Source: a virus
Lineage: Duplodnaviria; Caudoviricetes
Length of the DNA stretch: 64,000 bases
Virus record (IMG/VR): IMGVR_UViG_3300034106_005441
Location: 577 to 64,576 of that record
Direction: 5' to 3' (one strand)
Under the pieces are notes generated by a model. That model saw nothing but the letters and a program-made list of their open reading frames with translations, was not told where the DNA came from and did no database searches. The stretch's first letter is position 1. Every line of letters starts with the position of its first letter. This document shows positions 1 through 64,000 of the stretch, piece after piece. Both the position numbers and the translations under genes were made by a program.

Positions 1-1492
1 TTTTTCCAAACATGTCAATATGGCCTATAGCTTGGCGCCCCGTTAAAAATTGGTGCGCGGCATTAGAAATTACGGATGAGTGCAACTGGCCCGCAAAGCC
101 GACTTGACTTACCGCGTCTACGACGGCGTTTTTCATTTGCCGCAACACGCTGTCGGCAATCACCTCGTTGGTTTCAGTGCGCACGTTAAACGAGATGTTA
201 GTAAAGCAGGGAATAGCTGCTTTTACTAGTATGTCCGCCGCTCTTGGCCTGTTGTCGCGTGAGGTCAGCGTGTCGTGTATGTCGCCGATTAATGGCAATC
301 CTCGCGTTGTGACCGAATACATCGCTTTACTTTGATTTATTGTTAAGCCAGAAGAAAGCGTGTCGTTATCTTCAAATCGGATAATCGCGGTTTGATAGCG
401 ACTGTATACTCCTTCGTGAATGTGGATTACGTCTGGCGCATATGAAATTTGCGATAAATCAACGCCGCGTAGGTCTTGTGTGACCGGATAGCCATTAGTC
501 GTGCGATCTGTAATTTTTGCTACACGCGCAATGTCGTAAAATCCGGCTGCGGCATTTCTGGGAATTGCGACTTGCCAGATGGTGCCGCGCTCGCCGATGC
601 CGACATATGTAGCTTCCAGCACATGATCGACTTCTTGCGCGTAAGCGGCTGTTTGCAAATAAATATCTACTTTCCCGCCGCCTGACACTGGAAAAAGACT
701 ATGCTGATCTCTTTGCTGTTCGACATCACCGCAGCCCAAAACCGAGCAGTGCAGCAAATTTTTAAACGCCGGATAATTGCGAATAAACGCCTCGTAGCTT
801 TTGCGACCACCAATTGTTTTAGCAGCTAAACCCAAATTTAGTTCTTTTATGTATTCTTCGTTTGTGGGCGGATCTGCGCCGTTCACAAAATCGCTCGTAG
901 CAAAAACGCCGCCGACATTTCCCGGTATAGCTGTAGCTAAGAGCGCGGTTCCACGCTTTATGTTCGCGTTTCTTCCGGGTGTGGTCGACACAAACGGAAC
1001 GGAAGCGGTATACGTGCCGTCGCCGACCGGTATCATGACGCGCTCGGTATCTCGTGTCGTCACGCTGTCGGGCGGCAAAATTGTAAATGTGGCTGCCGGC
1101 CGAAACTCTATGTCGTTTGCAACATAAGAGAGATCGTCTGGAATTTCTGTTGTCACTGGCAGCAAAAAAATAAACGACGCAGCGCCTGTGGCTGGCGTGC
1201 CGGCTTTTCGGGTCAGGTTAAAATTAGACAGCACCTGCTCGACAAGCGCGTCTTCAGCTAGTGCCGGGTTTTGTGTGATTTTCAGCAAGCTGTTGCTTTG
1301 CATCACACGATCAATATTTTCTTTTACCGCCGCGTTTAAAACGGCGTTAAAATACAGCACAAGATCGTGAAACACACCGCGAGTAAGCTCAACTTCCGGA
1401 TGGCGCTCTTGCATCAACTGCGTAAGCGTAGCCGTCATGGCGGCTACCCGTGCTGGTGGAAGCTCTCGTAGCGTAGATATTTGTAATGGCAT
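1..1492 (-). CDS. Baseplate wedge protein, J/gp6-like (truncated by window edge)
   Basis: Not in the ORF track. I translated the first ~280 codons by hand from ATG at 1492: MPLQISTLRELPPARV...RGVFHDLVL...NFNLTRKAGTPATG...PGRNANI...FVNGADPPTNEEYI...GGGKVDIY, which are typical baseplate J motifs. The frame is assumed to stay open to the edge. Confidence 0.75.
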   Translation of the reverse strand, partial: MPLQISTLRELPPARVAAMTATLTQLMQERHPEVELTRGVFHDLVLYFNAVLNAAVKENIDRVMQSNSLLKITQNPALAEDALVEQVLSNFNLTRKAGTPATGAASFIFLLPVTTEIPDDLSYVANDIEFRPAATFTILPPDSVTTRDTERVMIPVGDGTYTASVPFVSTTPGRNANIKRGTALLATAIPGNVGGVFATSDFVNGADPPTNEEYIKELNLGLAAKTIGGRKSYEAFIRNYPAFKNLLHCSVLGCGDVEQQRDQHSLFPVSGGGKVDIYLQTAAYAQEVDHVLEATYVGIGERGTIWQVAIPRNAAAGFYDIARVAKITDRTTNGYPVTQDLRGVDLSQISYAPDVIHIHEGVYSRYQTAIIRFEDNDTLSSGLTINQSKAMYSVTTRGLPLIGDIHDTLTSRDNRPRAADILVKAAIPCFTNISFNVRTETNEVIADSVLRQMKNAVVDAVSQVGFAGQLHSSVISNAAHQFLTGRQAIGHIDMFGK

Positions 1493-1493
1493 G

Positions 1494-2015
1494 TCATTCT
1501 CGCGGAACTATTTCAATCGGCAGGATAAGCTCTCTGACGTCACCAGCCTGACTTGTAATTTTAACACCTAGGCTGAGAAAAGACGCGGTAGTCCCGCTAG
1601 CCTGCGACACGTCAAATCCAGGCAAAATTGCGACATTTAATAGCTCCGCGTCTCTAAATTTTTCGTCTGCTGGCATGTCGTTATTTTCCTCGGCGCGTAA
1701 ATTGCGCCGTACCTGCATGTTTGCCGCAGAAAATTGCGCGCGTACGTTAATTGGCACGCGAAATTGCCCCGTGCGGGCGGCGCGCATAAAATTTGTGCCG
1801 CGGCCGGGCAGGCCCGGCATCGAGCCTCTTTCTGTCAAAAACTCCAGCAACCAACGCTGTGACAATTTTTGTATGCCAGTTGTAATCGCGCCAGATGTTT
1901 TTTTGTTAAACAGTTCTAACCCTAGTTTTTTGTCCCTACGGCCAACTAAAGGCGCGGTTGTATTTTGTAGCGCCAAATAGTCGTATTTTCTGTTTACGTA
2001 GTCGCTAAGCGCCAT
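1494..2015 (-). CDS. Putative baseplate wedge/sheath initiator (gp25/W-like)
   Basis: 173 aa directly upstream of the J-like gene; TGIQKLSQRWLLEFLTERGS..GRGT resembles the gp25-like pattern. Confidence 0.5.
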   Translation of the reverse strand: MALSDYVNRKYDYLALQNTTAPLVGRRDKKLGLELFNKKTSGAITTGIQKLSQRWLLEFLTERGSMPGLPGRGTNFMRAARTGQFRVPINVRAQFSAANMQVRRNLRAEENNDMPADEKFRDAELLNVAILPGFDVSQASGTTASFLSLGVKITSQAGDVRELILPIEIVPRE

Positions 2016-2019
2016 CTTA

Positions 2020-2490
2020 TTAGTCCTCGCTGATCTTGGCGCCGAAGTCTATGGCCGCCTGGACGCCGTCTTTTAAAAACGAGAATATGCTTTTGTCTTG
2101 TTGGCCGTGCCCGTCTAACCTTCCATGCGCGTGGGCAGCGCACCGAATAAAACTTGCGTGGCGTGTTCTAAACGCGCGCTCCTCGACGGCCATAAAGTCG
2201 ATTTGCCATTTTGTCGCCATTGCGTCACCAAACGTACCGGCCTCATCGCCGTACTTGCCGACGATTTTCTCTGAGTAAGTTTGATTTAAATCATTTCTAT
2301 CCCATGTCGGGTTGTCGATAGACGGCACATCTAATATGTCTGTGACTTTTTCTGGTGTGTGCCATTTCCGGTATTTGGTGTGGTTGCGAAAATGTTCGGA
2401 AAAATCTTTCGCGCGCTTCTCCAAGTCTTTAATGCGATCTTCAAACTTAGGATCGACTTTGGCTTTTGCGCCGCTGGTTGGATGTCCCAT
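2020..2490 (-). CDS. Hypothetical protein (baseplate module)
   Basis: 156 aa, tightly packed between neighbouring genes. Confidence 0.6.
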   Translation of the reverse strand: MGHPTSGAKAKVDPKFEDRIKDLEKRAKDFSEHFRNHTKYRKWHTPEKVTDILDVPSIDNPTWDRNDLNQTYSEKIVGKYGDEAGTFGDAMATKWQIDFMAVEERAFRTRHASFIRCAAHAHGRLDGHGQQDKSIFSFLKDGVQAAIDFGAKISED

Positions 2491-2498
2491 TTTGCACC

Positions 2499-3308
2499 TT
2501 AAAAGTTGTGTTTGTATCTGGCGTCGATCATTGTTTGAATTTTAGCCGCACGTTGACTCACCGCACCCGGAGTAATATTGAGCCTGCGTGCTATGTCTTG
2601 TGTAGACGCTTTACGGCGACCATTTCTCCCTAGCGTCATGTCCATAATCAGTCTATCTGTTGGCGACAAGTCGCCGTATACAAATTCCATCCACGCGTCG
2701 GTGTGTTTTGTGTAGTTCGGGAGTGTGCTGCCGATGTCTGTGTTTGCGGCGTCGTCACTACCCGCAGATTGCAGCGCTGTCATACCCTCAGCTACAGGTT
2801 GATTAAAGCCGCGTATTTTTTTTATCCGGCGTGTAGACAGCCCGATAGCGTCAGCAATTTCATCGTCTGTGGGGTCGCGGCTCAGTGCGTCCCGAAGCTC
2901 ATTCTCCGCCGCCGACAGTCTTTGAAAGTCTAGCCCCACCTGCTCTGGTAGCGAGATAATGTTTTGTTCTTTAGCGGACAGCCGACGTAAACTCTGCAAC
3001 TGCGAAAGTAAATGTGTTTTTACGTTTCCTCTATTCGGGTCGTATGTCTGTAGCGCTTTCAGCGCCATAAGGCGCGCTTTGTTTTTAATGGTCGGGCTGG
3101 CGTTGGAGCCGGCGTAGCTATTTACAGCTGTGTCTACGATTGGCTGAATAGCGCCAATCAGTTTTGTGTTGAGTTCTGGTGTTTTTTGTTTTTGCCACTG
3201 CGGGTACAGCGTGTCAAAATCCGGCGACGCGCCGTACGTCGTCTGGCCAGAAAAAGGTGGTTGCACGTCGCCGAGTATGGATGGCATTCCGTTTTTAGCT
3301 GCGCACAT
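2499..3308 (-). CDS. Sigma-70 family RNA polymerase sigma factor, FliA/WhiG-like
   Basis: Region 2-like (ALKALQTYDPNRGNVKTHL), region 3 (LSRDPTDDEIADAIGLS) and region 4 HTH (LSPTDRLIM...STQDIARRLNITPGAVSQR). Confidence 0.85.
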   Translation of the reverse strand: MCAAKNGMPSILGDVQPPFSGQTTYGASPDFDTLYPQWQKQKTPELNTKLIGAIQPIVDTAVNSYAGSNASPTIKNKARLMALKALQTYDPNRGNVKTHLLSQLQSLRRLSAKEQNIISLPEQVGLDFQRLSAAENELRDALSRDPTDDEIADAIGLSTRRIKKIRGFNQPVAEGMTALQSAGSDDAANTDIGSTLPNYTKHTDAWMEFVYGDLSPTDRLIMDMTLGRNGRRKASTQDIARRLNITPGAVSQRAAKIQTMIDARYKHNF

Positions 3309-3343
3309 ATGTCACCTATACTTGTCCGGCAAAATTACCGGGA

Positions 3344-5212
3344 TCAATTGGCGTCGCCGCCTACTTTAACTGCCAGCGGCCCGCCCGGCCACGGAGAGCC
3401 GGGCGGCTCATCCTTGTATATCGGCGCTACTGTCCCTACGTAATGTTTTTTACTAGTAGTGTTTTTGATATCGTTTTCTTTTTCAGTTCGTACGTGACTT
3501 AGCGCGAACGACGTACCAGCTGTATGCTGCTCTGCGTTAATTACAAATGAAACCTGCACTACAGCGCCGTACATAGGCGTATTAGACTTGCCGATCTCAT
3601 TTATCGGAGGTTTAACTTTAACGATGCTGCCGGGAGCAATGTCAAAGCGCAGCTTACCCGAAAGCTCTCCATACCGCTGCCCAAGAATAGCAGACTTGTA
3701 CCAGTGACAGGCAAAACGGTCATAAATGTTTAAGTTCTCGCCGTCGACGGAGTCTTTAGAGTCGTCCTTGTATACCTTCTCCACTTCTTGATGCGACATC
3801 TTTGCTTCTGGATTTGTTTTGTTACCTTTTTGCGGACGGGCGGTGCTTCGGCCGGGCGTATACATGAGGTTATCGCGCGTGTAGCCTTGCGTGTAGACCG
3901 GATTTGCTAGCCACGCTGGCGGGTCGCGCACAAGTATGTTACCCCAGTGATCGTCAAACGCATTTTTGCTTACCGGGTATTGGCCGGCGGGCTTGCAGTA
4001 GCTTATTACAGGTATCGGAGAGCCGCCCATGGTCGCTCCCGCCGAGTCAGCTTGGGGCGCCCAATAAATAACAATAGAACTCATCATGTTGGCAAAATTT
4101 GCATTGAAATTAGCGTAGTTGTATTCTTCTCCGGTAATTTCAACATGATGCTTGTTCAAGCCGGGGAAAAACGGAATAGCCTGCGCGAACTCGACGCTCG
4201 GAGAAATGGCAAACAAAAAAGATGGCGCGAGATCGCCGATTAGCTTGCTCCAAATTGTGTTGTAACCCATGCCGTCAAGAATCATTCGGCACAGGCCCTC
4301 GTGCGCCGAAAGACTTAAAAACACAAATGGGTCGCCGCCGTCAAATCCTTTTAAATTTAGCGGTAACTTGGCTTTGTACTCTTCCGGTGCTTTACCCGGA
4401 ATACGATCTAACGCCGCGGCTGCTGCGGAGTTGTTATCGGAGGGTACACCCAGCGGCTCTGCTTTTTGACCGTCTTTGCTGGGACCCGGTTCTTTGTTGT
4501 TGTTGGCGTTGTTTCTGCATTGCAAACGTGGGTGGTTCATCTTTGTGATGCCAAGAAAAATTTGCTTGATTACCTTTTCCCACAAATCTTTTTGCATGTT
4601 TGCCTGCGTCACAATCGACCCGCCGCCGCCGCCAGATTCCGGGCGTTTATAGTCGATCATCGGCACAGCACGCGCACCAGTGCCGTTACGCTTACCGGCG
4701 CCTGAACCGCTACCGCCAACAAGGTCTGCGATTACAATAGACGAGGCAACTTGCGCAAGATCGTGTGGAACGTTCTGGGACCAATCGCCGTTGAGCATGG
4801 AGGAGCAGTTTAAATCGTCGAGCCAATGCACTAAATGAATTGTGTACGTGCAGTTGTTGTGCGCGCGTTGATAACCTATTCCGGCGTAGTAGCCGTCGAA
4901 AACTATGTAGCGGCCGTCTTCCATGCCGTTAATAATCGGCTTTTCTGTTCGTCCGCTTGTGGATTTAATTGTGAGAAAAACGGTACAGCGGTCGCGCGGT
5001 TCTAACTTTTCTGTGGCGTCGTGGATCGTAGCCTTCTCCGACGTGCGCACTTCTAAACCTGTAGCCACGTCGAGCGTGCAGGTGGGTATGGCGTTCAAAG
5101 CAAACGTAGCTGACATAGCCACGATGTCTTTAAACTCTGTTTCGCCGCCTTTGCGATGCTTAAAAACTGCGGTTAACTCAAACTCTGTACGGATATATGG
5201 TTCGTTAGCCAT
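3344..5212 (-). CDS. Putative baseplate hub / tail protein
   Basis: 622 aa in the baseplate module; VFDGYYAG near the N-terminus and LSGKLRFDIAPGSIVKV near the C-terminus resemble gp27/hub-type folds. Confidence 0.5.
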   Translation of the reverse strand: MANEPYIRTEFELTAVFKHRKGGETEFKDIVAMSATFALNAIPTCTLDVATGLEVRTSEKATIHDATEKLEPRDRCTVFLTIKSTSGRTEKPIINGMEDGRYIVFDGYYAGIGYQRAHNNCTYTIHLVHWLDDLNCSSMLNGDWSQNVPHDLAQVASSIVIADLVGGSGSGAGKRNGTGARAVPMIDYKRPESGGGGGSIVTQANMQKDLWEKVIKQIFLGITKMNHPRLQCRNNANNNKEPGPSKDGQKAEPLGVPSDNNSAAAAALDRIPGKAPEEYKAKLPLNLKGFDGGDPFVFLSLSAHEGLCRMILDGMGYNTIWSKLIGDLAPSFLFAISPSVEFAQAIPFFPGLNKHHVEITGEEYNYANFNANFANMMSSIVIYWAPQADSAGATMGGSPIPVISYCKPAGQYPVSKNAFDDHWGNILVRDPPAWLANPVYTQGYTRDNLMYTPGRSTARPQKGNKTNPEAKMSHQEVEKVYKDDSKDSVDGENLNIYDRFACHWYKSAILGQRYGELSGKLRFDIAPGSIVKVKPPINEIGKSNTPMYGAVVQVSFVINAEQHTAGTSFALSHVRTEKENDIKNTTSKKHYVGTVAPIYKDEPPGSPWPGGPLAVKVGGDAN

Positions 5213-6143
5213 TTTGTCCTCGCAGTTCTTCGGTGCGGTAGATCAGTGCTAACACCATACCCGACAGTTTGTACGCCGGCAACGGGTGATCAAACCACAG
5301 ATTCTTAAACGTGCGATACGGCTCGGCTTCTTCCACGCCGAAAATATCTAAATACACAGGTTCGCCTAGCAACTCTATAGCCGGCAAAACAGTCGTTATT
5401 GCCGGCGATGGGTTTACTTTTGTTTCTATTAACCATTGTGCGTCTAAGCCGTTAAGCGGTGCGATAAGCGACTGCGACGTGTCCGATAAAAACTGTTGCG
5501 CGTCGGGGTCATATGATTCGACAACTATAAGCCCGTCTAATTCTGTCAGCAGTGAGTCGTATTTGCTGTCATGCGCTAACGGGTTTAAACGCAGATTGAG
5601 TTTTGTGTCAGGCAACGTGATAACTGGCGGTGCGCTCAAATTTGATACGGCTACTGTAAATCTAGAATCTCGTTTACCCTGATATCGCACGTCTATTTCG
5701 AGTCGCGTCACGTTGTCTTCGGTGATCCGGCGAAGCCCGACAGTGTAAAAGTTAAAGGACTTGCCGATTGCGGTCAGCGCCTGTAAGTCTCCAGCAACGT
5801 TCAGTCGCTGCGGTCGGCCGTAGGTTTGTGTAATTAAAACTCGTTTACCGGCTGGCTCAAAATATGGTTTGCCGGTACGGGGCCAGTAAGTCACGCGCGG
5901 GTCCAGTCGGTAGACGTATTCTGATAGTTCTGTGGCGTGTATGTACGCCAGCAATTCGTTGACCCGAAAGTTTAAAAAATAGTTGTCGGGGCTCGCTCCG
6001 AAAAGCAATTGACGCAACGTATACAACGCGTTTGTTAGCTGCGCTGGTCGGAATTCGGGGGGTACGTACTCGTAACCGTAGTCGCTGTAGTGCATGCGAC
6101 TTCTGGGTACGTTTAACAGCAGTGTTCTAGCGTGATTGATCAT
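5205..6143 (-). CDS. Hypothetical tail/baseplate protein
   Basis: 312 aa, start and stop overlap the neighbouring genes. Confidence 0.55.
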   Translation of the reverse strand: MINHARTLLLNVPRSRMHYSDYGYEYVPPEFRPAQLTNALYTLRQLLFGASPDNYFLNFRVNELLAYIHATELSEYVYRLDPRVTYWPRTGKPYFEPAGKRVLITQTYGRPQRLNVAGDLQALTAIGKSFNFYTVGLRRITEDNVTRLEIDVRYQGKRDSRFTVAVSNLSAPPVITLPDTKLNLRLNPLAHDSKYDSLLTELDGLIVVESYDPDAQQFLSDTSQSLIAPLNGLDAQWLIETKVNPSPAITTVLPAIELLGEPVYLDIFGVEEAEPYRTFKNLWFDHPLPAYKLSGMVLALIYRTEELRGQNG

Positions 6144-6628
6144 TCGCCTTCCTTTTTAGGAAGTATTTCCATGCGCAGCGTCCAGTAACCAACGGGACCG
6201 GTGTCGCTTTGGTTTAAGTCTATTTTTACGCCAGTTAAAAATCCGTGTAACTCTACTGGCGCGCCGTCCGGCGGGGCGAGGACGACATCTAACGACTCTC
6301 CGCCTTTAGCCGCTGTTTTGTTGCTATTGTAGTAGTCGTAAATCTTGAAAATTTTTGCGCCCTCTTTGGCGCCGGGGCATGTTTTAAGAAAACCTACGCC
6401 GTTAATTGTTAACAATCCAACTCGGTCGCCGAAAGCGTAAAAATACACAAAATCATTTACAGTATGCAAAAACTGATAATTCCCTGACAACTCCATGCTT
6501 ACGCCGGTAACTACATACTCAGTTGAAAAATACTTGCCGTTAATTGTCACCATGAGAAAGTCGCTTGGCGTACAATCTTTTCGCGACACTTCTACCGCAC
6601 CGGTACACGGCGTAAAAACCATCGGCAT
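6140..6628 (-). CDS. Putative tail-tube initiator / distal tail protein
   Basis: 162 aa, beta-rich, immediately after the tape measure; YFYAFGDRVGLLTING echoes YYVGDRRRGTAQF in the tube protein. Confidence 0.5.
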   Translation of the reverse strand: MPMVFTPCTGAVEVSRKDCTPSDFLMVTINGKYFSTEYVVTGVSMELSGNYQFLHTVNDFVYFYAFGDRVGLLTINGVGFLKTCPGAKEGAKIFKIYDYYNSNKTAAKGGESLDVVLAPPDGAPVELHGFLTGVKIDLNQSDTGPVGYWTLRMEILPKKEGE

Positions 6629-6636
6629 AAGTCACC

Positions 6637-9600
6637 TCATGTCACTCGTTGACCGCTGGGCAGACCGCTGCGGCCCATGTGGCCGGTGCCAACGACAGGC
6701 ACGCCACCGCCGGGAGTGGCCACAGCTTTTTGCGCTGTCGCGTCGAGAATGGCTTCGTGCAGCCCCTCCAACCGCAGAGATCCGTTAAGTGTAATAGACT
6801 TGTCGCTTTGATCACCTGCGGCTGACGAACCAGAGTATGCGCCGCCGGCTTGATCCGGGCTCGCCATCGCGGGGTGAATGTTTGCCGAGCCGATGGCGCC
6901 GCCGCCGGCGTCCTGCTGCACATTCGATGTCTTAGCTTGTGGTAGCGTTGAACTCGCAGGCAATTCGGCCTCCACGTCGCGATCCACCAGACTCGCGACT
7001 AAACGATTTTCCGCCGCATTTTTGGACAGCGTACCCATTAAATCTTTTTGCATCGCTTGTCGCGCGCTAATAAGCCGACGATCTATGGGCGTTGATGCGG
7101 CTTTTTCCTTTGGCGAGGCGGCGGCAGCAACTGGTTTTTCTCCGGGTTCAAGTCCGGCTTTCTGCTGCAACGCGGCGTCGTTTTTCTGCGCGATCTTTTC
7201 GGCTTCTGTTTTATTTTCGCCTACCGAGACTTCGCGCCACGCCGGGGTAACACCGCCCGACTTATATTCTTCGTAATACTTGTCTCCAATTTGGCCTACC
7301 CGCCCCGTGCGATTTTGCGCGTCATCTTTTGCGCGATCCACAGTGTGCATCGCGTCGAAATATTCGCCGTCTGTTGGGCGGTCTATTTGCTTTCCTGCGC
7401 GGTCACGGAAAGGACCTGATATTGACGCGTAGCTGCCGTCTTTTTGCGACACAGACTGTGTAAAGTCTCTGGGATCAATATCGTATTTCTGTTCGGGCGG
7501 TGTAGCTGCGGCGCCTTCGGCGCCGGTGGCGCTCTGCTGCAACGCGGCGTCGTTTCTGTCTGATACGGCTGTCTTGTCGTCTTCAATTGGGACGCCAGCC
7601 GATGCGGCTGCCGCGTCGGCGTTTTGTTGCTTTATTGTCTCTGCGGTCGCTGGGTCTTTGTCGGCCGTTTTTGTTTCCGGCAAAGGTTTGTCGGCCGTCC
7701 TGCCCGCAGTGCTCTCCGGGGATGCCGCAGCCGAAGAAGCGGCAGTTTTCTCTTTTTCCGCTACGGCGTCGCGTTGCTTGATAAGCTCTTCGCGGCGCGC
7801 TTTATCGGCGTCCGTGATCTTGTCGTACAACCAATGACCTTCTTTTTTATCAATAGCGGCAATTTCCGCGTCGATGGCGTCTTTTGTCGCCGGCATTGGC
7901 GACCCCGGCTTTTGTGGCGTCGCTGCTGCGGCTGCTTGGTCAGCGCCGCCGGCTTTCGCGCCGTTAATGTAGACGTTCTGTGCGCTAAGCTCGACTTTGT
8001 CGGCTTTTTGCGATATACCCTGCGCCGTCTTTTCGTCTGTCACCTTGTCTAATTGCTGCAGTTCGTCGGCGCGCTGTACAGCCGTCACCACCTCTGCCAT
8101 TTGTTGTTCATTAGATTTTTTGTCGGCGTCTAGCAACTTGTCTTTTTCAAACTGCTCTTTAGTAATGCCGAGCCTATCTAAAATTGCTTGCGTCCCCTTT
8201 TCGCCGTCGGCCGACATAAGCTTATTGAGGGTCTCAGTGTCTGCAGCTAGTTCGCCGGCTTTTCCGCCCAACCCCGCGAACAATCTGCCGACAGCTGACC
8301 TAGCATTTTTTTGCGCGTCCTCGTTATCGCCGTGGTATACCCCCCGCTGGACGGCTTCGATGTCTTCTTGTCGGCCGGCGTACGTCACACCGCGTTCGTC
8401 TTTGCCTTCGAGTGCGGTGCCGATGGCACGCATGGCTCGACCTTTAAGCTCGTCGACAGTTAAATGTTCCTTACCGGTTTTTGCGTGTAATTGGTTCAAA
8501 TAATCGGTGTCGGCGTCTTTGGCGAATTGTTCGTTTTCTTTGATTGCGGCACGACGTTCCTCAATCGAAATGTGCGCGCCGGGGTTGCCTGTTAACCGCG
8601 TGTACTCAGCCGCAACTTTTTCTTCAGTGTCCAGCGACGCTAATTTCTTGTCGCGATTAGCTTTTAGATCAGCTTCGCTGACGACCACCTCATCTTTGAT
8701 GCCGCCAAGTTTTTTAAGCGCGTCTGTGTCGCCGTCTTTCGCCAGCTTGTCTATGTATTCGCCGGAGATCTGCACTTTATCTCGCATTGCTGACAATGTG
8801 TGCAGGCCTGCGCCCATTTCGCCGGCGTACTTTTGCAGCGTTTCTTGATCGCTGACAAACGGCGCCATTTCTTTCACGAAATTGCCCATGTCAAATTTTT
8901 CGCCGCGCTTGCCGATGTCCATAAAGTAATCGGACATCCGGCCCATTGGTGAAGACTCGCTGCCCAGCCCCACAAGTCGCTGGGTGGCCTTGGCGTGCGC
9001 GGCCTCCTGCGCCATCCCTCGCATACCCTTGACGTCGCCACCGAGGCCGTATCTTTGATACAGTTCTACAGTGTTTTGACCGTAGATGTGCTCCGACGCT
9101 TGACCAACATTACCTATAAGCTCGTCGAGCCTTGTGCGGTCAATGCCGCCCTTACCGTCGCCGAACATCTGCGTGACAACTTTTTGTGCCCTGTCTTTTG
9201 CCTGATCAGGCGTCATACCTTGCTGCTCAAAAGACGCGGCTATCTTGTCCGGCATGTGTTTCTCTAAAAACGATATTTGCTGGTCTATCTTCATGCCCGA
9301 CGAATCGACCACCATCCCGGCTAAAGTATTGCTCAGTTCAATTTGGCGGGCGGCGGCGAGGCCGGAATCTCCGTCCCCGAGTTCTTCGCCAAGCGCCGTG
9401 TCGCTGAGCGCGTTTACGACCATGCCGCCAGTGCCCTGTTCTCCGAGGGCCTGTACGATTTCGTGTTTTTGTGTCATGTAGCCCGCACCCGCTACGCCAA
9501 ATTCGTGCATTGTTCGCGGGTCGTAGACTGCGGAGAAGAACTGATTTGAGTTGCCGCCAGATTCCTGAATAATTGCTTGGGCGGCAGCAAATTTGCCGCG

Positions 9601-11526
9601 CCCGATTTGCTCAAATACATTGCGTTTAATTTTTCGGCCTGTTTTGTTGCCGAACTCATCTCGCTCGTCAGCTTCATACTCGCCGCCGGATGCTTTATCC
9701 GTGTAAGCGCTAACAGCCGCTTCAAGCTCTGTTCCCTTGTACTTTTTAGGGTCAGATTCGTAGATTCGTCGCATGGCCGCCATAGCTTTAGCGTTATCTG
9801 AGGCGTCGCCCTGCTGTAACAATGTAATAGAGTCGTTTTGAAACTGTTCTTTAGTCGCGCCGCCCGGGGCCACGTCGAACGCGCCGCGATTCATAGCTGT
9901 GCGCGTCATGCCCATAGACGTCGCTACGTTTTGCATAGTGATAGACGGCGCTACACCTAGTCGTTGCCCAAGCGCGCCAGCTTGCAAAGACATTGTCGCT
10001 AATTGATTCATGCCGACGCCGGTTTCGCGGGCCAAGCTTTGCATCTGTCGAAGCGTTGTTGACATCTGCGCTGGATTTATAGAGCCCATCGCGCCTTGAC
10101 TTAGCTGGTCAAGCACGGCGAGCAGTGACGGCATTGGCGCGTTCGGGTTGCCGTTGTCGCCGAAGATGTCGCGTACGGCGGCTACTGAATCTGCGTACTC
10201 TTTTAATCGAGACGATGTACGGCTGGCGTCAACGTTGCCAGAAAGCGCGGAGCCACCGGTCATCTGCAGAATTTTTTCAGCCGACTTCGACGTATCGCCA
10301 CTTGCAGCGGCATCGGCTGCTTTTTTGGTGTCTCGAATCTGATCCCGCAGGCCGCCCGAGACGTCAGTTAAGTTTTTGATTTCAGTTTGCTGCTCTGTAG
10401 ACGTCATATCCGAGAATCTTTTGCCGCCGGCGCCGACCTCGTTCTTTTCAGAAAGCTGCCGACGGGCCATCGTCTCCGCTAGGCGGTCGAGCGTAGCGTC
10501 GTCCAGTTTGGTTTCAGCGATTGCGCCAACCTTGTCTTTGTCGCTCATACTGCCGATGGCTTGCGGAAGCGCGCCGCGCTGAAACAGCGTCTCCATAAGC
10601 TGCCCGGCTTGACCAGCTGTTAAGCCCCGCATCTCAGCGGTCGGTTGCTTAAACGCAGCAGTCTCCAGCTGTCCGACCGTAGCCTCGTTTGTGCCCAGCA
10701 CGCGAGATTCTTTAATGGCGCGATCGAATTTCGTCAACTCTCGGGCTTGCGTGTCTGTATCTGTGGCCGTGCCGCCTTGTACGTATTTTTTATAAAGCTG
10801 CTCAACTTTCGTGCCGCCCATATTCGTCAGACGACTTTGGACGTCAGCGTCATCTACTACTCGGCGGTCTTCCATGTTAGCGGCTTTTTGTAGGCGAACT
10901 TTAGCCGCGTCGCCCGCTACGCCGCCGGCTCGCGCAGTCTGGCCGAGCTTTTCAGTGTCGCCTTGCGGCTCATATAAATGCGAAAATACGCCCGTCGTCA
11001 GGTCTTCCAGTGATTCGGCGTTCATGCGGTCTGCCCCGCCGGGGCCCTGCCGGAAGTACCCAATTCTGTTAACCGAGTTACCCAGACTTTGCACGTCGCC
11101 TCGGGAGCCGTGCAGCATCCTTTCGACGTTTTCTGGCCCCATAAACATGCCGGCGATCGTTTTAGTCATCGGGTTGTTTAAAACCTGAGCCATTTGAGAG
11201 GCTTGTTCGCGGTTCATGTCTGTCGGCGCGTTAGGAGTTAGGGCGCTGCGCATGCCCAAAAGCCGCGTAGCAACGTCGTCGTTCTGCGCGCCCGACGCAG
11301 CTAAATTAAAAGACGCCGTGCGGGTCTGATTCTGATAGTTCCGCATGGCGAACTGGTCCATGAGTGCCTGCCCCGGCATCATGTGGGGCATAAAGTTTCC
11401 GGGGCCGGCCATGGCGCCCATTAACGGCCCACCGAACATGGTGATTAATTGGGACAATTCTGGGTTGTTATTAAACGCCATCTGTCCCGGCGAATACGGA
11501 GTGGGGTACAAAAACGGATCAGGCAT
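6637..11526 (-). CDS. Tape measure protein (putative)
   Basis: 1629 aa, Ala/Gly/Gln-rich and apparently helical, downstream of the tube and chaperone pair and upstream of the baseplate genes. Confidence 0.7.
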   Translation of the reverse strand: MPDPFLYPTPYSPGQMAFNNNPELSQLITMFGGPLMGAMAGPGNFMPHMMPGQALMDQFAMRNYQNQTRTASFNLAASGAQNDDVATRLLGMRSALTPNAPTDMNREQASQMAQVLNNPMTKTIAGMFMGPENVERMLHGSRGDVQSLGNSVNRIGYFRQGPGGADRMNAESLEDLTTGVFSHLYEPQGDTEKLGQTARAGGVAGDAAKVRLQKAANMEDRRVVDDADVQSRLTNMGGTKVEQLYKKYVQGGTATDTDTQARELTKFDRAIKESRVLGTNEATVGQLETAAFKQPTAEMRGLTAGQAGQLMETLFQRGALPQAIGSMSDKDKVGAIAETKLDDATLDRLAETMARRQLSEKNEVGAGGKRFSDMTSTEQQTEIKNLTDVSGGLRDQIRDTKKAADAAASGDTSKSAEKILQMTGGSALSGNVDASRTSSRLKEYADSVAAVRDIFGDNGNPNAPMPSLLAVLDQLSQGAMGSINPAQMSTTLRQMQSLARETGVGMNQLATMSLQAGALGQRLGVAPSITMQNVATSMGMTRTAMNRGAFDVAPGGATKEQFQNDSITLLQQGDASDNAKAMAAMRRIYESDPKKYKGTELEAAVSAYTDKASGGEYEADERDEFGNKTGRKIKRNVFEQIGRGKFAAAQAIIQESGGNSNQFFSAVYDPRTMHEFGVAGAGYMTQKHEIVQALGEQGTGGMVVNALSDTALGEELGDGDSGLAAARQIELSNTLAGMVVDSSGMKIDQQISFLEKHMPDKIAASFEQQGMTPDQAKDRAQKVVTQMFGDGKGGIDRTRLDELIGNVGQASEHIYGQNTVELYQRYGLGGDVKGMRGMAQEAAHAKATQRLVGLGSESSPMGRMSDYFMDIGKRGEKFDMGNFVKEMAPFVSDQETLQKYAGEMGAGLHTLSAMRDKVQISGEYIDKLAKDGDTDALKKLGGIKDEVVVSEADLKANRDKKLASLDTEEKVAAEYTRLTGNPGAHISIEERRAAIKENEQFAKDADTDYLNQLHAKTGKEHLTVDELKGRAMRAIGTALEGKDERGVTYAGRQEDIEAVQRGVYHGDNEDAQKNARSAVGRLFAGLGGKAGELAADTETLNKLMSADGEKGTQAILDRLGITKEQFEKDKLLDADKKSNEQQMAEVVTAVQRADELQQLDKVTDEKTAQGISQKADKVELSAQNVYINGAKAGGADQAAAAATPQKPGSPMPATKDAIDAEIAAIDKKEGHWLYDKITDADKARREELIKQRDAVAEKEKTAASSAAASPESTAGRTADKPLPETKTADKDPATAETIKQQNADAAAASAGVPIEDDKTAVSDRNDAALQQSATGAEGAAATPPEQKYDIDPRDFTQSVSQKDGSYASISGPFRDRAGKQIDRPTDGEYFDAMHTVDRAKDDAQNRTGRVGQIGDKYYEEYKSGGVTPAWREVSVGENKTEAEKIAQKNDAALQQKAGLEPGEKPVAAAASPKEKAASTPIDRRLISARQAMQKDLMGTLSKNAAENRLVASLVDRDVEAELPASSTLPQAKTSNVQQDAGGGAIGSANIHPAMASPDQAGGAYSGSSAAGDQSDKSITLNGSLRLEGLHEAILDATAQKAVATPGGGVPVVGTGHMGRSGLPSGQRVT

Positions 11527-11939
11527 TATTTTTCGTCCCCCTGCTTGTTGGCGCGCCAGACCTTGAACTTCTCAATCATCTTTCGACTTTCGTTGTCTAT
11601 TTTACTATTTTCATCTTGTTTTTCGATTGCTTTGTCTTCTTCAGTCTTTTGGGGAACATTCCACGGGAAAATGAGTCCTTGCAGGTCTTTCAGAGTATCG
11701 CCGGCTTCTTTTTTAACCGTGACGAAGCTGTCCTCGGTCAGTCCTCCGTGCGCTAAATAAGCGCACCAGTGGCGATGCATATGCTCAAGCATATGCTGGT
11801 CTTCGCGGCGCTGTATTTCAATTAACAGCAGCCGGTGCTTTATCCGCCACTTATTATCTGTGGGATCGGCTCGGGAGTAGTCAACCGCCCCCGATACTGC
11901 AGCCCGCACCATGTAGGCTGCTATTCGATCCCGTTCCAA
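11526..11939 (-). CDS. Tail assembly chaperone, C-terminal (GT-like) frameshift extension
   Basis: Lies in the -1 frame relative to the upstream ORF and overlaps its end at a T5 run; TTG start only; directly before the tape measure. Confidence 0.55.
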   Translation of the reverse strand: MERDRIAAYMVRAAVSGAVDYSRADPTDNKWRIKHRLLLIEIQRREDQHMLEHMHRHWCAYLAHGGLTEDSFVTVKKEAGDTLKDLQGLIFPWNVPQKTEEDKAIEKQDENSKIDNESRKMIEKFKVWRANKQGDEK

Positions 11940-12925
11940 AAACTTGGGTCAAGCGCCATGGCTTCAAGAGCTTCGACCAAACGCTGAAATTGCCGGAGGT
12001 GCGTTCCGACAAGCCGGCGTGTAGCCTCTTGTGCCATGGTTTTATTGATCAAATCAAGCTGCTTAGGTAGCGGCGTCGACAGCGGTTCGTTTGAGTCCGG
12101 TGTAAAGGCGAGTTCTTCTAGCGTCGGCACTGTTGCTAGAACTTTACCGTTTTTATCGGTCACTGTTTCCAGCGAGCAGGCAAGGCGGTAGTCCATCATC
12201 TGAACAAACCATTCCGCCTCAGTGGCGACCCTGTTTTTTTGCTGGTCTAAAACAAGCTGCCGATAAACAAGTTTATTTTCTTCGGCTAGCAGGCTACGAA
12301 ATGTGACTACAATTCTACCGCCAAACAGTTCATACTTTTTCTTAAACCGAGTGCCACCAAGAAGCGTGGCTAAAAAGTCTTCTTTATCTTTGTCCGTCGG
12401 CGTAACTTCAAACTTTTGTCGCATGTCCCAGCCACATCGCGGGCAGAAAACAACCAACTCGGGGTTGACTGTGTTTGCCGGCGCGTCTTTCTCGGCGACC
12501 TTTTCTTCTTTTTTTGCAGCCTCTTCTTCTTTTACCTCTGCCGGTTCTTGCTTTTCAGCTGCGGGTTCTGGCGTGGTTTCTCGGTCATCCACAATTGTTG
12601 GCGCGGCTTTTTCTAGACTCTTGTAGACTTCAGCCACATCCGGCGCCATGTTTTTTGTCTGCTCTTCTATTTCAGCTTCGCGCTTTTTCTTTTGACCGAG
12701 TTCTCGTGCGTCGCGCAGTAAGGTTTTGACCTGCTTCACCTGATCTTCAGTCATGACGTCCTTGTCGATCAACACCGTGTCTCGATTTGACGGTGGCAGC
12801 GTTTCTTTAATTCGGATCATCACTTGCCCAAGATCGGCGGGAATAGCGTCTCCTTCTTTCCAGCCAAATTGACCGAGAGTCGCTTTTGTAAACTCAGACA
12901 CGTATACGTTTTCCACCAGTTCCAT
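11921..12925 (-). CDS. Tail assembly chaperone (G-like)
   Basis: 334 aa, acidic, contains CPRC; positioned before the tape measure. Confidence 0.55.
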   Translation of the reverse strand: MELVENVYVSEFTKATLGQFGWKEGDAIPADLGQVMIRIKETLPPSNRDTVLIDKDVMTEDQVKQVKTLLRDARELGQKKKREAEIEEQTKNMAPDVAEVYKSLEKAAPTIVDDRETTPEPAAEKQEPAEVKEEEAAKKEEKVAEKDAPANTVNPELVVFCPRCGWDMRQKFEVTPTDKDKEDFLATLLGGTRFKKKYELFGGRIVVTFRSLLAEENKLVYRQLVLDQQKNRVATEAEWFVQMMDYRLACSLETVTDKNGKVLATVPTLEELAFTPDSNEPLSTPLPKQLDLINKTMAQEATRRLVGTHLRQFQRLVEALEAMALDPSFWNGIE

Positions 12926-12939
12926 TTTTAACCTCGTTA

Positions 12940-15840
12940 TTAATTCTTTCTCGGGGTAATGACGTAATTTCCGTTAATGACTTTTTCTTGCGGCATTTTG
13001 AATTCGGGGTTTTTATAGGGCCCCGCGAGAGCCGGCGCTTTTCCGCGCTCAAGGTCGATATATCCGCCTTTTTGAAACTGCACAATTTTGAAGTCTTGTT
13101 CTTTGTACGCCTTCTCATCTTGCAGCCATTGTTTACCGGGGAACGGATATGTTGGCAGCCCGCAGCCGGCTGCCATTACCGGTTTTTCAGTCCACTTATC
13201 TGGGATGTCGCCGCCGATGCGCGCCATCTGCTGCCAGCGGTCTTCGTACAACAAAAAGTCAGGAATCTTGTAGTCGTCGTCGGTACGGAACGAGAACTCC
13301 ATAATCGTCATTACGCGTTTATTACCTGCGCGTTTGTCGGCGTACCACTTGGACGTAAACTGCGCCGCGTGAATTCCGTCGCCGATATTCGGGATTGTGG
13401 CGTTAATAAGCTCTACAACTAAATCAATCACTGCGTTTACTTGGCTTTGACAGTCGCCGTCGCACGGGGCGACGAATATAAATCCGCGCGCGGCCACTTC
13501 TGTAAAAATGTGGCCTTTTGTCAGTAAGCAACTGCCGCGCGCCAAAATGTTGCCGTCTATAATTACGCTATCGTCAGTGCCTACTGGGCCGCACAGCAGC
13601 GTAAAATTTCTAGTAAAAGCGTTAGCTTTATCGGTGTTCCAATTCTCGTCGCCGCCGCCAAAAAAATGAAAAGCCCCGGCGCGAATAAACTGATACAGAC
13701 TTTTTGACTTAGTTAGTATGTCTTTACGGGATTGCGACGCGTCAATTGTGATGTCGCCGTCTTCAATTTTGCCGCCGCCTGTGCGCAAATAAATTTCTTT
13801 AGCCAGCGCTACAACATTTGATTTTGGGGCGCGGGCGACGACGCCGCCAAATTTAATTTTGTCGCCGCACTTTTCAAAATCGTACGTCGTCAACGAACTG
13901 CGGCTTTCTAACAGAATCCCGCCCTCTTTGCCGCCATTACCGGCGAGCACCAACACGTTCTTCTCAGCTTTGATGCGGACGTTTTTCTCTGTGGCGGAAA
14001 TATCTACTGTCTTGTTAGCGCGCGCAATGAAGTCATTGCCGGCCCACGCTTGAACGTCGCGCCCGCCCTTGAGCCACACATCGCCCGGCGCAGAGATAAA
14101 CACACAGCCGCCTGTCATTTTAATTTCGCCGCCATACCCGTCACCAATGCAGATGCCGCCGTCTTCGAGTAACGAAATGTAACTCTCCGACTCGTAAAAC
14201 TTCTGCGGTTTTTTATCGTAACGGTGATCAATTTTGAAAATTTTTGGCTCTTCTTCCTTTAAGTACATCTTGGAGGACATCAGCTGCGAAAACTTGGGGA
14301 TCTTCTGATTGACGTCGGCGTATTTGAGTTCTTGCTGCTCCCACGTCTTGTAGTCTTTAGTGTGCCAGTAAAACGCATGCAAGCCGGAATAGTTGTATAA
14401 ATAGCCGTGCATATCGAGAACGGCGGTGGCGCGCTGCAGGTTCGGATACTGCTCGTCAGTCGTGATAATTGTGCCGGTGATTTCGTGCTCATCGCCCTCG
14501 CCGTACTTGCTGGCGGCCTTGTAGTTCTTCTCGGCTTCGTCGCCGTTTTTCCAGTCTTCTGGCCGCTTTTCTCGCTGCGGAAAAGGAAGAAGAACGCGCT
14601 TGGCGATATGTATGCCTTTTGCGGACGCCATGAAAATACGGCCGTCTAGCGCTTTGTTTACCTCGTTTAAACCAAAAACCGGTTCAGGCGTGTGGTCTGT
14701 ATCTTTATCCGGGCCGCCCTCGCAGCCGTCTTTCGCGCCTTTAGACGACTCAATTTGCGAGTCGTACGGCGTTGACTTTCCGCCCGGCTCGCCTTTGTAC
14801 GTCCAGCGCTCCTTGCCGGGCGGAGGTGCGTGCACAATAGACCGATGACCCTGCCCCAAGTAGCCTTGAAAAACCTGTGTGCGATGATAGGGCTGCGCAA
14901 ATTCGTGCTTGTTTTCCCAGCGCGAGTAAAACGGCTTTTCCTTAAAGCAGTGATAACATCCCGGTTCGTATTCTTCGATAACGGGCGGGCCGGGAATAAG
15001 TACGCCCATTCCTTCCCACGGGTACGGCGTGTAACCTTGCGAGTCGTTACACTCTGCCTGATCCATGTACGAGTCGCGTTCGCTGCCTGCAGTCCAAACT
15101 TGCATGTTGTAGCCAGCAATACGCAACATGTTGTCGTGATAAAAACCGGACACGCCGCAAAATTCATTAATGGCGGTCTGCATCATAAAATCATCAACAG
15201 TGATCCTAGCGCCGGTCGATGTAATAGCGCCCCACTCACCCGCTAGCGTTGCGTCGAACGGCCGCCAATTGCTGTAGTCGGCCATGCCTGAGCTTTTTTC
15301 TTGCTTGATGTGTTTTTTGTGTGCGTCATCGACCCTGTTTCTAGACGCTTGCGATATGTAATCCTGCATGCCCCGCGCTCCGCACTCAATCGTGTGCGGA
15401 ACGGAGCCGACGATAAAAGCTTTGTTATCTTTATCTTGCACCATCACAATTACACGCGTGCCGGGCACGTAAGTGTTAATTTCGGTGGCGCCGAATGCAG
15501 AAGAACTGCCGTGTGTAACAGCAGTTGCCAGAACAGGGTTGTGCCCGTGATCTGGGTGCACAATGTACATGTTGGCAATTGCGGTGCCGTCTTTTATGAT
15601 GCCCGTGAGCATCCGCCCGGTGTCCATAAAACCGGTTTTAAACCCCACCTGATTACTGTAGGGGTCGGCCGCGGGGTGAAGATGCGCCCCGTAAGCGGCT
15701 GTTGAGCCGCGCCCAGCATACTGCGTGTAATTTTGCAGTCGGCGCGTAGCTAGAGTTGGGTCGTTGTAGTATTGATTCGATGTAGACGGATTTGTACTAA
15801 CCGACCTACTCGGCTGCTTATCGCTCATGTTGTCCACCAA
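12940..15840 (-). CDS. Baseplate central spike (gp5/gpV/VgrG-like)
   Basis: N-terminal OB-fold-like segment (YVPGTRVIVMVQDKDNKAFIVGSV) and a beta-helix repeat region (YISLLEDGGICIGDGYGGEIKMTGGCVFISAPGDVWLKGGRDV...). Confidence 0.65.
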   Translation of the reverse strand: MVDNMSDKQPSRSVSTNPSTSNQYYNDPTLATRRLQNYTQYAGRGSTAAYGAHLHPAADPYSNQVGFKTGFMDTGRMLTGIIKDGTAIANMYIVHPDHGHNPVLATAVTHGSSSAFGATEINTYVPGTRVIVMVQDKDNKAFIVGSVPHTIECGARGMQDYISQASRNRVDDAHKKHIKQEKSSGMADYSNWRPFDATLAGEWGAITSTGARITVDDFMMQTAINEFCGVSGFYHDNMLRIAGYNMQVWTAGSERDSYMDQAECNDSQGYTPYPWEGMGVLIPGPPVIEEYEPGCYHCFKEKPFYSRWENKHEFAQPYHRTQVFQGYLGQGHRSIVHAPPPGKERWTYKGEPGGKSTPYDSQIESSKGAKDGCEGGPDKDTDHTPEPVFGLNEVNKALDGRIFMASAKGIHIAKRVLLPFPQREKRPEDWKNGDEAEKNYKAASKYGEGDEHEITGTIITTDEQYPNLQRATAVLDMHGYLYNYSGLHAFYWHTKDYKTWEQQELKYADVNQKIPKFSQLMSSKMYLKEEEPKIFKIDHRYDKKPQKFYESESYISLLEDGGICIGDGYGGEIKMTGGCVFISAPGDVWLKGGRDVQAWAGNDFIARANKTVDISATEKNVRIKAEKNVLVLAGNGGKEGGILLESRSSLTTYDFEKCGDKIKFGGVVARAPKSNVVALAKEIYLRTGGGKIEDGDITIDASQSRKDILTKSKSLYQFIRAGAFHFFGGGDENWNTDKANAFTRNFTLLCGPVGTDDSVIIDGNILARGSCLLTKGHIFTEVAARGFIFVAPCDGDCQSQVNAVIDLVVELINATIPNIGDGIHAAQFTSKWYADKRAGNKRVMTIMEFSFRTDDDYKIPDFLLYEDRWQQMARIGGDIPDKWTEKPVMAAGCGLPTYPFPGKQWLQDEKAYKEQDFKIVQFQKGGYIDLERGKAPALAGPYKNPEFKMPQEKVINGNYVITPRKN

Positions 15841-15890
15841 ACGGTGTTGTTACGGGCTAAAAGCCCCGAGCCCGAAGGCCCATATACCTT

Positions 15891-15924
15891 AAACGGCGGC
15901 TGCGGAAACCGCAACCGCCGTTTT
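15891..15924. terminator. Intrinsic terminator hairpin downstream of the sheath-tube operon
   Basis: aaacggcggctgcgg-aaa-ccgcaaccgccgtttt: long GC-rich stem flanked by short A and T runs. Confidence 0.65.
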
Positions 15925-15952
15925 TCGGTATAGACAGTATTAAGTAACTAAC

Positions 15953-16414
15953 TCACTCGTATTCGAGGTCGACGAACATGAATCCCATGCTCTCCGTGAC
16001 CACAATGTCCTGAGCCGTTACCGATGCGCCGAGCGAGTTTAACGTCGCCGAAAGCATCTTGTAGTTCATTTCGCCCTTGGTTCCACCGCAAGACGACGCA
16101 CCAACCTTCATATTGATGTCGTTTTGATCGGCTTTGCAAATGTCGCCAAACTGCTGAATCATGTTCTTGAACGTTGCAGAACCGCCCACGACGCGACTGA
16201 ACTGCGCGGTCCCACGACGACGATCGCCGACGTAGTAAACCTTCGGTGAACCGATCTCGTAGATCATGTTCACAGTTCGTTCGCACGTGAGTTGAGCCTG
16301 CTGAACCAACGCCCCATCCGCGCCGCCCGCGGCACCCGGAAATTCGAGTGTCACGTCTTCCGCGCGAATAACGCCGTTAAGTTTCTGGGACGTACCCTGA
16401 AAGACCGATGGCAT
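15953..16414 (-). CDS. Tail tube protein
   Basis: 153 aa directly after the sheath; RTVNMIYEIGS..YYV motif; AAGGAG RBS. Confidence 0.75.
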   Translation of the reverse strand: MPSVFQGTSQKLNGVIRAEDVTLEFPGAAGGADGALVQQAQLTCERTVNMIYEIGSPKVYYVGDRRRGTAQFSRVVGGSATFKNMIQQFGDICKADQNDINMKVGASSCGGTKGEMNYKMLSATLNSLGASVTAQDIVVTESMGFMFVDLEYE

Positions 16415-16444
16415 AGTGTTAACTCCTTAGAATTCTAATGTCTG

Positions 16445-19400
16445 TCAAACGACCAAGTGCAGTTCGATGTTGTTGAGCGGCGCCGGAACAACAAGGTCGA
16501 GCACGATTTCAATACGATCCCGTAACAGCGGGTGTACTTGAAGCTTACGAACCTCGCCCGAGATTAACTGCGAGCCGAGTTCTTCTGTGTAACCGTTGTT
16601 AGACAAGAACTTGATAATCGTCTCCACTTCGAACTTCAGGCGACGCAGCATACCCGGCTGAACGTTGGTGCGGCCGATGAACGGGCGCAGGCGTCGCAGG
16701 AACAGGTACGACATCGAGTCCACATTGCGGCGGATCATCTCTTCCCGGCGGTTCAGGTCGAGGTTGTCCGTCGTCAGGGCGTGGCGGGTGTGCGGTGTGC
16801 CGTCGCGGTCTTCCGTGACGATCCACACGCCGGCTTCTGCCATGCGGTTCAATTGCGTCTCATTGAAATACTTGTAGGACCGCGTGAAGTCGTCGAAACC
16901 GGCAACTTCAACGTTCGTCAGCGGCTGGTGAGGCACCACACCGGAGACAAGACCCGCAAGCGCAGACGCAAGATAGTAACCCGGCTGCGTGATGCCCGCT
17001 TCGCCGATCTGATCGGGCCACACCGCGCACACGCGACGGTTCGAAAGCGAACCGGCTTGCTGCGCGAGGTCTTCCGCGATCTCGTTACGGTTGCGGTTAT
17101 GCCAGATTTCAAACCGTTGCGGAACTGTCACGACCGCGTCGGCGCCCGTGTACAGAAGCAGCGAGTTCTCGGACAGCACCTGATCAACAACGTACTCCTC
17201 GTACTGCTCCTCGCCGAACTGATCGACGGAGAAGTTGTAACGAACGATATCGCCGGGGCGCACGTCGTTCGTGATGAAGTAACCACTGGCGAAGTTCGTA
17301 CCAGTCGGCACCTGCAGCAGAGTGAACTGGCTGCCCGTGGCGTTAGGGTCGTCCTTCAACGTGGCCAGCATCTCGTCTTCCATGACGTTGCCAAGCACGC
17401 CGCCGATCAGGGCATTTTGACCGACAACAAGCTGCTTCGGCTCGGCCTTGAGCGAGAAGAAACCTGCCTTCCAGTTGTTAGCGATCTCGTTCGACTCGCC
17501 GCCGATGTGCGCAGCCCAGAGGTTCTGCACAAGCCGGTCGTAAGTCAGCGGGATCAGGTTATACATGTCGTCGCGACCCTTGATACGCTCAAGGACCTGC
17601 ACCCAGCTATCGAGGTCGGGGCCAGTGACGCGGTAGTTCTCCGGGTGATACTCAACCGGGTGAGCCACAGCGGTGTACTTCACGACCGTACCGTTGCTGT
17701 TCGAGAGGGCCTTGTAGACGCCCCATTTCAGCGGGTTATCGGGGTGAAGCTGACCGGCGATATCGTCGAGGTCGGCCACGTCGCTGATCGAGTTAACCTC
17801 GTCAGCCAGTTCGGCCAAGAACTCGCGATACTCCGAGTAAACCTTGCCCTTCTCGATGGGCAGCGGCTGCTCAGCGCCGGCCGAAGTCCACTCGGGGTGG
17901 TAAGCCGTGATGCCCTCTTGGATGCAGACCTGCGTATCCTCGAACCAGAAGTTCGTAAGCTGGTTCGCTTCGGGCCTAACGCGCGAGATTTCAATGTTGT
18001 CTTTGATGAACAACTTGAGGTCGAGCGGAACGTAACGTTCCGTGTTGGCCGCATCGTCGCGCTGAAAATTAATCGGCGTAGTTCCGACGAGCACTGAGCC
18101 GGAGTTGGTCAGAACCCAACCCGAGGCTGCATATGTGTCACCAGCAGTTACGCCGTAGTAAATGTTTTTAACAAGCTCTTGCGTGGTGTCGGAGTCCGCG
18201 GCGCGAGTCCACGCACCCACAACAGCCGGTGTGCCGGCTGCAACGGGAACAACGTAAACACCGTTCTGTGTTTTATCAGTCTGATTGACACAGAGCACGC
18301 GGTTACCAGAGACAAGCGTCACGCCGTCGATGGTCTGAAGACCGGACAGTGTGGTTTGCTCGTCAGCAACAACGCGAACAGGCGTCTTCACCGTCGCAGC
18401 GCGGACGTAGGTGTCACGCATCTCAGACGGCAGGTCATCACGGAGGATGAGCTTACGGACCGGACCAGCCTTGCTGGACACCACCGCCACGTAGAACTTA
18501 TCGCCCTTACGGAGCTTGGCGTCGATGAACGCCTGCGCCGCCGCGCCGGTGCCGCCACCGCCAGTGAACGTCACGGACGGCGGATTGAAGTAACCGCTAC
18601 CAGCGTTCGTGACGGTGATGCTGTTTACCGAGCTACCGCTGAGCGTGCAGGTCGCCGTAGCTTGAACGCCGGTCGGATCGTCGGGAGCACTGAGCACGAC
18701 AGTCGGGGGAGCCGAGTAAGTACTGCCGCCGTTGTCGAGGTCGATCGACTCGACCTTGCCCGGAGCCTTGATAACAACCTTCACGCCGTTCGTGCCGATA
18801 CCGACCTCACCGCCGTTCTCGACCACTTCAGTCGGACCGGAGAAGTCGAGGCCCTTCACCGTGCGGACAGTGATCTCGGGGAAGCCGACGAGGTCGCCGT
18901 CCTCCACCCCATCAAACGTACCGCCCTTGGTGACTTCGACGATGTAAACGTCGTTCTTGGCGCCGTTGTAAGCACCGGCAATGTCGCCGTCGGGCTGAAC
19001 TTCAAACAGGCCGTCAGCGGCCGAGTCGACTTCCGTGGCGTTGAACTCTTGACGAACGTTGACAACCCACTTCTGGCCGGTCACAAAGTTGTCATAAACA
19101 ACCTCGTTGGCGGCAGCAGACTCAAGGCAGCCTTCAACGTCGGTGATGTTAAATTTTACTTTCAGGCCACGCGTGCCGATGTTCGTCCACTCGTTGAAAT
19201 CAGCCGGTTGAACTTCTTCGACATTGTCGCGGCTCGACGCCGAGCGAACACGCAGACGAGCCGCGTTGCAGCCCGAAATCGTGCTCTTGATGACTTGGAT
19301 CGTGTACTCTTCTTCAATGTCGCCGCTTTGGATGCCGCTGTAGTCGGAACCGTCTACTTCGATCATTTTGACGCAGTTAACCTTACCGGCAACCTGCAAG

Positions 19401-20002
19401 TAGTTATTTTCATCATCCGGCTCATCGACGAAGTAAGTCGTGTTGGGCGCGTTGTCGTCGTCAGCCTCAGCCGGCTTGATCAGCGACGGCACGAGGTCCG
19501 ATGCGAAACCAACTACTTCCGTCCACAGTTCGACTTCGAGGCAATCACCTTCTTGGTCGACAACGGTGCGCAGGTAAACTACGTCGCCGGCTTTTACGTC
19601 GCGGTCGAGGAAGTCGCTGCTGCGGGGATAAGCAGATGTGTTGGACTTGAAGGAAAGGTCGTCCGACTGAATCCAGTTAAATTTGCCCTCCACCGTAGTG
19701 ATGCGGGTGTAAGTGCTCTGGAGGTCGTGCTCAAAATACTTGAGCAGCGCGTCGTCCATGTAAACCTTCGCGTAGGCGAGGTCGACGATCGAGCCCGGCT
19801 TCCGCTGCGGCCAGCCGTAGCACACGTCGTTAAGACGGTCATACTGACCGAGAAGAATCGTCTTCTTCTCGTCGCGGTCGCTATAGCGGTGAAGAATGGC
19901 GTGCGGGCCGGCGATGTGGGCGCGAAGCGGTTCCGTGATCTCCGTGGGAACGATACGGAACTCTTGGAAGACTAAGACTTGTGGTTTTACGTAACTAGAC
20001 AT
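16445..20002 (-). CDS. Tail sheath protein with inserted domains
   Basis: 1185 aa; the C-terminus has sheath features (YLASALAGLVSG..PHQPLTN, QLNRMAEAGVWIV, REEMIRRNVD, VPAPLNNIELHLVV); followed by the tube gene. Confidence 0.85.
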   Translation of the reverse strand: MSSYVKPQVLVFQEFRIVPTEITEPLRAHIAGPHAILHRYSDRDEKKTILLGQYDRLNDVCYGWPQRKPGSIVDLAYAKVYMDDALLKYFEHDLQSTYTRITTVEGKFNWIQSDDLSFKSNTSAYPRSSDFLDRDVKAGDVVYLRTVVDQEGDCLEVELWTEVVGFASDLVPSLIKPAEADDDNAPNTTYFVDEPDDENNYLQVAGKVNCVKMIEVDGSDYSGIQSGDIEEEYTIQVIKSTISGCNAARLRVRSASSRDNVEEVQPADFNEWTNIGTRGLKVKFNITDVEGCLESAAANEVVYDNFVTGQKWVVNVRQEFNATEVDSAADGLFEVQPDGDIAGAYNGAKNDVYIVEVTKGGTFDGVEDGDLVGFPEITVRTVKGLDFSGPTEVVENGGEVGIGTNGVKVVIKAPGKVESIDLDNGGSTYSAPPTVVLSAPDDPTGVQATATCTLSGSSVNSITVTNAGSGYFNPPSVTFTGGGGTGAAAQAFIDAKLRKGDKFYVAVVSSKAGPVRKLILRDDLPSEMRDTYVRAATVKTPVRVVADEQTTLSGLQTIDGVTLVSGNRVLCVNQTDKTQNGVYVVPVAAGTPAVVGAWTRAADSDTTQELVKNIYYGVTAGDTYAASGWVLTNSGSVLVGTTPINFQRDDAANTERYVPLDLKLFIKDNIEISRVRPEANQLTNFWFEDTQVCIQEGITAYHPEWTSAGAEQPLPIEKGKVYSEYREFLAELADEVNSISDVADLDDIAGQLHPDNPLKWGVYKALSNSNGTVVKYTAVAHPVEYHPENYRVTGPDLDSWVQVLERIKGRDDMYNLIPLTYDRLVQNLWAAHIGGESNEIANNWKAGFFSLKAEPKQLVVGQNALIGGVLGNVMEDEMLATLKDDPNATGSQFTLLQVPTGTNFASGYFITNDVRPGDIVRYNFSVDQFGEEQYEEYVVDQVLSENSLLLYTGADAVVTVPQRFEIWHNRNRNEIAEDLAQQAGSLSNRRVCAVWPDQIGEAGITQPGYYLASALAGLVSGVVPHQPLTNVEVAGFDDFTRSYKYFNETQLNRMAEAGVWIVTEDRDGTPHTRHALTTDNLDLNRREEMIRRNVDSMSYLFLRRLRPFIGRTNVQPGMLRRLKFEVETIIKFLSNNGYTEELGSQLISGEVRKLQVHPLLRDRIEIVLDLVVPAPLNNIELHLVV

Positions 20003-20054
20003 ACGAAGGCCTCCGTGCCTCAGTTATTTGTGTGCGTGTCCGTGCATAGCGAGT

Positions 20055-20062
20055 AGTATACA
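20055..20062 (-). promoter_or_regulatory. Candidate -10 element (TGTATACT) upstream of the sheath gene
   Basis: Similar (T/G)GTATA(C/A)T boxes lie upstream of other genes at 22279, 27159 and 56266. Confidence 0.45.
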
Positions 20063-20097
20063 CAACAACTCGTGCAACAAAAAAACACCTTGTTAAA

Positions 20098-20820
20098 TTA
20101 ACCGGACAACAAATCTGATGCCTTGAAGACAATCCGCTTGAGGCGCGGCGCGAGGGGCTGAAGCGACCAAGCTTCTTCGGCCACATACGCTACAGTGACT
20201 GGGACGGCATAGCCCTGAGTCACTTCTTGCACTTCTCCAACACCGCCGACCTCTGAGACGTAGAACTTAAAAAAGTTCATCTGCTCTCGAATCAGCGGCG
20301 AGAAAAGTATTAAAAACTTAACAACCTCCGTTGCTAAAAATTCGGTTTCGGCGCCGTTTTGGGACAGACAAAATAAAGTGTGGCTGCCGTCCCAAAACCC
20401 CGAGTAACTTACCTCACCAGTATAGTAGTTTGTTTCAGCCCTGTCACCAACTACTTTAGAATTCCACTTCCAACCATTTCTTTTAATTAGAACGGCCGGT
20501 CGTTTGTCGGCTGTGTTGGGCGCCCATCTAGTAATACTTTCTATCAAAATGCCGCCCGGATTCAAACCACTATCCGGTTCTTTCCAACCGCCAATTTCTT
20601 TAATGTGTCGGCGGACTTTGGGGTCTTCGATGTTTTGTGGGTCGGAGAAATGGCCGATGAGTAATTGGCGCAAGAAACCGGTCATTACATGCGGCCGCAT
20701 GCCATAAGAGCAAAGAGCGCTTACCTTTTCGACGCGGTTCTCTGCCGCCGTGCCGGCAGGAAATTCGCCCTCTAGGTGATCGTCTTGGCTTTCATTGTTA
20801 GTTTGCGGGCAGTCAGCCAT
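20098..20820 (-). CDS. Putative tail completion/terminator protein
   Basis: 240 aa between the neck and sheath genes; KRPAVLIKR motif. Confidence 0.55.
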   Translation of the reverse strand: MADCPQTNNESQDDHLEGEFPAGTAAENRVEKVSALCSYGMRPHVMTGFLRQLLIGHFSDPQNIEDPKVRRHIKEIGGWKEPDSGLNPGGILIESITRWAPNTADKRPAVLIKRNGWKWNSKVVGDRAETNYYTGEVSYSGFWDGSHTLFCLSQNGAETEFLATEVVKFLILFSPLIREQMNFFKFYVSEVGGVGEVQEVTQGYAVPVTVAYVAEEAWSLQPLAPRLKRIVFKASDLLSG

Positions 20821-20950
20821 TGGTGTCGTCCTTTGTTTCAGGCCAGAATTTTAACTTTTCTGTTGTCTTTTGCTCGGCTTTGTTGCGCAGAGTGACTGTT
20901 GGCCGCATTTTAATTTTTTGCCCGTACAGTGATATCTTTTTACCCAACAT
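20813..20950 (-). CDS. Small basic hypothetical protein (45 aa)
   Basis: Below the ORF-track cutoff; MLGKKISLYGQKIKMRPTV...DDTNG fills the gap and its stop overlaps the next start. Confidence 0.45.
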   Translation of the reverse strand: MLGKKISLYGQKIKMRPTVTLRNKAEQKTTEKLKFWPETKDDTNG

Positions 20951-20961
20951 AGCTTGTCGTT

Positions 20962-22272
20962 TCATATTTTCCAGAAATCCTCGTCGGGGTCGATTTGCGG
21001 CTGTACCGTATACACCACACCGCTTTCTGGCGTAGACACAAAATTGTCATCCTCTGTTTTAAGGAACGATGGATCGCCGTCTTCGTTGGTCTCACCGAGC
21101 GGGAACTGCGGCACATAGGTCGGAACCAGTAACTCCGGCGGAATGGTGACAGTGACGTTTTTTGTGTCGGGACCGTATTCTCCTGGCTTTTCGAATAAAA
21201 CAACGTAGTCTCCGGCGTCTAATCGGACAGACCGAGTCCAACGACCGTTGACGCGTGTCGTCGTTTTCGCGAGCGCCAGCGTTCTGTTTACATTTAACCC
21301 TCCGGCGTCAAAAACGACTTTTCTAAATACGTATACGTCTGCCCCGACGACACCGCACCCGCCGGCTAAAGTGTAAGCCAGTTCATCTTGGCCGCCGTAA
21401 TCGTGATCTACGGGAATTGCGCCGCACCCCAGCATTGGAAGAGCGGGTCCCGTTCGGGTCGACGGCTCTCCGCCAATTTCAACAGCATAGATGGTGTTAC
21501 TAAATGGAATTAATCCCATGCGCACTTGATAGACAATCGGCACGCCGCGTAAAGCCGCCGCTACTTGAATGGTTTCGACTACCCAGCGTTCGTCTGAGGA
21601 ACCGTTAACCCAGATGTCGTCTTTATTGAGCCCGGGAAAACCGATTACGCGCGCGTCTACATACGGGTTCTCGCGCGTGGTGCCCTTCGGCTCGCCGACG
21701 TCGCTCTGCTCGTTCTGCGGCGACAAGTCCCAGCACTGCATCGCCTGCGCGGGGTGGTAGCCGACTTCAAAGCCGGTGCCATTGCAGACCGGGCAATTGG
21801 CGTCTGTTACTTCGCTCGACAACTCATCTCGGCACCTCGGGCACGGCACCCCATAACGCATTGGTTTAATAAGGTAGCCGGGAATAGACACCAGTTTATG
21901 GCGCAGTTCTTCTTTCCGGATAATCTCGCGCGCTAACGTCCAATCTCGCGTTGTTAACTCGCCGAAGACGTTGGCGGCCTGAGATACGTATACATTTTGC
22001 GGAGTTGTTAATTTGACGCGATAATGCGTCATTAACGTATAGCCCGCTTCGCGCCACGCCGAGTCGTAAGCGAAATAACCGTTTGTAACTGGCGCGCCTA
22101 CGTCTACCCAGTCAGTAGCGTCGCGCAGCCCGGTCCGGCCGAACTGTAGTTGAAATACGTACGGTCCCGGTTCTTTAAACAGTTTCTCTAACTGCCACCA
22201 GACGCGGGAAACGCCGCGTACCATGTGGTCTACAGATACACGGCGAAACGGGAAAATGCGTGCTTGGCTCAT
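20962..22272 (-). CDS. Putative neck/head-closure protein with Zn finger
   Basis: CPRC...CPVCNGTGFEVGY motif; located between the head and tail genes. Confidence 0.55.
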   Translation of the reverse strand: MSQARIFPFRRVSVDHMVRGVSRVWWQLEKLFKEPGPYVFQLQFGRTGLRDATDWVDVGAPVTNGYFAYDSAWREAGYTLMTHYRVKLTTPQNVYVSQAANVFGELTTRDWTLAREIIRKEELRHKLVSIPGYLIKPMRYGVPCPRCRDELSSEVTDANCPVCNGTGFEVGYHPAQAMQCWDLSPQNEQSDVGEPKGTTRENPYVDARVIGFPGLNKDDIWVNGSSDERWVVETIQVAAALRGVPIVYQVRMGLIPFSNTIYAVEIGGEPSTRTGPALPMLGCGAIPVDHDYGGQDELAYTLAGGCGVVGADVYVFRKVVFDAGGLNVNRTLALAKTTTRVNGRWTRSVRLDAGDYVVLFEKPGEYGPDTKNVTVTIPPELLVPTYVPQFPLGETNEDGDPSFLKTEDDNFVSTPESGVVYTVQPQIDPDEDFWKI

Positions 22273-22295
22273 AGGCTGATTATACCTCGACCGCT

Positions 22296-22346
22296 GATAG
22301 CTAAAAAAAGGGCCCGGGGGAGAGTCGCGATGCTCTCCCCCGGGCC
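22296..22346 (-). terminator. Intrinsic terminator with T7-AGCTATC tail
   Basis: GGCCCGGGGGAGAG...CTCTCCCCCGGGCC stem followed by CTTTTTTTAGCTATC on the minus strand. Confidence 0.8.
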
Positions 22347-22349
22347 GTC

Positions 22350-22850
22350 CCCCAAAGTAACCCGTTCACACCGGGTTCACACTACTTCGGGCTCGTTGTT
22401 CACCGGCCATGACGGTAACACCACTATATCAACCCAAGGGTTGAAAGGGGGTACAACGAGAAAACGTGTTCGCAAAAGGTTGGCTGTGCGAACGTGACGT
22501 ATATTGAAGCGGCACCCAGATTTACGGCCTGCGAACTCACCAACCGGAGTTTCGCCAACCTACGATCCGGGAAACACAGTGCATTACTAGTCGCCACCAT
22601 ATCGGCGTTTCGGTTGCCCGACGTCCCGACTCGGTACGACGTTCGTGCTAAGGGTGCTGTTACCAATCGCCCCGAAGTTGCCTACATCGACGAGATATAG
22701 ACTTTTTGTCCACGGGCTTCACTTACGAAAGCCTGTATTCCGTTCGGACCTTTCAATTATTGCCCCCAAAAACGCCGACGGAACAAGCGACGTTTCTGGG
22801 AGCGTTATCGGCCAGTATTAAGGAAACGGCATCATTGCCTCCTTTCAGGC
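22350..22850 (-). ncRNA. Candidate large structured non-coding RNA
   Basis: About 500 nt with no convincing ORF in a gene-dense genome; several short hairpins; ends at a strong terminator. Confidence 0.35.
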
Positions 22851-22856
22851 GCCACT

Positions 22857-24278
22857 TCATCGCATCTTCAAGGCCATGTCAAAGCCTGCGAGCATCCGCG
22901 GCTGGTCTACGCAACCAACCACCATGCTCAACTTTTCGCGCGCTTCCGGCCGCCAATCCGGAAGCACACGCGCTGAAGCCGGCTCGGTCCACCCTCTTTT
23001 GCCGCCATTACTGGTAGCCAAGTTGTGTAGCCAAAGCACGCGGGTTACTGACTTCAGCATCGCGATCGACCCGTACTCGTCGACCGCATCGTGATCGCCC
23101 AGGAAGACAGCGACACGAACCCTGTAACTACTCTGTCCGCTACAAACCTCGCGAAACAGCCGTCTGGCGTCTTGCGGATTTGTCGCGGCCGGCTTCCCGT
23201 TAAACCACGGAATGTACTCCTCAGTGGAGTCCACGCCGCCGTTAAAGTGCGGGAGCACCAGCACGTCGGAGCCCGAAACTCCGGCGTAACCTGCCGCGTT
23301 GGCGAGGTCGCAAGCCACTTGGGCCTGCTCTGCGCAACTCGGCGAGATGTCGGGAAGAAACAAAACCACCGGGCGGCCGGCGACCGTATCTTCCTTGAGC
23401 GCGTTGGGCAGCGGACGGTGGACCACCATACGCTTAACCAACTTCGTGGCACTCAAAACAGGAACAGGACCGAAGGTTTCACCCACGGTTCCGCCCTGCT
23501 CGACTAGCCGATTAATCAGTTCGGCCATCTGATTCCGCAGCTTTTGCGACACACGTTGCAGGCGACCTAAGCCGCGAGAAACTTGCTGTCGTGCGGAAAG
23601 AGACACACCCGACGCTTCGGCTTTCGCGTTAAACGAAACCTGTTTTCGGGCGCGTCTCACTTTACGCTGCGCTATCTGAACCGCCGCAGTTGACGACGGC
23701 TTCTTGCCGGCGCCGTCCGCAGCCTTTACAGCCTCGCGCAATTCCGCCTTTGCGGCGTTAAGCGCTTGCTGCTCTGGCGTCGGCTGCGGTTCCGCAACAG
23801 TGGCTTTTTGGGCCGGCTGCGTTTGACCAGAGCCAGCACCGGAACCAGAACCAGACGCAGGACCGGTCGTCTGCGTTTGGTCACCAGAATCCTGCTGCTG
23901 TCCCGGTTGCTGCTGCTGTTGACCCTGCTGCTGTTGACCCTGCTGCTGCGCATCATCGCCGTCAGCTTTCTGCCCAGCCGCCGACCCCTTTTCGGCGGCG
24001 AGGATGTCGCGCAGTTCGGCGTTCGGGCCGTACTGCCGAACCCACCTATCCACGCGCTGTCGAACATTGGAAACAGACTCGCCGGCTCGCCGACAATCGC
24101 GGCACTTGCACGAGTTTAACAGGCCTCCCGTGCCGGCGACCGAAGCCCGACGCCAGTTTGGGTTTCCCGACACATGCGCCGCCAGGTCGCCGAGAACTCC
24201 CAGATCACGACCGATATGTTCACTGCCGCGAGCGGCGGCACTGAACATCTTCTGCAGTTGCCGCAACGTCAACGGCAT
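22857..24278 (-). CDS. VWA/MIDAS-domain protein (MoxR partner)
   Basis: FLPDISPS (DxSxS MIDAS motif) and VFLGDHD; Gln-rich linker; start moved to ATG 24278 because of an AAGGAG RBS. Confidence 0.65.
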   Translation of the reverse strand: MPLTLRQLQKMFSAAARGSEHIGRDLGVLGDLAAHVSGNPNWRRASVAGTGGLLNSCKCRDCRRAGESVSNVRQRVDRWVRQYGPNAELRDILAAEKGSAAGQKADGDDAQQQGQQQQGQQQQQPGQQQDSGDQTQTTGPASGSGSGAGSGQTQPAQKATVAEPQPTPEQQALNAAKAELREAVKAADGAGKKPSSTAAVQIAQRKVRRARKQVSFNAKAEASGVSLSARQQVSRGLGRLQRVSQKLRNQMAELINRLVEQGGTVGETFGPVPVLSATKLVKRMVVHRPLPNALKEDTVAGRPVVLFLPDISPSCAEQAQVACDLANAAGYAGVSGSDVLVLPHFNGGVDSTEEYIPWFNGKPAATNPQDARRLFREVCSGQSSYRVRVAVFLGDHDAVDEYGSIAMLKSVTRVLWLHNLATSNGGKRGWTEPASARVLPDWRPEAREKLSMVVGCVDQPRMLAGFDMALKMR

Positions 24279-24309
24279 TGCCAACTCCTTTCTTGTGGCG
24301 TTAATGAAA

Positions 24310-24343
24310 GGGGGCCCGACTCTCGCCACAGAGTCGGGCCCCC
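24310..24343 (-). terminator. GC-rich hairpin between the AAA and VWA genes
   Basis: gggggcccgactc-tcgccaca-gagtcgggccccc, a 13-bp stem with only a short T tail; may be an attenuator or mRNA-stabilising hairpin. Confidence 0.5.
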
Positions 24344-24349
24344 GTTAAC

Positions 24350-25174
24350 TCAACGGCGTTTGAACTCGCCGAAGAGGACAGAGCCGGGGCCACGGACCTC
24401 GCGGTCGATGGCCTGCCGGTCCTTCGCGGCCTTCACAAGGAAGGCGTCGATCAGTGCGTCGGTGTCCTCCGCCGACGCAACCAAGTCTCGCGCTTTCAGG
24501 AGTTCACGCAACTCCTGCAAGCTCGGCTTGGACTCGCCCTTGGCGCGAATGGCGTTGGCCATGCGCACCACCAACCGACATGCCGGCGCCGAGGCGCCAG
24601 TGTTCTTACGGAGCACGTCGCACTCGACGTTCTCCGGCAAGAACTCCATCGTGACACGGAAGCAGCGGCGCTTCACGGCTTCCGGAATATCACCCTCTTC
24701 GTTCGCCGTGAGGACGACGAACATCCGCTTGAGGTCGGCCTGATGCATGTGATGGCGCGCATCAGGAACCCGGCCGTTCTGGAGAAAGTCCAGAATGAGC
24801 GGATAGAATCGACTGCCTGCCTTCTCCACCTCGTCGATTGTTACAACGACGTCGTGGTGCTTCGTGGCCTTTACAGCCCGAAGAAGCTGGCCGTCCATGT
24901 AAGCCTCGTCGGCGTGGCTGACGCCAACGGCGACCTTGCCGACGTCGACGCCCTGATTGACCTCCTCATTGGTCAACCACGGGTGGCAGGGGATGAAATA
25001 ATGCATCGCCTCCCTGCCGCGGGCGAAGCAATCGGCGAAGAACGTCTTGCCGGTGCCGGGAGAACCGACCAGCAAGACCGCCCGCATCGTCGTCGTGATT
25101 GACGCCAGCCACTTCGCGGCCAACGTTTCGCCGCGGCGGGCATGGTAACCGGGGAGCAGCGTTTCAACAGACAT
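24350..25174 (-). CDS. MoxR-like AAA+ ATPase
   Basis: Walker A GSPGTGKT, Walker B VVTIDE, sensor TAN, arginine finger AVKRRC; start moved to ATG 25174 (AGGAG RBS). Confidence 0.85.
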   Translation of the reverse strand: MSVETLLPGYHARRGETLAAKWLASITTTMRAVLLVGSPGTGKTFFADCFARGREAMHYFIPCHPWLTNEEVNQGVDVGKVAVGVSHADEAYMDGQLLRAVKATKHHDVVVTIDEVEKAGSRFYPLILDFLQNGRVPDARHHMHQADLKRMFVVLTANEEGDIPEAVKRRCFRVTMEFLPENVECDVLRKNTGASAPACRLVVRMANAIRAKGESKPSLQELRELLKARDLVASAEDTDALIDAFLVKAAKDRQAIDREVRGPGSVLFGEFKRR

Positions 25175-25214
25175 GCCAGACTCCTGTGCAGGAATAGAAA
25201 AACCGGACACAGTA

Positions 25215-25243
25215 AATATGCCGCGATTTGGCTATTTATTTAG
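25215..25243 (-). promoter_or_regulatory. Phage promoter candidate CTAAAT-N15-GGCATATT (copy 1)
   Basis: Identical boxes and spacing at 25938-25966. Confidence 0.65.
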
Positions 25244-25252
25244 CCGAACGCC

Positions 25253-25293
25253 GATAGCTAAAAAAACGTCATCCAGCCGAAGCTGGAGTGACG
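25253..25293 (-). terminator. Intrinsic terminator with UUCG loop and T7-AGCTATC tail
   Basis: CGTCACTCCAGC-TTCG-GCTGGATGACG-TTTTTTTAGCTATC on the minus strand. Confidence 0.75.
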
Positions 25294-25326
25294 TTTCCAA
25301 AACGATTAAACGTTTTGCGGCAGGGC

Positions 25327-25857
25327 TTAGTTCACGCTGGGCTGCCACTTGTGCAGCTTGCCAGTGGTCGGCTGAGTCTCGGGGGCCTGCTTCTTCTGCG
25401 CAGCGAAGGCTTTCACCTTTGCCTTGGCGGCCTCAGCAGCGGCCTCCTCCTCGGCGCGCTCCTTCTCGATCTTCAACCCCTCCTCGAACATCTGCTCGGC
25501 GATGTAGTCGAAGTCGATGGAGTGCATGAACCCCTTGGCCATGCTCTCGACGAAGTTCATCGAGGTGGACATTTCCACGGCCGCCTTCTTCTGCTCCTCG
25601 TCGCCCTCGTTGGCGATCTGCATGAGGGCGACAATCTCGTTGAGCACGGTCGCGATGGAGTTGCCGACGACGCTCACGACCCAGATGGTCAGTGCCTTGC
25701 AGGCGGCCGCCCTGTGCTCGTCGTCCCACTCCGAAAGCCCCAGCTGCTTGAGCGCTTTCCTGTTCGCCGAGTAGGGGTGGGCGTCGAACGGTAGCTCCGA
25801 GGCTTTGCGCCGGAAGTTCTCCAGTACGTTCTGAGTCGCTTCGTTAACTTCCTTCAT
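25327..25857 (-). CDS. Hypothetical protein (island gene)
   Basis: Start moved to ATG 25857 (AGGAG RBS); helical and charged; strongly G/C-ending codons. Confidence 0.7.
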   Translation of the reverse strand: MKEVNEATQNVLENFRRKASELPFDAHPYSANRKALKQLGLSEWDDEHRAAACKALTIWVVSVVGNSIATVLNEIVALMQIANEGDEEQKKAAVEMSTSMNFVESMAKGFMHSIDFDYIAEQMFEEGLKIEKERAEEEAAAEAAKAKVKAFAAQKKQAPETQPTTGKLHKWQPSVN

Positions 25858-25937
25858 GACTGCTGCTCCTAGCCACAAAACGGCCGCCACGAACAAACGA
25901 GTCGTGGGGCAGCGCCGATAAGTAAACGGCACTACCT

Positions 25938-25966
25938 AATATGCCCGTTTTTGCCGCTAGATTTAG
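25938..25966 (-). promoter_or_regulatory. Phage promoter candidate CTAAAT-N15-GGCATATT (copy 2)
   Basis: Identical boxes and spacing at 25215-25243. Confidence 0.65.
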
Positions 25967-26116
25967 GGTGCGACAAAACCTAGGTCGAAAAAATTAAGTA
26001 CCTAGGTTTTGTCGCACCGTCGCAATTCGCGAATTGCGAAAGTGCCTGCCAGTAAAGGACTTACGACAAAAAAGATATTCCATTTGCCGTAAGTTCTGTG
26101 TTCTCAGGCACTTACG
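25967..26116. repeat. Cluster of inverted repeats and palindromes
   Basis: 19-bp perfect inverted repeat (25967-25985 and 26000-26018), 20-bp perfect palindrome (26020-26039), and two CG(T/A)AAGT-N15-ACTTACG sites (26037-26065, 26088-26116). Confidence 0.85.
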
Positions 26117-26148
26117 TCAAATTTTCCATTTTCCAGAACGAGACGCTA

Positions 26149-27138
26149 TCAGTACCGCAGCCGAATGGCGTCGGTGTAGGCACTGTACTTGTAGTTAGAC
26201 GTAACCTCGCCGTAGCAGCTTTCGAGGTTTATGCTGGCCTTAGTAGCGCGCACCCACTCTCGATAAGCTTGCCACCGCGCTTGGCCGGCCCGCTCGTAGC
26301 TGCCTTCTTTGTTCTGGTCGTCTACGGCAATTCCCCCTGCTTGATATGAAAGCTGATTGCGGCGGAACTGCTCAGCTACCATGAGAAACAGATTGGCGCA
26401 GATACCTTCCAGCCAATGATATCTAAACGGGAAGTTCTGGGTGTTGTAATTGCGGCCCAGTGGCGGCGGCACTTCATTCCAGTACATAACAGGGCGCGCG
26501 ATGGCTAAGGCAATCTCCGCGTCGTCGAACATCAAGTTTTCAAGCAAATAGCTTTCGCCCGGTGCGGAATCACGGAGATGGAGCCGGATTTCAGCGATAC
26601 TGGGCGGGCCACCGTTTCGGCCGTCGTTGCCCAGCGTGCCGCGATTAATGATCAGGTAGAACGTGTTCGAAAAAATGATGCACGGTTGCTCGGCTTCTTC
26701 GGCCGGCACGTTGATCAGGGCCATCTCAGCGTAATATATGCCGGGGATACCCACCATCTGTTTTGTCAGCGCGACATGTACGCGACCTTCTGTGGGGCCT
26801 GTGACCGTCGCATTGACCTGCTGGACGGGTTTGGCGTTCCCCAGCGATATCTGCTCTTTGATACGCAGAACGACTTTATAGGGCAACTCATCGCACGCAG
26901 ACATGTTTACAGGCACGCCGTCACGGTCGACCATTTGCCAGTCAATCGTCGCGCACTGACCCTGCCCGATCGAGATGGCCTTCATCCGGCCCAGCAGGGG
27001 CTGACCGTTCTGCTCTGAAATAGGGGCTGTAATAACGTTCTGGCCAGCGCACGCTACCGGGGTCAGAACCTGCGCTGTGTTACGGTTATCGCAGCAGGGG
27101 ACGAGTGGATGAGACGTCGGGGTCGCAATGACAGCCAT
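26149..27138 (-). CDS. Putative head-tail adaptor/neck protein
   Basis: Beta-rich N-domain; C-domain EIRLHLRD...FDDAEIALAI...RNQLSYQAGGIAVDD resembles adaptor proteins; lies downstream of the capsid gene. Confidence 0.55.
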   Translation of the reverse strand: MAVIATPTSHPLVPCCDNRNTAQVLTPVACAGQNVITAPISEQNGQPLLGRMKAISIGQGQCATIDWQMVDRDGVPVNMSACDELPYKVVLRIKEQISLGNAKPVQQVNATVTGPTEGRVHVALTKQMVGIPGIYYAEMALINVPAEEAEQPCIIFSNTFYLIINRGTLGNDGRNGGPPSIAEIRLHLRDSAPGESYLLENLMFDDAEIALAIARPVMYWNEVPPPLGRNYNTQNFPFRYHWLEGICANLFLMVAEQFRRNQLSYQAGGIAVDDQNKEGSYERAGQARWQAYREWVRATKASINLESCYGEVTSNYKYSAYTDAIRLRY

Positions 27139-27170
27139 GTGTATGCTCCGTTTTCATCAGTATACAAACA

Positions 27171-27203
27171 AAAAGGGCTGACCGATAAACGGCCAGCCCT
27201 TTT
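27171..27203. terminator. Bidirectional intrinsic terminator ending the capsid operon
   Basis: aaaagggctgaccg-ataaa-cggccagccctttt. Confidence 0.75.
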
Positions 27204-27228
27204 CGCATTTCAGAAAATCAAAGTTGGA

Positions 27229-27654
27229 TCACGTGGGGCCAGTAGCACCCGTGGCACCAGCAGGACCTGTTGCACCGCCGGGGCCCGTGGCGCCCGTAGC
27301 GCCGGCACTGACGGCAAAACCGCCACCGCCCGCACCCTGCCACGACGGATTCGACGTGCCGACTTGGCTCGACGAATTCATCGCCAGTTCCTTGGTGACG
27401 TTGCCAGTCTCACTGAGCAGGTACACCGAAGGCGACTTCACGATGTCGAGGAGGTTGTTGGTCAGGGCGCGCTCAAGCGCCTTGAACTTACGCTGGCTGC
27501 GTTGAGCGCCCAGCTTGGTCACAAGGTCGCCGGGAACGGTGTACGTGGCGTTGTTAGCCAGCGTCTTACCGTGGTCCCCGAGAAACCCAAACGCCATGGT
27601 TTTACCCGAGACGTTTTTTACAGTTGTATAAAGGTCAGAAGAAGTTGTGGGCAT
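27229..27654 (-). CDS. Virion-associated protein with short collagen-like tail
   Basis: C-terminal GATGATGPGGATGPAGATGATGPT (Gly-X-Y repeats). Confidence 0.6.
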   Translation of the reverse strand: MPTTSSDLYTTVKNVSGKTMAFGFLGDHGKTLANNATYTVPGDLVTKLGAQRSQRKFKALERALTNNLLDIVKSPSVYLLSETGNVTKELAMNSSSQVGTSNPSWQGAGGGGFAVSAGATGATGPGGATGPAGATGATGPT

Positions 27655-27665
27655 TGTTCACTCCA

Positions 27666-28055
27666 TTACTCTGCGGATTGCATGGCCGCAGATGCAGCGG
27701 CTTGCAGTGTCAGTACAGCATTCGCAATTTCAGGTTGGTCGGCGGCGAGAGCAGCGACCTCGCGAAAGGTCGCCTGCTTCTCGGCCTGCCCGCCCATGCC
27801 CGACGCAGCCAGCACCGCATCAAGCTGCTGATTTACAGCAGCCAGACCATTGTGCCGCGCCGCAGCGGTTTTTTCCTGCTCGGCCGTATAGAGCACATGG
27901 AGCTTTTGAGCAGCGGCCCACATTTCTGCGGCTTCGCCCTCGGTCGCAGGCGCAATGCCAGCGGACGCGAGCTTTTCGAAGAAATAGGGGGCAGCCAGTT
28001 GCGCCACAACCGTGGCGTAAGCTTGCTCTGCCGCTTCCTTGATAGTATCAGCCAT
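27666..28055 (-). CDS. Hypothetical head-module protein
   Basis: 129 aa, Ala-rich; KEA, KLA, KTA and KQA motifs; AAGGAG RBS. Confidence 0.65.
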   Translation of the reverse strand: MADTIKEAAEQAYATVVAQLAAPYFFEKLASAGIAPATEGEAAEMWAAAQKLHVLYTAEQEKTAAARHNGLAAVNQQLDAVLAASGMGGQAEKQATFREVAALAADQPEIANAVLTLQAAASAAMQSAE

Positions 28056-28083
28056 TTTTAGTGCTCCTTGTTATTTATACGGC

Positions 28084-29010
28084 TCAGACAAACGTTACCT
28101 TGGCCAGACCGTTCGTGTGACCGAACGAGCCGCCCTGCGTGTTGTACGCAAAGTACTCAAGCATGTAAGCTTCACGACGGATATACATCGTGGTGGGCTC
28201 AAGCTCGTAGTTCTTGCCGATAAACTTCGGCGAGGCGAACATGTACATCACATCGTTCGGGACGAGATTGCGCTTGATCGATACGATCCAGCGGCAGTTG
28301 AGGAAGTTGGTCTCCGCCCAACCGTTCTTGATGATGTCCTGCGAGAAGTCACCACCCATCTCGTCGCGGCCAAACTTGAGGAGCTCCTTAATCGTGATGT
28401 TATTCACGAGGCAGGTCTCCACTTCGAAGTGGCTCGGAGTCGAGGGCATAACCTTCAGGGCGTCAACAATCGTCTCGCGGGTGATACCGCCCGAGATCGT
28501 GACGTTCTGAGGAACGCCCGAGAGCGGGTTGTTAGTATCGACCGTGCCGACGGCGGCGTCCATCGCGGTGATGAACTTGGAGTCTTCCTCAGCCAGCATG
28601 TCCTTGATCATGTTGTCGGACAGAACCTGACGGATGTCGATGACATACGTGCGCAGTTCGTCGACGTCCTTCACAGCGCGGGGCGACACGATCCGGTCAA
28701 ACATGACGCGGTAGCGCGGGCCACGGATGTAGAAGTTGATCGGGAGCGTCGCAAACGGGAGCGACACAGCTGCCGGGGAATCCGGCTCCTTGTCGACCAC
28801 CTTCACCGGCTTGTCCGTGTCAACCTGACGATCAAGTTCGTCGTTGGTGATGGTCAGCGGCGGGATGATACGACGGTAGAAGCCGTCTTCACGCATCTTG
28901 GTGCGCGTGAAGTCGTTAACCGCATCAATGGCCTGCTTCTGCATGCCGGGTGTATCAAGCTGCTCAAACAGCGTTTCGTTGAGCAGTTGGATTTCTTGCT
29001 GAGTGGGCAT
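28084..29010 (-). CDS. Major capsid protein
   Basis: About 308 aa following the protease, scaffold and decoration genes; HK97-like features (RTKMREDGFYRRIIPP, IKDMLAEEDSKFI); biased codon use; start at ATG 29010 behind GGAGG. Confidence 0.75.
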   Translation of the reverse strand: MPTQQEIQLLNETLFEQLDTPGMQKQAIDAVNDFTRTKMREDGFYRRIIPPLTITNDELDRQVDTDKPVKVVDKEPDSPAAVSLPFATLPINFYIRGPRYRVMFDRIVSPRAVKDVDELRTYVIDIRQVLSDNMIKDMLAEEDSKFITAMDAAVGTVDTNNPLSGVPQNVTISGGITRETIVDALKVMPSTPSHFEVETCLVNNITIKELLKFGRDEMGGDFSQDIIKNGWAETNFLNCRWIVSIKRNLVPNDVMYMFASPKFIGKNYELEPTTMYIRREAYMLEYFAYNTQGGSFGHTNGLAKVTFV

Positions 29011-29045
29011 TTTAAAGACCTCCATGTCTTTTGTTAGGGATTAGT

Positions 29046-29603
29046 TCACGGTGTCCAGTTGGTCGCGCCCGGAAGCCAGACGCACCAGAACGAAAGGGCT
29101 TGAATACCATTGTGGTTCGTTGTGGCACCACTGGAAACCACGCCCACAACCGGGTCTACGTACTGCACGACGCCGTCGTTGGTCAGCAAGCCGTCACCGA
29201 CAGCCGGAGTGGCCGTACGTGTGGCGGTGAGCAGATCGCCCGGCTCGTAGTCTTCACCGTCGTCGAACTCCGTGGTGGAGATTTCGTAGCCGCCGGTCGC
29301 TACAAGGCCGGACAACTTGCCAGTCGGGGCGACGGCGAGGTGCATAAACTTTCCGCCGGCAGTCGTGCCGGGGTTAGCGACGTCAGCGTCGGTGCTGCCG
29401 TTAAGCAGGAAGATCGCCACGTTCGTCTTGTGGACGCCCGGAACGAAATCACCGCTGGCGTCCACGTGAACTACGCGACCGCGCTTCACGTCAAAGGTAA
29501 TGCTGGGCGACAGCTTGGCGCTGTAGTCGAGCGACGCCATATCGAACCAGCCCTTTTTGACGTCAAGGCCGTGTTCAAACATCAGATCAGGAGCGTTAGC
29601 CAT
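29046..29603 (-). CDS. Putative capsid decoration/cement protein
   Basis: 185 aa, beta-rich, immediately upstream of the capsid gene; TTEFD..YEPGDLLT motif. Confidence 0.55.
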   Translation of the reverse strand: MANAPDLMFEHGLDVKKGWFDMASLDYSAKLSPSITFDVKRGRVVHVDASGDFVPGVHKTNVAIFLLNGSTDADVANPGTTAGGKFMHLAVAPTGKLSGLVATGGYEISTTEFDDGEDYEPGDLLTATRTATPAVGDGLLTNDGVVQYVDPVVGVVSSGATTNHNGIQALSFWCVWLPGATNWTP

Positions 29604-29641
29604 TTTTAGACCTCCGTGTCTAAGAGAATTATGTTTTTAAA

Positions 29642-30073
29642 TCAGGCAGTGGGCGGATTGAGACCAAGGCCGGTGAACAACTTCACGTCGGAAGCCTTGA
29701 GGCGACCATCGCGGGCACCCACATACCCGCTCGTCAAACTTGTCGAAGGATCGTAACCAGCGGTCTTTTGCTGACCCACCGGCGTACCAAGGCGCGCCAT
29801 TTCAGCGGCGTTCTTGTGCGACGCCAACTTGACCACCAGTTCCATTGTGCGAACCGGGTCGTGCAGTGCCGCCTCAAGCGCTTCCTTCTGATGCGATTCA
29901 ACACGCTCGTGTTCAACGCAAGCCTTAACGGCAGCGGGAATGAGCGCGGCAAGCTTTTCAGCCTGCGCTTCTTGCGTCTTCATCACGGCTGCAGCCTTAG
30001 TCAGCGCAGCATCGGAAAAACCGATGTAGTCGATGACTTTCTGCACAAGCGTGTTTGTCTTATTCGCGGGCAT
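29642..30073 (-). CDS. Hypothetical head-module protein
   Basis: 143 aa, helical, GGAGG RBS. Confidence 0.65.
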   Translation of the reverse strand: MPANKTNTLVQKVIDYIGFSDAALTKAAAVMKTQEAQAEKLAALIPAAVKACVEHERVESHQKEALEAALHDPVRTMELVVKLASHKNAAEMARLGTPVGQQKTAGYDPSTSLTSGYVGARDGRLKASDVKLFTGLGLNPPTA

Positions 30074-30090
30074 TATTAAACCTCCGTAGT

Positions 30091-31485
<1,395 letters not shown>

Positions 31486-31532
31486 GTTTATCTCCTTGTA
31501 GGCCTAATCGTTATTAGCGACTAGCGTCTTTT

Positions 31533-32996
31533 TCACGTGACATAATTTTGCAGTACACACTGGTTGGCTGTCAACAAGTTATTCCGGTATTTTTCGCTCG
31601 CGGCGGCGAAGGCAGCAATCTTATACAAAGCGTAATGCTTGGCAAGAGCCGTTTCAGCAGTACCGCAAGCTCGTTTCTCTTGTTGAATATTTGCCGGTTT
31701 GAGGTTTCGGATCGCCGCGAGGTACGCCCGCTTTTCAACTTGCGGCGCCAACACGCTGTGTGTCGTGGCTGCTTTTTCAGCCCACAACAGCACAGCCGGC
31801 GAGGCATTATCAGCGGGATAAAACTTGTTGTTTTCTAGCGACGAAACGATGTCTTCTTCAGCAGCCAGTTTGGAAAAAATGTTTGGTAAAGCGTGCGTTA
31901 CCGCGCTGACAAGATCAACATTAGCAGATTTGACTGTTAACGCCAAAAAGTCGCGTACCGGAAGAATTACTCCGGCGTCGGCTAAGCCTCTTAAAACCTC
32001 AGCCATTTTAGCAAACGGACACGAATTTACATCAAGAGTTGGTTGTACGCCGGGGTGACTAGCTAACGCTGTTTGAGTCCAACCGGCGTTTTTGTTAACA
32101 AGTTCTTGCTCGGCGGCGGCCAGTTGTTGCAGGGCACGCAACTGCTGGGCAGCGCGTTTGGAGGCAAACGTGGCGTCTAAGCCAAACGGCATGGTTACGC
32201 CCATCTGCTCGGCAAGCTCGGCGCCGGAGATAACAGCATTACTAGCTGCTTTTTCCAGCCGGCCAGATACGTAGGCAATACGATCGGCCGGGCGGAATAC
32301 GTGGGAGATATCAAAAAACGAGGGGTTCGGGTTGTCGGCGTGCAGAATATGCCCGTCTGCCATCACCCGGCCAATATTGTGCTTTAAACCGCCCGCCTTG
32401 CAGTGTCCGCCGTTCTCTGCTGAGTCGCAATATTCGGCGCGCGTCCGGGCTGTGTTGCCGCAGGCAGAGCACTTATCGAACGGAATCTTGCAGGCCATGG
32501 AAACTGGGATGTCCTGCTCGTTTGACAGCTTCTCCATCTCCTTGTCGGCGAGCAGGCCGCCGTTTCGCTCGGCAGCTTCTTTGCTGCCGTTTAAGGCGCA
32601 AATCAGTTCAATGCGCTTCATCGGCTCGTTGTAGTAGGACGCCTTCACCAGCCCGAAGCTTTTAGCTGGGTTCTTGTTGGCGTGGTCTCTATAAAACCGC
32701 GCGAACTTCTCGAACGTCGGGTGGTACTGGCGGCAGCAGTCACGTGTAAAGCCGTCGCCGTTGCGGTTCGGGCCGTAGTCTTCCGTGGCGCCAATCGCAA
32801 TGAGGTGGACGGGGATTTCGTCTTTGGCGAACTTGATCGTCGAAACTTTTTCAACGAATTCGGCTCCTGCGCGCTTTACGAACGCCTGCTTGTCGTGGCC
32901 AATGATGCCGCGGCTAGAGACTTTAATCAGCGCGGCTACCGGCTCGCTAAAATCTTGTGCGTGCGGCTGAATTACTTTGATCATGCTCATGGGCAA
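31533..32996 (-). CDS. Putative prohead (maturation) protease
   Basis: NRNGDGF, YRDHAN (His), VSMACK (Ser), CSACGN zinc knuckle, FFDISHVFRPAD; located upstream of scaffold and capsid genes. Confidence 0.65.
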   Translation of the reverse strand: MPMSMIKVIQPHAQDFSEPVAALIKVSSRGIIGHDKQAFVKRAGAEFVEKVSTIKFAKDEIPVHLIAIGATEDYGPNRNGDGFTRDCCRQYHPTFEKFARFYRDHANKNPAKSFGLVKASYYNEPMKRIELICALNGSKEAAERNGGLLADKEMEKLSNEQDIPVSMACKIPFDKCSACGNTARTRAEYCDSAENGGHCKAGGLKHNIGRVMADGHILHADNPNPSFFDISHVFRPADRIAYVSGRLEKAASNAVISGAELAEQMGVTMPFGLDATFASKRAAQQLRALQQLAAAEQELVNKNAGWTQTALASHPGVQPTLDVNSCPFAKMAEVLRGLADAGVILPVRDFLALTVKSANVDLVSAVTHALPNIFSKLAAEEDIVSSLENNKFYPADNASPAVLLWAEKAATTHSVLAPQVEKRAYLAAIRNLKPANIQQEKRACGTAETALAKHYALYKIAAFAAASEKYRNNLLTANQCVLQNYVT

Positions 32997-33001
32997 TGTC
33001 C

Positions 33002-34531
33002 TTACAGCAGGTCAGCGCCAAGGCGCCTAGTTTCGTTGTACAGTTTATCTCGCTCGGCGCGGACCTTTTCCATATCCAACAGTTGCTTTACGTCAAAGTC
33101 GGCGAGACTGCCCGCCTCAAGACGTTTCCTCAAAACAGAGCGCAACATGCCGGGAGCCTCGATAAGCGTCGGCGATAATTCGGCTACGTCGTTAAAGGCC
33201 ATGGCCACGTCCTGCGGATCGTAACCAGAAATTACCGGATCGTTTAAAATCAAGTCGTGCAGCACGCCCTTTGCGCGAATACTCTTTAGCGCCGATTCAT
33301 GTTCCGGATCGTATAGTTTGTCGTATTGTTTTTTAAGTTCTTTTTTAGAGTCGACTGGTCCCATGCCGGCCATTTCTGCGGCATTGCTGGCGCCCATAGC
33401 TTGCCCGACAGCCTTTACGGGCGACGTCAGCATGCCAAAATCAGTTTTAAACTCTAGCGGCTTTGGACTATCTGTCTTTTTATCAACAGGTTTTTTGTCG
33501 GGCGCGTCGAACGGATCGCCGAACGGCGTCAAAGCTGCCGGAAGCCGCGTGGCGATATTGGTGGCCTGCGGCGCACGATTGTTATAAATCGCCTGCTGCA
33601 TTTGGCCTGTCGGCAGCCGAATGCTTACAACGTTCGCTTCTTTAAGCTCCAGCGGCTCCTCGGCGGGATTGTGCAAGATAGAACCGGTAATAAACTCTGG
33701 TACTTCTTTCTTACAAAATCCCGCGTCAGCTTTTTTTGTGGCTACCCGACTCTGTGCCTCGTTGTAATGCTCTACCGCGCCAATTACCTCTTCTACGATC
33801 TTGTACAGCGGGTCATGGCCGTAGTGGTTCTTGCCGGTGTCCGCCTGTTTTGTAAAGTGCGGATACACGGCCGCGATCTTCTGCAGAACGCTCACGCCGC
33901 TGGGGCCAAGCCGCAAGCCGACCTCACGCAAAGCGTCTCCAAACGGCATATTGCCGGGCGTACGAAAATAAGTATTTAATTCGTCGAGGCTGCTGGCCGC
34001 TTTCTGATAAGCCGCGGCGGCTTGCCGCCGCGTTTCTTCTGCCGCACGCAGTGCGGCATTTTTTTCGCTGTGCGCCCGCATGACAGCCGCGTGCTCGTCG
34101 CGCGGTGGCGGGGTCCATGTCTTCTCCGGAAGCGCTACAGCGGCGCTCGCGGCCTTCTGCATCACCTCGCGGCGCCTGTTCAGGAAGCCGGACGGCGGCA
34201 CGGCATATTCAGTGGAGACAACTTCAGATCGCTTCAACTCAGCCGAAGTCTTTACTTGTTCTGGGTACAGCGCGTTTAAAACTACTGTCGCGTCGGCCAA
34301 CTTGAAGTCAGCAGCCTTTTCCAGCGTGTTGTCGCCGGACTCTCGCTGTTTAGTGGTGCGGCCGGTGTTGTAGGCGTGCACCATAAGATTAATGTGGCCG
34401 GCTGGGATATTCGCGTCACCAGCGCTCTTAATAATCGCGTCATTGGGCTCGGCGCCCTCGTTCACGAGCGACGCGGCTCGCTCAATAGCCGAGATTAACT
34501 TGCGCTCGGCTTCCTTGGTGAGTGTACGCAT
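33002..34531 (-). CDS. Hypothetical head-module protein
   Basis: 509 aa, helical, numerous KxA motifs. Confidence 0.65.
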   Translation of the reverse strand: MRTLTKEAERKLISAIERAASLVNEGAEPNDAIIKSAGDANIPAGHINLMVHAYNTGRTTKQRESGDNTLEKAADFKLADATVVLNALYPEQVKTSAELKRSEVVSTEYAVPPSGFLNRRREVMQKAASAAVALPEKTWTPPPRDEHAAVMRAHSEKNAALRAAEETRRQAAAAYQKAASSLDELNTYFRTPGNMPFGDALREVGLRLGPSGVSVLQKIAAVYPHFTKQADTGKNHYGHDPLYKIVEEVIGAVEHYNEAQSRVATKKADAGFCKKEVPEFITGSILHNPAEEPLELKEANVVSIRLPTGQMQQAIYNNRAPQATNIATRLPAALTPFGDPFDAPDKKPVDKKTDSPKPLEFKTDFGMLTSPVKAVGQAMGASNAAEMAGMGPVDSKKELKKQYDKLYDPEHESALKSIRAKGVLHDLILNDPVISGYDPQDVAMAFNDVAELSPTLIEAPGMLRSVLRKRLEAGSLADFDVKQLLDMEKVRAERDKLYNETRRLGADLL

Positions 34532-34532
34532 T

Positions 34533-35459
34533 TTATTCTCCCGGGAAATTCAAATCTTTAACTTCGGCGGCGTCGATGGTGCCGCCGACGGCAATAATCA
34601 TCATTTCGTTACTGCGTAGTTCTGCTGCGCCGTTATCAAAGGGTAACATTTTTGCCCCTTCGGAATCCAGTTTAGTGCCAATTTTGAACGGCATGCTAGT
34701 CAACATTGTGCCGATATTGTCGATAATGGACGTCTGCGCTTTCATAGCGTTATCCGTGGTCCGCTCAATTTCTACGTATTTCACAAACGCCTCGATAAGC
34801 GGCAATTGCGTGTGCGTATTGACCGGAATAGTTACGGCAGCCAGCGCGGCCTTATACTTCATTGTATTGACGGCAAAATCCTGTAAAAAGACACCCACCT
34901 CGTCCGCTGAGTTGGGTCGCGGTACAGCCGGCCCGCGGTTAATGGTGGCGTCTAAAACATGCGGGCCGCCTTGTATGGCCATCATTTTCCAGAGCAGGTC
35001 GTAATGCCGCTCGTTCAGGCCGCGAGTCACCGCGTCGCCTAAAATGACGGTTTGGACGTAATCCATGTGGCGCATTTTGCTGCGCACATCAAAAAATACG
35101 TTTATGTACGCATTAATTACACCCGGATCAGCGCCAATCTTTTCGGCGATCTCCTCGTTTGACTCGCCTGCTAACACACGGGCTTCCAGCGCCCAGCGCG
35201 TCTGATTCTTGTCTTCCGCCCAGATAGAGTGCGCCCAGAACATGTCTCGGTCGCGGAGCATGGCAGCGTACAGGGCTTCAGAACGCCCTGCCGCGCGCTC
35301 TACGTGGCGCTTGTTGCGCAGAGCCCGGCGAATCCAGATAAAGCCGTCCTGCCCGTCAATCTGTCGCGTCGCTTTTTGGCCGCCAGCGTCAATCTCGCAC
35401 GCCCGCGCCCAGCGCCAGTGTGGAAATCGTTTGCTGTGGTCTTTACAAGACTTGAGCAT
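34533..35459 (-). CDS. Hypothetical protein with HTH-like segment
   Basis: ESNEEIAEKIGADPGVINAY. Confidence 0.6.
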   Translation of the reverse strand: MLKSCKDHSKRFPHWRWARACEIDAGGQKATRQIDGQDGFIWIRRALRNKRHVERAAGRSEALYAAMLRDRDMFWAHSIWAEDKNQTRWALEARVLAGESNEEIAEKIGADPGVINAYINVFFDVRSKMRHMDYVQTVILGDAVTRGLNERHYDLLWKMMAIQGGPHVLDATINRGPAVPRPNSADEVGVFLQDFAVNTMKYKAALAAVTIPVNTHTQLPLIEAFVKYVEIERTTDNAMKAQTSIIDNIGTMLTSMPFKIGTKLDSEGAKMLPFDNGAAELRSNEMMIIAVGGTIDAAEVKDLNFPGE

Positions 35460-35462
35460 GCA

Positions 35463-35852
35463 TTATCGCAGCGTCGGGGTATCTACCGTGACAGAGAACA
35501 CATAGTTCTTGTTGCCAGAACCGGCCGGCGTAATTTTAAGATACAAATAACGCACCGGCGTCGAAGGCTTGCCGTCGCGATTCAAATACGAAAGATTTAA
35601 GTCTTCGTCCGCCGGCGTCGATTGATCGAACGACAGCAATTTGAACGACGCCTCGGGCAGCGTGTTGTTCGGCGCCTCGGCCCGCTTGCTAGTGTACAGT
35701 GTCGCCGTGAAATTACCGGCGCTGCCGACGTCCGCCGCAATAAGGCTGTAACCCTTCAAAATACCGCGGTGCGGCATCGGGATGTCGACAACCGTCGCCG
35801 TACCAGCCGGAACTGTGAAAGATTTACTGCCGGACCAAACTGTGCTGGGCAT
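35463..35852 (-). CDS. Hypothetical beta-rich protein
   Basis: 129 aa, AGGTG RBS, tightly packed. Confidence 0.6.
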   Translation of the reverse strand: MPSTVWSGSKSFTVPAGTATVVDIPMPHRGILKGYSLIAADVGSAGNFTATLYTSKRAEAPNNTLPEASFKLLSFDQSTPADEDLNLSYLNRDGKPSTPVRYLYLKITPAGSGNKNYVFSVTVDTPTLR

Positions 35853-35861
35853 AATTCACCT

Positions 35862-38585
35862 TTAAACGTTAGCGGAGGGTCCGAGATCGACGTCGCCCGA
35901 CGACTCTTCCGGGTACGGCTCAATAGTCTTTTGCTTCAGGAATAGAATCACGTCGCCAAGCATTTCAAACGCATTGCGCAGCGAGTCTTCCAATTCCGGC
36001 ATGTCAGCTTTGCCGTAGCGGTCGGCGAACCGGTCGCCGTGCCAGTAGAACATAAACAAGATACGGCCCAGCTTGTCGAGGCCCTTGGTAAGCTCGCCCA
36101 TGTAACGATCTACGAGGCCGTCGTCGCGCACGGCGCGCAACATGGTGCCGATCATGGCGGTATCAAACACTTCACGCTGGCCGCTTTGCGCCGCCTGCAT
36201 GACCTGTTGTACGGCGCCCTGATCCAGTTCCGTGTTGGGGTTGTACACACTGCGATCTGTCTGGCTGGCTGACATGCCGGGCACCGGCACGCCGACATCA
36301 ATGCCAAGCTGCGTCGGAACGCTCGTGCCCATGATGCTCTCGCCGCCCATTACCGGACCCGGATCGGCCGGGGCTGTGGGCGCGTTCTGAATCATCATCG
36401 GCGAGCCATACGGGTTCGCATACTTAACGTGGCAGGCGAATTTTCGCTTAGCCCGAGCCCGCGAAAGAATTTCGCGGGCATTTTTTTCGCGCAAGCCGTG
36501 CCGGGCTACCAGCGACACAAGGGCTTCCTTCTCAGAAAGTTCTTTCTCGATCGATTGCTTTTTGGGGCTGTGAATCTCGACCGCGGTGCCGTTGTGATAC
36601 ACAGTCAGGCTCGACAGTTTTTGCATCATTACAAGCTGGGCGTCAGCAAGATTGCCCGGCATCAGCGGCGGGTTATCGCTCTCGCCGCAGCCGCAGGTGC
36701 TCTGCCCGTCAAGTTCGCCGTCATCTTCACCGGGCGCGCACTTGAGCAGCTTGAAGCCTTCGGGAATAAAGATGTCGCCCATGCTGGAACGAATCGACCG
36801 GCCGCCCTTGGCGTTTAAATGAACCCGCACGCCGTCACGGTACTTGTCGTAATTCAGCGGGTCGGTGTAGCAGCATGGCGAGATCGAACCCTTGGGCGGG
36901 AACTTAGAGTGGTCTTCCATGTGGACTTCGTAGGCGTTACCGGCAAACTCCGTCTCGCCATATTCGCGGATCACACGAAACGGCACTGTCGAGTCGCCCG
37001 ATTTGCTGATCGCCATGTAGCGCCCGCTCTTGGACACGCTGTTGGCGTCCGAAAGACCGTTAAACCACGAATCAAACTCGTCACCCTCGACGCGCGCAAA
37101 ACAGAACACATGGTCGGCGCGGGTGTTAATCCACTCCGGCTTGCCTTCGGTGCGCACGACGGTCACGAAATCAGAACGCTTGGCCGGACCCTGCGGATAC
37201 ACGGCGATGTAGCACTTCTCGATCTCGCCCGGCTTGACCAGCACCATGTACAGGCCGCTCTGGGTCGGATTAAACAACTTCTGCTCGACCTGAATTTGAT
37301 AGGGGACGGAAACATTGTCCCGGTCGCGCTTGTCGGTGATCAACACGCCGTCGCGCAGAAGCTTCTCTTGATCTTCTTCGGTATAGCCGGGCGGTAAAGC
37401 TGTTTGAACTGTGGCGTCGTAAGTCACAACCTTCAGCGTCGACTCGGCTTTCGGGGTTTCTGGTGCCTCTGACAAGACACTGGCGATTTTGACTTGATTC
37501 TGGCGCGCCGTGGCGGTGGCGATGGCTTCTTTAATGATGTCTAAGCCGTGAAACTCGTCGATAGCTTTGGCCATCTGCGGGGCGTATTGGCACGTCTGCA
37601 CCAATTTAGCGATAGTCTGCAGCCCAGCTTGTTTAAGAAACTCGCGGAGGTTGAGCTTGTGACCGAGTTCTTCAAAAGCCAGCTTGGTGTTCATCGTGGC
37701 AGTTTTAGCCAATGCTGGCATCACCGCTGTCATCATTTCTTTTAATGTCGGGTCAGCCGCCGCAATCTTTTTTTGCTGGGCCGCGTGAGCCGCGAGCATT
37801 TTTCGAGTTTGCTCTTGTTCTTTTCGTGCGCCGGCGATGTATTGCTGCAGAATTTTGTGTTTTTGAGCTTGAGAGAGCGGCACACGCAGATCAGCGGTGT
37901 AACCCTCGTTTTCATCACCAGCGTATTGGATATTTTTCAGTAAATCTGGTTCTAGACCATGCGCAAACCACGGCAACGTTTTGGGGCCGTATTTGTACTT
38001 ATTGCTGCCAGAATACAGTTCCAAATTTTCACCAGAATGATCCAACGTTTGGCCGCCAACCTCATACGCGTTTTTCTCGTACATTGTCGGGCGCGCGGAA
38101 CCGAACTTAGCCGGGCTGCGCGAAAGCTGTGTGAAGTCAGGCTGCCGCTGGCCGAACTGCGTGAGATTTTTATCAATACCGGCGCCAAGAATGCTGGGCT
38201 TGCGATTAATGAGGTAGTTGACCCAGTTCTCTTTGAGCGGGACGAACATATCCTGATTCTTGATATACAGGAGTTCGTGGCCCTTGAGGTCGCCGTTCAA
38301 GAAGAAAACCGGGGCATATAACCACATGGAGCCGACTTTAAACGCAAAGACTCCAACAGCTTTGGTGTTCTCACGGTTACGGTCGAGAAGCTGGAAGCCA
38401 ATCTCATGGTCCATCAGTTTCGGGGCAGAATCCCGAAGGTAGGCGTGGGCCAGATTAGAAAAAGCCTGTTCAAACGCCACGTCGTCACCGCGGCCACCAA
38501 TCTCGGCGGTTTTAGTACGGTCATGCGACCGGACGACGTTTAACCAGTGCTTCCACGAAGCTTCTTTGGACTTTTTATTAAACAC
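35862..38585 (-). CDS. Large hypothetical head-module protein
   Basis: 907 aa, GTG start behind GGAGG, many KxA motifs. Confidence 0.7.
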   Translation of the reverse strand: MFNKKSKEASWKHWLNVVRSHDRTKTAEIGGRGDDVAFEQAFSNLAHAYLRDSAPKLMDHEIGFQLLDRNRENTKAVGVFAFKVGSMWLYAPVFFLNGDLKGHELLYIKNQDMFVPLKENWVNYLINRKPSILGAGIDKNLTQFGQRQPDFTQLSRSPAKFGSARPTMYEKNAYEVGGQTLDHSGENLELYSGSNKYKYGPKTLPWFAHGLEPDLLKNIQYAGDENEGYTADLRVPLSQAQKHKILQQYIAGARKEQEQTRKMLAAHAAQQKKIAAADPTLKEMMTAVMPALAKTATMNTKLAFEELGHKLNLREFLKQAGLQTIAKLVQTCQYAPQMAKAIDEFHGLDIIKEAIATATARQNQVKIASVLSEAPETPKAESTLKVVTYDATVQTALPPGYTEEDQEKLLRDGVLITDKRDRDNVSVPYQIQVEQKLFNPTQSGLYMVLVKPGEIEKCYIAVYPQGPAKRSDFVTVVRTEGKPEWINTRADHVFCFARVEGDEFDSWFNGLSDANSVSKSGRYMAISKSGDSTVPFRVIREYGETEFAGNAYEVHMEDHSKFPPKGSISPCCYTDPLNYDKYRDGVRVHLNAKGGRSIRSSMGDIFIPEGFKLLKCAPGEDDGELDGQSTCGCGESDNPPLMPGNLADAQLVMMQKLSSLTVYHNGTAVEIHSPKKQSIEKELSEKEALVSLVARHGLREKNAREILSRARAKRKFACHVKYANPYGSPMMIQNAPTAPADPGPVMGGESIMGTSVPTQLGIDVGVPVPGMSASQTDRSVYNPNTELDQGAVQQVMQAAQSGQREVFDTAMIGTMLRAVRDDGLVDRYMGELTKGLDKLGRILFMFYWHGDRFADRYGKADMPELEDSLRNAFEMLGDVILFLKQKTIEPYPEESSGDVDLGPSANV

Positions 38586-38631
38586 AGAGCCACCTCCATG
38601 CGGCAGATATTAAACTCATACCCCTACCAAT

Positions 38632-40584
38632 TTACAGTGTTTTTGGCGGTGAGCCTAGTGGGACTTGCGGGGTACTTGCGGGGTACTTGGGGGGTACTTG
38701 GGGTGTCGGCTCTGGTTTCCAGCCGCTCGTCGCGCCCGAAAGACCGAACTGCTCGCCGCGCGCTAAAGCCGGCACGTAACTGCTGCCCGCCGCGTCACTG
38801 GCTCGCCCACGATGCACGCTATCTAAGAAACCGCGCTCCTGATACGAGCCCAACATGCGTGTCATCCAATCGGGGTCGTTAGAAATATTGGCCATGCCGC
38901 GCACCATCTCAGACTCAAACGGCGGCGGTTCTTTATGCGCTTGAATGTTGTTAATGCCATACTTCTTGAGGTTATCAGCGACGCTCTTGGTAATCTTGGT
39001 GCCAATCGAGTAGTGCAGTGCCGGTTCTTCCAGATAATGATTTGAGAGCGTGGCTGGATTACCCGCAATGGCGCCGTCTCTCGGCCGCCACGAGCGCTCT
39101 AGCATTGAATACGGCACCACGTCGTCTGGGGCGTAGTCGCCGTACTCGTCGTTCATGCGCACATGGTTAATAAGCCCGCGCGCGACCAGTTCAATGTTTC
39201 GACGATGCGAGGTGATGCCAGAGTTCTTCAAAACGTCGCGCATGGCGGAGACGAAATAGCGGCGTCCTTCGCCGACGCCTTTGTGTCGCACTATCTCGGC
39301 GGGATTAGGCATGCCGTCTGAGAGCACGTCGCCGGCCTCCAGCGGGTCGCCCTTTTTTACAGAGACTACTCGGTCGGCGGGGACGTAGTGCTCCTCGCCG
39401 TCCACGACGACGTACGAGCCGCCTTGGGCCGCTGGGCGGATTTCCTGCACGCGGCCTTCACGCTGGGCGTGCGTGGCGCCGTCAGGATATTTCTTTGGCA
39501 CTTGCACCAGTGCGTTAATAGCCTTAAAGCCGCCGATAGACTTTGCACCGCCGACACCGCCGGAGTGCTTGGACGAAAGCTGAGACTGCGAGACTGGCTC
39601 GGACAACGCCTGCGCGGCTGCAACGCCGACGTAATCACCCACCGGCGGCAAACGACCCTTTTCCCGATAGCCGACATCGCGGGCGTATACGCCGCCGTCT
39701 TCGGGGCCGCCGACAGTCGGGCTGCGCACTAAAATATCTTTAATCCCCATTTCTTTGAGGTCTTTAAGAATCTTGGGGGTGAGCAACGTGTTGCGCTTAT
39801 ACTGGCCAATCGGGCGGGCAAGAAACGCGCCCTCGTTATCTGGGTCGTCGACGTCCGAAGGCATGCCGCGGTTATGGGCCGTAGCGATGCGCTCCTCGTC
39901 GTCATCGTCATCAGCGGTCACAAGCAGACGATGCGCCATCTGCGTCAACTGCTTGCCGTAAAAGCCCGCGTCGGCCGTGGCTGTCTTAACGTCAATCACA
40001 CCCTTGCGCGTCCCGAAGCTGGCGGCGAAGTATTCCGCCGGCGTTAAACCGCGGCCGTACGAGCGCAACACCGGCAGCGGTATCGGCTCGTCTTTGTGGT
40101 CAACGTACTGCATGTCGGCGCCGATAAGCGAGTTCAGCGTAAACTTGTTGCCACTACCGCCGCCTAACACCTGATGCACCAACGGGTTGTTATTTTCTAG
40201 CGCCTCGTTGTACACGTCTTCGACGAGTTTTTTTTGCGTGTCAGCGGCGAGTTGCAGAATTTTTAACTGCCGCTCTTTTTCCGACGTGCCGGGCGTCGCC
40301 ATGATGCCGCGCAGCTTTTTACGTACTTCTAATTCCGCACGCCGACTGGCGAACGTCGGCTTGATGTCTTTTAGCCCCATCGACAGGCCGCCCGTCGAGT
40401 ACGCCACGTCGCGAGAGACGTCATGAATCTTCTTCATGACTTCGCGGTATTTATCGGGGTGGCGCTTTGCTAGATCAGTGGCCAGCGCGCCCATATTCTT
40501 CTTGTCGAGCACGCGGTCGTAGTTCCGCATGTCTTCCGGCAACGCTTCGTTGATGAGTAACTGGCCTAACGTTGTTTTTAACAC
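38632..40584 (-). CDS. DNA-directed RNA polymerase, beta' C-terminal half
   Basis: TTLGQLLIN; bridge helix GLTPAEYF..GTRKGVIDVKTATADAGF; trigger loop GVAAAQALSEPVSQSQLSSKHSGG; SHRRNIELVAR. Confidence 0.9.
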   Translation of the reverse strand: MLKTTLGQLLINEALPEDMRNYDRVLDKKNMGALATDLAKRHPDKYREVMKKIHDVSRDVAYSTGGLSMGLKDIKPTFASRRAELEVRKKLRGIMATPGTSEKERQLKILQLAADTQKKLVEDVYNEALENNNPLVHQVLGGGSGNKFTLNSLIGADMQYVDHKDEPIPLPVLRSYGRGLTPAEYFAASFGTRKGVIDVKTATADAGFYGKQLTQMAHRLLVTADDDDDEERIATAHNRGMPSDVDDPDNEGAFLARPIGQYKRNTLLTPKILKDLKEMGIKDILVRSPTVGGPEDGGVYARDVGYREKGRLPPVGDYVGVAAAQALSEPVSQSQLSSKHSGGVGGAKSIGGFKAINALVQVPKKYPDGATHAQREGRVQEIRPAAQGGSYVVVDGEEHYVPADRVVSVKKGDPLEAGDVLSDGMPNPAEIVRHKGVGEGRRYFVSAMRDVLKNSGITSHRRNIELVARGLINHVRMNDEYGDYAPDDVVPYSMLERSWRPRDGAIAGNPATLSNHYLEEPALHYSIGTKITKSVADNLKKYGINNIQAHKEPPPFESEMVRGMANISNDPDWMTRMLGSYQERGFLDSVHRGRASDAAGSSYVPALARGEQFGLSGATSGWKPEPTPQVPPKYPASTPQVPLGSPPKTL

Positions 40585-40593
40585 GGCACTTCA

Positions 40594-40818
40594 TCAGTTT
40601 TTAGGCGGTGGCGGCAGTTCGTGCACTTTTGGCGCCGGAGTCTCTACCCCCGACATTTTCAGCACAGTCGCAAAATCTTCGTCGCCCACTGCAGAGTACA
40701 TAATGCCCTCGGCAACGTGGGTGGCGACAAAAATAGGATTGTGCAGGTCGTCTTCGATAACGACGGTGTGCGCTTTCGCTTCCGCAGGAATTAAATTGTG
40801 CTGCGTCTTAACCAGCAT
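40594..40818 (-). CDS. Small hypothetical protein between the RNAP genes
   Basis: 74 aa, GGAG RBS, overlaps the upstream stop. Confidence 0.6.
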   Translation of the reverse strand: MLVKTQHNLIPAEAKAHTVVIEDDLHNPIFVATHVAEGIMYSAVGDEDFATVLKMSGVETPAPKVHELPPPPKN

Positions 40819-41524
40819 GATTCGTCAAACTCCGGCAAAGAGCAGCCACGGCGCTTGCTTTCGTTTGAAGGTCCACGTTATCTGGCGATGAGACCGTAGA
40901 TGTCACGCTCTGATCTACCGGACGGCCGATCCGGGAGGCGTGCTGGTCGACAGCGTCCCACCAGTTCGCCATCTTGGGTGGGCCGCCGGCTTCCGGAGGC
41001 ATGCCGCCTGCGGCGGCCGGGTCACCACCCGCGCCCTGCTGCGGCGGCGGAGGCGCCATGGGGCCACCGGGAAGCGCAGTTTCAGCCGGCGGGGCGCCAG
41101 TTGTGCCGGGCGGAAGCACAAGCGATTCCGGCGCAACTTGCACGCCCATGGCGTTCATAATCGCCGTAAGCTGCTGCTGCATGTTGTACAGCCGGTAATC
41201 AAGCATCTGCATCATTTGCTCGGGCTTTAGTTTTTGCCCACCGGCGGCGCCAGCCGCCGGAGGTGGCGCGGGTTGCGCCGGCGGCAATCCGCCCATCATC
41301 GACGGGTCTGTCATGCCCGGAGGAGCCGCGGGCGCCTGCTGTGCGGCCGGATCGCCGGCGGGGGGCGCAGCGCCTGCAGCGGCCTGCATCGGCGTAGCCG
41401 GCGGCATGACGCCCATATCATTCGGCATGGGGGCGGCGGCTGATGGCGGCACAACGGCCGACTTTTCCAGCAAAGACTGGCGGGCCAGCGACAAAAGTTC
41501 CGGATTCACAGTATAAGACATCAT
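40808..41524 (-). CDS. Pro/Ala-rich hypothetical protein between the RNAP genes
   Basis: 238 aa, low complexity, GGAGG RBS, KSA and KMA motifs. Confidence 0.65.
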   Translation of the reverse strand: MMSYTVNPELLSLARQSLLEKSAVVPPSAAAPMPNDMGVMPPATPMQAAAGAAPPAGDPAAQQAPAAPPGMTDPSMMGGLPPAQPAPPPAAGAAGGQKLKPEQMMQMLDYRLYNMQQQLTAIMNAMGVQVAPESLVLPPGTTGAPPAETALPGGPMAPPPPQQGAGGDPAAAGGMPPEAGGPPKMANWWDAVDQHASRIGRPVDQSVTSTVSSPDNVDLQTKASAVAALCRSLTNHAG

Positions 41525-41544
41525 TACCTCCGTGTAATATCAAT

Positions 41545-44500
41545 TCAGGCTTTATCTTCTACGATGTGTACCGGCGTGTCCACGTCAATCTCGCCGCGCC
41601 GATATGCCGACAGAGCATCCTTCTTGCTGCGATAAACCCGCGGCTTCGACCGATTGTTCATTTTACTGGAAGCTAAGTATACACCAGTCTGATAATCCTT
41701 GTTCGGTACATAGTGCGCTTTAAAGTTCGCCGTGGCAAAAAGGTTTTTACTGGGGAGCATCTTTTCGACAGCTTCCTTGGCGGCGTCGTCGGTGCTCGGG
41801 ACGTGATACTGCATGGCGTCCCCGTCAAAATCGGCCCCGAAGCCCTTTGTAATAACAGGATTTACTTCCATGACCTTGTTTTTGGTCAGGCGCGGATAAA
41901 ACGCCATAACCCCGTACCTGTGCAAGACCGGCGCGCGGTTAATAACAATAGGCTTAGAATTCATTTGCTTGTCGAGTTCGTCAAAAGCTGCCTTGTTTTT
42001 GTCCTCTACAGCGCGCAAAGCTTCCATTCTGGGCAAACCCCGTCGCACGAGGCCACGCACGACAAACGGCTTATAAATCTCCCATGCTTTTTCTTCGGGG
42101 AGCGCGACTTCGTCCATGTCCAAGTCGGGATTCGGGGTAATCACAGCACGGCCCACAAGATCGACGGTGCTGGACAGCAGTTTGCGCTGCATGGTGCCGA
42201 ACTTAGGGCTGTCCCCGAATATCTTGGACAGGAAGCCCCGGACATTGCGCTCGACGTTCTTGGGGTGCTGCGGGTCGCCAAGTCCGGTGACGGCTTTCAT
42301 CGAGTCGTAAAGAGACAGGCGCTCGTTCCCGTAATCGGCAAATGCGCCAGACGCCTCTTTTAAGACGTTATTGGATTCAAGCAGTTCTTTGTAGAGATAA
42401 TTGGCGTCATCTACGAGCGGAAGCTTTTTAGCCCCCATTGTCGAGACAGGCCGGAACGCAGGGGGCAACACGCCGACCTTGGTGAGCATCCAGCTTTCAG
42501 GATTTACACCAGTAGCTTCGGCGCCCTTTAAAAAGCCTAGACGGCGTACGGCGGCATCTCGAATAGTTTTGCGGCCTGATTTGATATCTTCCCGCGCTTG
42601 GTCAATAGCCTTCGGAACGTTAATGCGCTTCAAAGCATCCTGAATGGCCGCAGGTCCCGTTGAGTCGCCCAGTTTGTCTTGGCCAGCGAGAATGCCACGG
42701 AATTGCTTTTCAGTAAGCCCAAGAACGCGGCGAATGGGTTCTTCCATAATCGGGTTGGGCATTGGCTCGTGTAACGTGATCTTCGCCCAACGATTGCCGC
42801 CATGACCCCCCGTAAGCGTCTCATCGAACAAGCCGCCTTTGATGGGCTTGAGATTGCCTTTCCAGTCGACGGTCTCGGCGCTGGTTAATTCACGGTCTCC
42901 AGCCAGTTCGTCGATGGACTTGTCGGTCAGGGCCATGATGTGCGTTTTAGTTCCCGTACGCACTGTATTCACGCCAGAAGCCCGCAGTTGATTTACAAAC
43001 TTCTCGTAGACGTGCGGAACTTTGGGGAGCGGCGGGTCGTAGCCAGCCATGAATTGCGTCCAGTATTCAGGGTTGGCTTGGCCGCGTACCATTTTAGAAT
43101 CGCGTACTACTTTGCCGGCGCCGTGGGAAAGCAGAGCGCCTAGTTCCAGCATCCCGACTCGCTTGGCGCCTTCAGAGCCACCTTTCGCGGGTGTGCCTTC
43201 GGCTGTGTATCCACCGGTAGAGCGGCCTTGACCTTTAGACTCGGCTGTGTGGTGGAGCTTCATAAAGAACCGATGGCCAGTTAAAATTCCCTTGATCTTC
43301 CGGCCAGATTCCGGGTCAGTCAGGTCTTCGGTATCAGACAGGCCGTTTTTGGCGAGTTCCTGCTGCGCGTACTCTATTAAGTCCCGCTGGTCGTCGAAGT
43401 CTTTAATTTTGAATGGCTGGCCGGTCTTGGCGGCGATTTTGCCCAGTGCCGCCTCAACGATCTGGGCGGGGTTTACACGGTTAATAAGTCCGAGGGGGCT
43501 GACAAGTATCTCCATCGGGTTTCCGTCCTTGTCGGCGGGCATCTGGCCGTCTGGGACGATTTCAGATACCACGCCCTTGTCGCCAAACCTCCCAGTGATC
43601 TTGTCGCCCACTTCCATCTGAGACTGAGACTTTACAACAACCGAGACGCCCTTCTTGGTGTGCTCAACGTCCGTAACAATTCCGGGCGAATGATGGTCCC
43701 ACGTAATAGTTTCGTTAGCAAAAGACCCGCCACGACCTCGATGGACTTTGCCGTATACCTGATCGCGCTTTTTGGCGACGAGGACGAGCGGGTCACCAAA
43801 GTTCACAGTCATGCCCTTCTTGATAGCGCCGTTGTCGTCAAAGTTATCTAACAGCTTTTTGTCGTACTCAGAAGGAAACAGCGACATGAAAGCTTTTTTG
43901 CCGACGTGAGTGTTATCGTCCCATTCGGCTTCGTTCTGATACATGTGCTGGCTGGTGAGTCTTTTGGCGGCAGACTCGGAAATTACTACAGCGTCTTCGT
44001 AGTTTCTTCCTCGGAACGGCAGATAGCCCACGCGGAGGTTTAATCCCAGCGCAGCAGAGCCGTTCTTGTCCGTAAAGTTCGACGTTGCGAGAAGCTGGCC
44101 GGGTTTGACTACGTCGCCGGGCTGCACCGTAGGCGTCTGCGTCCAAAACGTCTTCCGGTTGAACGGCATGTCGTTATACAAATCAATAACTTGCTTCTGG
44201 CCGTTTTGGTCGCGCAGAATAATTTCGTCAGGAGTAATAGACTCGATTTTGCCGCCGAATTGTGATTTGATGGCGCCCAATTTCTCGCCCATCTCGTCTT
44301 CATGCGAGGTGCCCGGCGTGTCCGCTTTTTCAGACTGCACAAATGGGGCTTCCGCGTTGGCGAGAGGTAGCGCCTGTGTAAACATTCGGCTACCCATGAT
44401 GACGCGCTGGCCTTTTACCATAGACTTCATCGGCACCATATTTGTGAGGGCCGAGAAAGTGCTGTCCATATTGGGAACAGTGTATTGCGCGTCTTTTTTG

Positions 44501-45960
44501 GGCACGTATTTAATCTTGCCGTTTACTAAAGCCGCGACCATAGGCAGATCAGACTTTTCTTCGCCGGGAAACATCAGCGGCATGTCGGCGAGTTCTTGCG
44601 GAGTTTTATACTCAGTCTCGCCAGTCTGAGAGTTTTTTACGGGCACAACGAAAGTGTGTAAGTTCTGCGCGGATTTACGGGCGCCAGCAGCAAAACGCAT
44701 ATCGACACCCACTTTGCCGCTTTCAGGCGTGCGCAGATAGTCGATGAAGCCAAAATGACTCGGCTGCACGCTACGAGATTCGGCGGGGACTGCGTCGAGG
44801 GACCCAATACCGCCTTCGCCCAGTCGAGTTACGCGCGTTTGGTGGTCGAAGATTTCCGCAGGGTTGATTTCTTCGAGACTGGAGCCAAGGCCAGACCCGA
44901 TGAGCGCTGCGGTAATCGACTTGTTAAACACGCCCGACGGAATGTGATCCAGAGACTTCTTGGCCGTGGCTTTCCAGAGCAATTGGCGCAAGGCTGTCTT
45001 GTCCTTGACGAAGCGCTCGGAAATTAAATCTTCCGGGCCAAAGACTTGCTGATAAGTCATGCTATCGCGGTCGTCAGAGTCGGCCTCTTTGCGATTTACG
45101 GCAATCAGCTTCTTGGTAATATCCAGAATCGCGTCGGGAGTGAGGTTCTTGTAAGGCTTGCCGAGCGTGCGTTTGGTGACTTCTTCGTCCAACTCTGTCT
45201 TGTTAAACTCTGCCGCGATAGCCTTGATCTTAGCGATCTGGTCTGCGTTGGCGTCTGGTTTGAAAACGAGGCGTTGATAAAGTTTGTCGAGCGTGCCGGC
45301 GTCGCCCTTCTGCATGTTAACCGCAGTGATTTCGTTACCCCAAGTTTCGCGCATTTGCTTGTCAGTCACGCCGAGCGTCTTGAGCAGCGGCATGAGCGGA
45401 ATCTTAGCCTGCCCGATCTGAATCTGGAACTCACCAGACTTGGGGTCCATGTAGTACCGGTGAGAGCGACCTTTACCGGGCAGCGTATTAACGTGCGACT
45501 CCAGTTCGCCGTTCTCCTTCTCGCGCGTGAAAACACCCGGGCGCAAACGGAGTTGATGCGCAAGCGTGTACTCAACGCCTTTGTTCACGAATGTGCCGGA
45601 GTCCGTAAGGTACGGCACATTGGCGATCGTGGCTTGACGCGACGCGACGGGCTGCTGCGTCTTGTTATCGATCAGCGTCCAAGTGCCAGTGAGCTTACGC
45701 GCCAAAGAGCCGCGCGTGAGCACAGCTTTCTTCTGGTCTTTGCGGCTGTAGCGGTCGGGGCCGGCGTATCCGACGTTCTGTAACTGCAGAGTGTACAGGT
45801 CGTTCTGGATCGGCTCAATGCTCGACGCGCTGCGCAACGCTTCGTTAAAGATATTATCGCGCAGAGCGGGCACATCGCCGAATGCGCGAGTTTGCGGCTG
45901 CGAAATAGCCGGCGCAGTTAACGGCGGCAGTGGCGGCGGTGAAAACTGGTCAGGCATCAC
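41545..45960 (-). CDS. DNA-directed RNA polymerase, beta fused to the beta' N-terminal half
   Basis: Beta motifs (HFGFID..TPESGKVG, MGSRMFTQALPL, GRNYEDAVVIS, GDKITGRFGDKGV, MKLHH, GAKRVGMLE) run in-frame into beta' motifs (GGLFD, LPPAFRP, GRAVITP, NRAPVLHR, catalytic GADFDGDAM). Confidence 0.92.
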   Translation of the reverse strand: MMPDQFSPPPLPPLTAPAISQPQTRAFGDVPALRDNIFNEALRSASSIEPIQNDLYTLQLQNVGYAGPDRYSRKDQKKAVLTRGSLARKLTGTWTLIDNKTQQPVASRQATIANVPYLTDSGTFVNKGVEYTLAHQLRLRPGVFTREKENGELESHVNTLPGKGRSHRYYMDPKSGEFQIQIGQAKIPLMPLLKTLGVTDKQMRETWGNEITAVNMQKGDAGTLDKLYQRLVFKPDANADQIAKIKAIAAEFNKTELDEEVTKRTLGKPYKNLTPDAILDITKKLIAVNRKEADSDDRDSMTYQQVFGPEDLISERFVKDKTALRQLLWKATAKKSLDHIPSGVFNKSITAALIGSGLGSSLEEINPAEIFDHQTRVTRLGEGGIGSLDAVPAESRSVQPSHFGFIDYLRTPESGKVGVDMRFAAGARKSAQNLHTFVVPVKNSQTGETEYKTPQELADMPLMFPGEEKSDLPMVAALVNGKIKYVPKKDAQYTVPNMDSTFSALTNMVPMKSMVKGQRVIMGSRMFTQALPLANAEAPFVQSEKADTPGTSHEDEMGEKLGAIKSQFGGKIESITPDEIILRDQNGQKQVIDLYNDMPFNRKTFWTQTPTVQPGDVVKPGQLLATSNFTDKNGSAALGLNLRVGYLPFRGRNYEDAVVISESAAKRLTSQHMYQNEAEWDDNTHVGKKAFMSLFPSEYDKKLLDNFDDNGAIKKGMTVNFGDPLVLVAKKRDQVYGKVHRGRGGSFANETITWDHHSPGIVTDVEHTKKGVSVVVKSQSQMEVGDKITGRFGDKGVVSEIVPDGQMPADKDGNPMEILVSPLGLINRVNPAQIVEAALGKIAAKTGQPFKIKDFDDQRDLIEYAQQELAKNGLSDTEDLTDPESGRKIKGILTGHRFFMKLHHTAESKGQGRSTGGYTAEGTPAKGGSEGAKRVGMLELGALLSHGAGKVVRDSKMVRGQANPEYWTQFMAGYDPPLPKVPHVYEKFVNQLRASGVNTVRTGTKTHIMALTDKSIDELAGDRELTSAETVDWKGNLKPIKGGLFDETLTGGHGGNRWAKITLHEPMPNPIMEEPIRRVLGLTEKQFRGILAGQDKLGDSTGPAAIQDALKRINVPKAIDQAREDIKSGRKTIRDAAVRRLGFLKGAEATGVNPESWMLTKVGVLPPAFRPVSTMGAKKLPLVDDANYLYKELLESNNVLKEASGAFADYGNERLSLYDSMKAVTGLGDPQHPKNVERNVRGFLSKIFGDSPKFGTMQRKLLSSTVDLVGRAVITPNPDLDMDEVALPEEKAWEIYKPFVVRGLVRRGLPRMEALRAVEDKNKAAFDELDKQMNSKPIVINRAPVLHRYGVMAFYPRLTKNKVMEVNPVITKGFGADFDGDAMQYHVPSTDDAAKEAVEKMLPSKNLFATANFKAHYVPNKDYQTGVYLASSKMNNRSKPRVYRSKKDALSAYRRGEIDVDTPVHIVEDKA

Positions 45961-47204
45961 ACACCTCGTGCCGACGCCGGACCAGCCTCATTTGTTAAAC
46001 GCTTTACTTCCGCCAACTCAGTCGGATCAATCCACGGCGTGTCCAGCCCCTGCATTCTGCGCCGCGCTTCGCGTGCCTTCTGGAGATTGCGCGCTTCAGA
46101 CCTAGCCTTCGTCTGATCGTACATGTACTTAGCGCCAATGGCCCCGGCGCCGAGTCCGCCAGTCAGCATTAAATTTGTAAACACACTGTTCGTGTCCTTG
46201 ATGGCGCGGTCGGCGGGTTCGAATAGCACGTCGTAGAAGTACTGCGGGACCGTGCGATCTTTCTGTGCAAATGGCGTGATATTTTTAAAGTAATTCTCCC
46301 ACGTGCGCGCAACAAGGGCCTGTTTCTCGAACTTCTCTGGTGCGGCCTTATACGCGTCGTACAGCACGTCTAGCTGAGCATCCAACGCGGCCTTCTTTTC
46401 TGATTGGTCGTCTTGCTCTTCTTTTTTCTCTTCCGGCGGTTTGCGACCAGTCAGCGCCTCGAAGTAACTGCGGCGAGCGGCTTCGACCTTTTGCAAATTT
46501 TTCTCGTTTTCATTTTGTCGCGCGGCGGTATCGACAAGTGCCAGTCCGCCCGCAGCGCCAGCGGCGGGAAGAGTTGCGTTCAACACACTGCGCCAAGCGT
46601 CGTGACCCGACGATTCAGAATCGTAGTCGCTTCTACCGGGGCGAAACGGACCTGTAAGTGTGCGCGGCATATTTTCAGACACGTAGTGCCAAAGCGGCCG
46701 TGACGTAGCGGCGGCAGTGCCTAAACCGCCAACACCGCCGAGCGTTGCTCCTAAAATCGCATTTTGTCGCCGACGGCCCTTCGGCGCTCGGGCGGCGCCG
46801 ATAAGCGCGCCCGCGCCAGCACCCAAAGCTGGCGCCATTACAAACATCGGATCGAGTGCGGCGGCTTTGGCGTTGCCGGCCGTCAAGAAAGGCAACGACG
46901 GCATCTCAGGTAAAAGAGATTCCTCTTCGTCTTCCGCTGGCACAGTAACCTCAGAAATCGGCTCGTTCGCGACGGCGACAGGGTCGGGAATAGCTGTGGC
47001 TTGACGATACTTATCAGCCAAATAGCGCGATAGATAATATAAGCCGCCGACGCCAAGACCTGCCAGACCACTATACATAACGCCTTTACGAAATTCGTCG
47101 CCAATTCCGGCGTTGTTCTGTCTGTCATACGCCTCGCTGCGGCCGGGAGGCAATGGTCGCGACGCGCCCCATGTCGACTCAGCCGCTGTTTTATTGATGC
47201 TCAT
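45957..47204 (-). CDS. Hypothetical protein with Gly-rich hydrophobic segments
   Basis: 415 aa, several GxxxG-type segments, KTA, KAA and KQA motifs. Confidence 0.65.
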   Translation of the reverse strand: MSINKTAAESTWGASRPLPPGRSEAYDRQNNAGIGDEFRKGVMYSGLAGLGVGGLYYLSRYLADKYRQATAIPDPVAVANEPISEVTVPAEDEEESLLPEMPSLPFLTAGNAKAAALDPMFVMAPALGAGAGALIGAARAPKGRRRQNAILGATLGGVGGLGTAAATSRPLWHYVSENMPRTLTGPFRPGRSDYDSESSGHDAWRSVLNATLPAAGAAGGLALVDTAARQNENEKNLQKVEAARRSYFEALTGRKPPEEKKEEQDDQSEKKAALDAQLDVLYDAYKAAPEKFEKQALVARTWENYFKNITPFAQKDRTVPQYFYDVLFEPADRAIKDTNSVFTNLMLTGGLGAGAIGAKYMYDQTKARSEARNLQKAREARRRMQGLDTPWIDPTELAEVKRLTNEAGPASARGV

Positions 47205-47217
47205 ACGCCCACCAATG

Positions 47218-47565
47218 CTATTTAGGCGGAATCATGCCGTAAACCTGACACCACTCCAACCACACTCTGTAATGTTTTTTTTCTTCGTCCCAGTGGTTTT
47301 CACGCCGCTGCATCATATACCAGCCGTTCACGATTTTATCATTTATGTCGTCAAATTCGATTTTTTGCTGTTCGTCCCACAACTCAAACATTTTTGATTT
47401 AAAGTCGAGCCGGAAATCGATGTTTTCGAGTTCGTCTTGCTTTAAATTTGGCGTCACGCCCGACGCGGCTAAAACGGGAAAGCCTTCCGGCGTGCCTGGC
47501 CAATGCAGACGCTGGCCGCCGTGCTGACTGCCTGAAATTTCGCCGAAGTACTTCCGTGTACTCAC
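47218..47565 (-). CDS. Hypothetical protein
   Basis: 115 aa, GTG start with GAGGAG RBS. Confidence 0.65.
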   Translation of the reverse strand: MSTRKYFGEISGSQHGGQRLHWPGTPEGFPVLAASGVTPNLKQDELENIDFRLDFKSKMFELWDEQQKIEFDDINDKIVNGWYMMQRRENHWDEEKKHYRVWLEWCQVYGMIPPK

Positions 47566-47577
47566 AACATCTCCTCG

Positions 47578-48063
47578 TTAAGAATCCAAACCGCGCGACG
47601 AGCGGTATTTTTCATAATCCCGCCGCGCTTTCAACCGCTTAGCCTGAATACGATATGCCTGCTCTAATTCATCCGCCTTCAAATCGTCGTCGGTAATTTT
47701 GGGGTCGGTCAGCTTGGCTGCGCCCCAACCCAAACCACCACCGAGGGCTAAACCGCCCGCAATCGGCGCGCCGAGAAATAACAGGCCGGCGTTCGGTACG
47801 TTTTCGCCGACTGTGCGGGCGGCACCGTATGCTCCAGCGGCGCCAGCCCCTAATGCGCCAGCGCCCAAAAGAGAGCCGCCGGATCGCACGGCCTGACCGG
47901 CACGCGCGGCCCACGGGGCTAGCCGCGCGGCAAGCGGCGCTAACCAGCCCCACGCTGTTTTGACGCGATATTCAATCTGATCGTCATTCCAACCGGCTTC
48001 TTTGCAGTACGCCATAAAGCCGGCTTTAAACGCCGCTTTTTCTGTTACGCTATCAAAATCCAT
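47578..48063 (-). CDS. Hypothetical Gly-rich membrane-type protein
   Basis: 161 aa, glycine-zipper segments, KAA and KTA motifs. Confidence 0.65.
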   Translation of the reverse strand: MDFDSVTEKAAFKAGFMAYCKEAGWNDDQIEYRVKTAWGWLAPLAARLAPWAARAGQAVRSGGSLLGAGALGAGAAGAYGAARTVGENVPNAGLLFLGAPIAGGLALGGGLGWGAAKLTDPKITDDDLKADELEQAYRIQAKRLKARRDYEKYRSSRGLDS

Positions 48064-48064
48064 G

Positions 48065-48556
48065 TCACTCTCCCGGCAGAATTAACTTTTTTGGGGCGCT
48101 TTGGCCAGCCCCCATTGTAAAATCTGGGGCGACATGTTTTCCAGTGTCTCTTCCCAGCGGCAGCGAGCCGGGAAGCGCCGTCGAGAAATTCGCCGCGGAG
48201 GCCAACGAAATCCGGCTTTTACGGTTTGGACGATGTTTAATAAACCACGCATCAACCTTGGGGTCGCTGCGGTCGCCCTGCTCTTTGGCCTCGTACGTAC
48301 AAGCGATCATCTCCTCAACCGCCTTAATAAGCTCATTGCGGTCGGCCGATAGCCACGACGCCTTGGTCGGATTCTCGGCGGCAATAGTGCGCAGCCGGCG
48401 TGCCTCGTCAGAAAGTGCCTGCGCCCGCTGTAAAAACTCGCGGCGCGTCAGGACGAAAAATTCACCGGTGTCTTCGTCGTGCAGACAAATGAAACCGTTC
48501 TCGGCGTAAAACTTCAGTCCTCGAAACGTATAACACTTGCCGGTAACTTTATGCAT
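48065..48556 (-). CDS. Hypothetical protein
   Basis: 163 aa; sigma70-like TTGCCG-N17-TATACA upstream (about 48605-48633). Confidence 0.6.
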   Translation of the reverse strand: MHKVTGKCYTFRGLKFYAENGFICLHDEDTGEFFVLTRREFLQRAQALSDEARRLRTIAAENPTKASWLSADRNELIKAVEEMIACTYEAKEQGDRSDPKVDAWFIKHRPNRKSRISLASAANFSTALPGSLPLGRDTGKHVAPDFTMGAGQSAPKKLILPGE

Positions 48557-48669
48557 CCTTGCACCTTCCGTAGCGTATAGCGAGCGTCAGCCTCCGTAAT
48601 GCACTGTATATCGGACATTACGTATTTCGGCAACGGCATTCTATTTCCGGATAATTGCGCCGCAGCCAA

Positions 48670-48930
48670 TTATCGCGAAATAGTGTCCCCGCGCGGTGGA
48701 CCCTCGCAGTCGGGGCATTTCGTCCATTCATGGTTGTCGCCGGAGCGCACACGACCGGTGCCATTGCACGTGGTGCAATCTTTTGTCGGCACTTTTGGCT
48801 TCACTACTTTTGGTGTCGGCAGCAGCGACGCATAAGCGGCATCGGCGGCGATCAAACCCACATAGTCGGGCTGCGTGGGCTGCGGCACAGGAAAAAGAAA
48901 CGCCAATAAGGCCAGTAACCACTTGAACAT
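48670..48930 (-). CDS. Small exported/membrane protein with DnaJ-type Zn finger
   Basis: Hydrophobic N-terminus MFKWLLALLAFLF; CTTCNGTG...CPDC. Confidence 0.6.
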   Translation of the reverse strand: MFKWLLALLAFLFPVPQPTQPDYVGLIAADAAYASLLPTPKVVKPKVPTKDCTTCNGTGRVRSGDNHEWTKCPDCEGPPRGDTISR

Positions 48931-49009
48931 ATGTGCCTCTTGGATGTTTGGCGCAGAATAGCCTAAAAAAGTTATGTCGTTCCGCGCGACAGATCAATTT
49001 GACGTGTCG

Positions 49010-50035
49010 CTAAATGTTGCCTTTTGCGCCATATGACTTCAACTTTTTGGGCGGCCAGCCGTTAACGCCAGAGAACGCGATCATGCCACGATTCTTCATA
49101 TCCGACCACTTCGACCAGAACGAGCCGACAGGAATGTCGTACTTGGTGCCGTAAATACGCGTGCCGCCTTCGTTCCACTCACCCCATGAATTTTGAATTA
49201 ACACCAGCGGCTCGCCGTATAGTTTTTTAATCTCGTCGCGATCGTCCACGGCCAGATAGGCGAGGGCGTGCGCCCAACCCTTTGGCGTGCGCTTAGATAC
49301 GCCGAACTCGTCGCGAACGTTAGACCACGACTCGCTACCACAACTGGTTATACAGTACCCATTCGCCAACAAGTCGCGGAGTTGTTCGTAATCTTTAACG
49401 TCAGTAGCGGTGCGGATTAAATGGTTTTTGCCGATCCCCAGCCACGATTCGGGAGGCGTGCGGGAGCCATAGATGCCGGCGTTGCGCGCGCTGTATGTCG
49501 TCAGATCAACACCGATCTCGTCGTACTTTTTACGCAGCCACAAGCCGCTTTCCTTGAGCGCCACCTGCGCGGCGGCGCCGCACGACCAACCGTCGCCGCC
49601 GTGCCGGCGCCAATTGTAAAACGCTTCGGTCGAAAGCACGCCAAACATGCGGGCGGCTTCGCTGACTTCCGGGGCGCCCTCTAACTTACCGGTTACTTCG
49701 TCTGGTTTGCCGCTGGTAATCTCGCAGCACATAGTGCCCAATCCGGCGTTTCGCGTCGACCAACTGACGCAGTCGCCGCGGCCCTGAGCGCCGCCGGGCA
49801 GCGAATCCGGATACAACTCCAGAATCTCCAGCACCGGCAGACTTAACTTGCCTTTGCCGCTATCAGCAATGCCCTGCGATTGACACGCCATGGCGCCGTC
49901 GGGAATACCGCCGGCAGAACGCACAAAATCCCACAGCGCCTCGTCGGCAGCCGGATCGGCGTAGGCTCCGATAAAGCCTTTTTCGTATGTCGAGACGATG
50001 TCGTCAAGATTTGTAAAAAACTGCTCGTCAGCCAT
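49010..50035 (-). CDS. Papain-like (C1) cysteine peptidase
   Basis: QGRGDCVSWS (oxyanion Gln and catalytic Cys), WAHALAYL (His), IQNSWG (Asn). Confidence 0.85.
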   Translation of the reverse strand: MADEQFFTNLDDIVSTYEKGFIGAYADPAADEALWDFVRSAGGIPDGAMACQSQGIADSGKGKLSLPVLEILELYPDSLPGGAQGRGDCVSWSTRNAGLGTMCCEITSGKPDEVTGKLEGAPEVSEAARMFGVLSTEAFYNWRRHGGDGWSCGAAAQVALKESGLWLRKKYDEIGVDLTTYSARNAGIYGSRTPPESWLGIGKNHLIRTATDVKDYEQLRDLLANGYCITSCGSESWSNVRDEFGVSKRTPKGWAHALAYLAVDDRDEIKKLYGEPLVLIQNSWGEWNEGGTRIYGTKYDIPVGSFWSKWSDMKNRGMIAFSGVNGWPPKKLKSYGAKGNI

Positions 50036-50048
50036 TTTAAACCCCTAC

Positions 50049-50510
50049 TTAGCGGGCCGACGCGATGATCACATCGCAGGCCTTGACGAGTTTGCTCTGC
50101 ATCAGCAGCGTAACCGGGTTGACGACGCTCGGGTCGGTATCAGCGTCCTTAACGGCCGCGGCGAACACAGCCTCAATCGCTGCGTCCAAGCCTTCATACT
50201 TACCCGGAGTCGCTATCGCCATCTGCAGCGTCCGGGCATGCAGTTCTTCAAACTTCTCTGTCGTATTGACGCGCGCGGCATTATCTCGGTTCAACACTTC
50301 TTTTAAACCAGTGTACACGCTGACGACGCGCGCTTTGTCAGCCGCAGTTGCGCCGGTCAGCGCTTTGACAATCGCCGCGTCGGGTTCAGCCGACACGGCT
50401 ACGTCGTCTACCGCCACCGGCTTCGAGAAATACTTCGAAACGTTAATCCCGTTGGGGAAAAACACTGCGAAACCCAGCAAAACGCCAGCGGCCAGCACAA
50501 GCTTTTTCAT
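50049..50510 (-). CDS. Exported or membrane-anchored hypothetical protein
   Basis: N-terminal signal or TM segment MKKLVLAAGVLLGFAVFF. Confidence 0.65.
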   Translation of the reverse strand: MKKLVLAAGVLLGFAVFFPNGINVSKYFSKPVAVDDVAVSAEPDAAIVKALTGATAADKARVVSVYTGLKEVLNRDNAARVNTTEKFEELHARTLQMAIATPGKYEGLDAAIEAVFAAAVKDADTDPSVVNPVTLLMQSKLVKACDVIIASAR

Positions 50511-50534
50511 AGCATACTCTCCAGCAAAAATACG

Positions 50535-50801
50535 TCAGGCAACAGGTTTCTTAGTGTGCTCGACAATCACGCGCAGCAAGTTCGTGCACGCCTCAACGCC
50601 CTCGGCGCAATTTTCGGCCGCCAGCTTGTCGCGCAGTTCGGTGACAGCAATTAAATCGTTCACAATTGTCAACGCAATTGACTGTTCGCTCGACGGTACG
50701 CGGTCAAGACGACTAGCTACTAACGCCCACAGCTGCTTGCGATATGTAACCGCCGTCAGCGCCACAAAAACACCCAAACACACAGACTGAAAAGTTGTCA
50801 T
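50535..50801 (-). CDS. Small single-TM protein
   Basis: 88 aa, N-terminal hydrophobic helix, AGGAG RBS. Confidence 0.6.
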   Translation of the reverse strand: MTTFQSVCLGVFVALTAVTYRKQLWALVASRLDRVPSSEQSIALTIVNDLIAVTELRDKLAAENCAEGVEACTNLLRVIVEHTKKPVA

Positions 50802-50831
50802 TGCATATCTCCTTGGACTAGGCCAATTTTA

Positions 50832-51644
50832 TCAGGTTTGCGGCACAAGTACATACGGCCGGCCGTTAATCATAATCCGCCCACCAATTTTTAGGCCAGC
50901 GTCTTTTGTTAACGGATACTTGCTTTTGCGCTTGCCATACAATTTTACAATCTCTTCAATATCGCCTGCTCGGGGCGCTGTGCAGTTCGGATCGTAATAG
51001 GGTGCCATTAAGTTACCAGCGTTTAAATGCGCCAAACCCAACGCGTGACCAATCTCGTGGCACATGACCGCGACCGCCATGTTAAAAGACCAGTCTTCGG
51101 CTTCGTCAAACATTTGGTCGAGTTGCATATTCTCCGCTACGCCACACGGAAGCTCGCTCCACGCTAATGTGCCGCCGCGAGCGTCGAGATTGTTTCTCTT
51201 GCCGACACCCGAACGCGCGTAAATGTTGGCGTGCTCCTGGCGCTCTACACGCGTGGGTTCCAGATTGCAGACCTCGGCCCACTGCGAAAACGCTACGTCA
51301 TACGCTTCTTTAATTTGCTCGTCGCTGAGGTTAGGAAGTTTAATGTCGTGGTAATACGTGACTTTGCTCATAGGCCACTTGCATGGGTCGGCAGCTGAGG
51401 TCAGATTAAAGTCCGGCAAGCCGCAGCGTAATTTACGAATGCGGTGCGCGGTTTTTTCATTCACCTCGCCGTTCGCTTCTAAACCATTAAATTTTTGATA
51501 AGCGCGCACGGCTTTCTGCAATTCGGCGCCCTTGAGCTTCTTTACAGCGGCCCAAGTTTTATCGCCGAAGTAACCGTAGTTGTACAGAAACTTGAGCACG
51601 TCATCGACCGGCAACACGCTATTGAGTGTAGACTTCCGTGTCAT
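50832..51644 (-). CDS. Matrixin (M10A) zinc metalloprotease with propeptide
   Basis: PGBD-like prodomain (FLYNYGYF...AVRAYQKFNGLEANG), cysteine switch RCGLPD, HEIGHALGLAH, Met-turn LMAPYY. Confidence 0.9.
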   Translation of the reverse strand: MTRKSTLNSVLPVDDVLKFLYNYGYFGDKTWAAVKKLKGAELQKAVRAYQKFNGLEANGEVNEKTAHRIRKLRCGLPDFNLTSAADPCKWPMSKVTYYHDIKLPNLSDEQIKEAYDVAFSQWAEVCNLEPTRVERQEHANIYARSGVGKRNNLDARGGTLAWSELPCGVAENMQLDQMFDEAEDWSFNMAVAVMCHEIGHALGLAHLNAGNLMAPYYDPNCTAPRAGDIEEIVKLYGKRKSKYPLTKDAGLKIGGRIMINGRPYVLVPQT

Positions 51645-51653
51645 ACTCGCACC

Positions 51654-52067
51654 TTATTTGTTGGACGCGCGAACAATGTCAATGATGTCGGCGCGATTGG
51701 AAGATTTAATTGCGTTAACAGCTGCGGTAAAAAACGGGTTGTGGCGCGCTTTTGTAACGCCGTTTTTTACGCAGTGCTGGGCCCACAACACGTTTAACCG
51801 GCGCTTGAGCCGCATTAACTTGCGCGGCGGCAACAAATGCACGTTGGCGATATCTAGCTCCACGTCGGCGATGGACCGACTCTGGGTGCACAGACCGATC
51901 ACCTGCAGAATGACCGAAATAATGAACAGAATAGTGAACGGGTCGACTCCGTAACTATTCTGTTCTTCTTCCGCCAGCAATTCTGCCAACAACCGCTGCT
52001 CTAGGCTTTTAAGGCCGGTACAGCGATCAATTTTAGATTGCAGCGCGACCAGTTCTTCATGTGTCAC
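51654..52067 (-). CDS. Hypothetical single-TM protein
   Basis: DPFTILFIISVILQVIGLC hydrophobic segment. Confidence 0.6.
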   Translation of the reverse strand: MTHEELVALQSKIDRCTGLKSLEQRLLAELLAEEEQNSYGVDPFTILFIISVILQVIGLCTQSRSIADVELDIANVHLLPPRKLMRLKRRLNVLWAQHCVKNGVTKARHNPFFTAAVNAIKSSNRADIIDIVRASNK

Positions 52068-52429
52068 GAAGCGCGCATCCTTTCGATCGTTACCGACTCT
52101 ACGTACTGGTACTTCATGCGCAGCATTTGCGATTTAAGCTCCAGCCGACCGGAAATAAGCTTCCAGATTAACAAAGAGTTCACTACGATCACCTCGCTGG
52201 CGCCGATCAACGCCGCAACAGCTTTCGTCAGCGTCTCTACGTCCGAGCTATGCAGCCAGCCAACGAGCGCCAAAACCGCCAACAGGTTTGAAAGCGTCGT
52301 CACCGCAGTTGTCGCCAGTTCCGGCGTCAGCCACTTTGTGACAATAGCTTTTTCCTCGTCGCCAAAAAAATCTGTGAAAATGCGCAGGTCCTCAACAGGA
52401 GCAGAAACCGGTTTCTTAGCTGTAGACAT
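52064..52429 (-). CDS. Two-TM holin-like protein
   Basis: 121 aa, two hydrophobic helices, charged C-terminus. Confidence 0.45.
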   Translation of the reverse strand: MSTAKKPVSAPVEDLRIFTDFFGDEEKAIVTKWLTPELATTAVTTLSNLLAVLALVGWLHSSDVETLTKAVAALIGASEVIVVNSLLIWKLISGRLELKSQMLRMKYQYVESVTIERMRAS

Positions 52430-52440
52430 AGTGCACCTTT

Positions 52441-53421
52441 TTACGCGCGGTTAAACATAGCGGGCACGATCGCGTGCATCATGCCGCCCCAGAGTCCCAT
52501 ATCTTGTAGTTTTTCCTGGCCCAACGGCGTCAAGCCGGCCATAGCCGATAACGCCCGGCCGGCAATATTAGCTGTCGCCAACCCCACCCCGGCGGACGCA
52601 ATCCCCCGAATAACATCGACGGGCCGAATAATCGGCGACCGTTGTGCCGTACTGATGCCCGACATTAAACCCGTTGTCGCGGCGGCGTAGGCCGGCGGTG
52701 TGAACTGACTACCACCATTATACATTCCGCGCTGGACATCTTGCCATGCGGCCTGATTAAACTGCGGAACAGACACGGTCGGCGCAAACAAATGCTGATT
52801 GTTAAACCGATCAAAACCAACTTTTTCGCCGGGCGCGGTTATAGGTGTGTTGTTTGGCGTAATCCATGATTTCCAAAAACCGATGTCGGGTCGGGTGCGC
52901 GACACGCCATAAGCGTTATTAAGCCCAACTAAACCACCGCCAGCCAGCCCCAGCATGCCAAGATTACGCCGAAGTTTGCCGCGCTCTAAATACCGCTCTG
53001 GAAACAGGTTTTCTGCCAGCGCGCCAGCGCCGTACCCAGCGCCGCCCAGCATCAAGCCGGACACAATCGCGTTGGACAGCGGCGTCGGGCCGCCCAGCAT
53101 TTTGTGGCCGAAATCAAACGCGTGACTAATACCCGAAATAGCGGCTGCTTTGATTAAAATCTCGCGGTTCCAGTCAGGCGCTGTTTTGTGCGACCGTAAA
53201 ATTACACAGCGGTTATTGTCGACAGCTAATTTTGACAGCCGCTTCGGATTTGGGCGATAGAGCACCAGCACGTTATCCGCTGTGTCCCATGTCGCCAGCG
53301 AACCGGCCAAATCGCCCGTCTGCGCCGCAATTTTTTCGTACGCTACTCGCAGACGGGTGGCCTGCGGCAGCATTTCCGCCACGACATCGGGTACAGTTTT
53401 CCATTCCTGCAGCGTGCTCAT
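52441..53421 (-). CDS. Hypothetical Gly-rich hydrophobic protein
   Basis: 326 aa, glycine-zipper segments, KxA motifs. Confidence 0.65.
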   Translation of the reverse strand: MSTLQEWKTVPDVVAEMLPQATRLRVAYEKIAAQTGDLAGSLATWDTADNVLVLYRPNPKRLSKLAVDNNRCVILRSHKTAPDWNREILIKAAAISGISHAFDFGHKMLGGPTPLSNAIVSGLMLGGAGYGAGALAENLFPERYLERGKLRRNLGMLGLAGGGLVGLNNAYGVSRTRPDIGFWKSWITPNNTPITAPGEKVGFDRFNNQHLFAPTVSVPQFNQAAWQDVQRGMYNGGSQFTPPAYAAATTGLMSGISTAQRSPIIRPVDVIRGIASAGVGLATANIAGRALSAMAGLTPLGQEKLQDMGLWGGMMHAIVPAMFNRA

Positions 53422-55478
53422 TGCGGCCGTCCAAATGCAGCGTTTAACAAATGATCGCCGTTGTTGTAAATAACCTGCTCGGCAAGGTTGGGTTCTTCCA
53501 TTTCACCGCGCATGGCTTTCATGGCCAATTCGTATCGGTACTGCGGGCTTAACGTCGCCATGTACTGCTGGTGATTCCGGCGCGAGTTAATCATAAAGTC
53601 GCCTCGGCGTTTGACGTCCATTAACTGACTGCGCACATTTTCAAACACTGGCTTGTTGTAGTCGTAAACAATCGGACGGCGCAGACTGTACATATTGCGC
53701 AACTGATTCATGTACACGTTTTCGGCTGCTTTTACGGTCGGCGGGATGATAGCTGGATCGGTATGCAGCCTAAATTTCGTGGGCTTGTGCGTGACGCCTT
53801 TGTGGTAGGGTTTCGGGTCGTCTACTATCCAGTCCTGTGGAGCTTTGGCCATAAGCCGCCGTAAGATGTCCGTCTTTTCAGCGTACCGTTTGTTGTCGGA
53901 GTGTTCTTTAGCCAAGAGCAGCTGCGCTAATACGTCTTTGTGCGCGGCAATACTGCGCTTCTCTATTTCTTTGATTTTTTCGTAGTAGCTCTTGTCTTCG
54001 GACAGGTGATCCTTGGCAATTTCTTTGGCGGCTTGATCATTATTTGTGTGTTCGTACTCATGTTTGGCTCCTTCGGCTAACGCGGCTGGGGAAAATTCCC
54101 GATCGGGTAAATTGTCGGCTACACCACCATGTAAAACGTCTTTTTGTCCCGAGCGGGAAAGTTCGGAAGATTGTTTATTTACAGCGTTGTCTATGATGTG
54201 TTGAATGGCTGCCATTCGTCCGTGTGCAACTGGCGGCAACATGAATTGTTTGTCTTGCATCAACGCGAGTGCTTTTTCCGGGTTGTAAAACCTGCGGTTG
54301 GTTGCACTCCAAAAATCAAGATTTTTGTTTCTCTGTTTGTTAACAAAATCAGCTACGACAAAATGCGTGCGTGAGCCCGCAAAGTTTCTGCCCGTGCGGG
54401 CTCTGTAATCATCACTCCACGGATTATCGACTGGCGGTATTGGCAACAAAACCGGATTGGCGGCCTGAATGCCTGTTTCTTCAGCCAGTTCCCGTACGGC
54501 TGCCTGCTCGGGAGTTTCGCCGGGGTCAAGACCGCCGCCCGGAGCCGCAAAAGATTTATCTTCAGCCCACTGGCCGCCATAAATTTTGCCGGTTCTTGGG
54601 TGTCGAGTTAATATCTCAACGCGTTCCCGCCACGGAAGTTCGGAAGCCACTTTCGGTACGGCGAGCGACGGATACCCGGCTGTCTCCTGAAACTTCTTGA
54701 GCCGGGCGGCGAGCAGTTCTTTCTGCTGCTGGCTTCTCAGCCACGCATTGGCTATTAAAGCCAGATCAGTCATTTCTTTGTCGACATTACCGCCGGTGTT
54801 AATCGCAGCCTGCGTGTCTGTCAGATGTTTCGGCAAAGCGGCAAGAATGTGCTCACGCTCGCCCCACTTGGGGGCCAACTTTGTTAAATCTGCCGCAGCG
54901 GCCTTACGTACTTCGTTGTCCTGCAGCACTTTCTTGCGCCGTACAGCGACGGTTATGTGAAACGCGTGGTCGCCATTCATGCGCGGCGACAGGCCATAGC
55001 TTTTGCGAAGCGTGGCGAGTTCCGGGCTCGATATCTCAATCACCCAGACCTTGCTCACGCCATCGACATTGCGGACGTCGATCTCTTTCATACCGCCGAG
55101 CTTGTACGAGAACATGTGCCCGCGCTCGTTAATATTGTCGACGCCGATTTTATTGACTTCGTCGGCGTTCATCACAGAGATATGCGCGTTTAGGACATCG
55201 GCGTCCACGTTTGGCGCATTCATCACGCCGGCAAGTGGAAGCTCAGTGCCGGTTACAGAAAGCGCGTCAAAAACACCGCGCACAAGAGCGTTGGGCACAG
55301 AAAGCAGCAGCCAGCCGGATTTAGCCAGATAGAGCCGGCCAGTGAGCGGGTAATTCGTCGCGGCCTGCTTGTTGCCGCGGTACAGCCAGCCAAAAGCGTT
55401 GCCGGCTTTGTATTCAGGCGTCTCGGCATAAAGCTCGGGCCGCCATGTGCGCTGATCTAGAACTGAGAAGCCATCCAT
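53418..55478 (-). CDS. Multidomain protein: 2H phosphoesterase, NUDIX hydrolase and further small domains
   Basis: Two HxS/T motifs (AHISV, FHITV); NUDIX box GGLDPGETPEQAAVRELAEETG; conserved-looking EGAKHEYEHT..AKEIAKDHL.E...YY domain. Confidence 0.8.
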   Translation of the reverse strand: MDGFSVLDQRTWRPELYAETPEYKAGNAFGWLYRGNKQAATNYPLTGRLYLAKSGWLLLSVPNALVRGVFDALSVTGTELPLAGVMNAPNVDADVLNAHISVMNADEVNKIGVDNINERGHMFSYKLGGMKEIDVRNVDGVSKVWVIEISSPELATLRKSYGLSPRMNGDHAFHITVAVRRKKVLQDNEVRKAAAADLTKLAPKWGEREHILAALPKHLTDTQAAINTGGNVDKEMTDLALIANAWLRSQQQKELLAARLKKFQETAGYPSLAVPKVASELPWRERVEILTRHPRTGKIYGGQWAEDKSFAAPGGGLDPGETPEQAAVRELAEETGIQAANPVLLPIPPVDNPWSDDYRARTGRNFAGSRTHFVVADFVNKQRNKNLDFWSATNRRFYNPEKALALMQDKQFMLPPVAHGRMAAIQHIIDNAVNKQSSELSRSGQKDVLHGGVADNLPDREFSPAALAEGAKHEYEHTNNDQAAKEIAKDHLSEDKSYYEKIKEIEKRSIAAHKDVLAQLLLAKEHSDNKRYAEKTDILRRLMAKAPQDWIVDDPKPYHKGVTHKPTKFRLHTDPAIIPPTVKAAENVYMNQLRNMYSLRRPIVYDYNKPVFENVRSQLMDVKRRGDFMINSRRNHQQYMATLSPQYRYELAMKAMRGEMEEPNLAEQVIYNNGDHLLNAAFGRPQ

Positions 55479-55638
55479 GGCAGCCCCGTGTATTTATTTT
55501 TGGGCCGCCGTCGCTGTCGTGGAGTAATTTTCTGGGTTGGCGGCGGAAACAGTACTGCACACCGAAATTGCGTGCGCCGATAAAAACATGGCCCAGCCGC
55601 AAAGCGCAGCCATTACCCACGCCATCAAGCTCAGTTGG

Positions 55639-56013
55639 TTACGGGTGTGTTGGTCCATGGTCATCGCTACTAGGGTGGCGGTGTGTCTCATCGCGGTCCC
55701 TCTCATGATTAATAATGATTTTAATGCCGGCGCCTGACAAGAGAGAAATAAGCACGTCCGTTAACGTCGAGCCGCCCATGCCAGCCAACACACAAACGCC
55801 GATCAGGCCGTGGATATTTGCGGCTTTTTGATAGTTTTCGTACCAAATCAGGGAAATAGCTAAACCCAGAAATCCGGCGTTCAGCATCGAGCTTACCACC
55901 GCTAGTTTAGAAAGTTTCTTGCTGAAACGCAAAAGCGTAGCCAGCCCAGCAAAAGCTGAGACGCCGAAGGCCGCTGCAAATACGGATAAAGACACTATAA
56001 CGTCATCAAACAT
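55639..56013 (-). CDS. Small multi-TM protein (holin-like)
   Basis: 124 aa, about 3 hydrophobic helices, charged C-terminal tail. Confidence 0.5.
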   Translation of the reverse strand: MFDDVIVSLSVFAAAFGVSAFAGLATLLRFSKKLSKLAVVSSMLNAGFLGLAISLIWYENYQKAANIHGLIGVCVLAGMGGSTLTDVLISLLSGAGIKIIINHERDRDETHRHPSSDDHGPTHP

Positions 56014-56034
56014 AAGCGTTTACGCAAAAATAAG

Positions 56035-56263
56035 GTGTGTACCGCAAGCCCCCGCGATCCCCTACCCGCGGGTCCGACCCTGACCGAAATCAGAGCTTCA
56101 CGACGACTTTCGAGGGCAAGAAATTCGCCCCGTGTGGTATTCGCCGCACCCCCAATCGTGTTCACGACTAAACCTGACCACGAAACCGTGTCGCCGTATT
56201 TACATCCCTGTAGCAACGGCAACCCTAACCGGCCGACCACCACGGCCAACTTACGGTACACAC
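56035..56263 (-). ncRNA. Candidate structured ncRNA (~230 nt)
   Basis: The 5' and 3' ends pair (GTGTGTACCGTAAG with CTTGCGGTACACAC); about 7 internal hairpins; TATAAT immediately upstream and a T-rich tail downstream. Confidence 0.6.
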
Positions 56264-56327
56264 TAATTATACAAACTACCGAGTATTGATCGGTAGTTCG
56301 GCGCCGCAAATTGTCAAAGAGCCGCTA

Positions 56328-56783
56328 CTAGATATAGCTTAGCGGCTCGTTGCTGCATAGGCCAGCTGGTTCGGCGTTTTCTAGCCAAGCGCGCTCGTAT
56401 GTTTCTGGCAGCATAGCGATCGAGCGCGAAACCAGCGTGTGGGGCGGCAGCGTCCAGATAAACTGCGCGCTTGTTAACGACATAAAATTGTCGCTGTATA
56501 AAAAACAGTGTGCGTTTACATTGCACAGCGCGTCGACAGTTTCGGCGTTGTAAGCGCGGCTCCACACTCGCTGCTTTGCCAGTATTGCCGGAGAGATAGT
56601 GTGGCAGCCATTCGCGTGCGGCAATAAAAACTGTCCATGTTTAAATACGACATCGACGCAAACGTGCCAGCCGTCTTTTAAAGCTTTTTGAATATACGGT
56701 AGTGTGTTTTCAAGTTCTGGCTGCGGGCCGTCGGTGTTTCCGAGGTGCGAAATAATAATGCCGCTAAAAGCCTGCCTGCCCAT
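56328..56783 (-). CDS. Glycerophosphodiester-phosphodiesterase-like protein (degenerate)
   Basis: IISHLGN..ENTLPYIQKAL..G.HVCVDV resembles the GDPD HRG..ENT..E.DV motif, with substitutions; start moved to ATG 56783. Confidence 0.5.
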   Translation of the reverse strand: MGRQAFSGIIISHLGNTDGPQPELENTLPYIQKALKDGWHVCVDVVFKHGQFLLPHANGCHTISPAILAKQRVWSRAYNAETVDALCNVNAHCFLYSDNFMSLTSAQFIWTLPPHTLVSRSIAMLPETYERAWLENAEPAGLCSNEPLSYI

Positions 56784-56887
56784 GAAGACATCCCTGTCGT
56801 TATTAACACGCTGCCGGCCAAAAACAGAAGCGCCCATCGTACCAACTGACGATGGGCGCGTCCACGATGCGACAGAAAAAAAAATAG

Positions 56888-57922
56888 TCAGAGCACTTTG
56901 GCTGCGATCAGACAACCGCGCGCCACAGCGTGCAGCGGATCGTTGGCATGCCGTACGGCTTTGACCGGCAGCGGGAACTCATTCTCTTCGAGCTTCTTGG
57001 CGAACAGATCGACGAAGCCCTTGGCCTGACTCGTGCCGCCCGCGATCACGACCGGCAGCGGATTCTTGAACTTGGGTAGCAGCTTGTGCCCCTTCATCGC
57101 GGCGGCCAGATTCTTTGTGGTGTAGTCGATGAGCCGCTCGTAATAGGAACTCACGGCGGCTAAAACAACATTATCGTTCGGTTGGCCGATGGTGAACTCG
57201 CCGTTCTCTTTCTCGGCTTGGACGACGCTATCGGGCTCGCCGGTTGCAATCGCCGACATTCGATCAATCCAATCGCCGGACTTCGTCGTCGAGAACATGA
57301 CGGTTGGTTCGCCGTTGAGCATGACGCAGCAGTTCACCATGCCCGCACCGCACGACAGCGCTACGCCGGTATATTCGTCATTCTCTAGTTCCGAGTAGCA
57401 CAGCGCCTCGGCTTCGTTGATGGCGCGCGCGTTATAGCCGCACGACGCCAAAACTGTCTTTACCACGTCTTCATGGTAGCCGACGTCGAACTCATCGTCT
57501 TCTTGATCCACGGGCTGCGCCGGCACGCAGAACACCAGCTTCTCGTCCTGCTCGGCTGCTTTGCCGCAGACCTGCTTAAGAATGTAAGCCAGCACCCGCT
57601 TGGCTTCTTTTTCTTTGGAACTCACGACGCCGCGGTACATCGGGCGCTTGGCTGACTCGTTGCGCTCAATAGCCTTCTCGATGGCGTCTTGGCCTAAAAT
57701 AATAAAAGTGCCGTCGTTATCTTTGACGAACACTTTGCCCTGCAGCCCTTTCTCGATCATCTTAGTCGCCACAGGGGTAGTGGGCTTGATGCAATAGAAG
57801 GCGTCGCGAAACTCTTTGTAGGTGGTGTATTCCGCCTTGTCGTCGCTCGTGAAGCTGACGGCTCCCTCGGTGTCACTGGCCAGCACGATGTACGAGGTGC
57901 CGACGTCGAGTCCTTTTGCCAT
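56888..57922 (-). CDS. Actin-like ATPase (MreB/ParM/FtsA superfamily)
   Basis: Phosphate 1 GLDVGTS, connect 1 INEAEA, phosphate 2 SCGAG, adenosine IAGGTS, connect 2 DPLHAVARG. Confidence 0.85.
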   Translation of the reverse strand: MAKGLDVGTSYIVLASDTEGAVSFTSDDKAEYTTYKEFRDAFYCIKPTTPVATKMIEKGLQGKVFVKDNDGTFIILGQDAIEKAIERNESAKRPMYRGVVSSKEKEAKRVLAYILKQVCGKAAEQDEKLVFCVPAQPVDQEDDEFDVGYHEDVVKTVLASCGYNARAINEAEALCYSELENDEYTGVALSCGAGMVNCCVMLNGEPTVMFSTTKSGDWIDRMSAIATGEPDSVVQAEKENGEFTIGQPNDNVVLAAVSSYYERLIDYTTKNLAAAMKGHKLLPKFKNPLPVVIAGGTSQAKGFVDLFAKKLEENEFPLPVKAVRHANDPLHAVARGCLIAAKVL

Positions 57923-57924
57923 GA

Positions 57925-58287
57925 TTACTTCCCTTTCAATTGCGCTAGTTTGTTGACCGACAAGTTAATTGTATCTGCTTGCGCCGTCGTTCTGCCTAGC
58001 TCTACGTCAGAACCGGGCTGGATGGTGTCCGTGTCGATTTTAGTGACAACCGTACGAGTATCAATATCAATCTTGCCGAGTTTTTCTTTAACAACTGCGG
58101 CTTTTTCGGCTTTCTTTTCTTTCTCGAAGAAACTGGTGGGCTGTTGAATGCGGCTTTCCAGCGTGATTGCCCGGCTGCTGTCTAACCCATAAAACGTGCG
58201 CAGAGCGGCGTAAATAAAATCAAGACGCGCAAAAAAATAGCCCGCCACAAAACCGCCCAGTATGCCGCTCAGTATTTCTATGGTCAT
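57925..58287 (-). CDS. N-terminally membrane-anchored hypothetical protein
   Basis: TM segment [15 protein letters not shown]; ends 2 nt before the actin-like gene. Confidence 0.6.
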
Positions 58288-58697
58288 GGCGTCCAGACCT
58301 TGTGTGGGTCAACGGCGCCCTTACCGAAGACAGGAAGAGTTTCGCAGACCGGGAACATATCTTCAAGCTTTTTAAACACGCTACTATCCGTGGCGCCAAC
58401 ACCTTCAGGCATGTCGTCGATCCAGATATCAATCGTATATCCCATTGCCAGCGTGCGGTCGCGCTTGGGCGAATGATTACAGAATATCAAGTCCGTGAGC
58501 AGCTTGAACGTGGCTTCGCCGAACACCGTCGCCAGTTCTAGCCGGCTGTGCGGGGTTTCCGTGCGCCCGGTGACGCAAATAACCTTGTGACCGCGCTTAA
58601 CCGCGTGCTGCACCATAAACCGCCAGAATTCGACGTCGCTGGTAAACGTGCGGTCGAAATCGAGGGCAATAGTTGTCTGGCGAAACGGCGTCGTCAT
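58284..58697 (-). CDS. HAD-superfamily hydrolase
   Basis: IALDFDRTF (motif I), VTGR (II), K (III), IWIDD (IV). Confidence 0.8.
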
Positions 58698-58707
58698 GAC
58701 GACAAAA

Positions 58708-59157
58708 CTACGCTTTCAGTATGTGCCAAGCGTCGCGCCACACGCTGTCTGGTAGAAAAGAAATTTTGTGACGACAGTATAAAATTTCAGCACCGGGCAC
58801 GATAAAAAATTGCCGCAATTCTGTGTGCACAAAGATAAAAACGTCAATCTCGTTTTCCGAGTACTGACTTGTTTTGCCGGGTTTTTGACGCCGGAATCGG
58901 CAGCTTTTGTGCCGGCGGACTGAAAAACTACACAACCCGTTTGTCGTTTCAGTTTTTACCGCCGTAGATTTTACTTGCACTCGGTTCAATACGTTATTGT
59001 GCGCCGCAATTAAATCGTAACCGATATCGAGCAGCGGCACACACGGGACAATTTGATGCTCGTACATTTCGGCAATGACTAGCGAAACGCCACGCGCGCC
59101 AATTGCCAAGGACCGCGACCACCTATTCGCCGCCGCGGCTTCTTTTAATGCCGGCAT
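58708..59157 (-). CDS. PD-(D/E)XK endonuclease (homing-like)
   Basis: GYDLI...RVQVKS...[11 protein letters not shown] pattern; probable start at ATG 59157. Confidence 0.7.
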
Positions 59158-59192
59158 TGTGTCATCCTTAACACGGCGCCGCAGCTGCAAAA

Positions 59193-59408
59193 TTATTTGA
59201 TATCGCCAGCTTCGATCATAGCCTCAAAAATATCAAAGGCTTTTTTAGCCCGCATCATGTGCAACTGCTGCAAGCCCAGCAGCACATTAGAAAGCTCGTC
59301 GACGTCCACGGTGTCTTCAATAACCGCGTCGGCCAGCAGGCCAATGTCATCTGCCGTGTGCCACGCGTTCATGATCGCCTGCTCTAACTCGAATCTGTCA
59401 TTAGCCAT
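59193..59408 (-). CDS. Small acidic hypothetical phage protein
   Basis: 71 aa, AAGGAG RBS, DRFELEQAIMNAW. Confidence 0.65.
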   Translation of the reverse strand: MANDRFELEQAIMNAWHTADDIGLLADAVIEDTVDVDELSNVLLGLQQLHMMRAKKAFDIFEAMIEAGDIK

Positions 59409-59423
59409 TTTTTCTCTCCTTAA

Positions 59424-59495
59424 CTGCCTGAGTAGGACTCGAACCTACAACCTCAGCATTAACAGTGCCGCGCACTACCATTGTGCTATCAGGCA
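59424..59495 (-). tRNA. tRNA-Asn (GTT)
   Basis: TGCCTGA acceptor stem pairs with TCAGGCA; D-arm AGCACAATGGTAGTGCG; anticodon loop CT-GTT-AA; T-loop GTTCGAG; no encoded CCA. Confidence 0.92.
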
Positions 59496-59570
59496 TTACT
59501 GTCGTCGCCGATGATCCAATGCAACAACAAAAGACCCACGATGACGGTTACCGCGTCATTCCACGTCATG

Positions 59571-60062
59571 TCACACCAGCCGCGACTCAGCCGCGCGATA
59601 CTGGTGCTTGAGCGTGTCGGCGAGAATGCGCCGCAGCTTTTCACAGTCCTCGTAGCTGTCCTGCAACTGGTCTTCGTAAAAGATTTTGAGGTACGCGGAC
59701 TCGACCGGCCACGTGCCAGCCAACGCATCCAACTGTGCAATGCGCTTAGCGTAGTTGTTCACGACTTCTTCTTCCAGCTGCACCGAATGCCCCAGCGCGT
59801 CTTCCACCTTCGTAAACGACGGGAAATTCTTGCCGCTGGAATTAGGCAGCGCAAAATGCAGGCCGAGCAGGCGGTCCAAAAACGCCTGCACGTGCTCCAA
59901 CTCGCCCTTGGCCGCGTTCGTGAAGAACTCTTTATATTCTTCTGCGTGCAAACCAGTGATATAGCTGGCGTGATACAAGTAGAACTGCAGGTGCGTCCAC
60001 TCATTATGCAAATCTTCGTTCATCAACTGCAGAAACTGCGGTAGCGTCAATTGCGACATCAT
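59571..60062 (-). CDS. Ferritin/bacterioferritin-like protein
   Basis: MNEDLHNEW...QFYLYH...GELEH...LEEEVVNNY four-helix ferroxidase-type pattern. Confidence 0.8.
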   Translation of the reverse strand: MMSQLTLPQFLQLMNEDLHNEWTHLQFYLYHASYITGLHAEEYKEFFTNAAKGELEHVQAFLDRLLGLHFALPNSSGKNFPSFTKVEDALGHSVQLEEEVVNNYAKRIAQLDALAGTWPVESAYLKIFYEDQLQDSYEDCEKLRRILADTLKHQYRAAESRLV

Positions 60063-60083
60063 TCTTCCTCCGTGAAAGTGGCT

Positions 60084-61079
60084 TCAATCTGCGGCGCTGT
60101 AAGTTGCAACATAATTAGTTTGACAGAGATCGACTTTTTTTGTCGGAAAGACATGCGAATCCTTTTGCTTAAAGCCATCCGTGCACGCACTCTTAAATTC
60201 GTCCATCCAAAGTTTTCGAATTTGAGACCAATTAAACGCAGCAACATTACGTTGCGCCGCGTGTGACATGTACAAATACGTATCGTGATCGTGCTGCAGT
60301 TCTTCGATCCGCCGCACAGCCTCCTCGACCAAAGCAGCGGGATCTAGCGGCAGCAGAATGCCCGCGCCGTTAGTAGCCAGCGCCGGAAAAATACCAACCG
60401 GAGTACCCAATGTAGGTACGCCAGCGGCCGCTGCTTCGAGCGCCACGTAAGGATTGCCCTCGGTTGTCGAGCAAAACATGACAAGATCAACGCTCTGATA
60501 CAGTTGATCAGCCGCCAGAAAATGCAGATTCTCGCGCTGATAAAACTCCAGTCCGGTTCGCGCGGCTACTTCTTGCGCTAGATAGCCACGTTTGAGGTCT
60601 AAACCGCCGTGATCGCTGCGACTCATGCGCCCAAAATAGCCCAACCGACGAATGCTAGTGCTGGGTTCACGCCGGTAGTTCGCCGTCGTGAGGCCGACAG
60701 GCAAAATCACCGGCGTCCGGCTTTTTGTGCACGCCACTGACTCGCGCCAAATGGGCGCTGAGACAGCGGCGTAACCGGCTAACCGCGTAAAATATTCTTC
60801 TGGGAATCTCTGCAGCGCGTCTTTGATGTCAAATTCGCTGTGTACTTGCGCATAGCACTTCTCCAGCGGCCAGCCATAAGTCGTATGCAGGAAGAAACAG
60901 CCGACCGGCGTCGAGAAATACAAGTCGTATTTATCCCGCAACAACGCGGACTCAAGTGCTTCCAATTTCTTGGTCCAGCACCAGATGTCGCCGTCGATGT
61001 CGGGATGCAAGAACTTGATCAGTTCGTTGAATATCTTCCCGAACACCCAGTTGTTTTCGATGAAATATAGTACGCGCAT
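60084..61079 (-). CDS. Glycosyltransferase, GT-B fold (family 4-like)
   Basis: LGYFGR...KRG...STTEGNPYVALEAAAAGVPTLGTPVG. Confidence 0.85.
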   Translation of the reverse strand: MRVLYFIENNWVFGKIFNELIKFLHPDIDGDIWCWTKKLEALESALLRDKYDLYFSTPVGCFFLHTTYGWPLEKCYAQVHSEFDIKDALQRFPEEYFTRLAGYAAVSAPIWRESVACTKSRTPVILPVGLTTANYRREPSTSIRRLGYFGRMSRSDHGGLDLKRGYLAQEVAARTGLEFYQRENLHFLAADQLYQSVDLVMFCSTTEGNPYVALEAAAAGVPTLGTPVGIFPALATNGAGILLPLDPAALVEEAVRRIEELQHDHDTYLYMSHAAQRNVAAFNWSQIRKLWMDEFKSACTDGFKQKDSHVFPTKKVDLCQTNYVATYSAAD

Positions 61080-61086
61080 ACGACGG

Positions 61087-61115
61087 GTTATACCCGCGTC
61101 GGCAAAAGCTGTAAA
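61087..61115 (-). promoter_or_regulatory. Sigma70-like promoter of the glycosyltransferase (possibly leaderless)
   Basis: TTTACA-N17-TATAAC ending 7 nt before the ATG. Confidence 0.5.
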
Positions 61116-61139
61116 CCCAATTTCGGCGAAAAAGAGCCG

Positions 61140-61799
61140 TTAAATAGGGTAGGGGCCATAAGCGTTTGCTAGCATGCTAGCAGCAAACTCTTCGTACGTC
61201 GTGCCGGAGGGTAAAGCCGGCGAGCCGTCGGCCGCCACAGACAAAAACTTAGCGTACTCAGGGTACTGCCGAAACGCCGCCAACACAATTGCTTCGCGAG
61301 CCCGCCACCCGAGCGGCGGAGTCATGTCGCGACGCAGTTCAAATATCTTTTGCAGCACACCTTTTGTAAACATGCTACCTGCGGTATCAATCCGCGCTAA
61401 CTGCCGCGACACCTCCGCGACCACTTGTTTAAACAAGTATTTCGGGTCTGCTAGCTGGGCATGCTGGGCGCGCAACGTCTGCAATTGCTGCCGCGCGCTA
61501 CTGGAAGTCTTCGGCGTCAGGCTACCGGGCAGGCTCATAAATATAGCAATGACCAGCCACTCAGGCAGTAGAAACAAGAGCGCCGCTTGTTTCCGTAACT
61601 TGTCCAGCACAGCCAAGCCGCCAGCCCATCCCGCGCGACGGCCGTCGGGCCCTTTAGCGTCCATTGCAGCTTGAATCTGCAGCCCGATCTCGACAACGTT
61701 GTTACCGAACAGATAATCCGACGATGGAAGCTTGACGCCGACTAGCTTCAAAAGCCAGCCTATTACCCGCCCTGTGAGTGCGAGTGTTGCGTCTGACAT
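61140..61799 (-). CDS. Hypothetical protein
   Basis: 219 aa, tightly packed after the upstream gene. Confidence 0.55.
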   Translation of the reverse strand: MSDATLALTGRVIGWLLKLVGVKLPSSDYLFGNNVVEIGLQIQAAMDAKGPDGRRAGWAGGLAVLDKLRKQAALLFLLPEWLVIAIFMSLPGSLTPKTSSSARQQLQTLRAQHAQLADPKYLFKQVVAEVSRQLARIDTAGSMFTKGVLQKIFELRRDMTPPLGWRAREAIVLAAFRQYPEYAKFLSVAADGSPALPSGTTYEEFAASMLANAYGPYPI

Positions 61800-61802
61800 C
61801 TG

Positions 61803-63755
61803 TTACTTTTTGGCTTTCTTGTCTTTTTTCTTCTTGCTACCAACTGGGCGGCACGAGTCGTTGCTGTACGGCTTCTTGCCCGGCACTGGCTCATAGCCGG
61901 CCCAGCAGCGCGCGCTCTTCATGCACATCACAATAATTTGTTTTTTAACAACTTTGGGTTGCGGTTTCGCATCCGCTTGATTGCGCAGCGTTAACTCATG
62001 CGCTCGCCGGGCGTTGTCCACGCGGTACGGCGCGCCCTTGGCTTGCTCAGTTTTCAGATCGCTGAGTTCCTTGGCGTCCATGTCGTTGAACGCCCACTTT
62101 TCAATAAACTTGTTGACGTTCATTGTTGACGCTTTCTTTGTTGCCCAACCGTGGATATACGGTTGCAAATAATCGCCCGAGTTAAGGCGCGCCGAGTTCA
62201 TTACAACGCGCTGATTCGACGGGCCAAAAAAATTCCATTTGCTCGGCGACGTTAGTGTATTCCAGACATCCGACCCAGACGGCAAAGTCTTGCGAATCCC
62301 GGCAATCGCGTCCGTAGCGGCGCCGATATTACCATAGACAGACGTCAAACCGCCGCCGTCGGTGTACGCCTGCCCGTCTTGTATCTTCTTCGAGATGGCA
62401 CTGTTCGGGTCATCGAACGCCGACACCACAGTACCGGCGCCCCGTAGCGCCCGCATAGCGTCCTCGGGAGTTTTGATGTTAACGGGGTCCATTTTCATAA
62501 GCCATTGGGCCTTGATGTTGTCCGGCAATGGCGCTTTGAGCAACGACTGCAATTGTTGTTTTTTCGCCATCGAATCTTGCACTTTGGCTTTCACATCTGC
62601 GGTTGAAGAACCCAGTCCAAGGTCGGATTGCGCCACCGCGGCCTGCACCGGATCGTCAGCCATCAGCGTTGACAAGTCCTGTTTGCCCTCGGGAATCATG
62701 CCCAGAAACGAACCGACGTTGTAAGTCAAGTCGCCGACGCCTTTCTGGGCTCCTTCGCCGAACATTCCCATGCCGGCCGCGCCCAGACCAAGAGCGCCGA
62801 TACCCAATCCGCCCAAGAGCGACGTTAAACCGCCGCCACCCAGTAACCCAATAAGCGCCATGGGCACGCCGAACGTAAACGCCAGTTGCCCCATCGGGCC
62901 CATGCCCTGCCAAGCGTTCTGCGCCATGCTTTGAATTTCACCGAACATGCCCGGGTTCTGTGTCGCTTCAGGGCTGTTCGCGATTTCCTGCTGCACAAAC
63001 TGTTTCATGTATTCGTCGCCGGCCGGGCCAAGGCGCTGGTCAATAAATGCTTTTGCCGCGGGAGTGTCCATGCGCCCAGCAACCACGTCATCGGCGCCGG
63101 CGCGGTCCGTGTCGCTAATCGAGCCTTTCATGCTCGTCGTTAAATCTTGCAACACTTTGTTTTTTGCTTCGGGCGTGCCGGCCGCTTGATAGTTTTTCAT
63201 CGCGCCGTCGAAGTCTGGTTTTACGGGCATACCCGCCGGTGTTTGTGACGACGAATTTGTTGCTGCTCCTGATTCTGTCGGCGTGCCTGCGGGTGTCATT
63301 GAAGGCGCTGCACCCCATGACTGCGGTGCCGCGCCGGAAGTCGTAGGCGTCGTAGGTGGTCCTTGTGGCGGCGCGGCGCCCCACGATTGCGGTGAAGTAG
63401 TTGGCGGAGTGGCCGGAGTTGTCCCGGCACCCGCCGTAACCGGAGTGGCTGCCGGAGCAGCGCCCCATGCCTGCGGAGACATACCGGCTGCGAGTTCAGG
63501 TTTCGGACCCTGCGTCGGAGCAGCGCCCCATGCCTGCGGAGACATACCGGCTGCGAGTTCAGGTTTCGGACCCTGCGTCGGAGCAGCGCCCCATGCGAAC
63601 GGGGAAGCAGATGAACCCGCAGGTTTTATAGGATTGGCGTATTTTTGAAACACCAGCGGCAAGATATGGCGAATAGTTGAGCGGGGCATAAACGCAAACC
63701 TCTTGTTAGCGCTTCTTGGGCGCACCGTTTTTCTCACTATATGTCTTACCGTCAT
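61803..63755 (-). CDS. Low-complexity protein with WGAAP repeats, Gly-rich hydrophobic core and C-terminal CWxGY motif
   Basis: 650 aa as called (the true start may be MPRSTIRH at about 63689); RCWAGYEPVPGKKPYSNDSC at the C-terminus. Confidence 0.65.
   Translation of the reverse strand: MTVRHIVRKTVRPRSANKRFAFMPRSTIRHILPLVFQKYANPIKPAGSSASPFAWGAAPTQGPKPELAAGMSPQAWGAAPTQGPKPELAAGMSPQAWGAAPAATPVTAGAGTTPATPPTTSPQSWGAAPPQGPPTTPTTSGAAPQSWGAAPSMTPAGTPTESGAATNSSSQTPAGMPVKPDFDGAMKNYQAAGTPEAKNKVLQDLTTSMKGSISDTDRAGADDVVAGRMDTPAAKAFIDQRLGPAGDEYMKQFVQQEIANSPEATQNPGMFGEIQSMAQNAWQGMGPMGQLAFTFGVPMALIGLLGGGGLTSLLGGLGIGALGLGAAGMGMFGEGAQKGVGDLTYNVGSFLGMIPEGKQDLSTLMADDPVQAAVAQSDLGLGSSTADVKAKVQDSMAKKQQLQSLLKAPLPDNIKAQWLMKMDPVNIKTPEDAMRALRGAGTVVSAFDDPNSAISKKIQDGQAYTDGGGLTSVYGNIGAATDAIAGIRKTLPSGSDVWNTLTSPSKWNFFGPSNQRVVMNSARLNSGDYLQPYIHGWATKKASTMNVNKFIEKWAFNDMDAKELSDLKTEQAKGAPYRVDNARRAHELTLRNQADAKPQPKVVKKQIIVMCMKSARCWAGYEPVPGKKPYSNDSCRPVGSKKKKDKKAKK
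63453..63596. repeat. 63-bp tandem repeat (about 2.3 copies, in-frame 21 aa)
   Basis: cggagcagcgccccatgc recurs at 63453, 63516 and 63579 with identical intervening sequence. Confidence 0.9.
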
Positions 63756-64000
63756 GCGCCGCGCGCTTGGTCGGCGTCACGTCGCGGCTGTTGTTTTTTC
63801 CTTCCCACTCCAGCTGCCGCACGCCGGTCATGTCGATGGGCAAGTTCTTGGGATTCTTGGGGTCTCGAAAGTGTTGCACAGTTTTACCTTTCGTATCGTG
63901 ATTACTCAAACAAGCGAGTGACAAATTTTACGCAAGCACATTATTGAATTGGCCGCAAACCACCGGCTCGCAACAAATCGAATCCGCGCGACGCTTGATT

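Follow-up and report, generated by a model that had tools for sequence, protein, structure and literature searches.

The window analysed here, a stretch of 64,000 nucleotides, is a 32%-complete fragment of a giant lake-water phage, and its minus strand is the coding strand. Ten hexaloop hairpins with stems of 4-6 bp were identified on the minus strand of the window, with G-U pairs allowed in counting stem lengths. A preliminary description had listed 14 sites of the ANGGAN-loop type, all of which are present on the minus strand, at the positions given for them or a few bases away. For comparison, four CsrA-encoding genomes (G001, G003, G007 and G013), three CsrA-less relatives (G009, G010 and G011), the CsrA-less cultured jumbo phages Salmonella phage Arash and Vibrio phage D69 and, at orthologous starts, up to 39 distinct relatives were used.

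All sites and genes named below lie on the minus strand. The hairpin GAGGC-ACGGAG-GCCTT (20006..20021) is located over the Shine-Dalgarno (SD) sequence of a tail-sheath-like gene of 1185 aa (16445..20002, start 20002), which matched the PHROG tail sheath family phrog_2839 at 1.6e-8 and gave a weak match, below the cut-off, to Pfam Phage_sheath_1. The hairpin AAAGAC-ATGGAG-GTCTTT (29014..29031) lies over the SD of a 308-aa gene (28084..29010, start 29010), which probably codes for the major capsid protein. For this gene neither a Pfam nor a PHROG match was found, and the AF2 model was poor (pLDDT 51.7); the nearest ESM Atlas clusters are named phage major capsid protein with a score of 0.98, which is a lead only. 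TTAGAC-ACGGAG-GTCTAA (29606..29623) covers the SD of a 185-aa gene (start 29603), and GCCGC-ATGGAG-GTGGC (38589..38604) that of a 907-aa gene with a GTG start at 38585; the latter hairpin is kept in close relatives, with TGTTCC-ATGGAT-GGAGCA in its place in G013. Over the SD of a 237-aa gene (start 41521), TATTAC-ACGGAG-GTAATG (41522..41539) was identified, with the counterparts TGTTTAC-ATGGAG-GTAAATA in G001 and AAC-ACGGAG-GTT in G003. A 5-bp stem with a heptaloop, TAAAC-TACGGAG-GTTTA (30077..30093), is found over the SD of a 143-aa gene (start 30073); its 5' arm includes the upstream stop codon, and relatives pair less strongly here and vary in loop size. The 4-bp hairpin TTTC-ACGGAG-GAAG (60064..60077) over the SD of a ferritin-like gene (start 60062) is missing from the orthologs in G001 and G003. 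The site at 59161, described before as GTT-AAGGAT-GAC, is present with a stem that is really 5 bp long (GTGTT/GACAC); this hairpin, GTGTT-AAGGAT-GACAC (59159..59174), lies over the SD of a PD-(D/E)XK nuclease gene (start 59157), of which no ortholog was found among the relatives' sequences compared.

Other sites are placed on or after the start codon. The hairpin GAGTAC-ACGGAA-GTACTT (47546..47563) is inside codons 1-7 of a 115-aa gene (GTG start 47565); G001 retains it, the loop there reading AAGGAA and the stem including G-U pairs, and the G003 ortholog has ACTG-AAGGAG-CAGT at the SD instead. The 3-bp hairpin GAC-ACGGAA-GTC (51631..51642) directly follows the ATG of a gene assigned by Pfam to PG-binding and M10 peptidase proteins (start 51644), and its orthologs carry TGGC-ACGGAA-GCCA (G001) and ATGGC-AAGGAT-GCCAT (G003), with the start codon in the stem. 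These two sites cannot act as SD sequences, yet they are kept with other stems or moved to the SD in relatives, in agreement with the earlier statement that the sites are not merely SD sequences. At the start of a 163-aa gene (48556), two overlapping 4-bp hairpins, CGCT-ACGGAA-GGTG and GTGC-AAGGAT-GCAT, occupy 48551..48575 (48551-48564 and 48562-48575, the second absent from the earlier list), with a further ACGGAGG about 30 nt upstream; G001, G003 and G013 preserve little of this site. The 3-bp hairpin GCC-ATGGAT-GGC (55470..55481), whose loop holds the ATG of a NUDIX/2H gene (start 55478), is kept in G001 and G003 without covariation and is thus indistinguishable from coding constraint. GAC-AGGGAT-GTC (56787..56798, 3 bp), over the SD of a 151-aa gene (start 56783), is identical in G001, so that covariation gives no judgement there. 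The claimed site GC-ACGGAT-GC (31473..31482), after the ATG at 31485, matches CANGGANG; it was rejected as a stem-loop, since its 2 bp are at chance level, it encodes Met-Ala-Arg-Met, and relatives have ACGGACG without pairing.

The targets had been described as morphogenesis genes. This holds for the capsid-like and tail-sheath-like genes, but the ferritin-like, PD-(D/E)XK nuclease, PG-binding M10 peptidase and NUDIX/2H genes also belong to the set. Among the targets are genes with the highest demand for expression, which a repressor would less obviously control.

For the geometry of the sites, the word "sequestered" used before for the translation starts was found to be overstated. The sites do lie over the ribosome-binding region, but the GGAG is in the loop, where it doubles as SD with its first G 9-14 nt before the start codon, and the start codons mostly lie beyond the stem, at a distance of 1-5 nt. 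Folded in isolation, the hairpins are of low stability (0 to -6.6 kcal/mol), and 61-nt MFE folds do not always recover them. The SD is displayed by the hairpins rather than sequestered. Their stems are too weak to block ribosomes alone, as expected for protein-stabilised sites.

The 59 curated starts of the window served as the base of a flank-permutation null. Stems of at least 4 bp were identified at 10 of the 35 start-proximal ANGGAN sequences on the coding strand (1.09 expected, p 7.6e-8) and stems of at least 5 bp at 7 of them (0.41 expected), compared to 3 of 155 on the remaining sense strand (3.33 expected, p 0.65); the count against shuffled and internal controls, proposed in the preliminary description, therefore came out in favour of the starts. 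On the antisense strand of the window, stems of at least 4 bp were present at 3 of 77 ANGGAN sequences, and in the complete relative G001 the hairpin-closed fraction was 35/544 on the sense strand versus 5/257 on the antisense strand. Hairpins of this class are confined to the starts of genes and to the sense strand. The sequence CANGGANG occurs 49 times in the window (41 on the minus strand, 12 at starts) versus 27.5 +/- 5.3 times in shuffles, and 49 was reached by 0 of 100 shuffles. Good hairpin sites number about 10 among the 59 window genes, and by automated count they are found at roughly 4-8% of called genes in complete relatives.

It had also been noted that the stems differ with pairing and loop kept, and covariation was confirmed at three orthologous starts. 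For the sheath hairpin, the covariation was 0.388 versus a shuffled mean of 0.199 (0/500 shuffles; 29 distinct relatives aligned), with the stem variants GGC/GCC, TTAGGC/GCCTGA, TCAGC/GCTGA and GAC/GTC. For the hairpin of the capsid-like gene it was 0.360 versus 0.126 (0/500; 39 distinct orthologous rows); the closing C-G was kept in 37 of the 39 rows, and both sides change in four of six pairs. For the hairpin of the 185-aa gene it was 0.425 versus 0.181 (0/500; 39 orthologous rows), all five pairs changing on both sides (TAGAC/GTCTA, AAGAC/GTCTT, TGAAC/GTTCA, AGCAT/GTGCT and TGTC/GACA). At all three starts the score exceeds that of every slid register. The alignments indicate that at orthologous starts the loop is fixed and the stems change in a compensatory way.

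The loop register is specific. Hexaloops in the four CsrA-encoding genomes were closed by at least 4 bp in 56 of 758 cases (7.39%) when GGA occupied positions 3-5, compared to 1.07-2.33% for other GGA registers and 1.96% for loops without GGA; in the three CsrA-less relatives, GGA at loop positions 3-5 was closed in 14 of 687 cases (2.04%). An A at loop position 1 was present in 42 of 51 hairpin loops versus 194 of 521 non-hairpin SD sites (Fisher p 6.5e-10), and the closing pair was C-G in 31 of 51 hairpins. The resulting core is C-A-N-GGA-N-G, with a flanking pair that alternates between A..U and U..A among relatives (ACACGGAGGT versus TCACGGAGGA). Passages of the cited papers give the RsmE motif as 5'-(A/U)CANGGANG(U/A)-3', also quoted as 5'-CANGGANG-3' (PMC6849547), and the CsrA SELEX consensus as RUACARGGAUGU, with GGA in hairpin loops (PMC4347634). 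The match to the CsrA/Rsm hairpin consensus, as proposed earlier, was thus found in sequence, loop register and position over the ribosome-binding region.

The suggested search for a phage csrA gave a divided result. The gene was not found in the 32%-complete fragment that is the window's own record, which ends about 19 kb short of the csrA position in G001. However, among the 13 IMG/VR relatives with a completeness of 90% or more, 10 encode a CsrA-family protein, and csrA is also present in a fragment of a 97%-identical relative; overall, Pfam CsrA was above the cut-off in 11 of the 22 related or comparison records searched. The phage CsrA ORFs can be aligned with solved CsrA/RsmE along residues 1-47 (E 2e-9), and nine phage copies all have M1, L2, V3, L4, R6 and, in the last strand, the R..E. 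A homodimer model scored 0.44 versus 0.00 for the best control; the pLDDT of the partner was 69 or higher, and the runs had 88% or more of their contacts in common. The model thereby passed a mark which, among proteins of solved structure, 20 of 30 pairs and 1 of 23 single chains reached, although the predictor may have passed it by reproducing solved CsrA dimers known to it.

Stems of at least 4 bp at SD-GGA sites, given as observed/expected by the flank-permutation null, were 13/2.3 in G001, 12/2.3 in G003, 18/4.1 in G007 and 8/2.8 in G013, which is an enrichment of about 3-5 fold in the four CsrA-encoding genomes tested (p 2e-7 to 8e-3). In the five CsrA-less genomes, enrichment is absent or marginal: 5/2.1 in G009, 2/3.5 in G010, 2/2.0 in G011, 4/2.5 in Arash and 8/4.1 in D69 (p 0.054, marginal). 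With 53-60% capsid identity, the relatives that lack CsrA are also the furthest removed, so that the contrast may reflect one evolutionary event and not five independent ones. No such hairpin class was found in two csrA-positive cultured phages, Pseudomonas phage PA8 (3/0.62, with the loop CAGGAG twice and AAGGAG once) and Vibrio phage 219E41.2 (0/0.2). Although a CsrA dimer typically spans two sites, hairpin genes showed no excess of second GGA or ANGGA motifs (42 versus 530 genes, p 0.1-0.3). A search for antagonists gave none: FliW was found in none of five complete relatives, no Csr/Rsm sRNA of Rfam was detected in G001 or the window at gathering thresholds, and in the search for sponge-RNA candidates no GGA-hairpin-dense intergenic region set the CsrA-encoding genomes apart.

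Since the hairpins match the CsrA site and close relatives carry csrA, the virus probably controls its own translation with a borrowed regulator. According to this reading, to which we assign a probability of about 0.6, a phage-encoded CsrA attaches to these weak stem-loops and controls the loading of ribosomes on part of the phage mRNAs, a set extending beyond the morphogenesis genes. The hairpins would be CsrA/Rsm-type sites laid over the ribosome-binding region of these mRNAs, each short stem presenting an A-N-G-G-A-N hexaloop closed by a C-G pair. The most likely binder would be the CsrA-family protein encoded by the jumbo-phage lineage itself; if the host has a CsrA, this could bind as well. 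Once in place, CsrA would clamp the hairpin in competition with the 30S subunit, and translation of capsid, sheath and other targets would thereby be gated after transcription. From the sequences we infer both CsrA binding and an effect by repression rather than by activation or stabilisation. Relief might, as a guess, occur by titration through rising late mRNA or by an antagonist, and the late-gene timing switch suggested earlier might conceivably follow.

As the loop is also an SD, selection for an exposed SD could favour hairpins of this kind without any protein. The stems would hold the GGAGG single-stranded or shield the 5' side of the cistron from nucleases and so raise the output of highly expressed genes, with CsrA uninvolved. 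The ideal spacing of the loop GGAG(G), whose first G precedes the start codon by 9-14 nt, the location of the best-conserved sites before the capsid-like and sheath genes, stems of 0 to -6.6 kcal/mol that would block no ribosome, the lacking excess of second GGA sites and the missing hairpins in PA8 and 219E41.2 would all be accounted for. However, anti-SD pairing leaves the A at loop position 1 (42/51), the C-G closing pair (31/51), the strict register and the conserved hairpins on or after the start codon unexplained, and the five CsrA-less jumbo phages, with equally SD-rich starts, have little or no enrichment; we consider this explanation doubtful. Chance pairing around GGAG-rich ribosome-binding sites, which has practically no probability left, describes only the 3-bp sites at 51631, 55470 and 56787 and the 2-bp site at 31473, each individually at chance level. 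For the class as a whole it was refuted by the register specificity, by covariation at orthologous sites and by the flank-permutation null (p 7.6e-8 for the window and 2e-7 to 8e-3 for four relatives), a method giving an absent or marginal signal in CsrA-less genomes.

Two further explanations retain a bound factor. It is decidedly unlikely that host CsrA alone reads the sites, for example tying phage protein synthesis to host physiology, with the phage CsrA acting on host mRNAs. The hosts of Arash (Salmonella) and D69 (Vibrio) have CsrA, although these phages are without clear enrichment, and within the phage group the hairpin class is clear only where the phage encodes CsrA. The motif does fit the generic CsrA/Rsm consensus, and passages of the cited papers propose that CRISPR-Cas expression is among the host processes which phage CsrA homologues manipulate (PMC8450108, PMC11879866) and report that the presence of CsrA correlates between phage and host (PMC8450108). 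Very improbable is also another phage factor, either an unrelated translational repressor or an endoribonuclease like T4 RegB cutting GGAG in SD loops; most phage genes are without a known family, which leaves room for such a factor. The T4 RegB target is likewise a GGAG in a structured SD context; however, the RegB family PF10715 is absent from all five complete relatives, the motif details fit CsrA/Rsm, and a CsrA gene is present in the lineage.

Control by phage-encoded CsrA, the reading preferred here, can be compared to several known systems. Bacterial CsrA/RsmA/RsmE hairpins have, like the phage sites, A-N followed by GGA in the loop of a short hairpin, a C-G loop closure, an A/U..U/A flanking pair and an overlap with the SD or start codon. 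For cfcR repression, passages of the cited papers describe one motif over the start codon as sufficient (PMC6849547, PMC4347634). Unlike in bacterial CsrA/Rsm mRNAs, the sites are on phage genes, mostly one per gene and without an excess of second GGA sites, and loop position 6 is mostly G (GGAG), so that the phage site is simultaneously a strong SD. A small CsrA-family ORF is likewise carried by other phages (Pseudomonas F116-like phages, Vibrio phages and E. coli phage PTXU04, gp28). It was identified in 30 of 2517 phage genomes (PMC7366521), and many phage csrA genes were found in GenBank and IMG/VR (PMC8450108); a passage of PMC11879866 describes the role of phage CsrA in the phage life cycle as not yet tested. 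Published proposals for phage CsrA concern action on the host, whereas here the phage genome itself carries conserved matching sites, and PA8 and 219E41.2, the two csrA-positive cultured phages scanned, are without the hairpin set, unlike the jumbo-phage lineage. Among the 83 cultured-collection CsrA matches listed, all records are at most 66 kb or bacterial contigs and none is a jumbo phage; identity to the jumbo-phage CsrAs was below 60% in all 83 matches listed, with 46-47% in the top rows for the first query.

In the CsrA-FliW-flagellin checkpoint of Bacillus subtilis, CsrA acts on an SD hairpin in the mRNA of an abundant structural protein and translation is coupled to assembly. The phage sites resemble it in that a CsrA-type SD hairpin lies on the mRNA for a very abundant structural protein; the hag mRNA has two sites, compared to mostly one in the phage genes, and no FliW homologue was found in five of five complete relatives. 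By analogy, a coupling to assembly might be speculated for the phage. In the MS2 coat protein-replicase hairpin, T4 RegA and T4 gene 32, a phage protein represses at an RNA element of the ribosome-binding site, like the phage protein and small RNA element proposed here. The MS2 and T4 proteins and operators are phage-specific, whereas here protein family and proposed operator are of the bacterial Csr/Rsm type, and, unlike in MS2 and T4, the automated count places this operator at about 8-18 genes per genome. RsmQ of the Pseudomonas plasmid pQBR103 is described in the abstract as a plasmid-borne Rsm homologue taking control of host behaviour (PMC9928087), so that there, as in the phage, a mobile element has its own CsrA-family translational regulator; a regulon on the element's own genes, as in the phage reading, is not described in that abstract. 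If the reading is true, the phage uses a bacterial-type Csr/Rsm mechanism on its own mRNAs, a known mechanism in a new use.

The window covers part of the genome of an uncultured jumbo phage. Its source record has a length of 64.6 kb with an IMG/VR completeness estimate of 32%, and the minus strand of the window, for which 59 gene starts were curated, carries every sizeable ORF. A DNA search of the cultured phage collection with the window gave no near match, and a scan of IMG/VR for the capsid protein identified 65 related loci with 53-99% identity, many of them on contigs of about 200 kb. A tail-sheath-like gene is located at 16445-20002 (minus strand). Two large ORFs of 1470 and 650 amino acids (38632-45957, minus strand) match the beta-type families of phage multisubunit RNA polymerases, with the beta-like gene at 41545-45957 on the same strand; the RNA polymerase shares only about 32% identity with its closest cultured relatives, from Vibrio phage D69 and Salmonella phage Arash. 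Further genes were assigned by family match to a PG-binding/M10 peptidase, a NUDIX/2H protein, a PD-(D/E)XK nuclease and a ferritin-like protein. For the 308-amino acid protein starting at 29010, the nearest ESM Atlas clusters bear the name major capsid protein; the label capsid-like is taken solely from these clusters and is used here as a lead only. The structure model (mean pLDDT of 51.7 from an 18-row alignment) was too poor for a fold search. A tRNA-Asn (GTT) gene is present at 59424-59495 on the minus strand, between the genes starting at 59408 and 60062. G001, a complete relative, encodes a tmRNA (L074:7248-7602, Rfam 125.6 bits) with the tag peptide GASAPALAA, adjoining a cluster of tRNA genes.

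DNA of the window was identified in sequencing runs labelled lake-water metagenome (X1-X21). RNA-library contigs (X22, X24) from relatives about 90% similar to the window span 27296-29767, including the capsid-like gene and its neighbours, and a single 686-nt RNA-library contig crosses the 29010 start together with its hairpin. These contigs are compatible with a polycistronic transcript; because contigs do not resolve the ends of transcripts and DNA may have been carried over, no conclusion is drawn from them. A motif similar to TTTGTATACT occurs in the window in 6 copies at one mismatch or less, compared to 1.8 expected, with minus-strand copies at 20055-20064 and 27159-27168, one of them preceding the sheath hairpin by about 35 nt. 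For gene 27138, relatives keep the upstream copy just past a terminator-like GC hairpin and T run. Together with a -10-like TATACT, this motif is a candidate phage promoter.

ANGGAN occurs 190 times on the sense strand of the window, being closed by stems of at least 3, 4 and 5 bp at 22, 13 and 8 sites, and 77 times on the antisense strand, with 6, 3 and 2 such sites, respectively. Expected numbers came from a null based on the curated starts, in which 5' flanks were newly combined with 3' flanks within each class of sites. Stems of at least 4 bp were found at 10 of 35 start-proximal sites compared to 1.09 expected (p 7.6e-8), and stems of at least 5 bp at 7 compared to 0.41, while the remaining 155 sense-strand sites, which served as internal controls, were at chance (3 stems of at least 4 bp, 3.33 expected). 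Therefore, the enrichment is real and is limited to gene starts. The longest stem of the window, TGGCGAG-ACGGAG-TTTGCCG with 7 bp (36933-36959, minus strand), lies within the 907-amino acid gene, far from any start, and belongs to the internal class which overall is at chance.

The preliminary description had listed 14 hairpins on the minus strand, and their sequences were found as written on re-reading. Good hairpins are the 10 hexaloops with stems of at least 4 bp, including one that had not been listed, and a heptaloop at 30077-30093. The sites at 51631, 55470 and 56787 are closed by only 3 bp, and the site at 31473 was dropped, having 2 bp and not being kept as a hairpin in relatives. At all start sites, the first loop base is positioned between -15 and +8 relative to the start, so that either the Shine-Dalgarno (SD) sequence or the start codon is overlapped. 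The starts had been described as sequestered, which is too strong, because in most cases the loop exposes GGAG and the stem stops just short of the start codon. Taken in isolation, the hairpins have a low stability (0 to -6.6 kcal/mol), and folds in a 61-nt context recover only some of them.

The conservation of the hairpins was analyzed at three orthologous starts, using 22-nt segments anchored on GGAG from every relative having one, with none dropped for lack of pairing. The alignments contained 39 distinct rows for the capsid-like gene, 39 for its upstream neighbour (29603) and 29 for the sheath gene, and were compared to 500 shuffles each. For the capsid-like start, 73.7% of the cells were paired compared to a shuffled mean of 60.8%, with a covariation of 0.360 compared to 0.126. 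For the neighbour, the values were 81.3% and 64.0% with a covariation of 0.425 and 0.181, and for the sheath start 67.2% and 56.7% with 0.388 and 0.199. None of the 500 shuffles reached the observed values at any of the three starts, and the true register exceeded every slid register. Among relatives, the stems AAAGAC/GTCTTT, GGAAC/GTTCC, GGCAC/GTGCT, TGAAC/GTTCA, AGCAT/GTGCT and GATC/GATC are interchanged, whereas neither the loop A[C/T]GGAG nor the C-G pair that closes it changes. The earlier observation that stems differ while pairing and loop are kept thus holds at these three orthologous starts. Neighbouring genes with a plain AAGGAG SD sequence (28055, 31485) have a hairpin in no relative. 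It had also been stated that several sites sit over or after the ATG; these are present and persist in relatives. The post-ATG site of the 51644 orthologue (PG-binding/M10 peptidase) reads TGGC-ACGGAA-GCCA in G001 and ATGGC-AAGGAT-GCCAT in G003, and the hairpin of 47565 (115 amino acids) is kept in G001, with an SD hairpin in its place in G003.

The composition of the loops was determined by pooling four complete relatives. A is present at loop position 1 in 42 of 51 hairpins, compared to 194 of 521 SD sites without a hairpin, and C-G closes the loop in 31 of the 51 hairpins. Stems of at least 4 bp close 56 of 758 hexaloops (7.39%) in which GGA occupies positions 3-5, compared to 1.07-2.33% for the other GGA registers and 1.96% for loops without GGA. 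The core is therefore C-A-N-GGA-N-G. The pair flanking this core is A..U in the clade of the window and U..A in a more distant clade (AC..GT and TC..GA variants). The recognition of hairpins by CsrA is textbook knowledge, and ACA and GGA are invariant in SELEX. According to PMC4347634, the SELEX consensus is RUACARGGAUGU with GGA in hairpin loops. The Rsm-binding motif is given as 5'-CANGGANG-3' and the RsmE consensus as 5'-(A/U)CANGGANG(U/A)-3' in PMC6849547, where a single motif spanning the start codon is also stated to suffice for repression. Judged from its sequence, the hairpin core is this Rsm-binding motif and RsmE consensus, and it also fits the SELEX consensus, with loop position 6 being mostly G, unlike the U of SELEX. 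In the window, CANGGANG occurs 49 times compared to 27.5 expected, with 41 copies on the sense strand and 12 at starts. Like CsrA/Rsm sites, the phage hairpins combine GGA in the loop of a short hairpin, the extended consensus and an overlap with the SD sequence or start. In CsrA/Rsm targets, at least two GGA sites bridged by the dimer are usual, not obligatory. Unlike these targets, the phage hairpin genes show no excess of a second GGA or ANGGA at -75 to -12 or +3 to +48 (42 compared to 530 genes, p 0.1-0.3); exceptions are the leader of 48556 (163 amino acids), which contains three GGA, and possibly that of the sheath gene.

A host or phage CsrA-like protein had been proposed as the regulator. 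The 64.6-kb record of the window contains no match to Pfam CsrA (PF02599), and the search was extended to 22 further records with the curated cut-off of 27 bits. CsrA was identified in ten relatives which are all at least 90% complete (G001-G008, G012 and G013) and in G018, a fragment; it was absent from G009, G010 and G011 (90-100% complete), from six fragments (19-78% complete) and from the cultured phages D69 and Arash. The scores were 49.6-89.8 bits in G001-G008, G012 and G018; for G013, the summed score was 32.7 bits. Both G001 and G018, whose capsid protein is 97% identical to that of the window, are csrA-positive. The window aligns with G001 from about 175.6 kb, over the record ends, to about 43.9 kb, and csrA of G001 is located at 156.3 kb; the fragment thus ends before reaching this position.

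The phage CsrA ORFs have 58-96 amino acids, and residues 1-47 align with the solved CsrA/RsmE chains 2jpp, 1y00 and 5dmb. Invariant in nine copies are M1, L2, V3, L4 and R6 of the first strand and R48/E50 of the last strand; in CsrA, RNA is bound through the L-x-L-x-R of the first strand and the Arg/Glu of the last strand (R44 in E. coli numbering). The phage CsrA was modelled as a homodimer with a score of 0.44 compared to 0.00 for the best control, which passed the mark; among proteins of solved structure, this mark was attained by 20 of 30 pairs and 1 of 23 single chains. The partner pLDDT was at least 69, at least 88% of the contacts were common to the runs, and strand 1 of a chain is paired to residues 33-38 of its partner. 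The predicted interdigitated homodimer is a likeness and not a proof, because CsrA dimers have already been solved and the pass may reflect memory of them. In G006, CsrA is a tandem CsrA-CsrA fusion in one 163-amino acid ORF (L082:1165-1653), in effect a covalent "dimer". G013 CsrA (L087:1471-1716) carries about 20 inserted residues behind the first strand, and G012 contains two separate csrA copies (L086, L088). The CsrAs of the clade nearest to the window (L152:1462-1662, L070:1462-1662, L066:1441-1647) share a C-terminal tail ending G-L-E-R-P-A; the alignment of canonical chains with the tailed phage CsrAs reaches residue 50, short of this tail, on which a partner might dock. For csrA itself, the SD sequence is placed in an AAGGAG hexaloop with a stem of 4-5 bp in 4 of 10 leaders read (G006, G008 and both G012 copies; L082, L083, L086, L088), for example ATCGA-AAGGAG-TCGAT, and this hairpin is absent from the G001 and G003 leaders. 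The leader hairpins are hints of a possible autoregulation. The nearest bacterial CsrAs, from Fibrobacteraceae, Krumholzibacteriota and Planctomycetes MAGs, are 43-66% identical and do not single out a host.

The strongest argument tying the hairpins to the phage's CsrA is their co-occurrence. Each genome was analyzed with one automated pipeline using its own gene caller, one SD-GGA per gene and a flank-permutation null. For the csrA-positive relatives, stems of at least 4 bp numbered 13 in G001 (2.3 expected, p 6e-7), 12 in G003 (2.3, p 4e-6), 18 in G007 (4.1, p 2e-7) and 8 in G013 (2.8, p 8e-3), with 8 stems of at least 5 bp in the latter compared to 1.1 expected (p 2e-5). For the genomes without csrA, the numbers were 5 in G009 (2.1 expected, p 0.06), 2 in G010 (3.5, p 0.87), 2 in G011 (2.0, p 0.59), 4 in Arash (2.5, p 0.23) and a borderline 8 in D69 (4.1, p 0.054), and of the 9 hairpin loops in the three relatives without CsrA, only 1 begins with A. 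For all these genomes, uncurated gene starts were used, and the hairpin counts are conservative because the caller missed some true hairpin starts; for 29010, for example, the in-loop ATG at 29025 was taken as the start. Since the CsrA-less relatives are also the most divergent ones, the pattern may reflect a single evolutionary event. The presence of csrA alone does not predict the hairpins, because no ANGGAN-hairpin class was identified in the first 50 kb of two csrA-positive cultured phages, Pseudomonas phage PA8 (64 annotated CDS; 3 compared to 0.62, with the loops CAGGAG twice and AAGGAG once) and Vibrio phage 219E41.2 (0 compared to 0.2).

A serious rival to CsrA binding is that the hairpins act without any protein by displaying the SD sequence. 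The loop is at the same time a strong, well-spaced SD sequence, and the best hairpins precede genes needing high expression. However, a display function accounts poorly for the conserved A at loop position 1 and the closing C-G pair, for the strict register of GGA in the loop, for the conserved hairpins located after the ATG and for the lack of the hairpin class in SD-rich genomes without CsrA. A RegB-like nuclease acting on the hairpins is unlikely, because this family was found in none of 5 genomes.

For CsrA binding, it is proposed that the phage CsrA dimer would bind the A-N-GGA hexaloop and stabilise an otherwise marginal stem over the SD sequence or start codon, so that about 10 genes of the window would be contested between CsrA and the 30S subunit. 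The spacing suggests that terminating ribosomes, too, could open the hairpins, because many target genes start a few bases past the stop codon of the preceding gene. The outcome may be a delay, a titration threshold against rising late mRNA, a feedback tied to assembly, or a stabilisation or activation. Unlike Csr/Rsm systems with a sponge sRNA or FliW as antagonist, neither was found for the phage system in the searches made. Rfam at gathering thresholds returned only tRNAs and a tmRNA for G001 and the window, with no Csr/Rsm sRNA; none of the intergenic regions of at least 150 nt set the CsrA-encoding genomes apart by GGA-hairpin density; and FliW was present in 0 of 5 genomes. Two sponge RNA candidates, the GGA-rich leader at 48557-48727 and G001 27252-27465, were rejected, since they look like ordinary leader or coding sequence. 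Tentatively, with a probability of about 0.3, this lineage may have made CsrA a self-contained viral translation circuit, consisting of the regulator and about 10-20 conserved operator hairpins on the phage mRNAs, among them those of capsid and sheath, and serving as a timer or checkpoint for virion proteins. As a titration timer or assembly checkpoint, such a circuit would need no host-type sponge RNA or FliW, and relief could come from excess late mRNA or from a phage partner, perhaps docking on the conserved GLERPA tail. In a bolder variant, CsrA would mark the hairpin mRNAs for preferential translation or protection rather than for repression.

Phage csrA genes have been catalogued (PMC7366521, PMC8450108), and loss-of-function experiments on them were called for (PMC7366521). 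[quoted passage not shown] A literature search did not turn up any description of CsrA-type operators on structural genes of the phage itself, and subscription journals or supplements may hold one; among the 83 cultured-collection matches listed for the CsrAs of this lineage, no jumbo phage was present. Both CsrA recognition and phage csrA are known, and the phage CsrA regulation proposed here is argued from sequence statistics and comparative evidence. If this proposal holds, a virus would here be using a bacterial global-regulator module to run a post-transcriptional programme of its own, and the system offers candidate RNA-protein pairs for binding studies and for orthogonal translational switches. 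For published phage CsrAs, the usual proposal is a manipulation of the host (PMC8450108). The window and its relatives present a testable alternative, in which conserved, covarying putative operators and a matching phage-encoded regulator are combined: whereas the role proposed for published phage CsrAs is on the host, the matching predicted operators belong here to genes of the phage itself, capsid and sheath among them.
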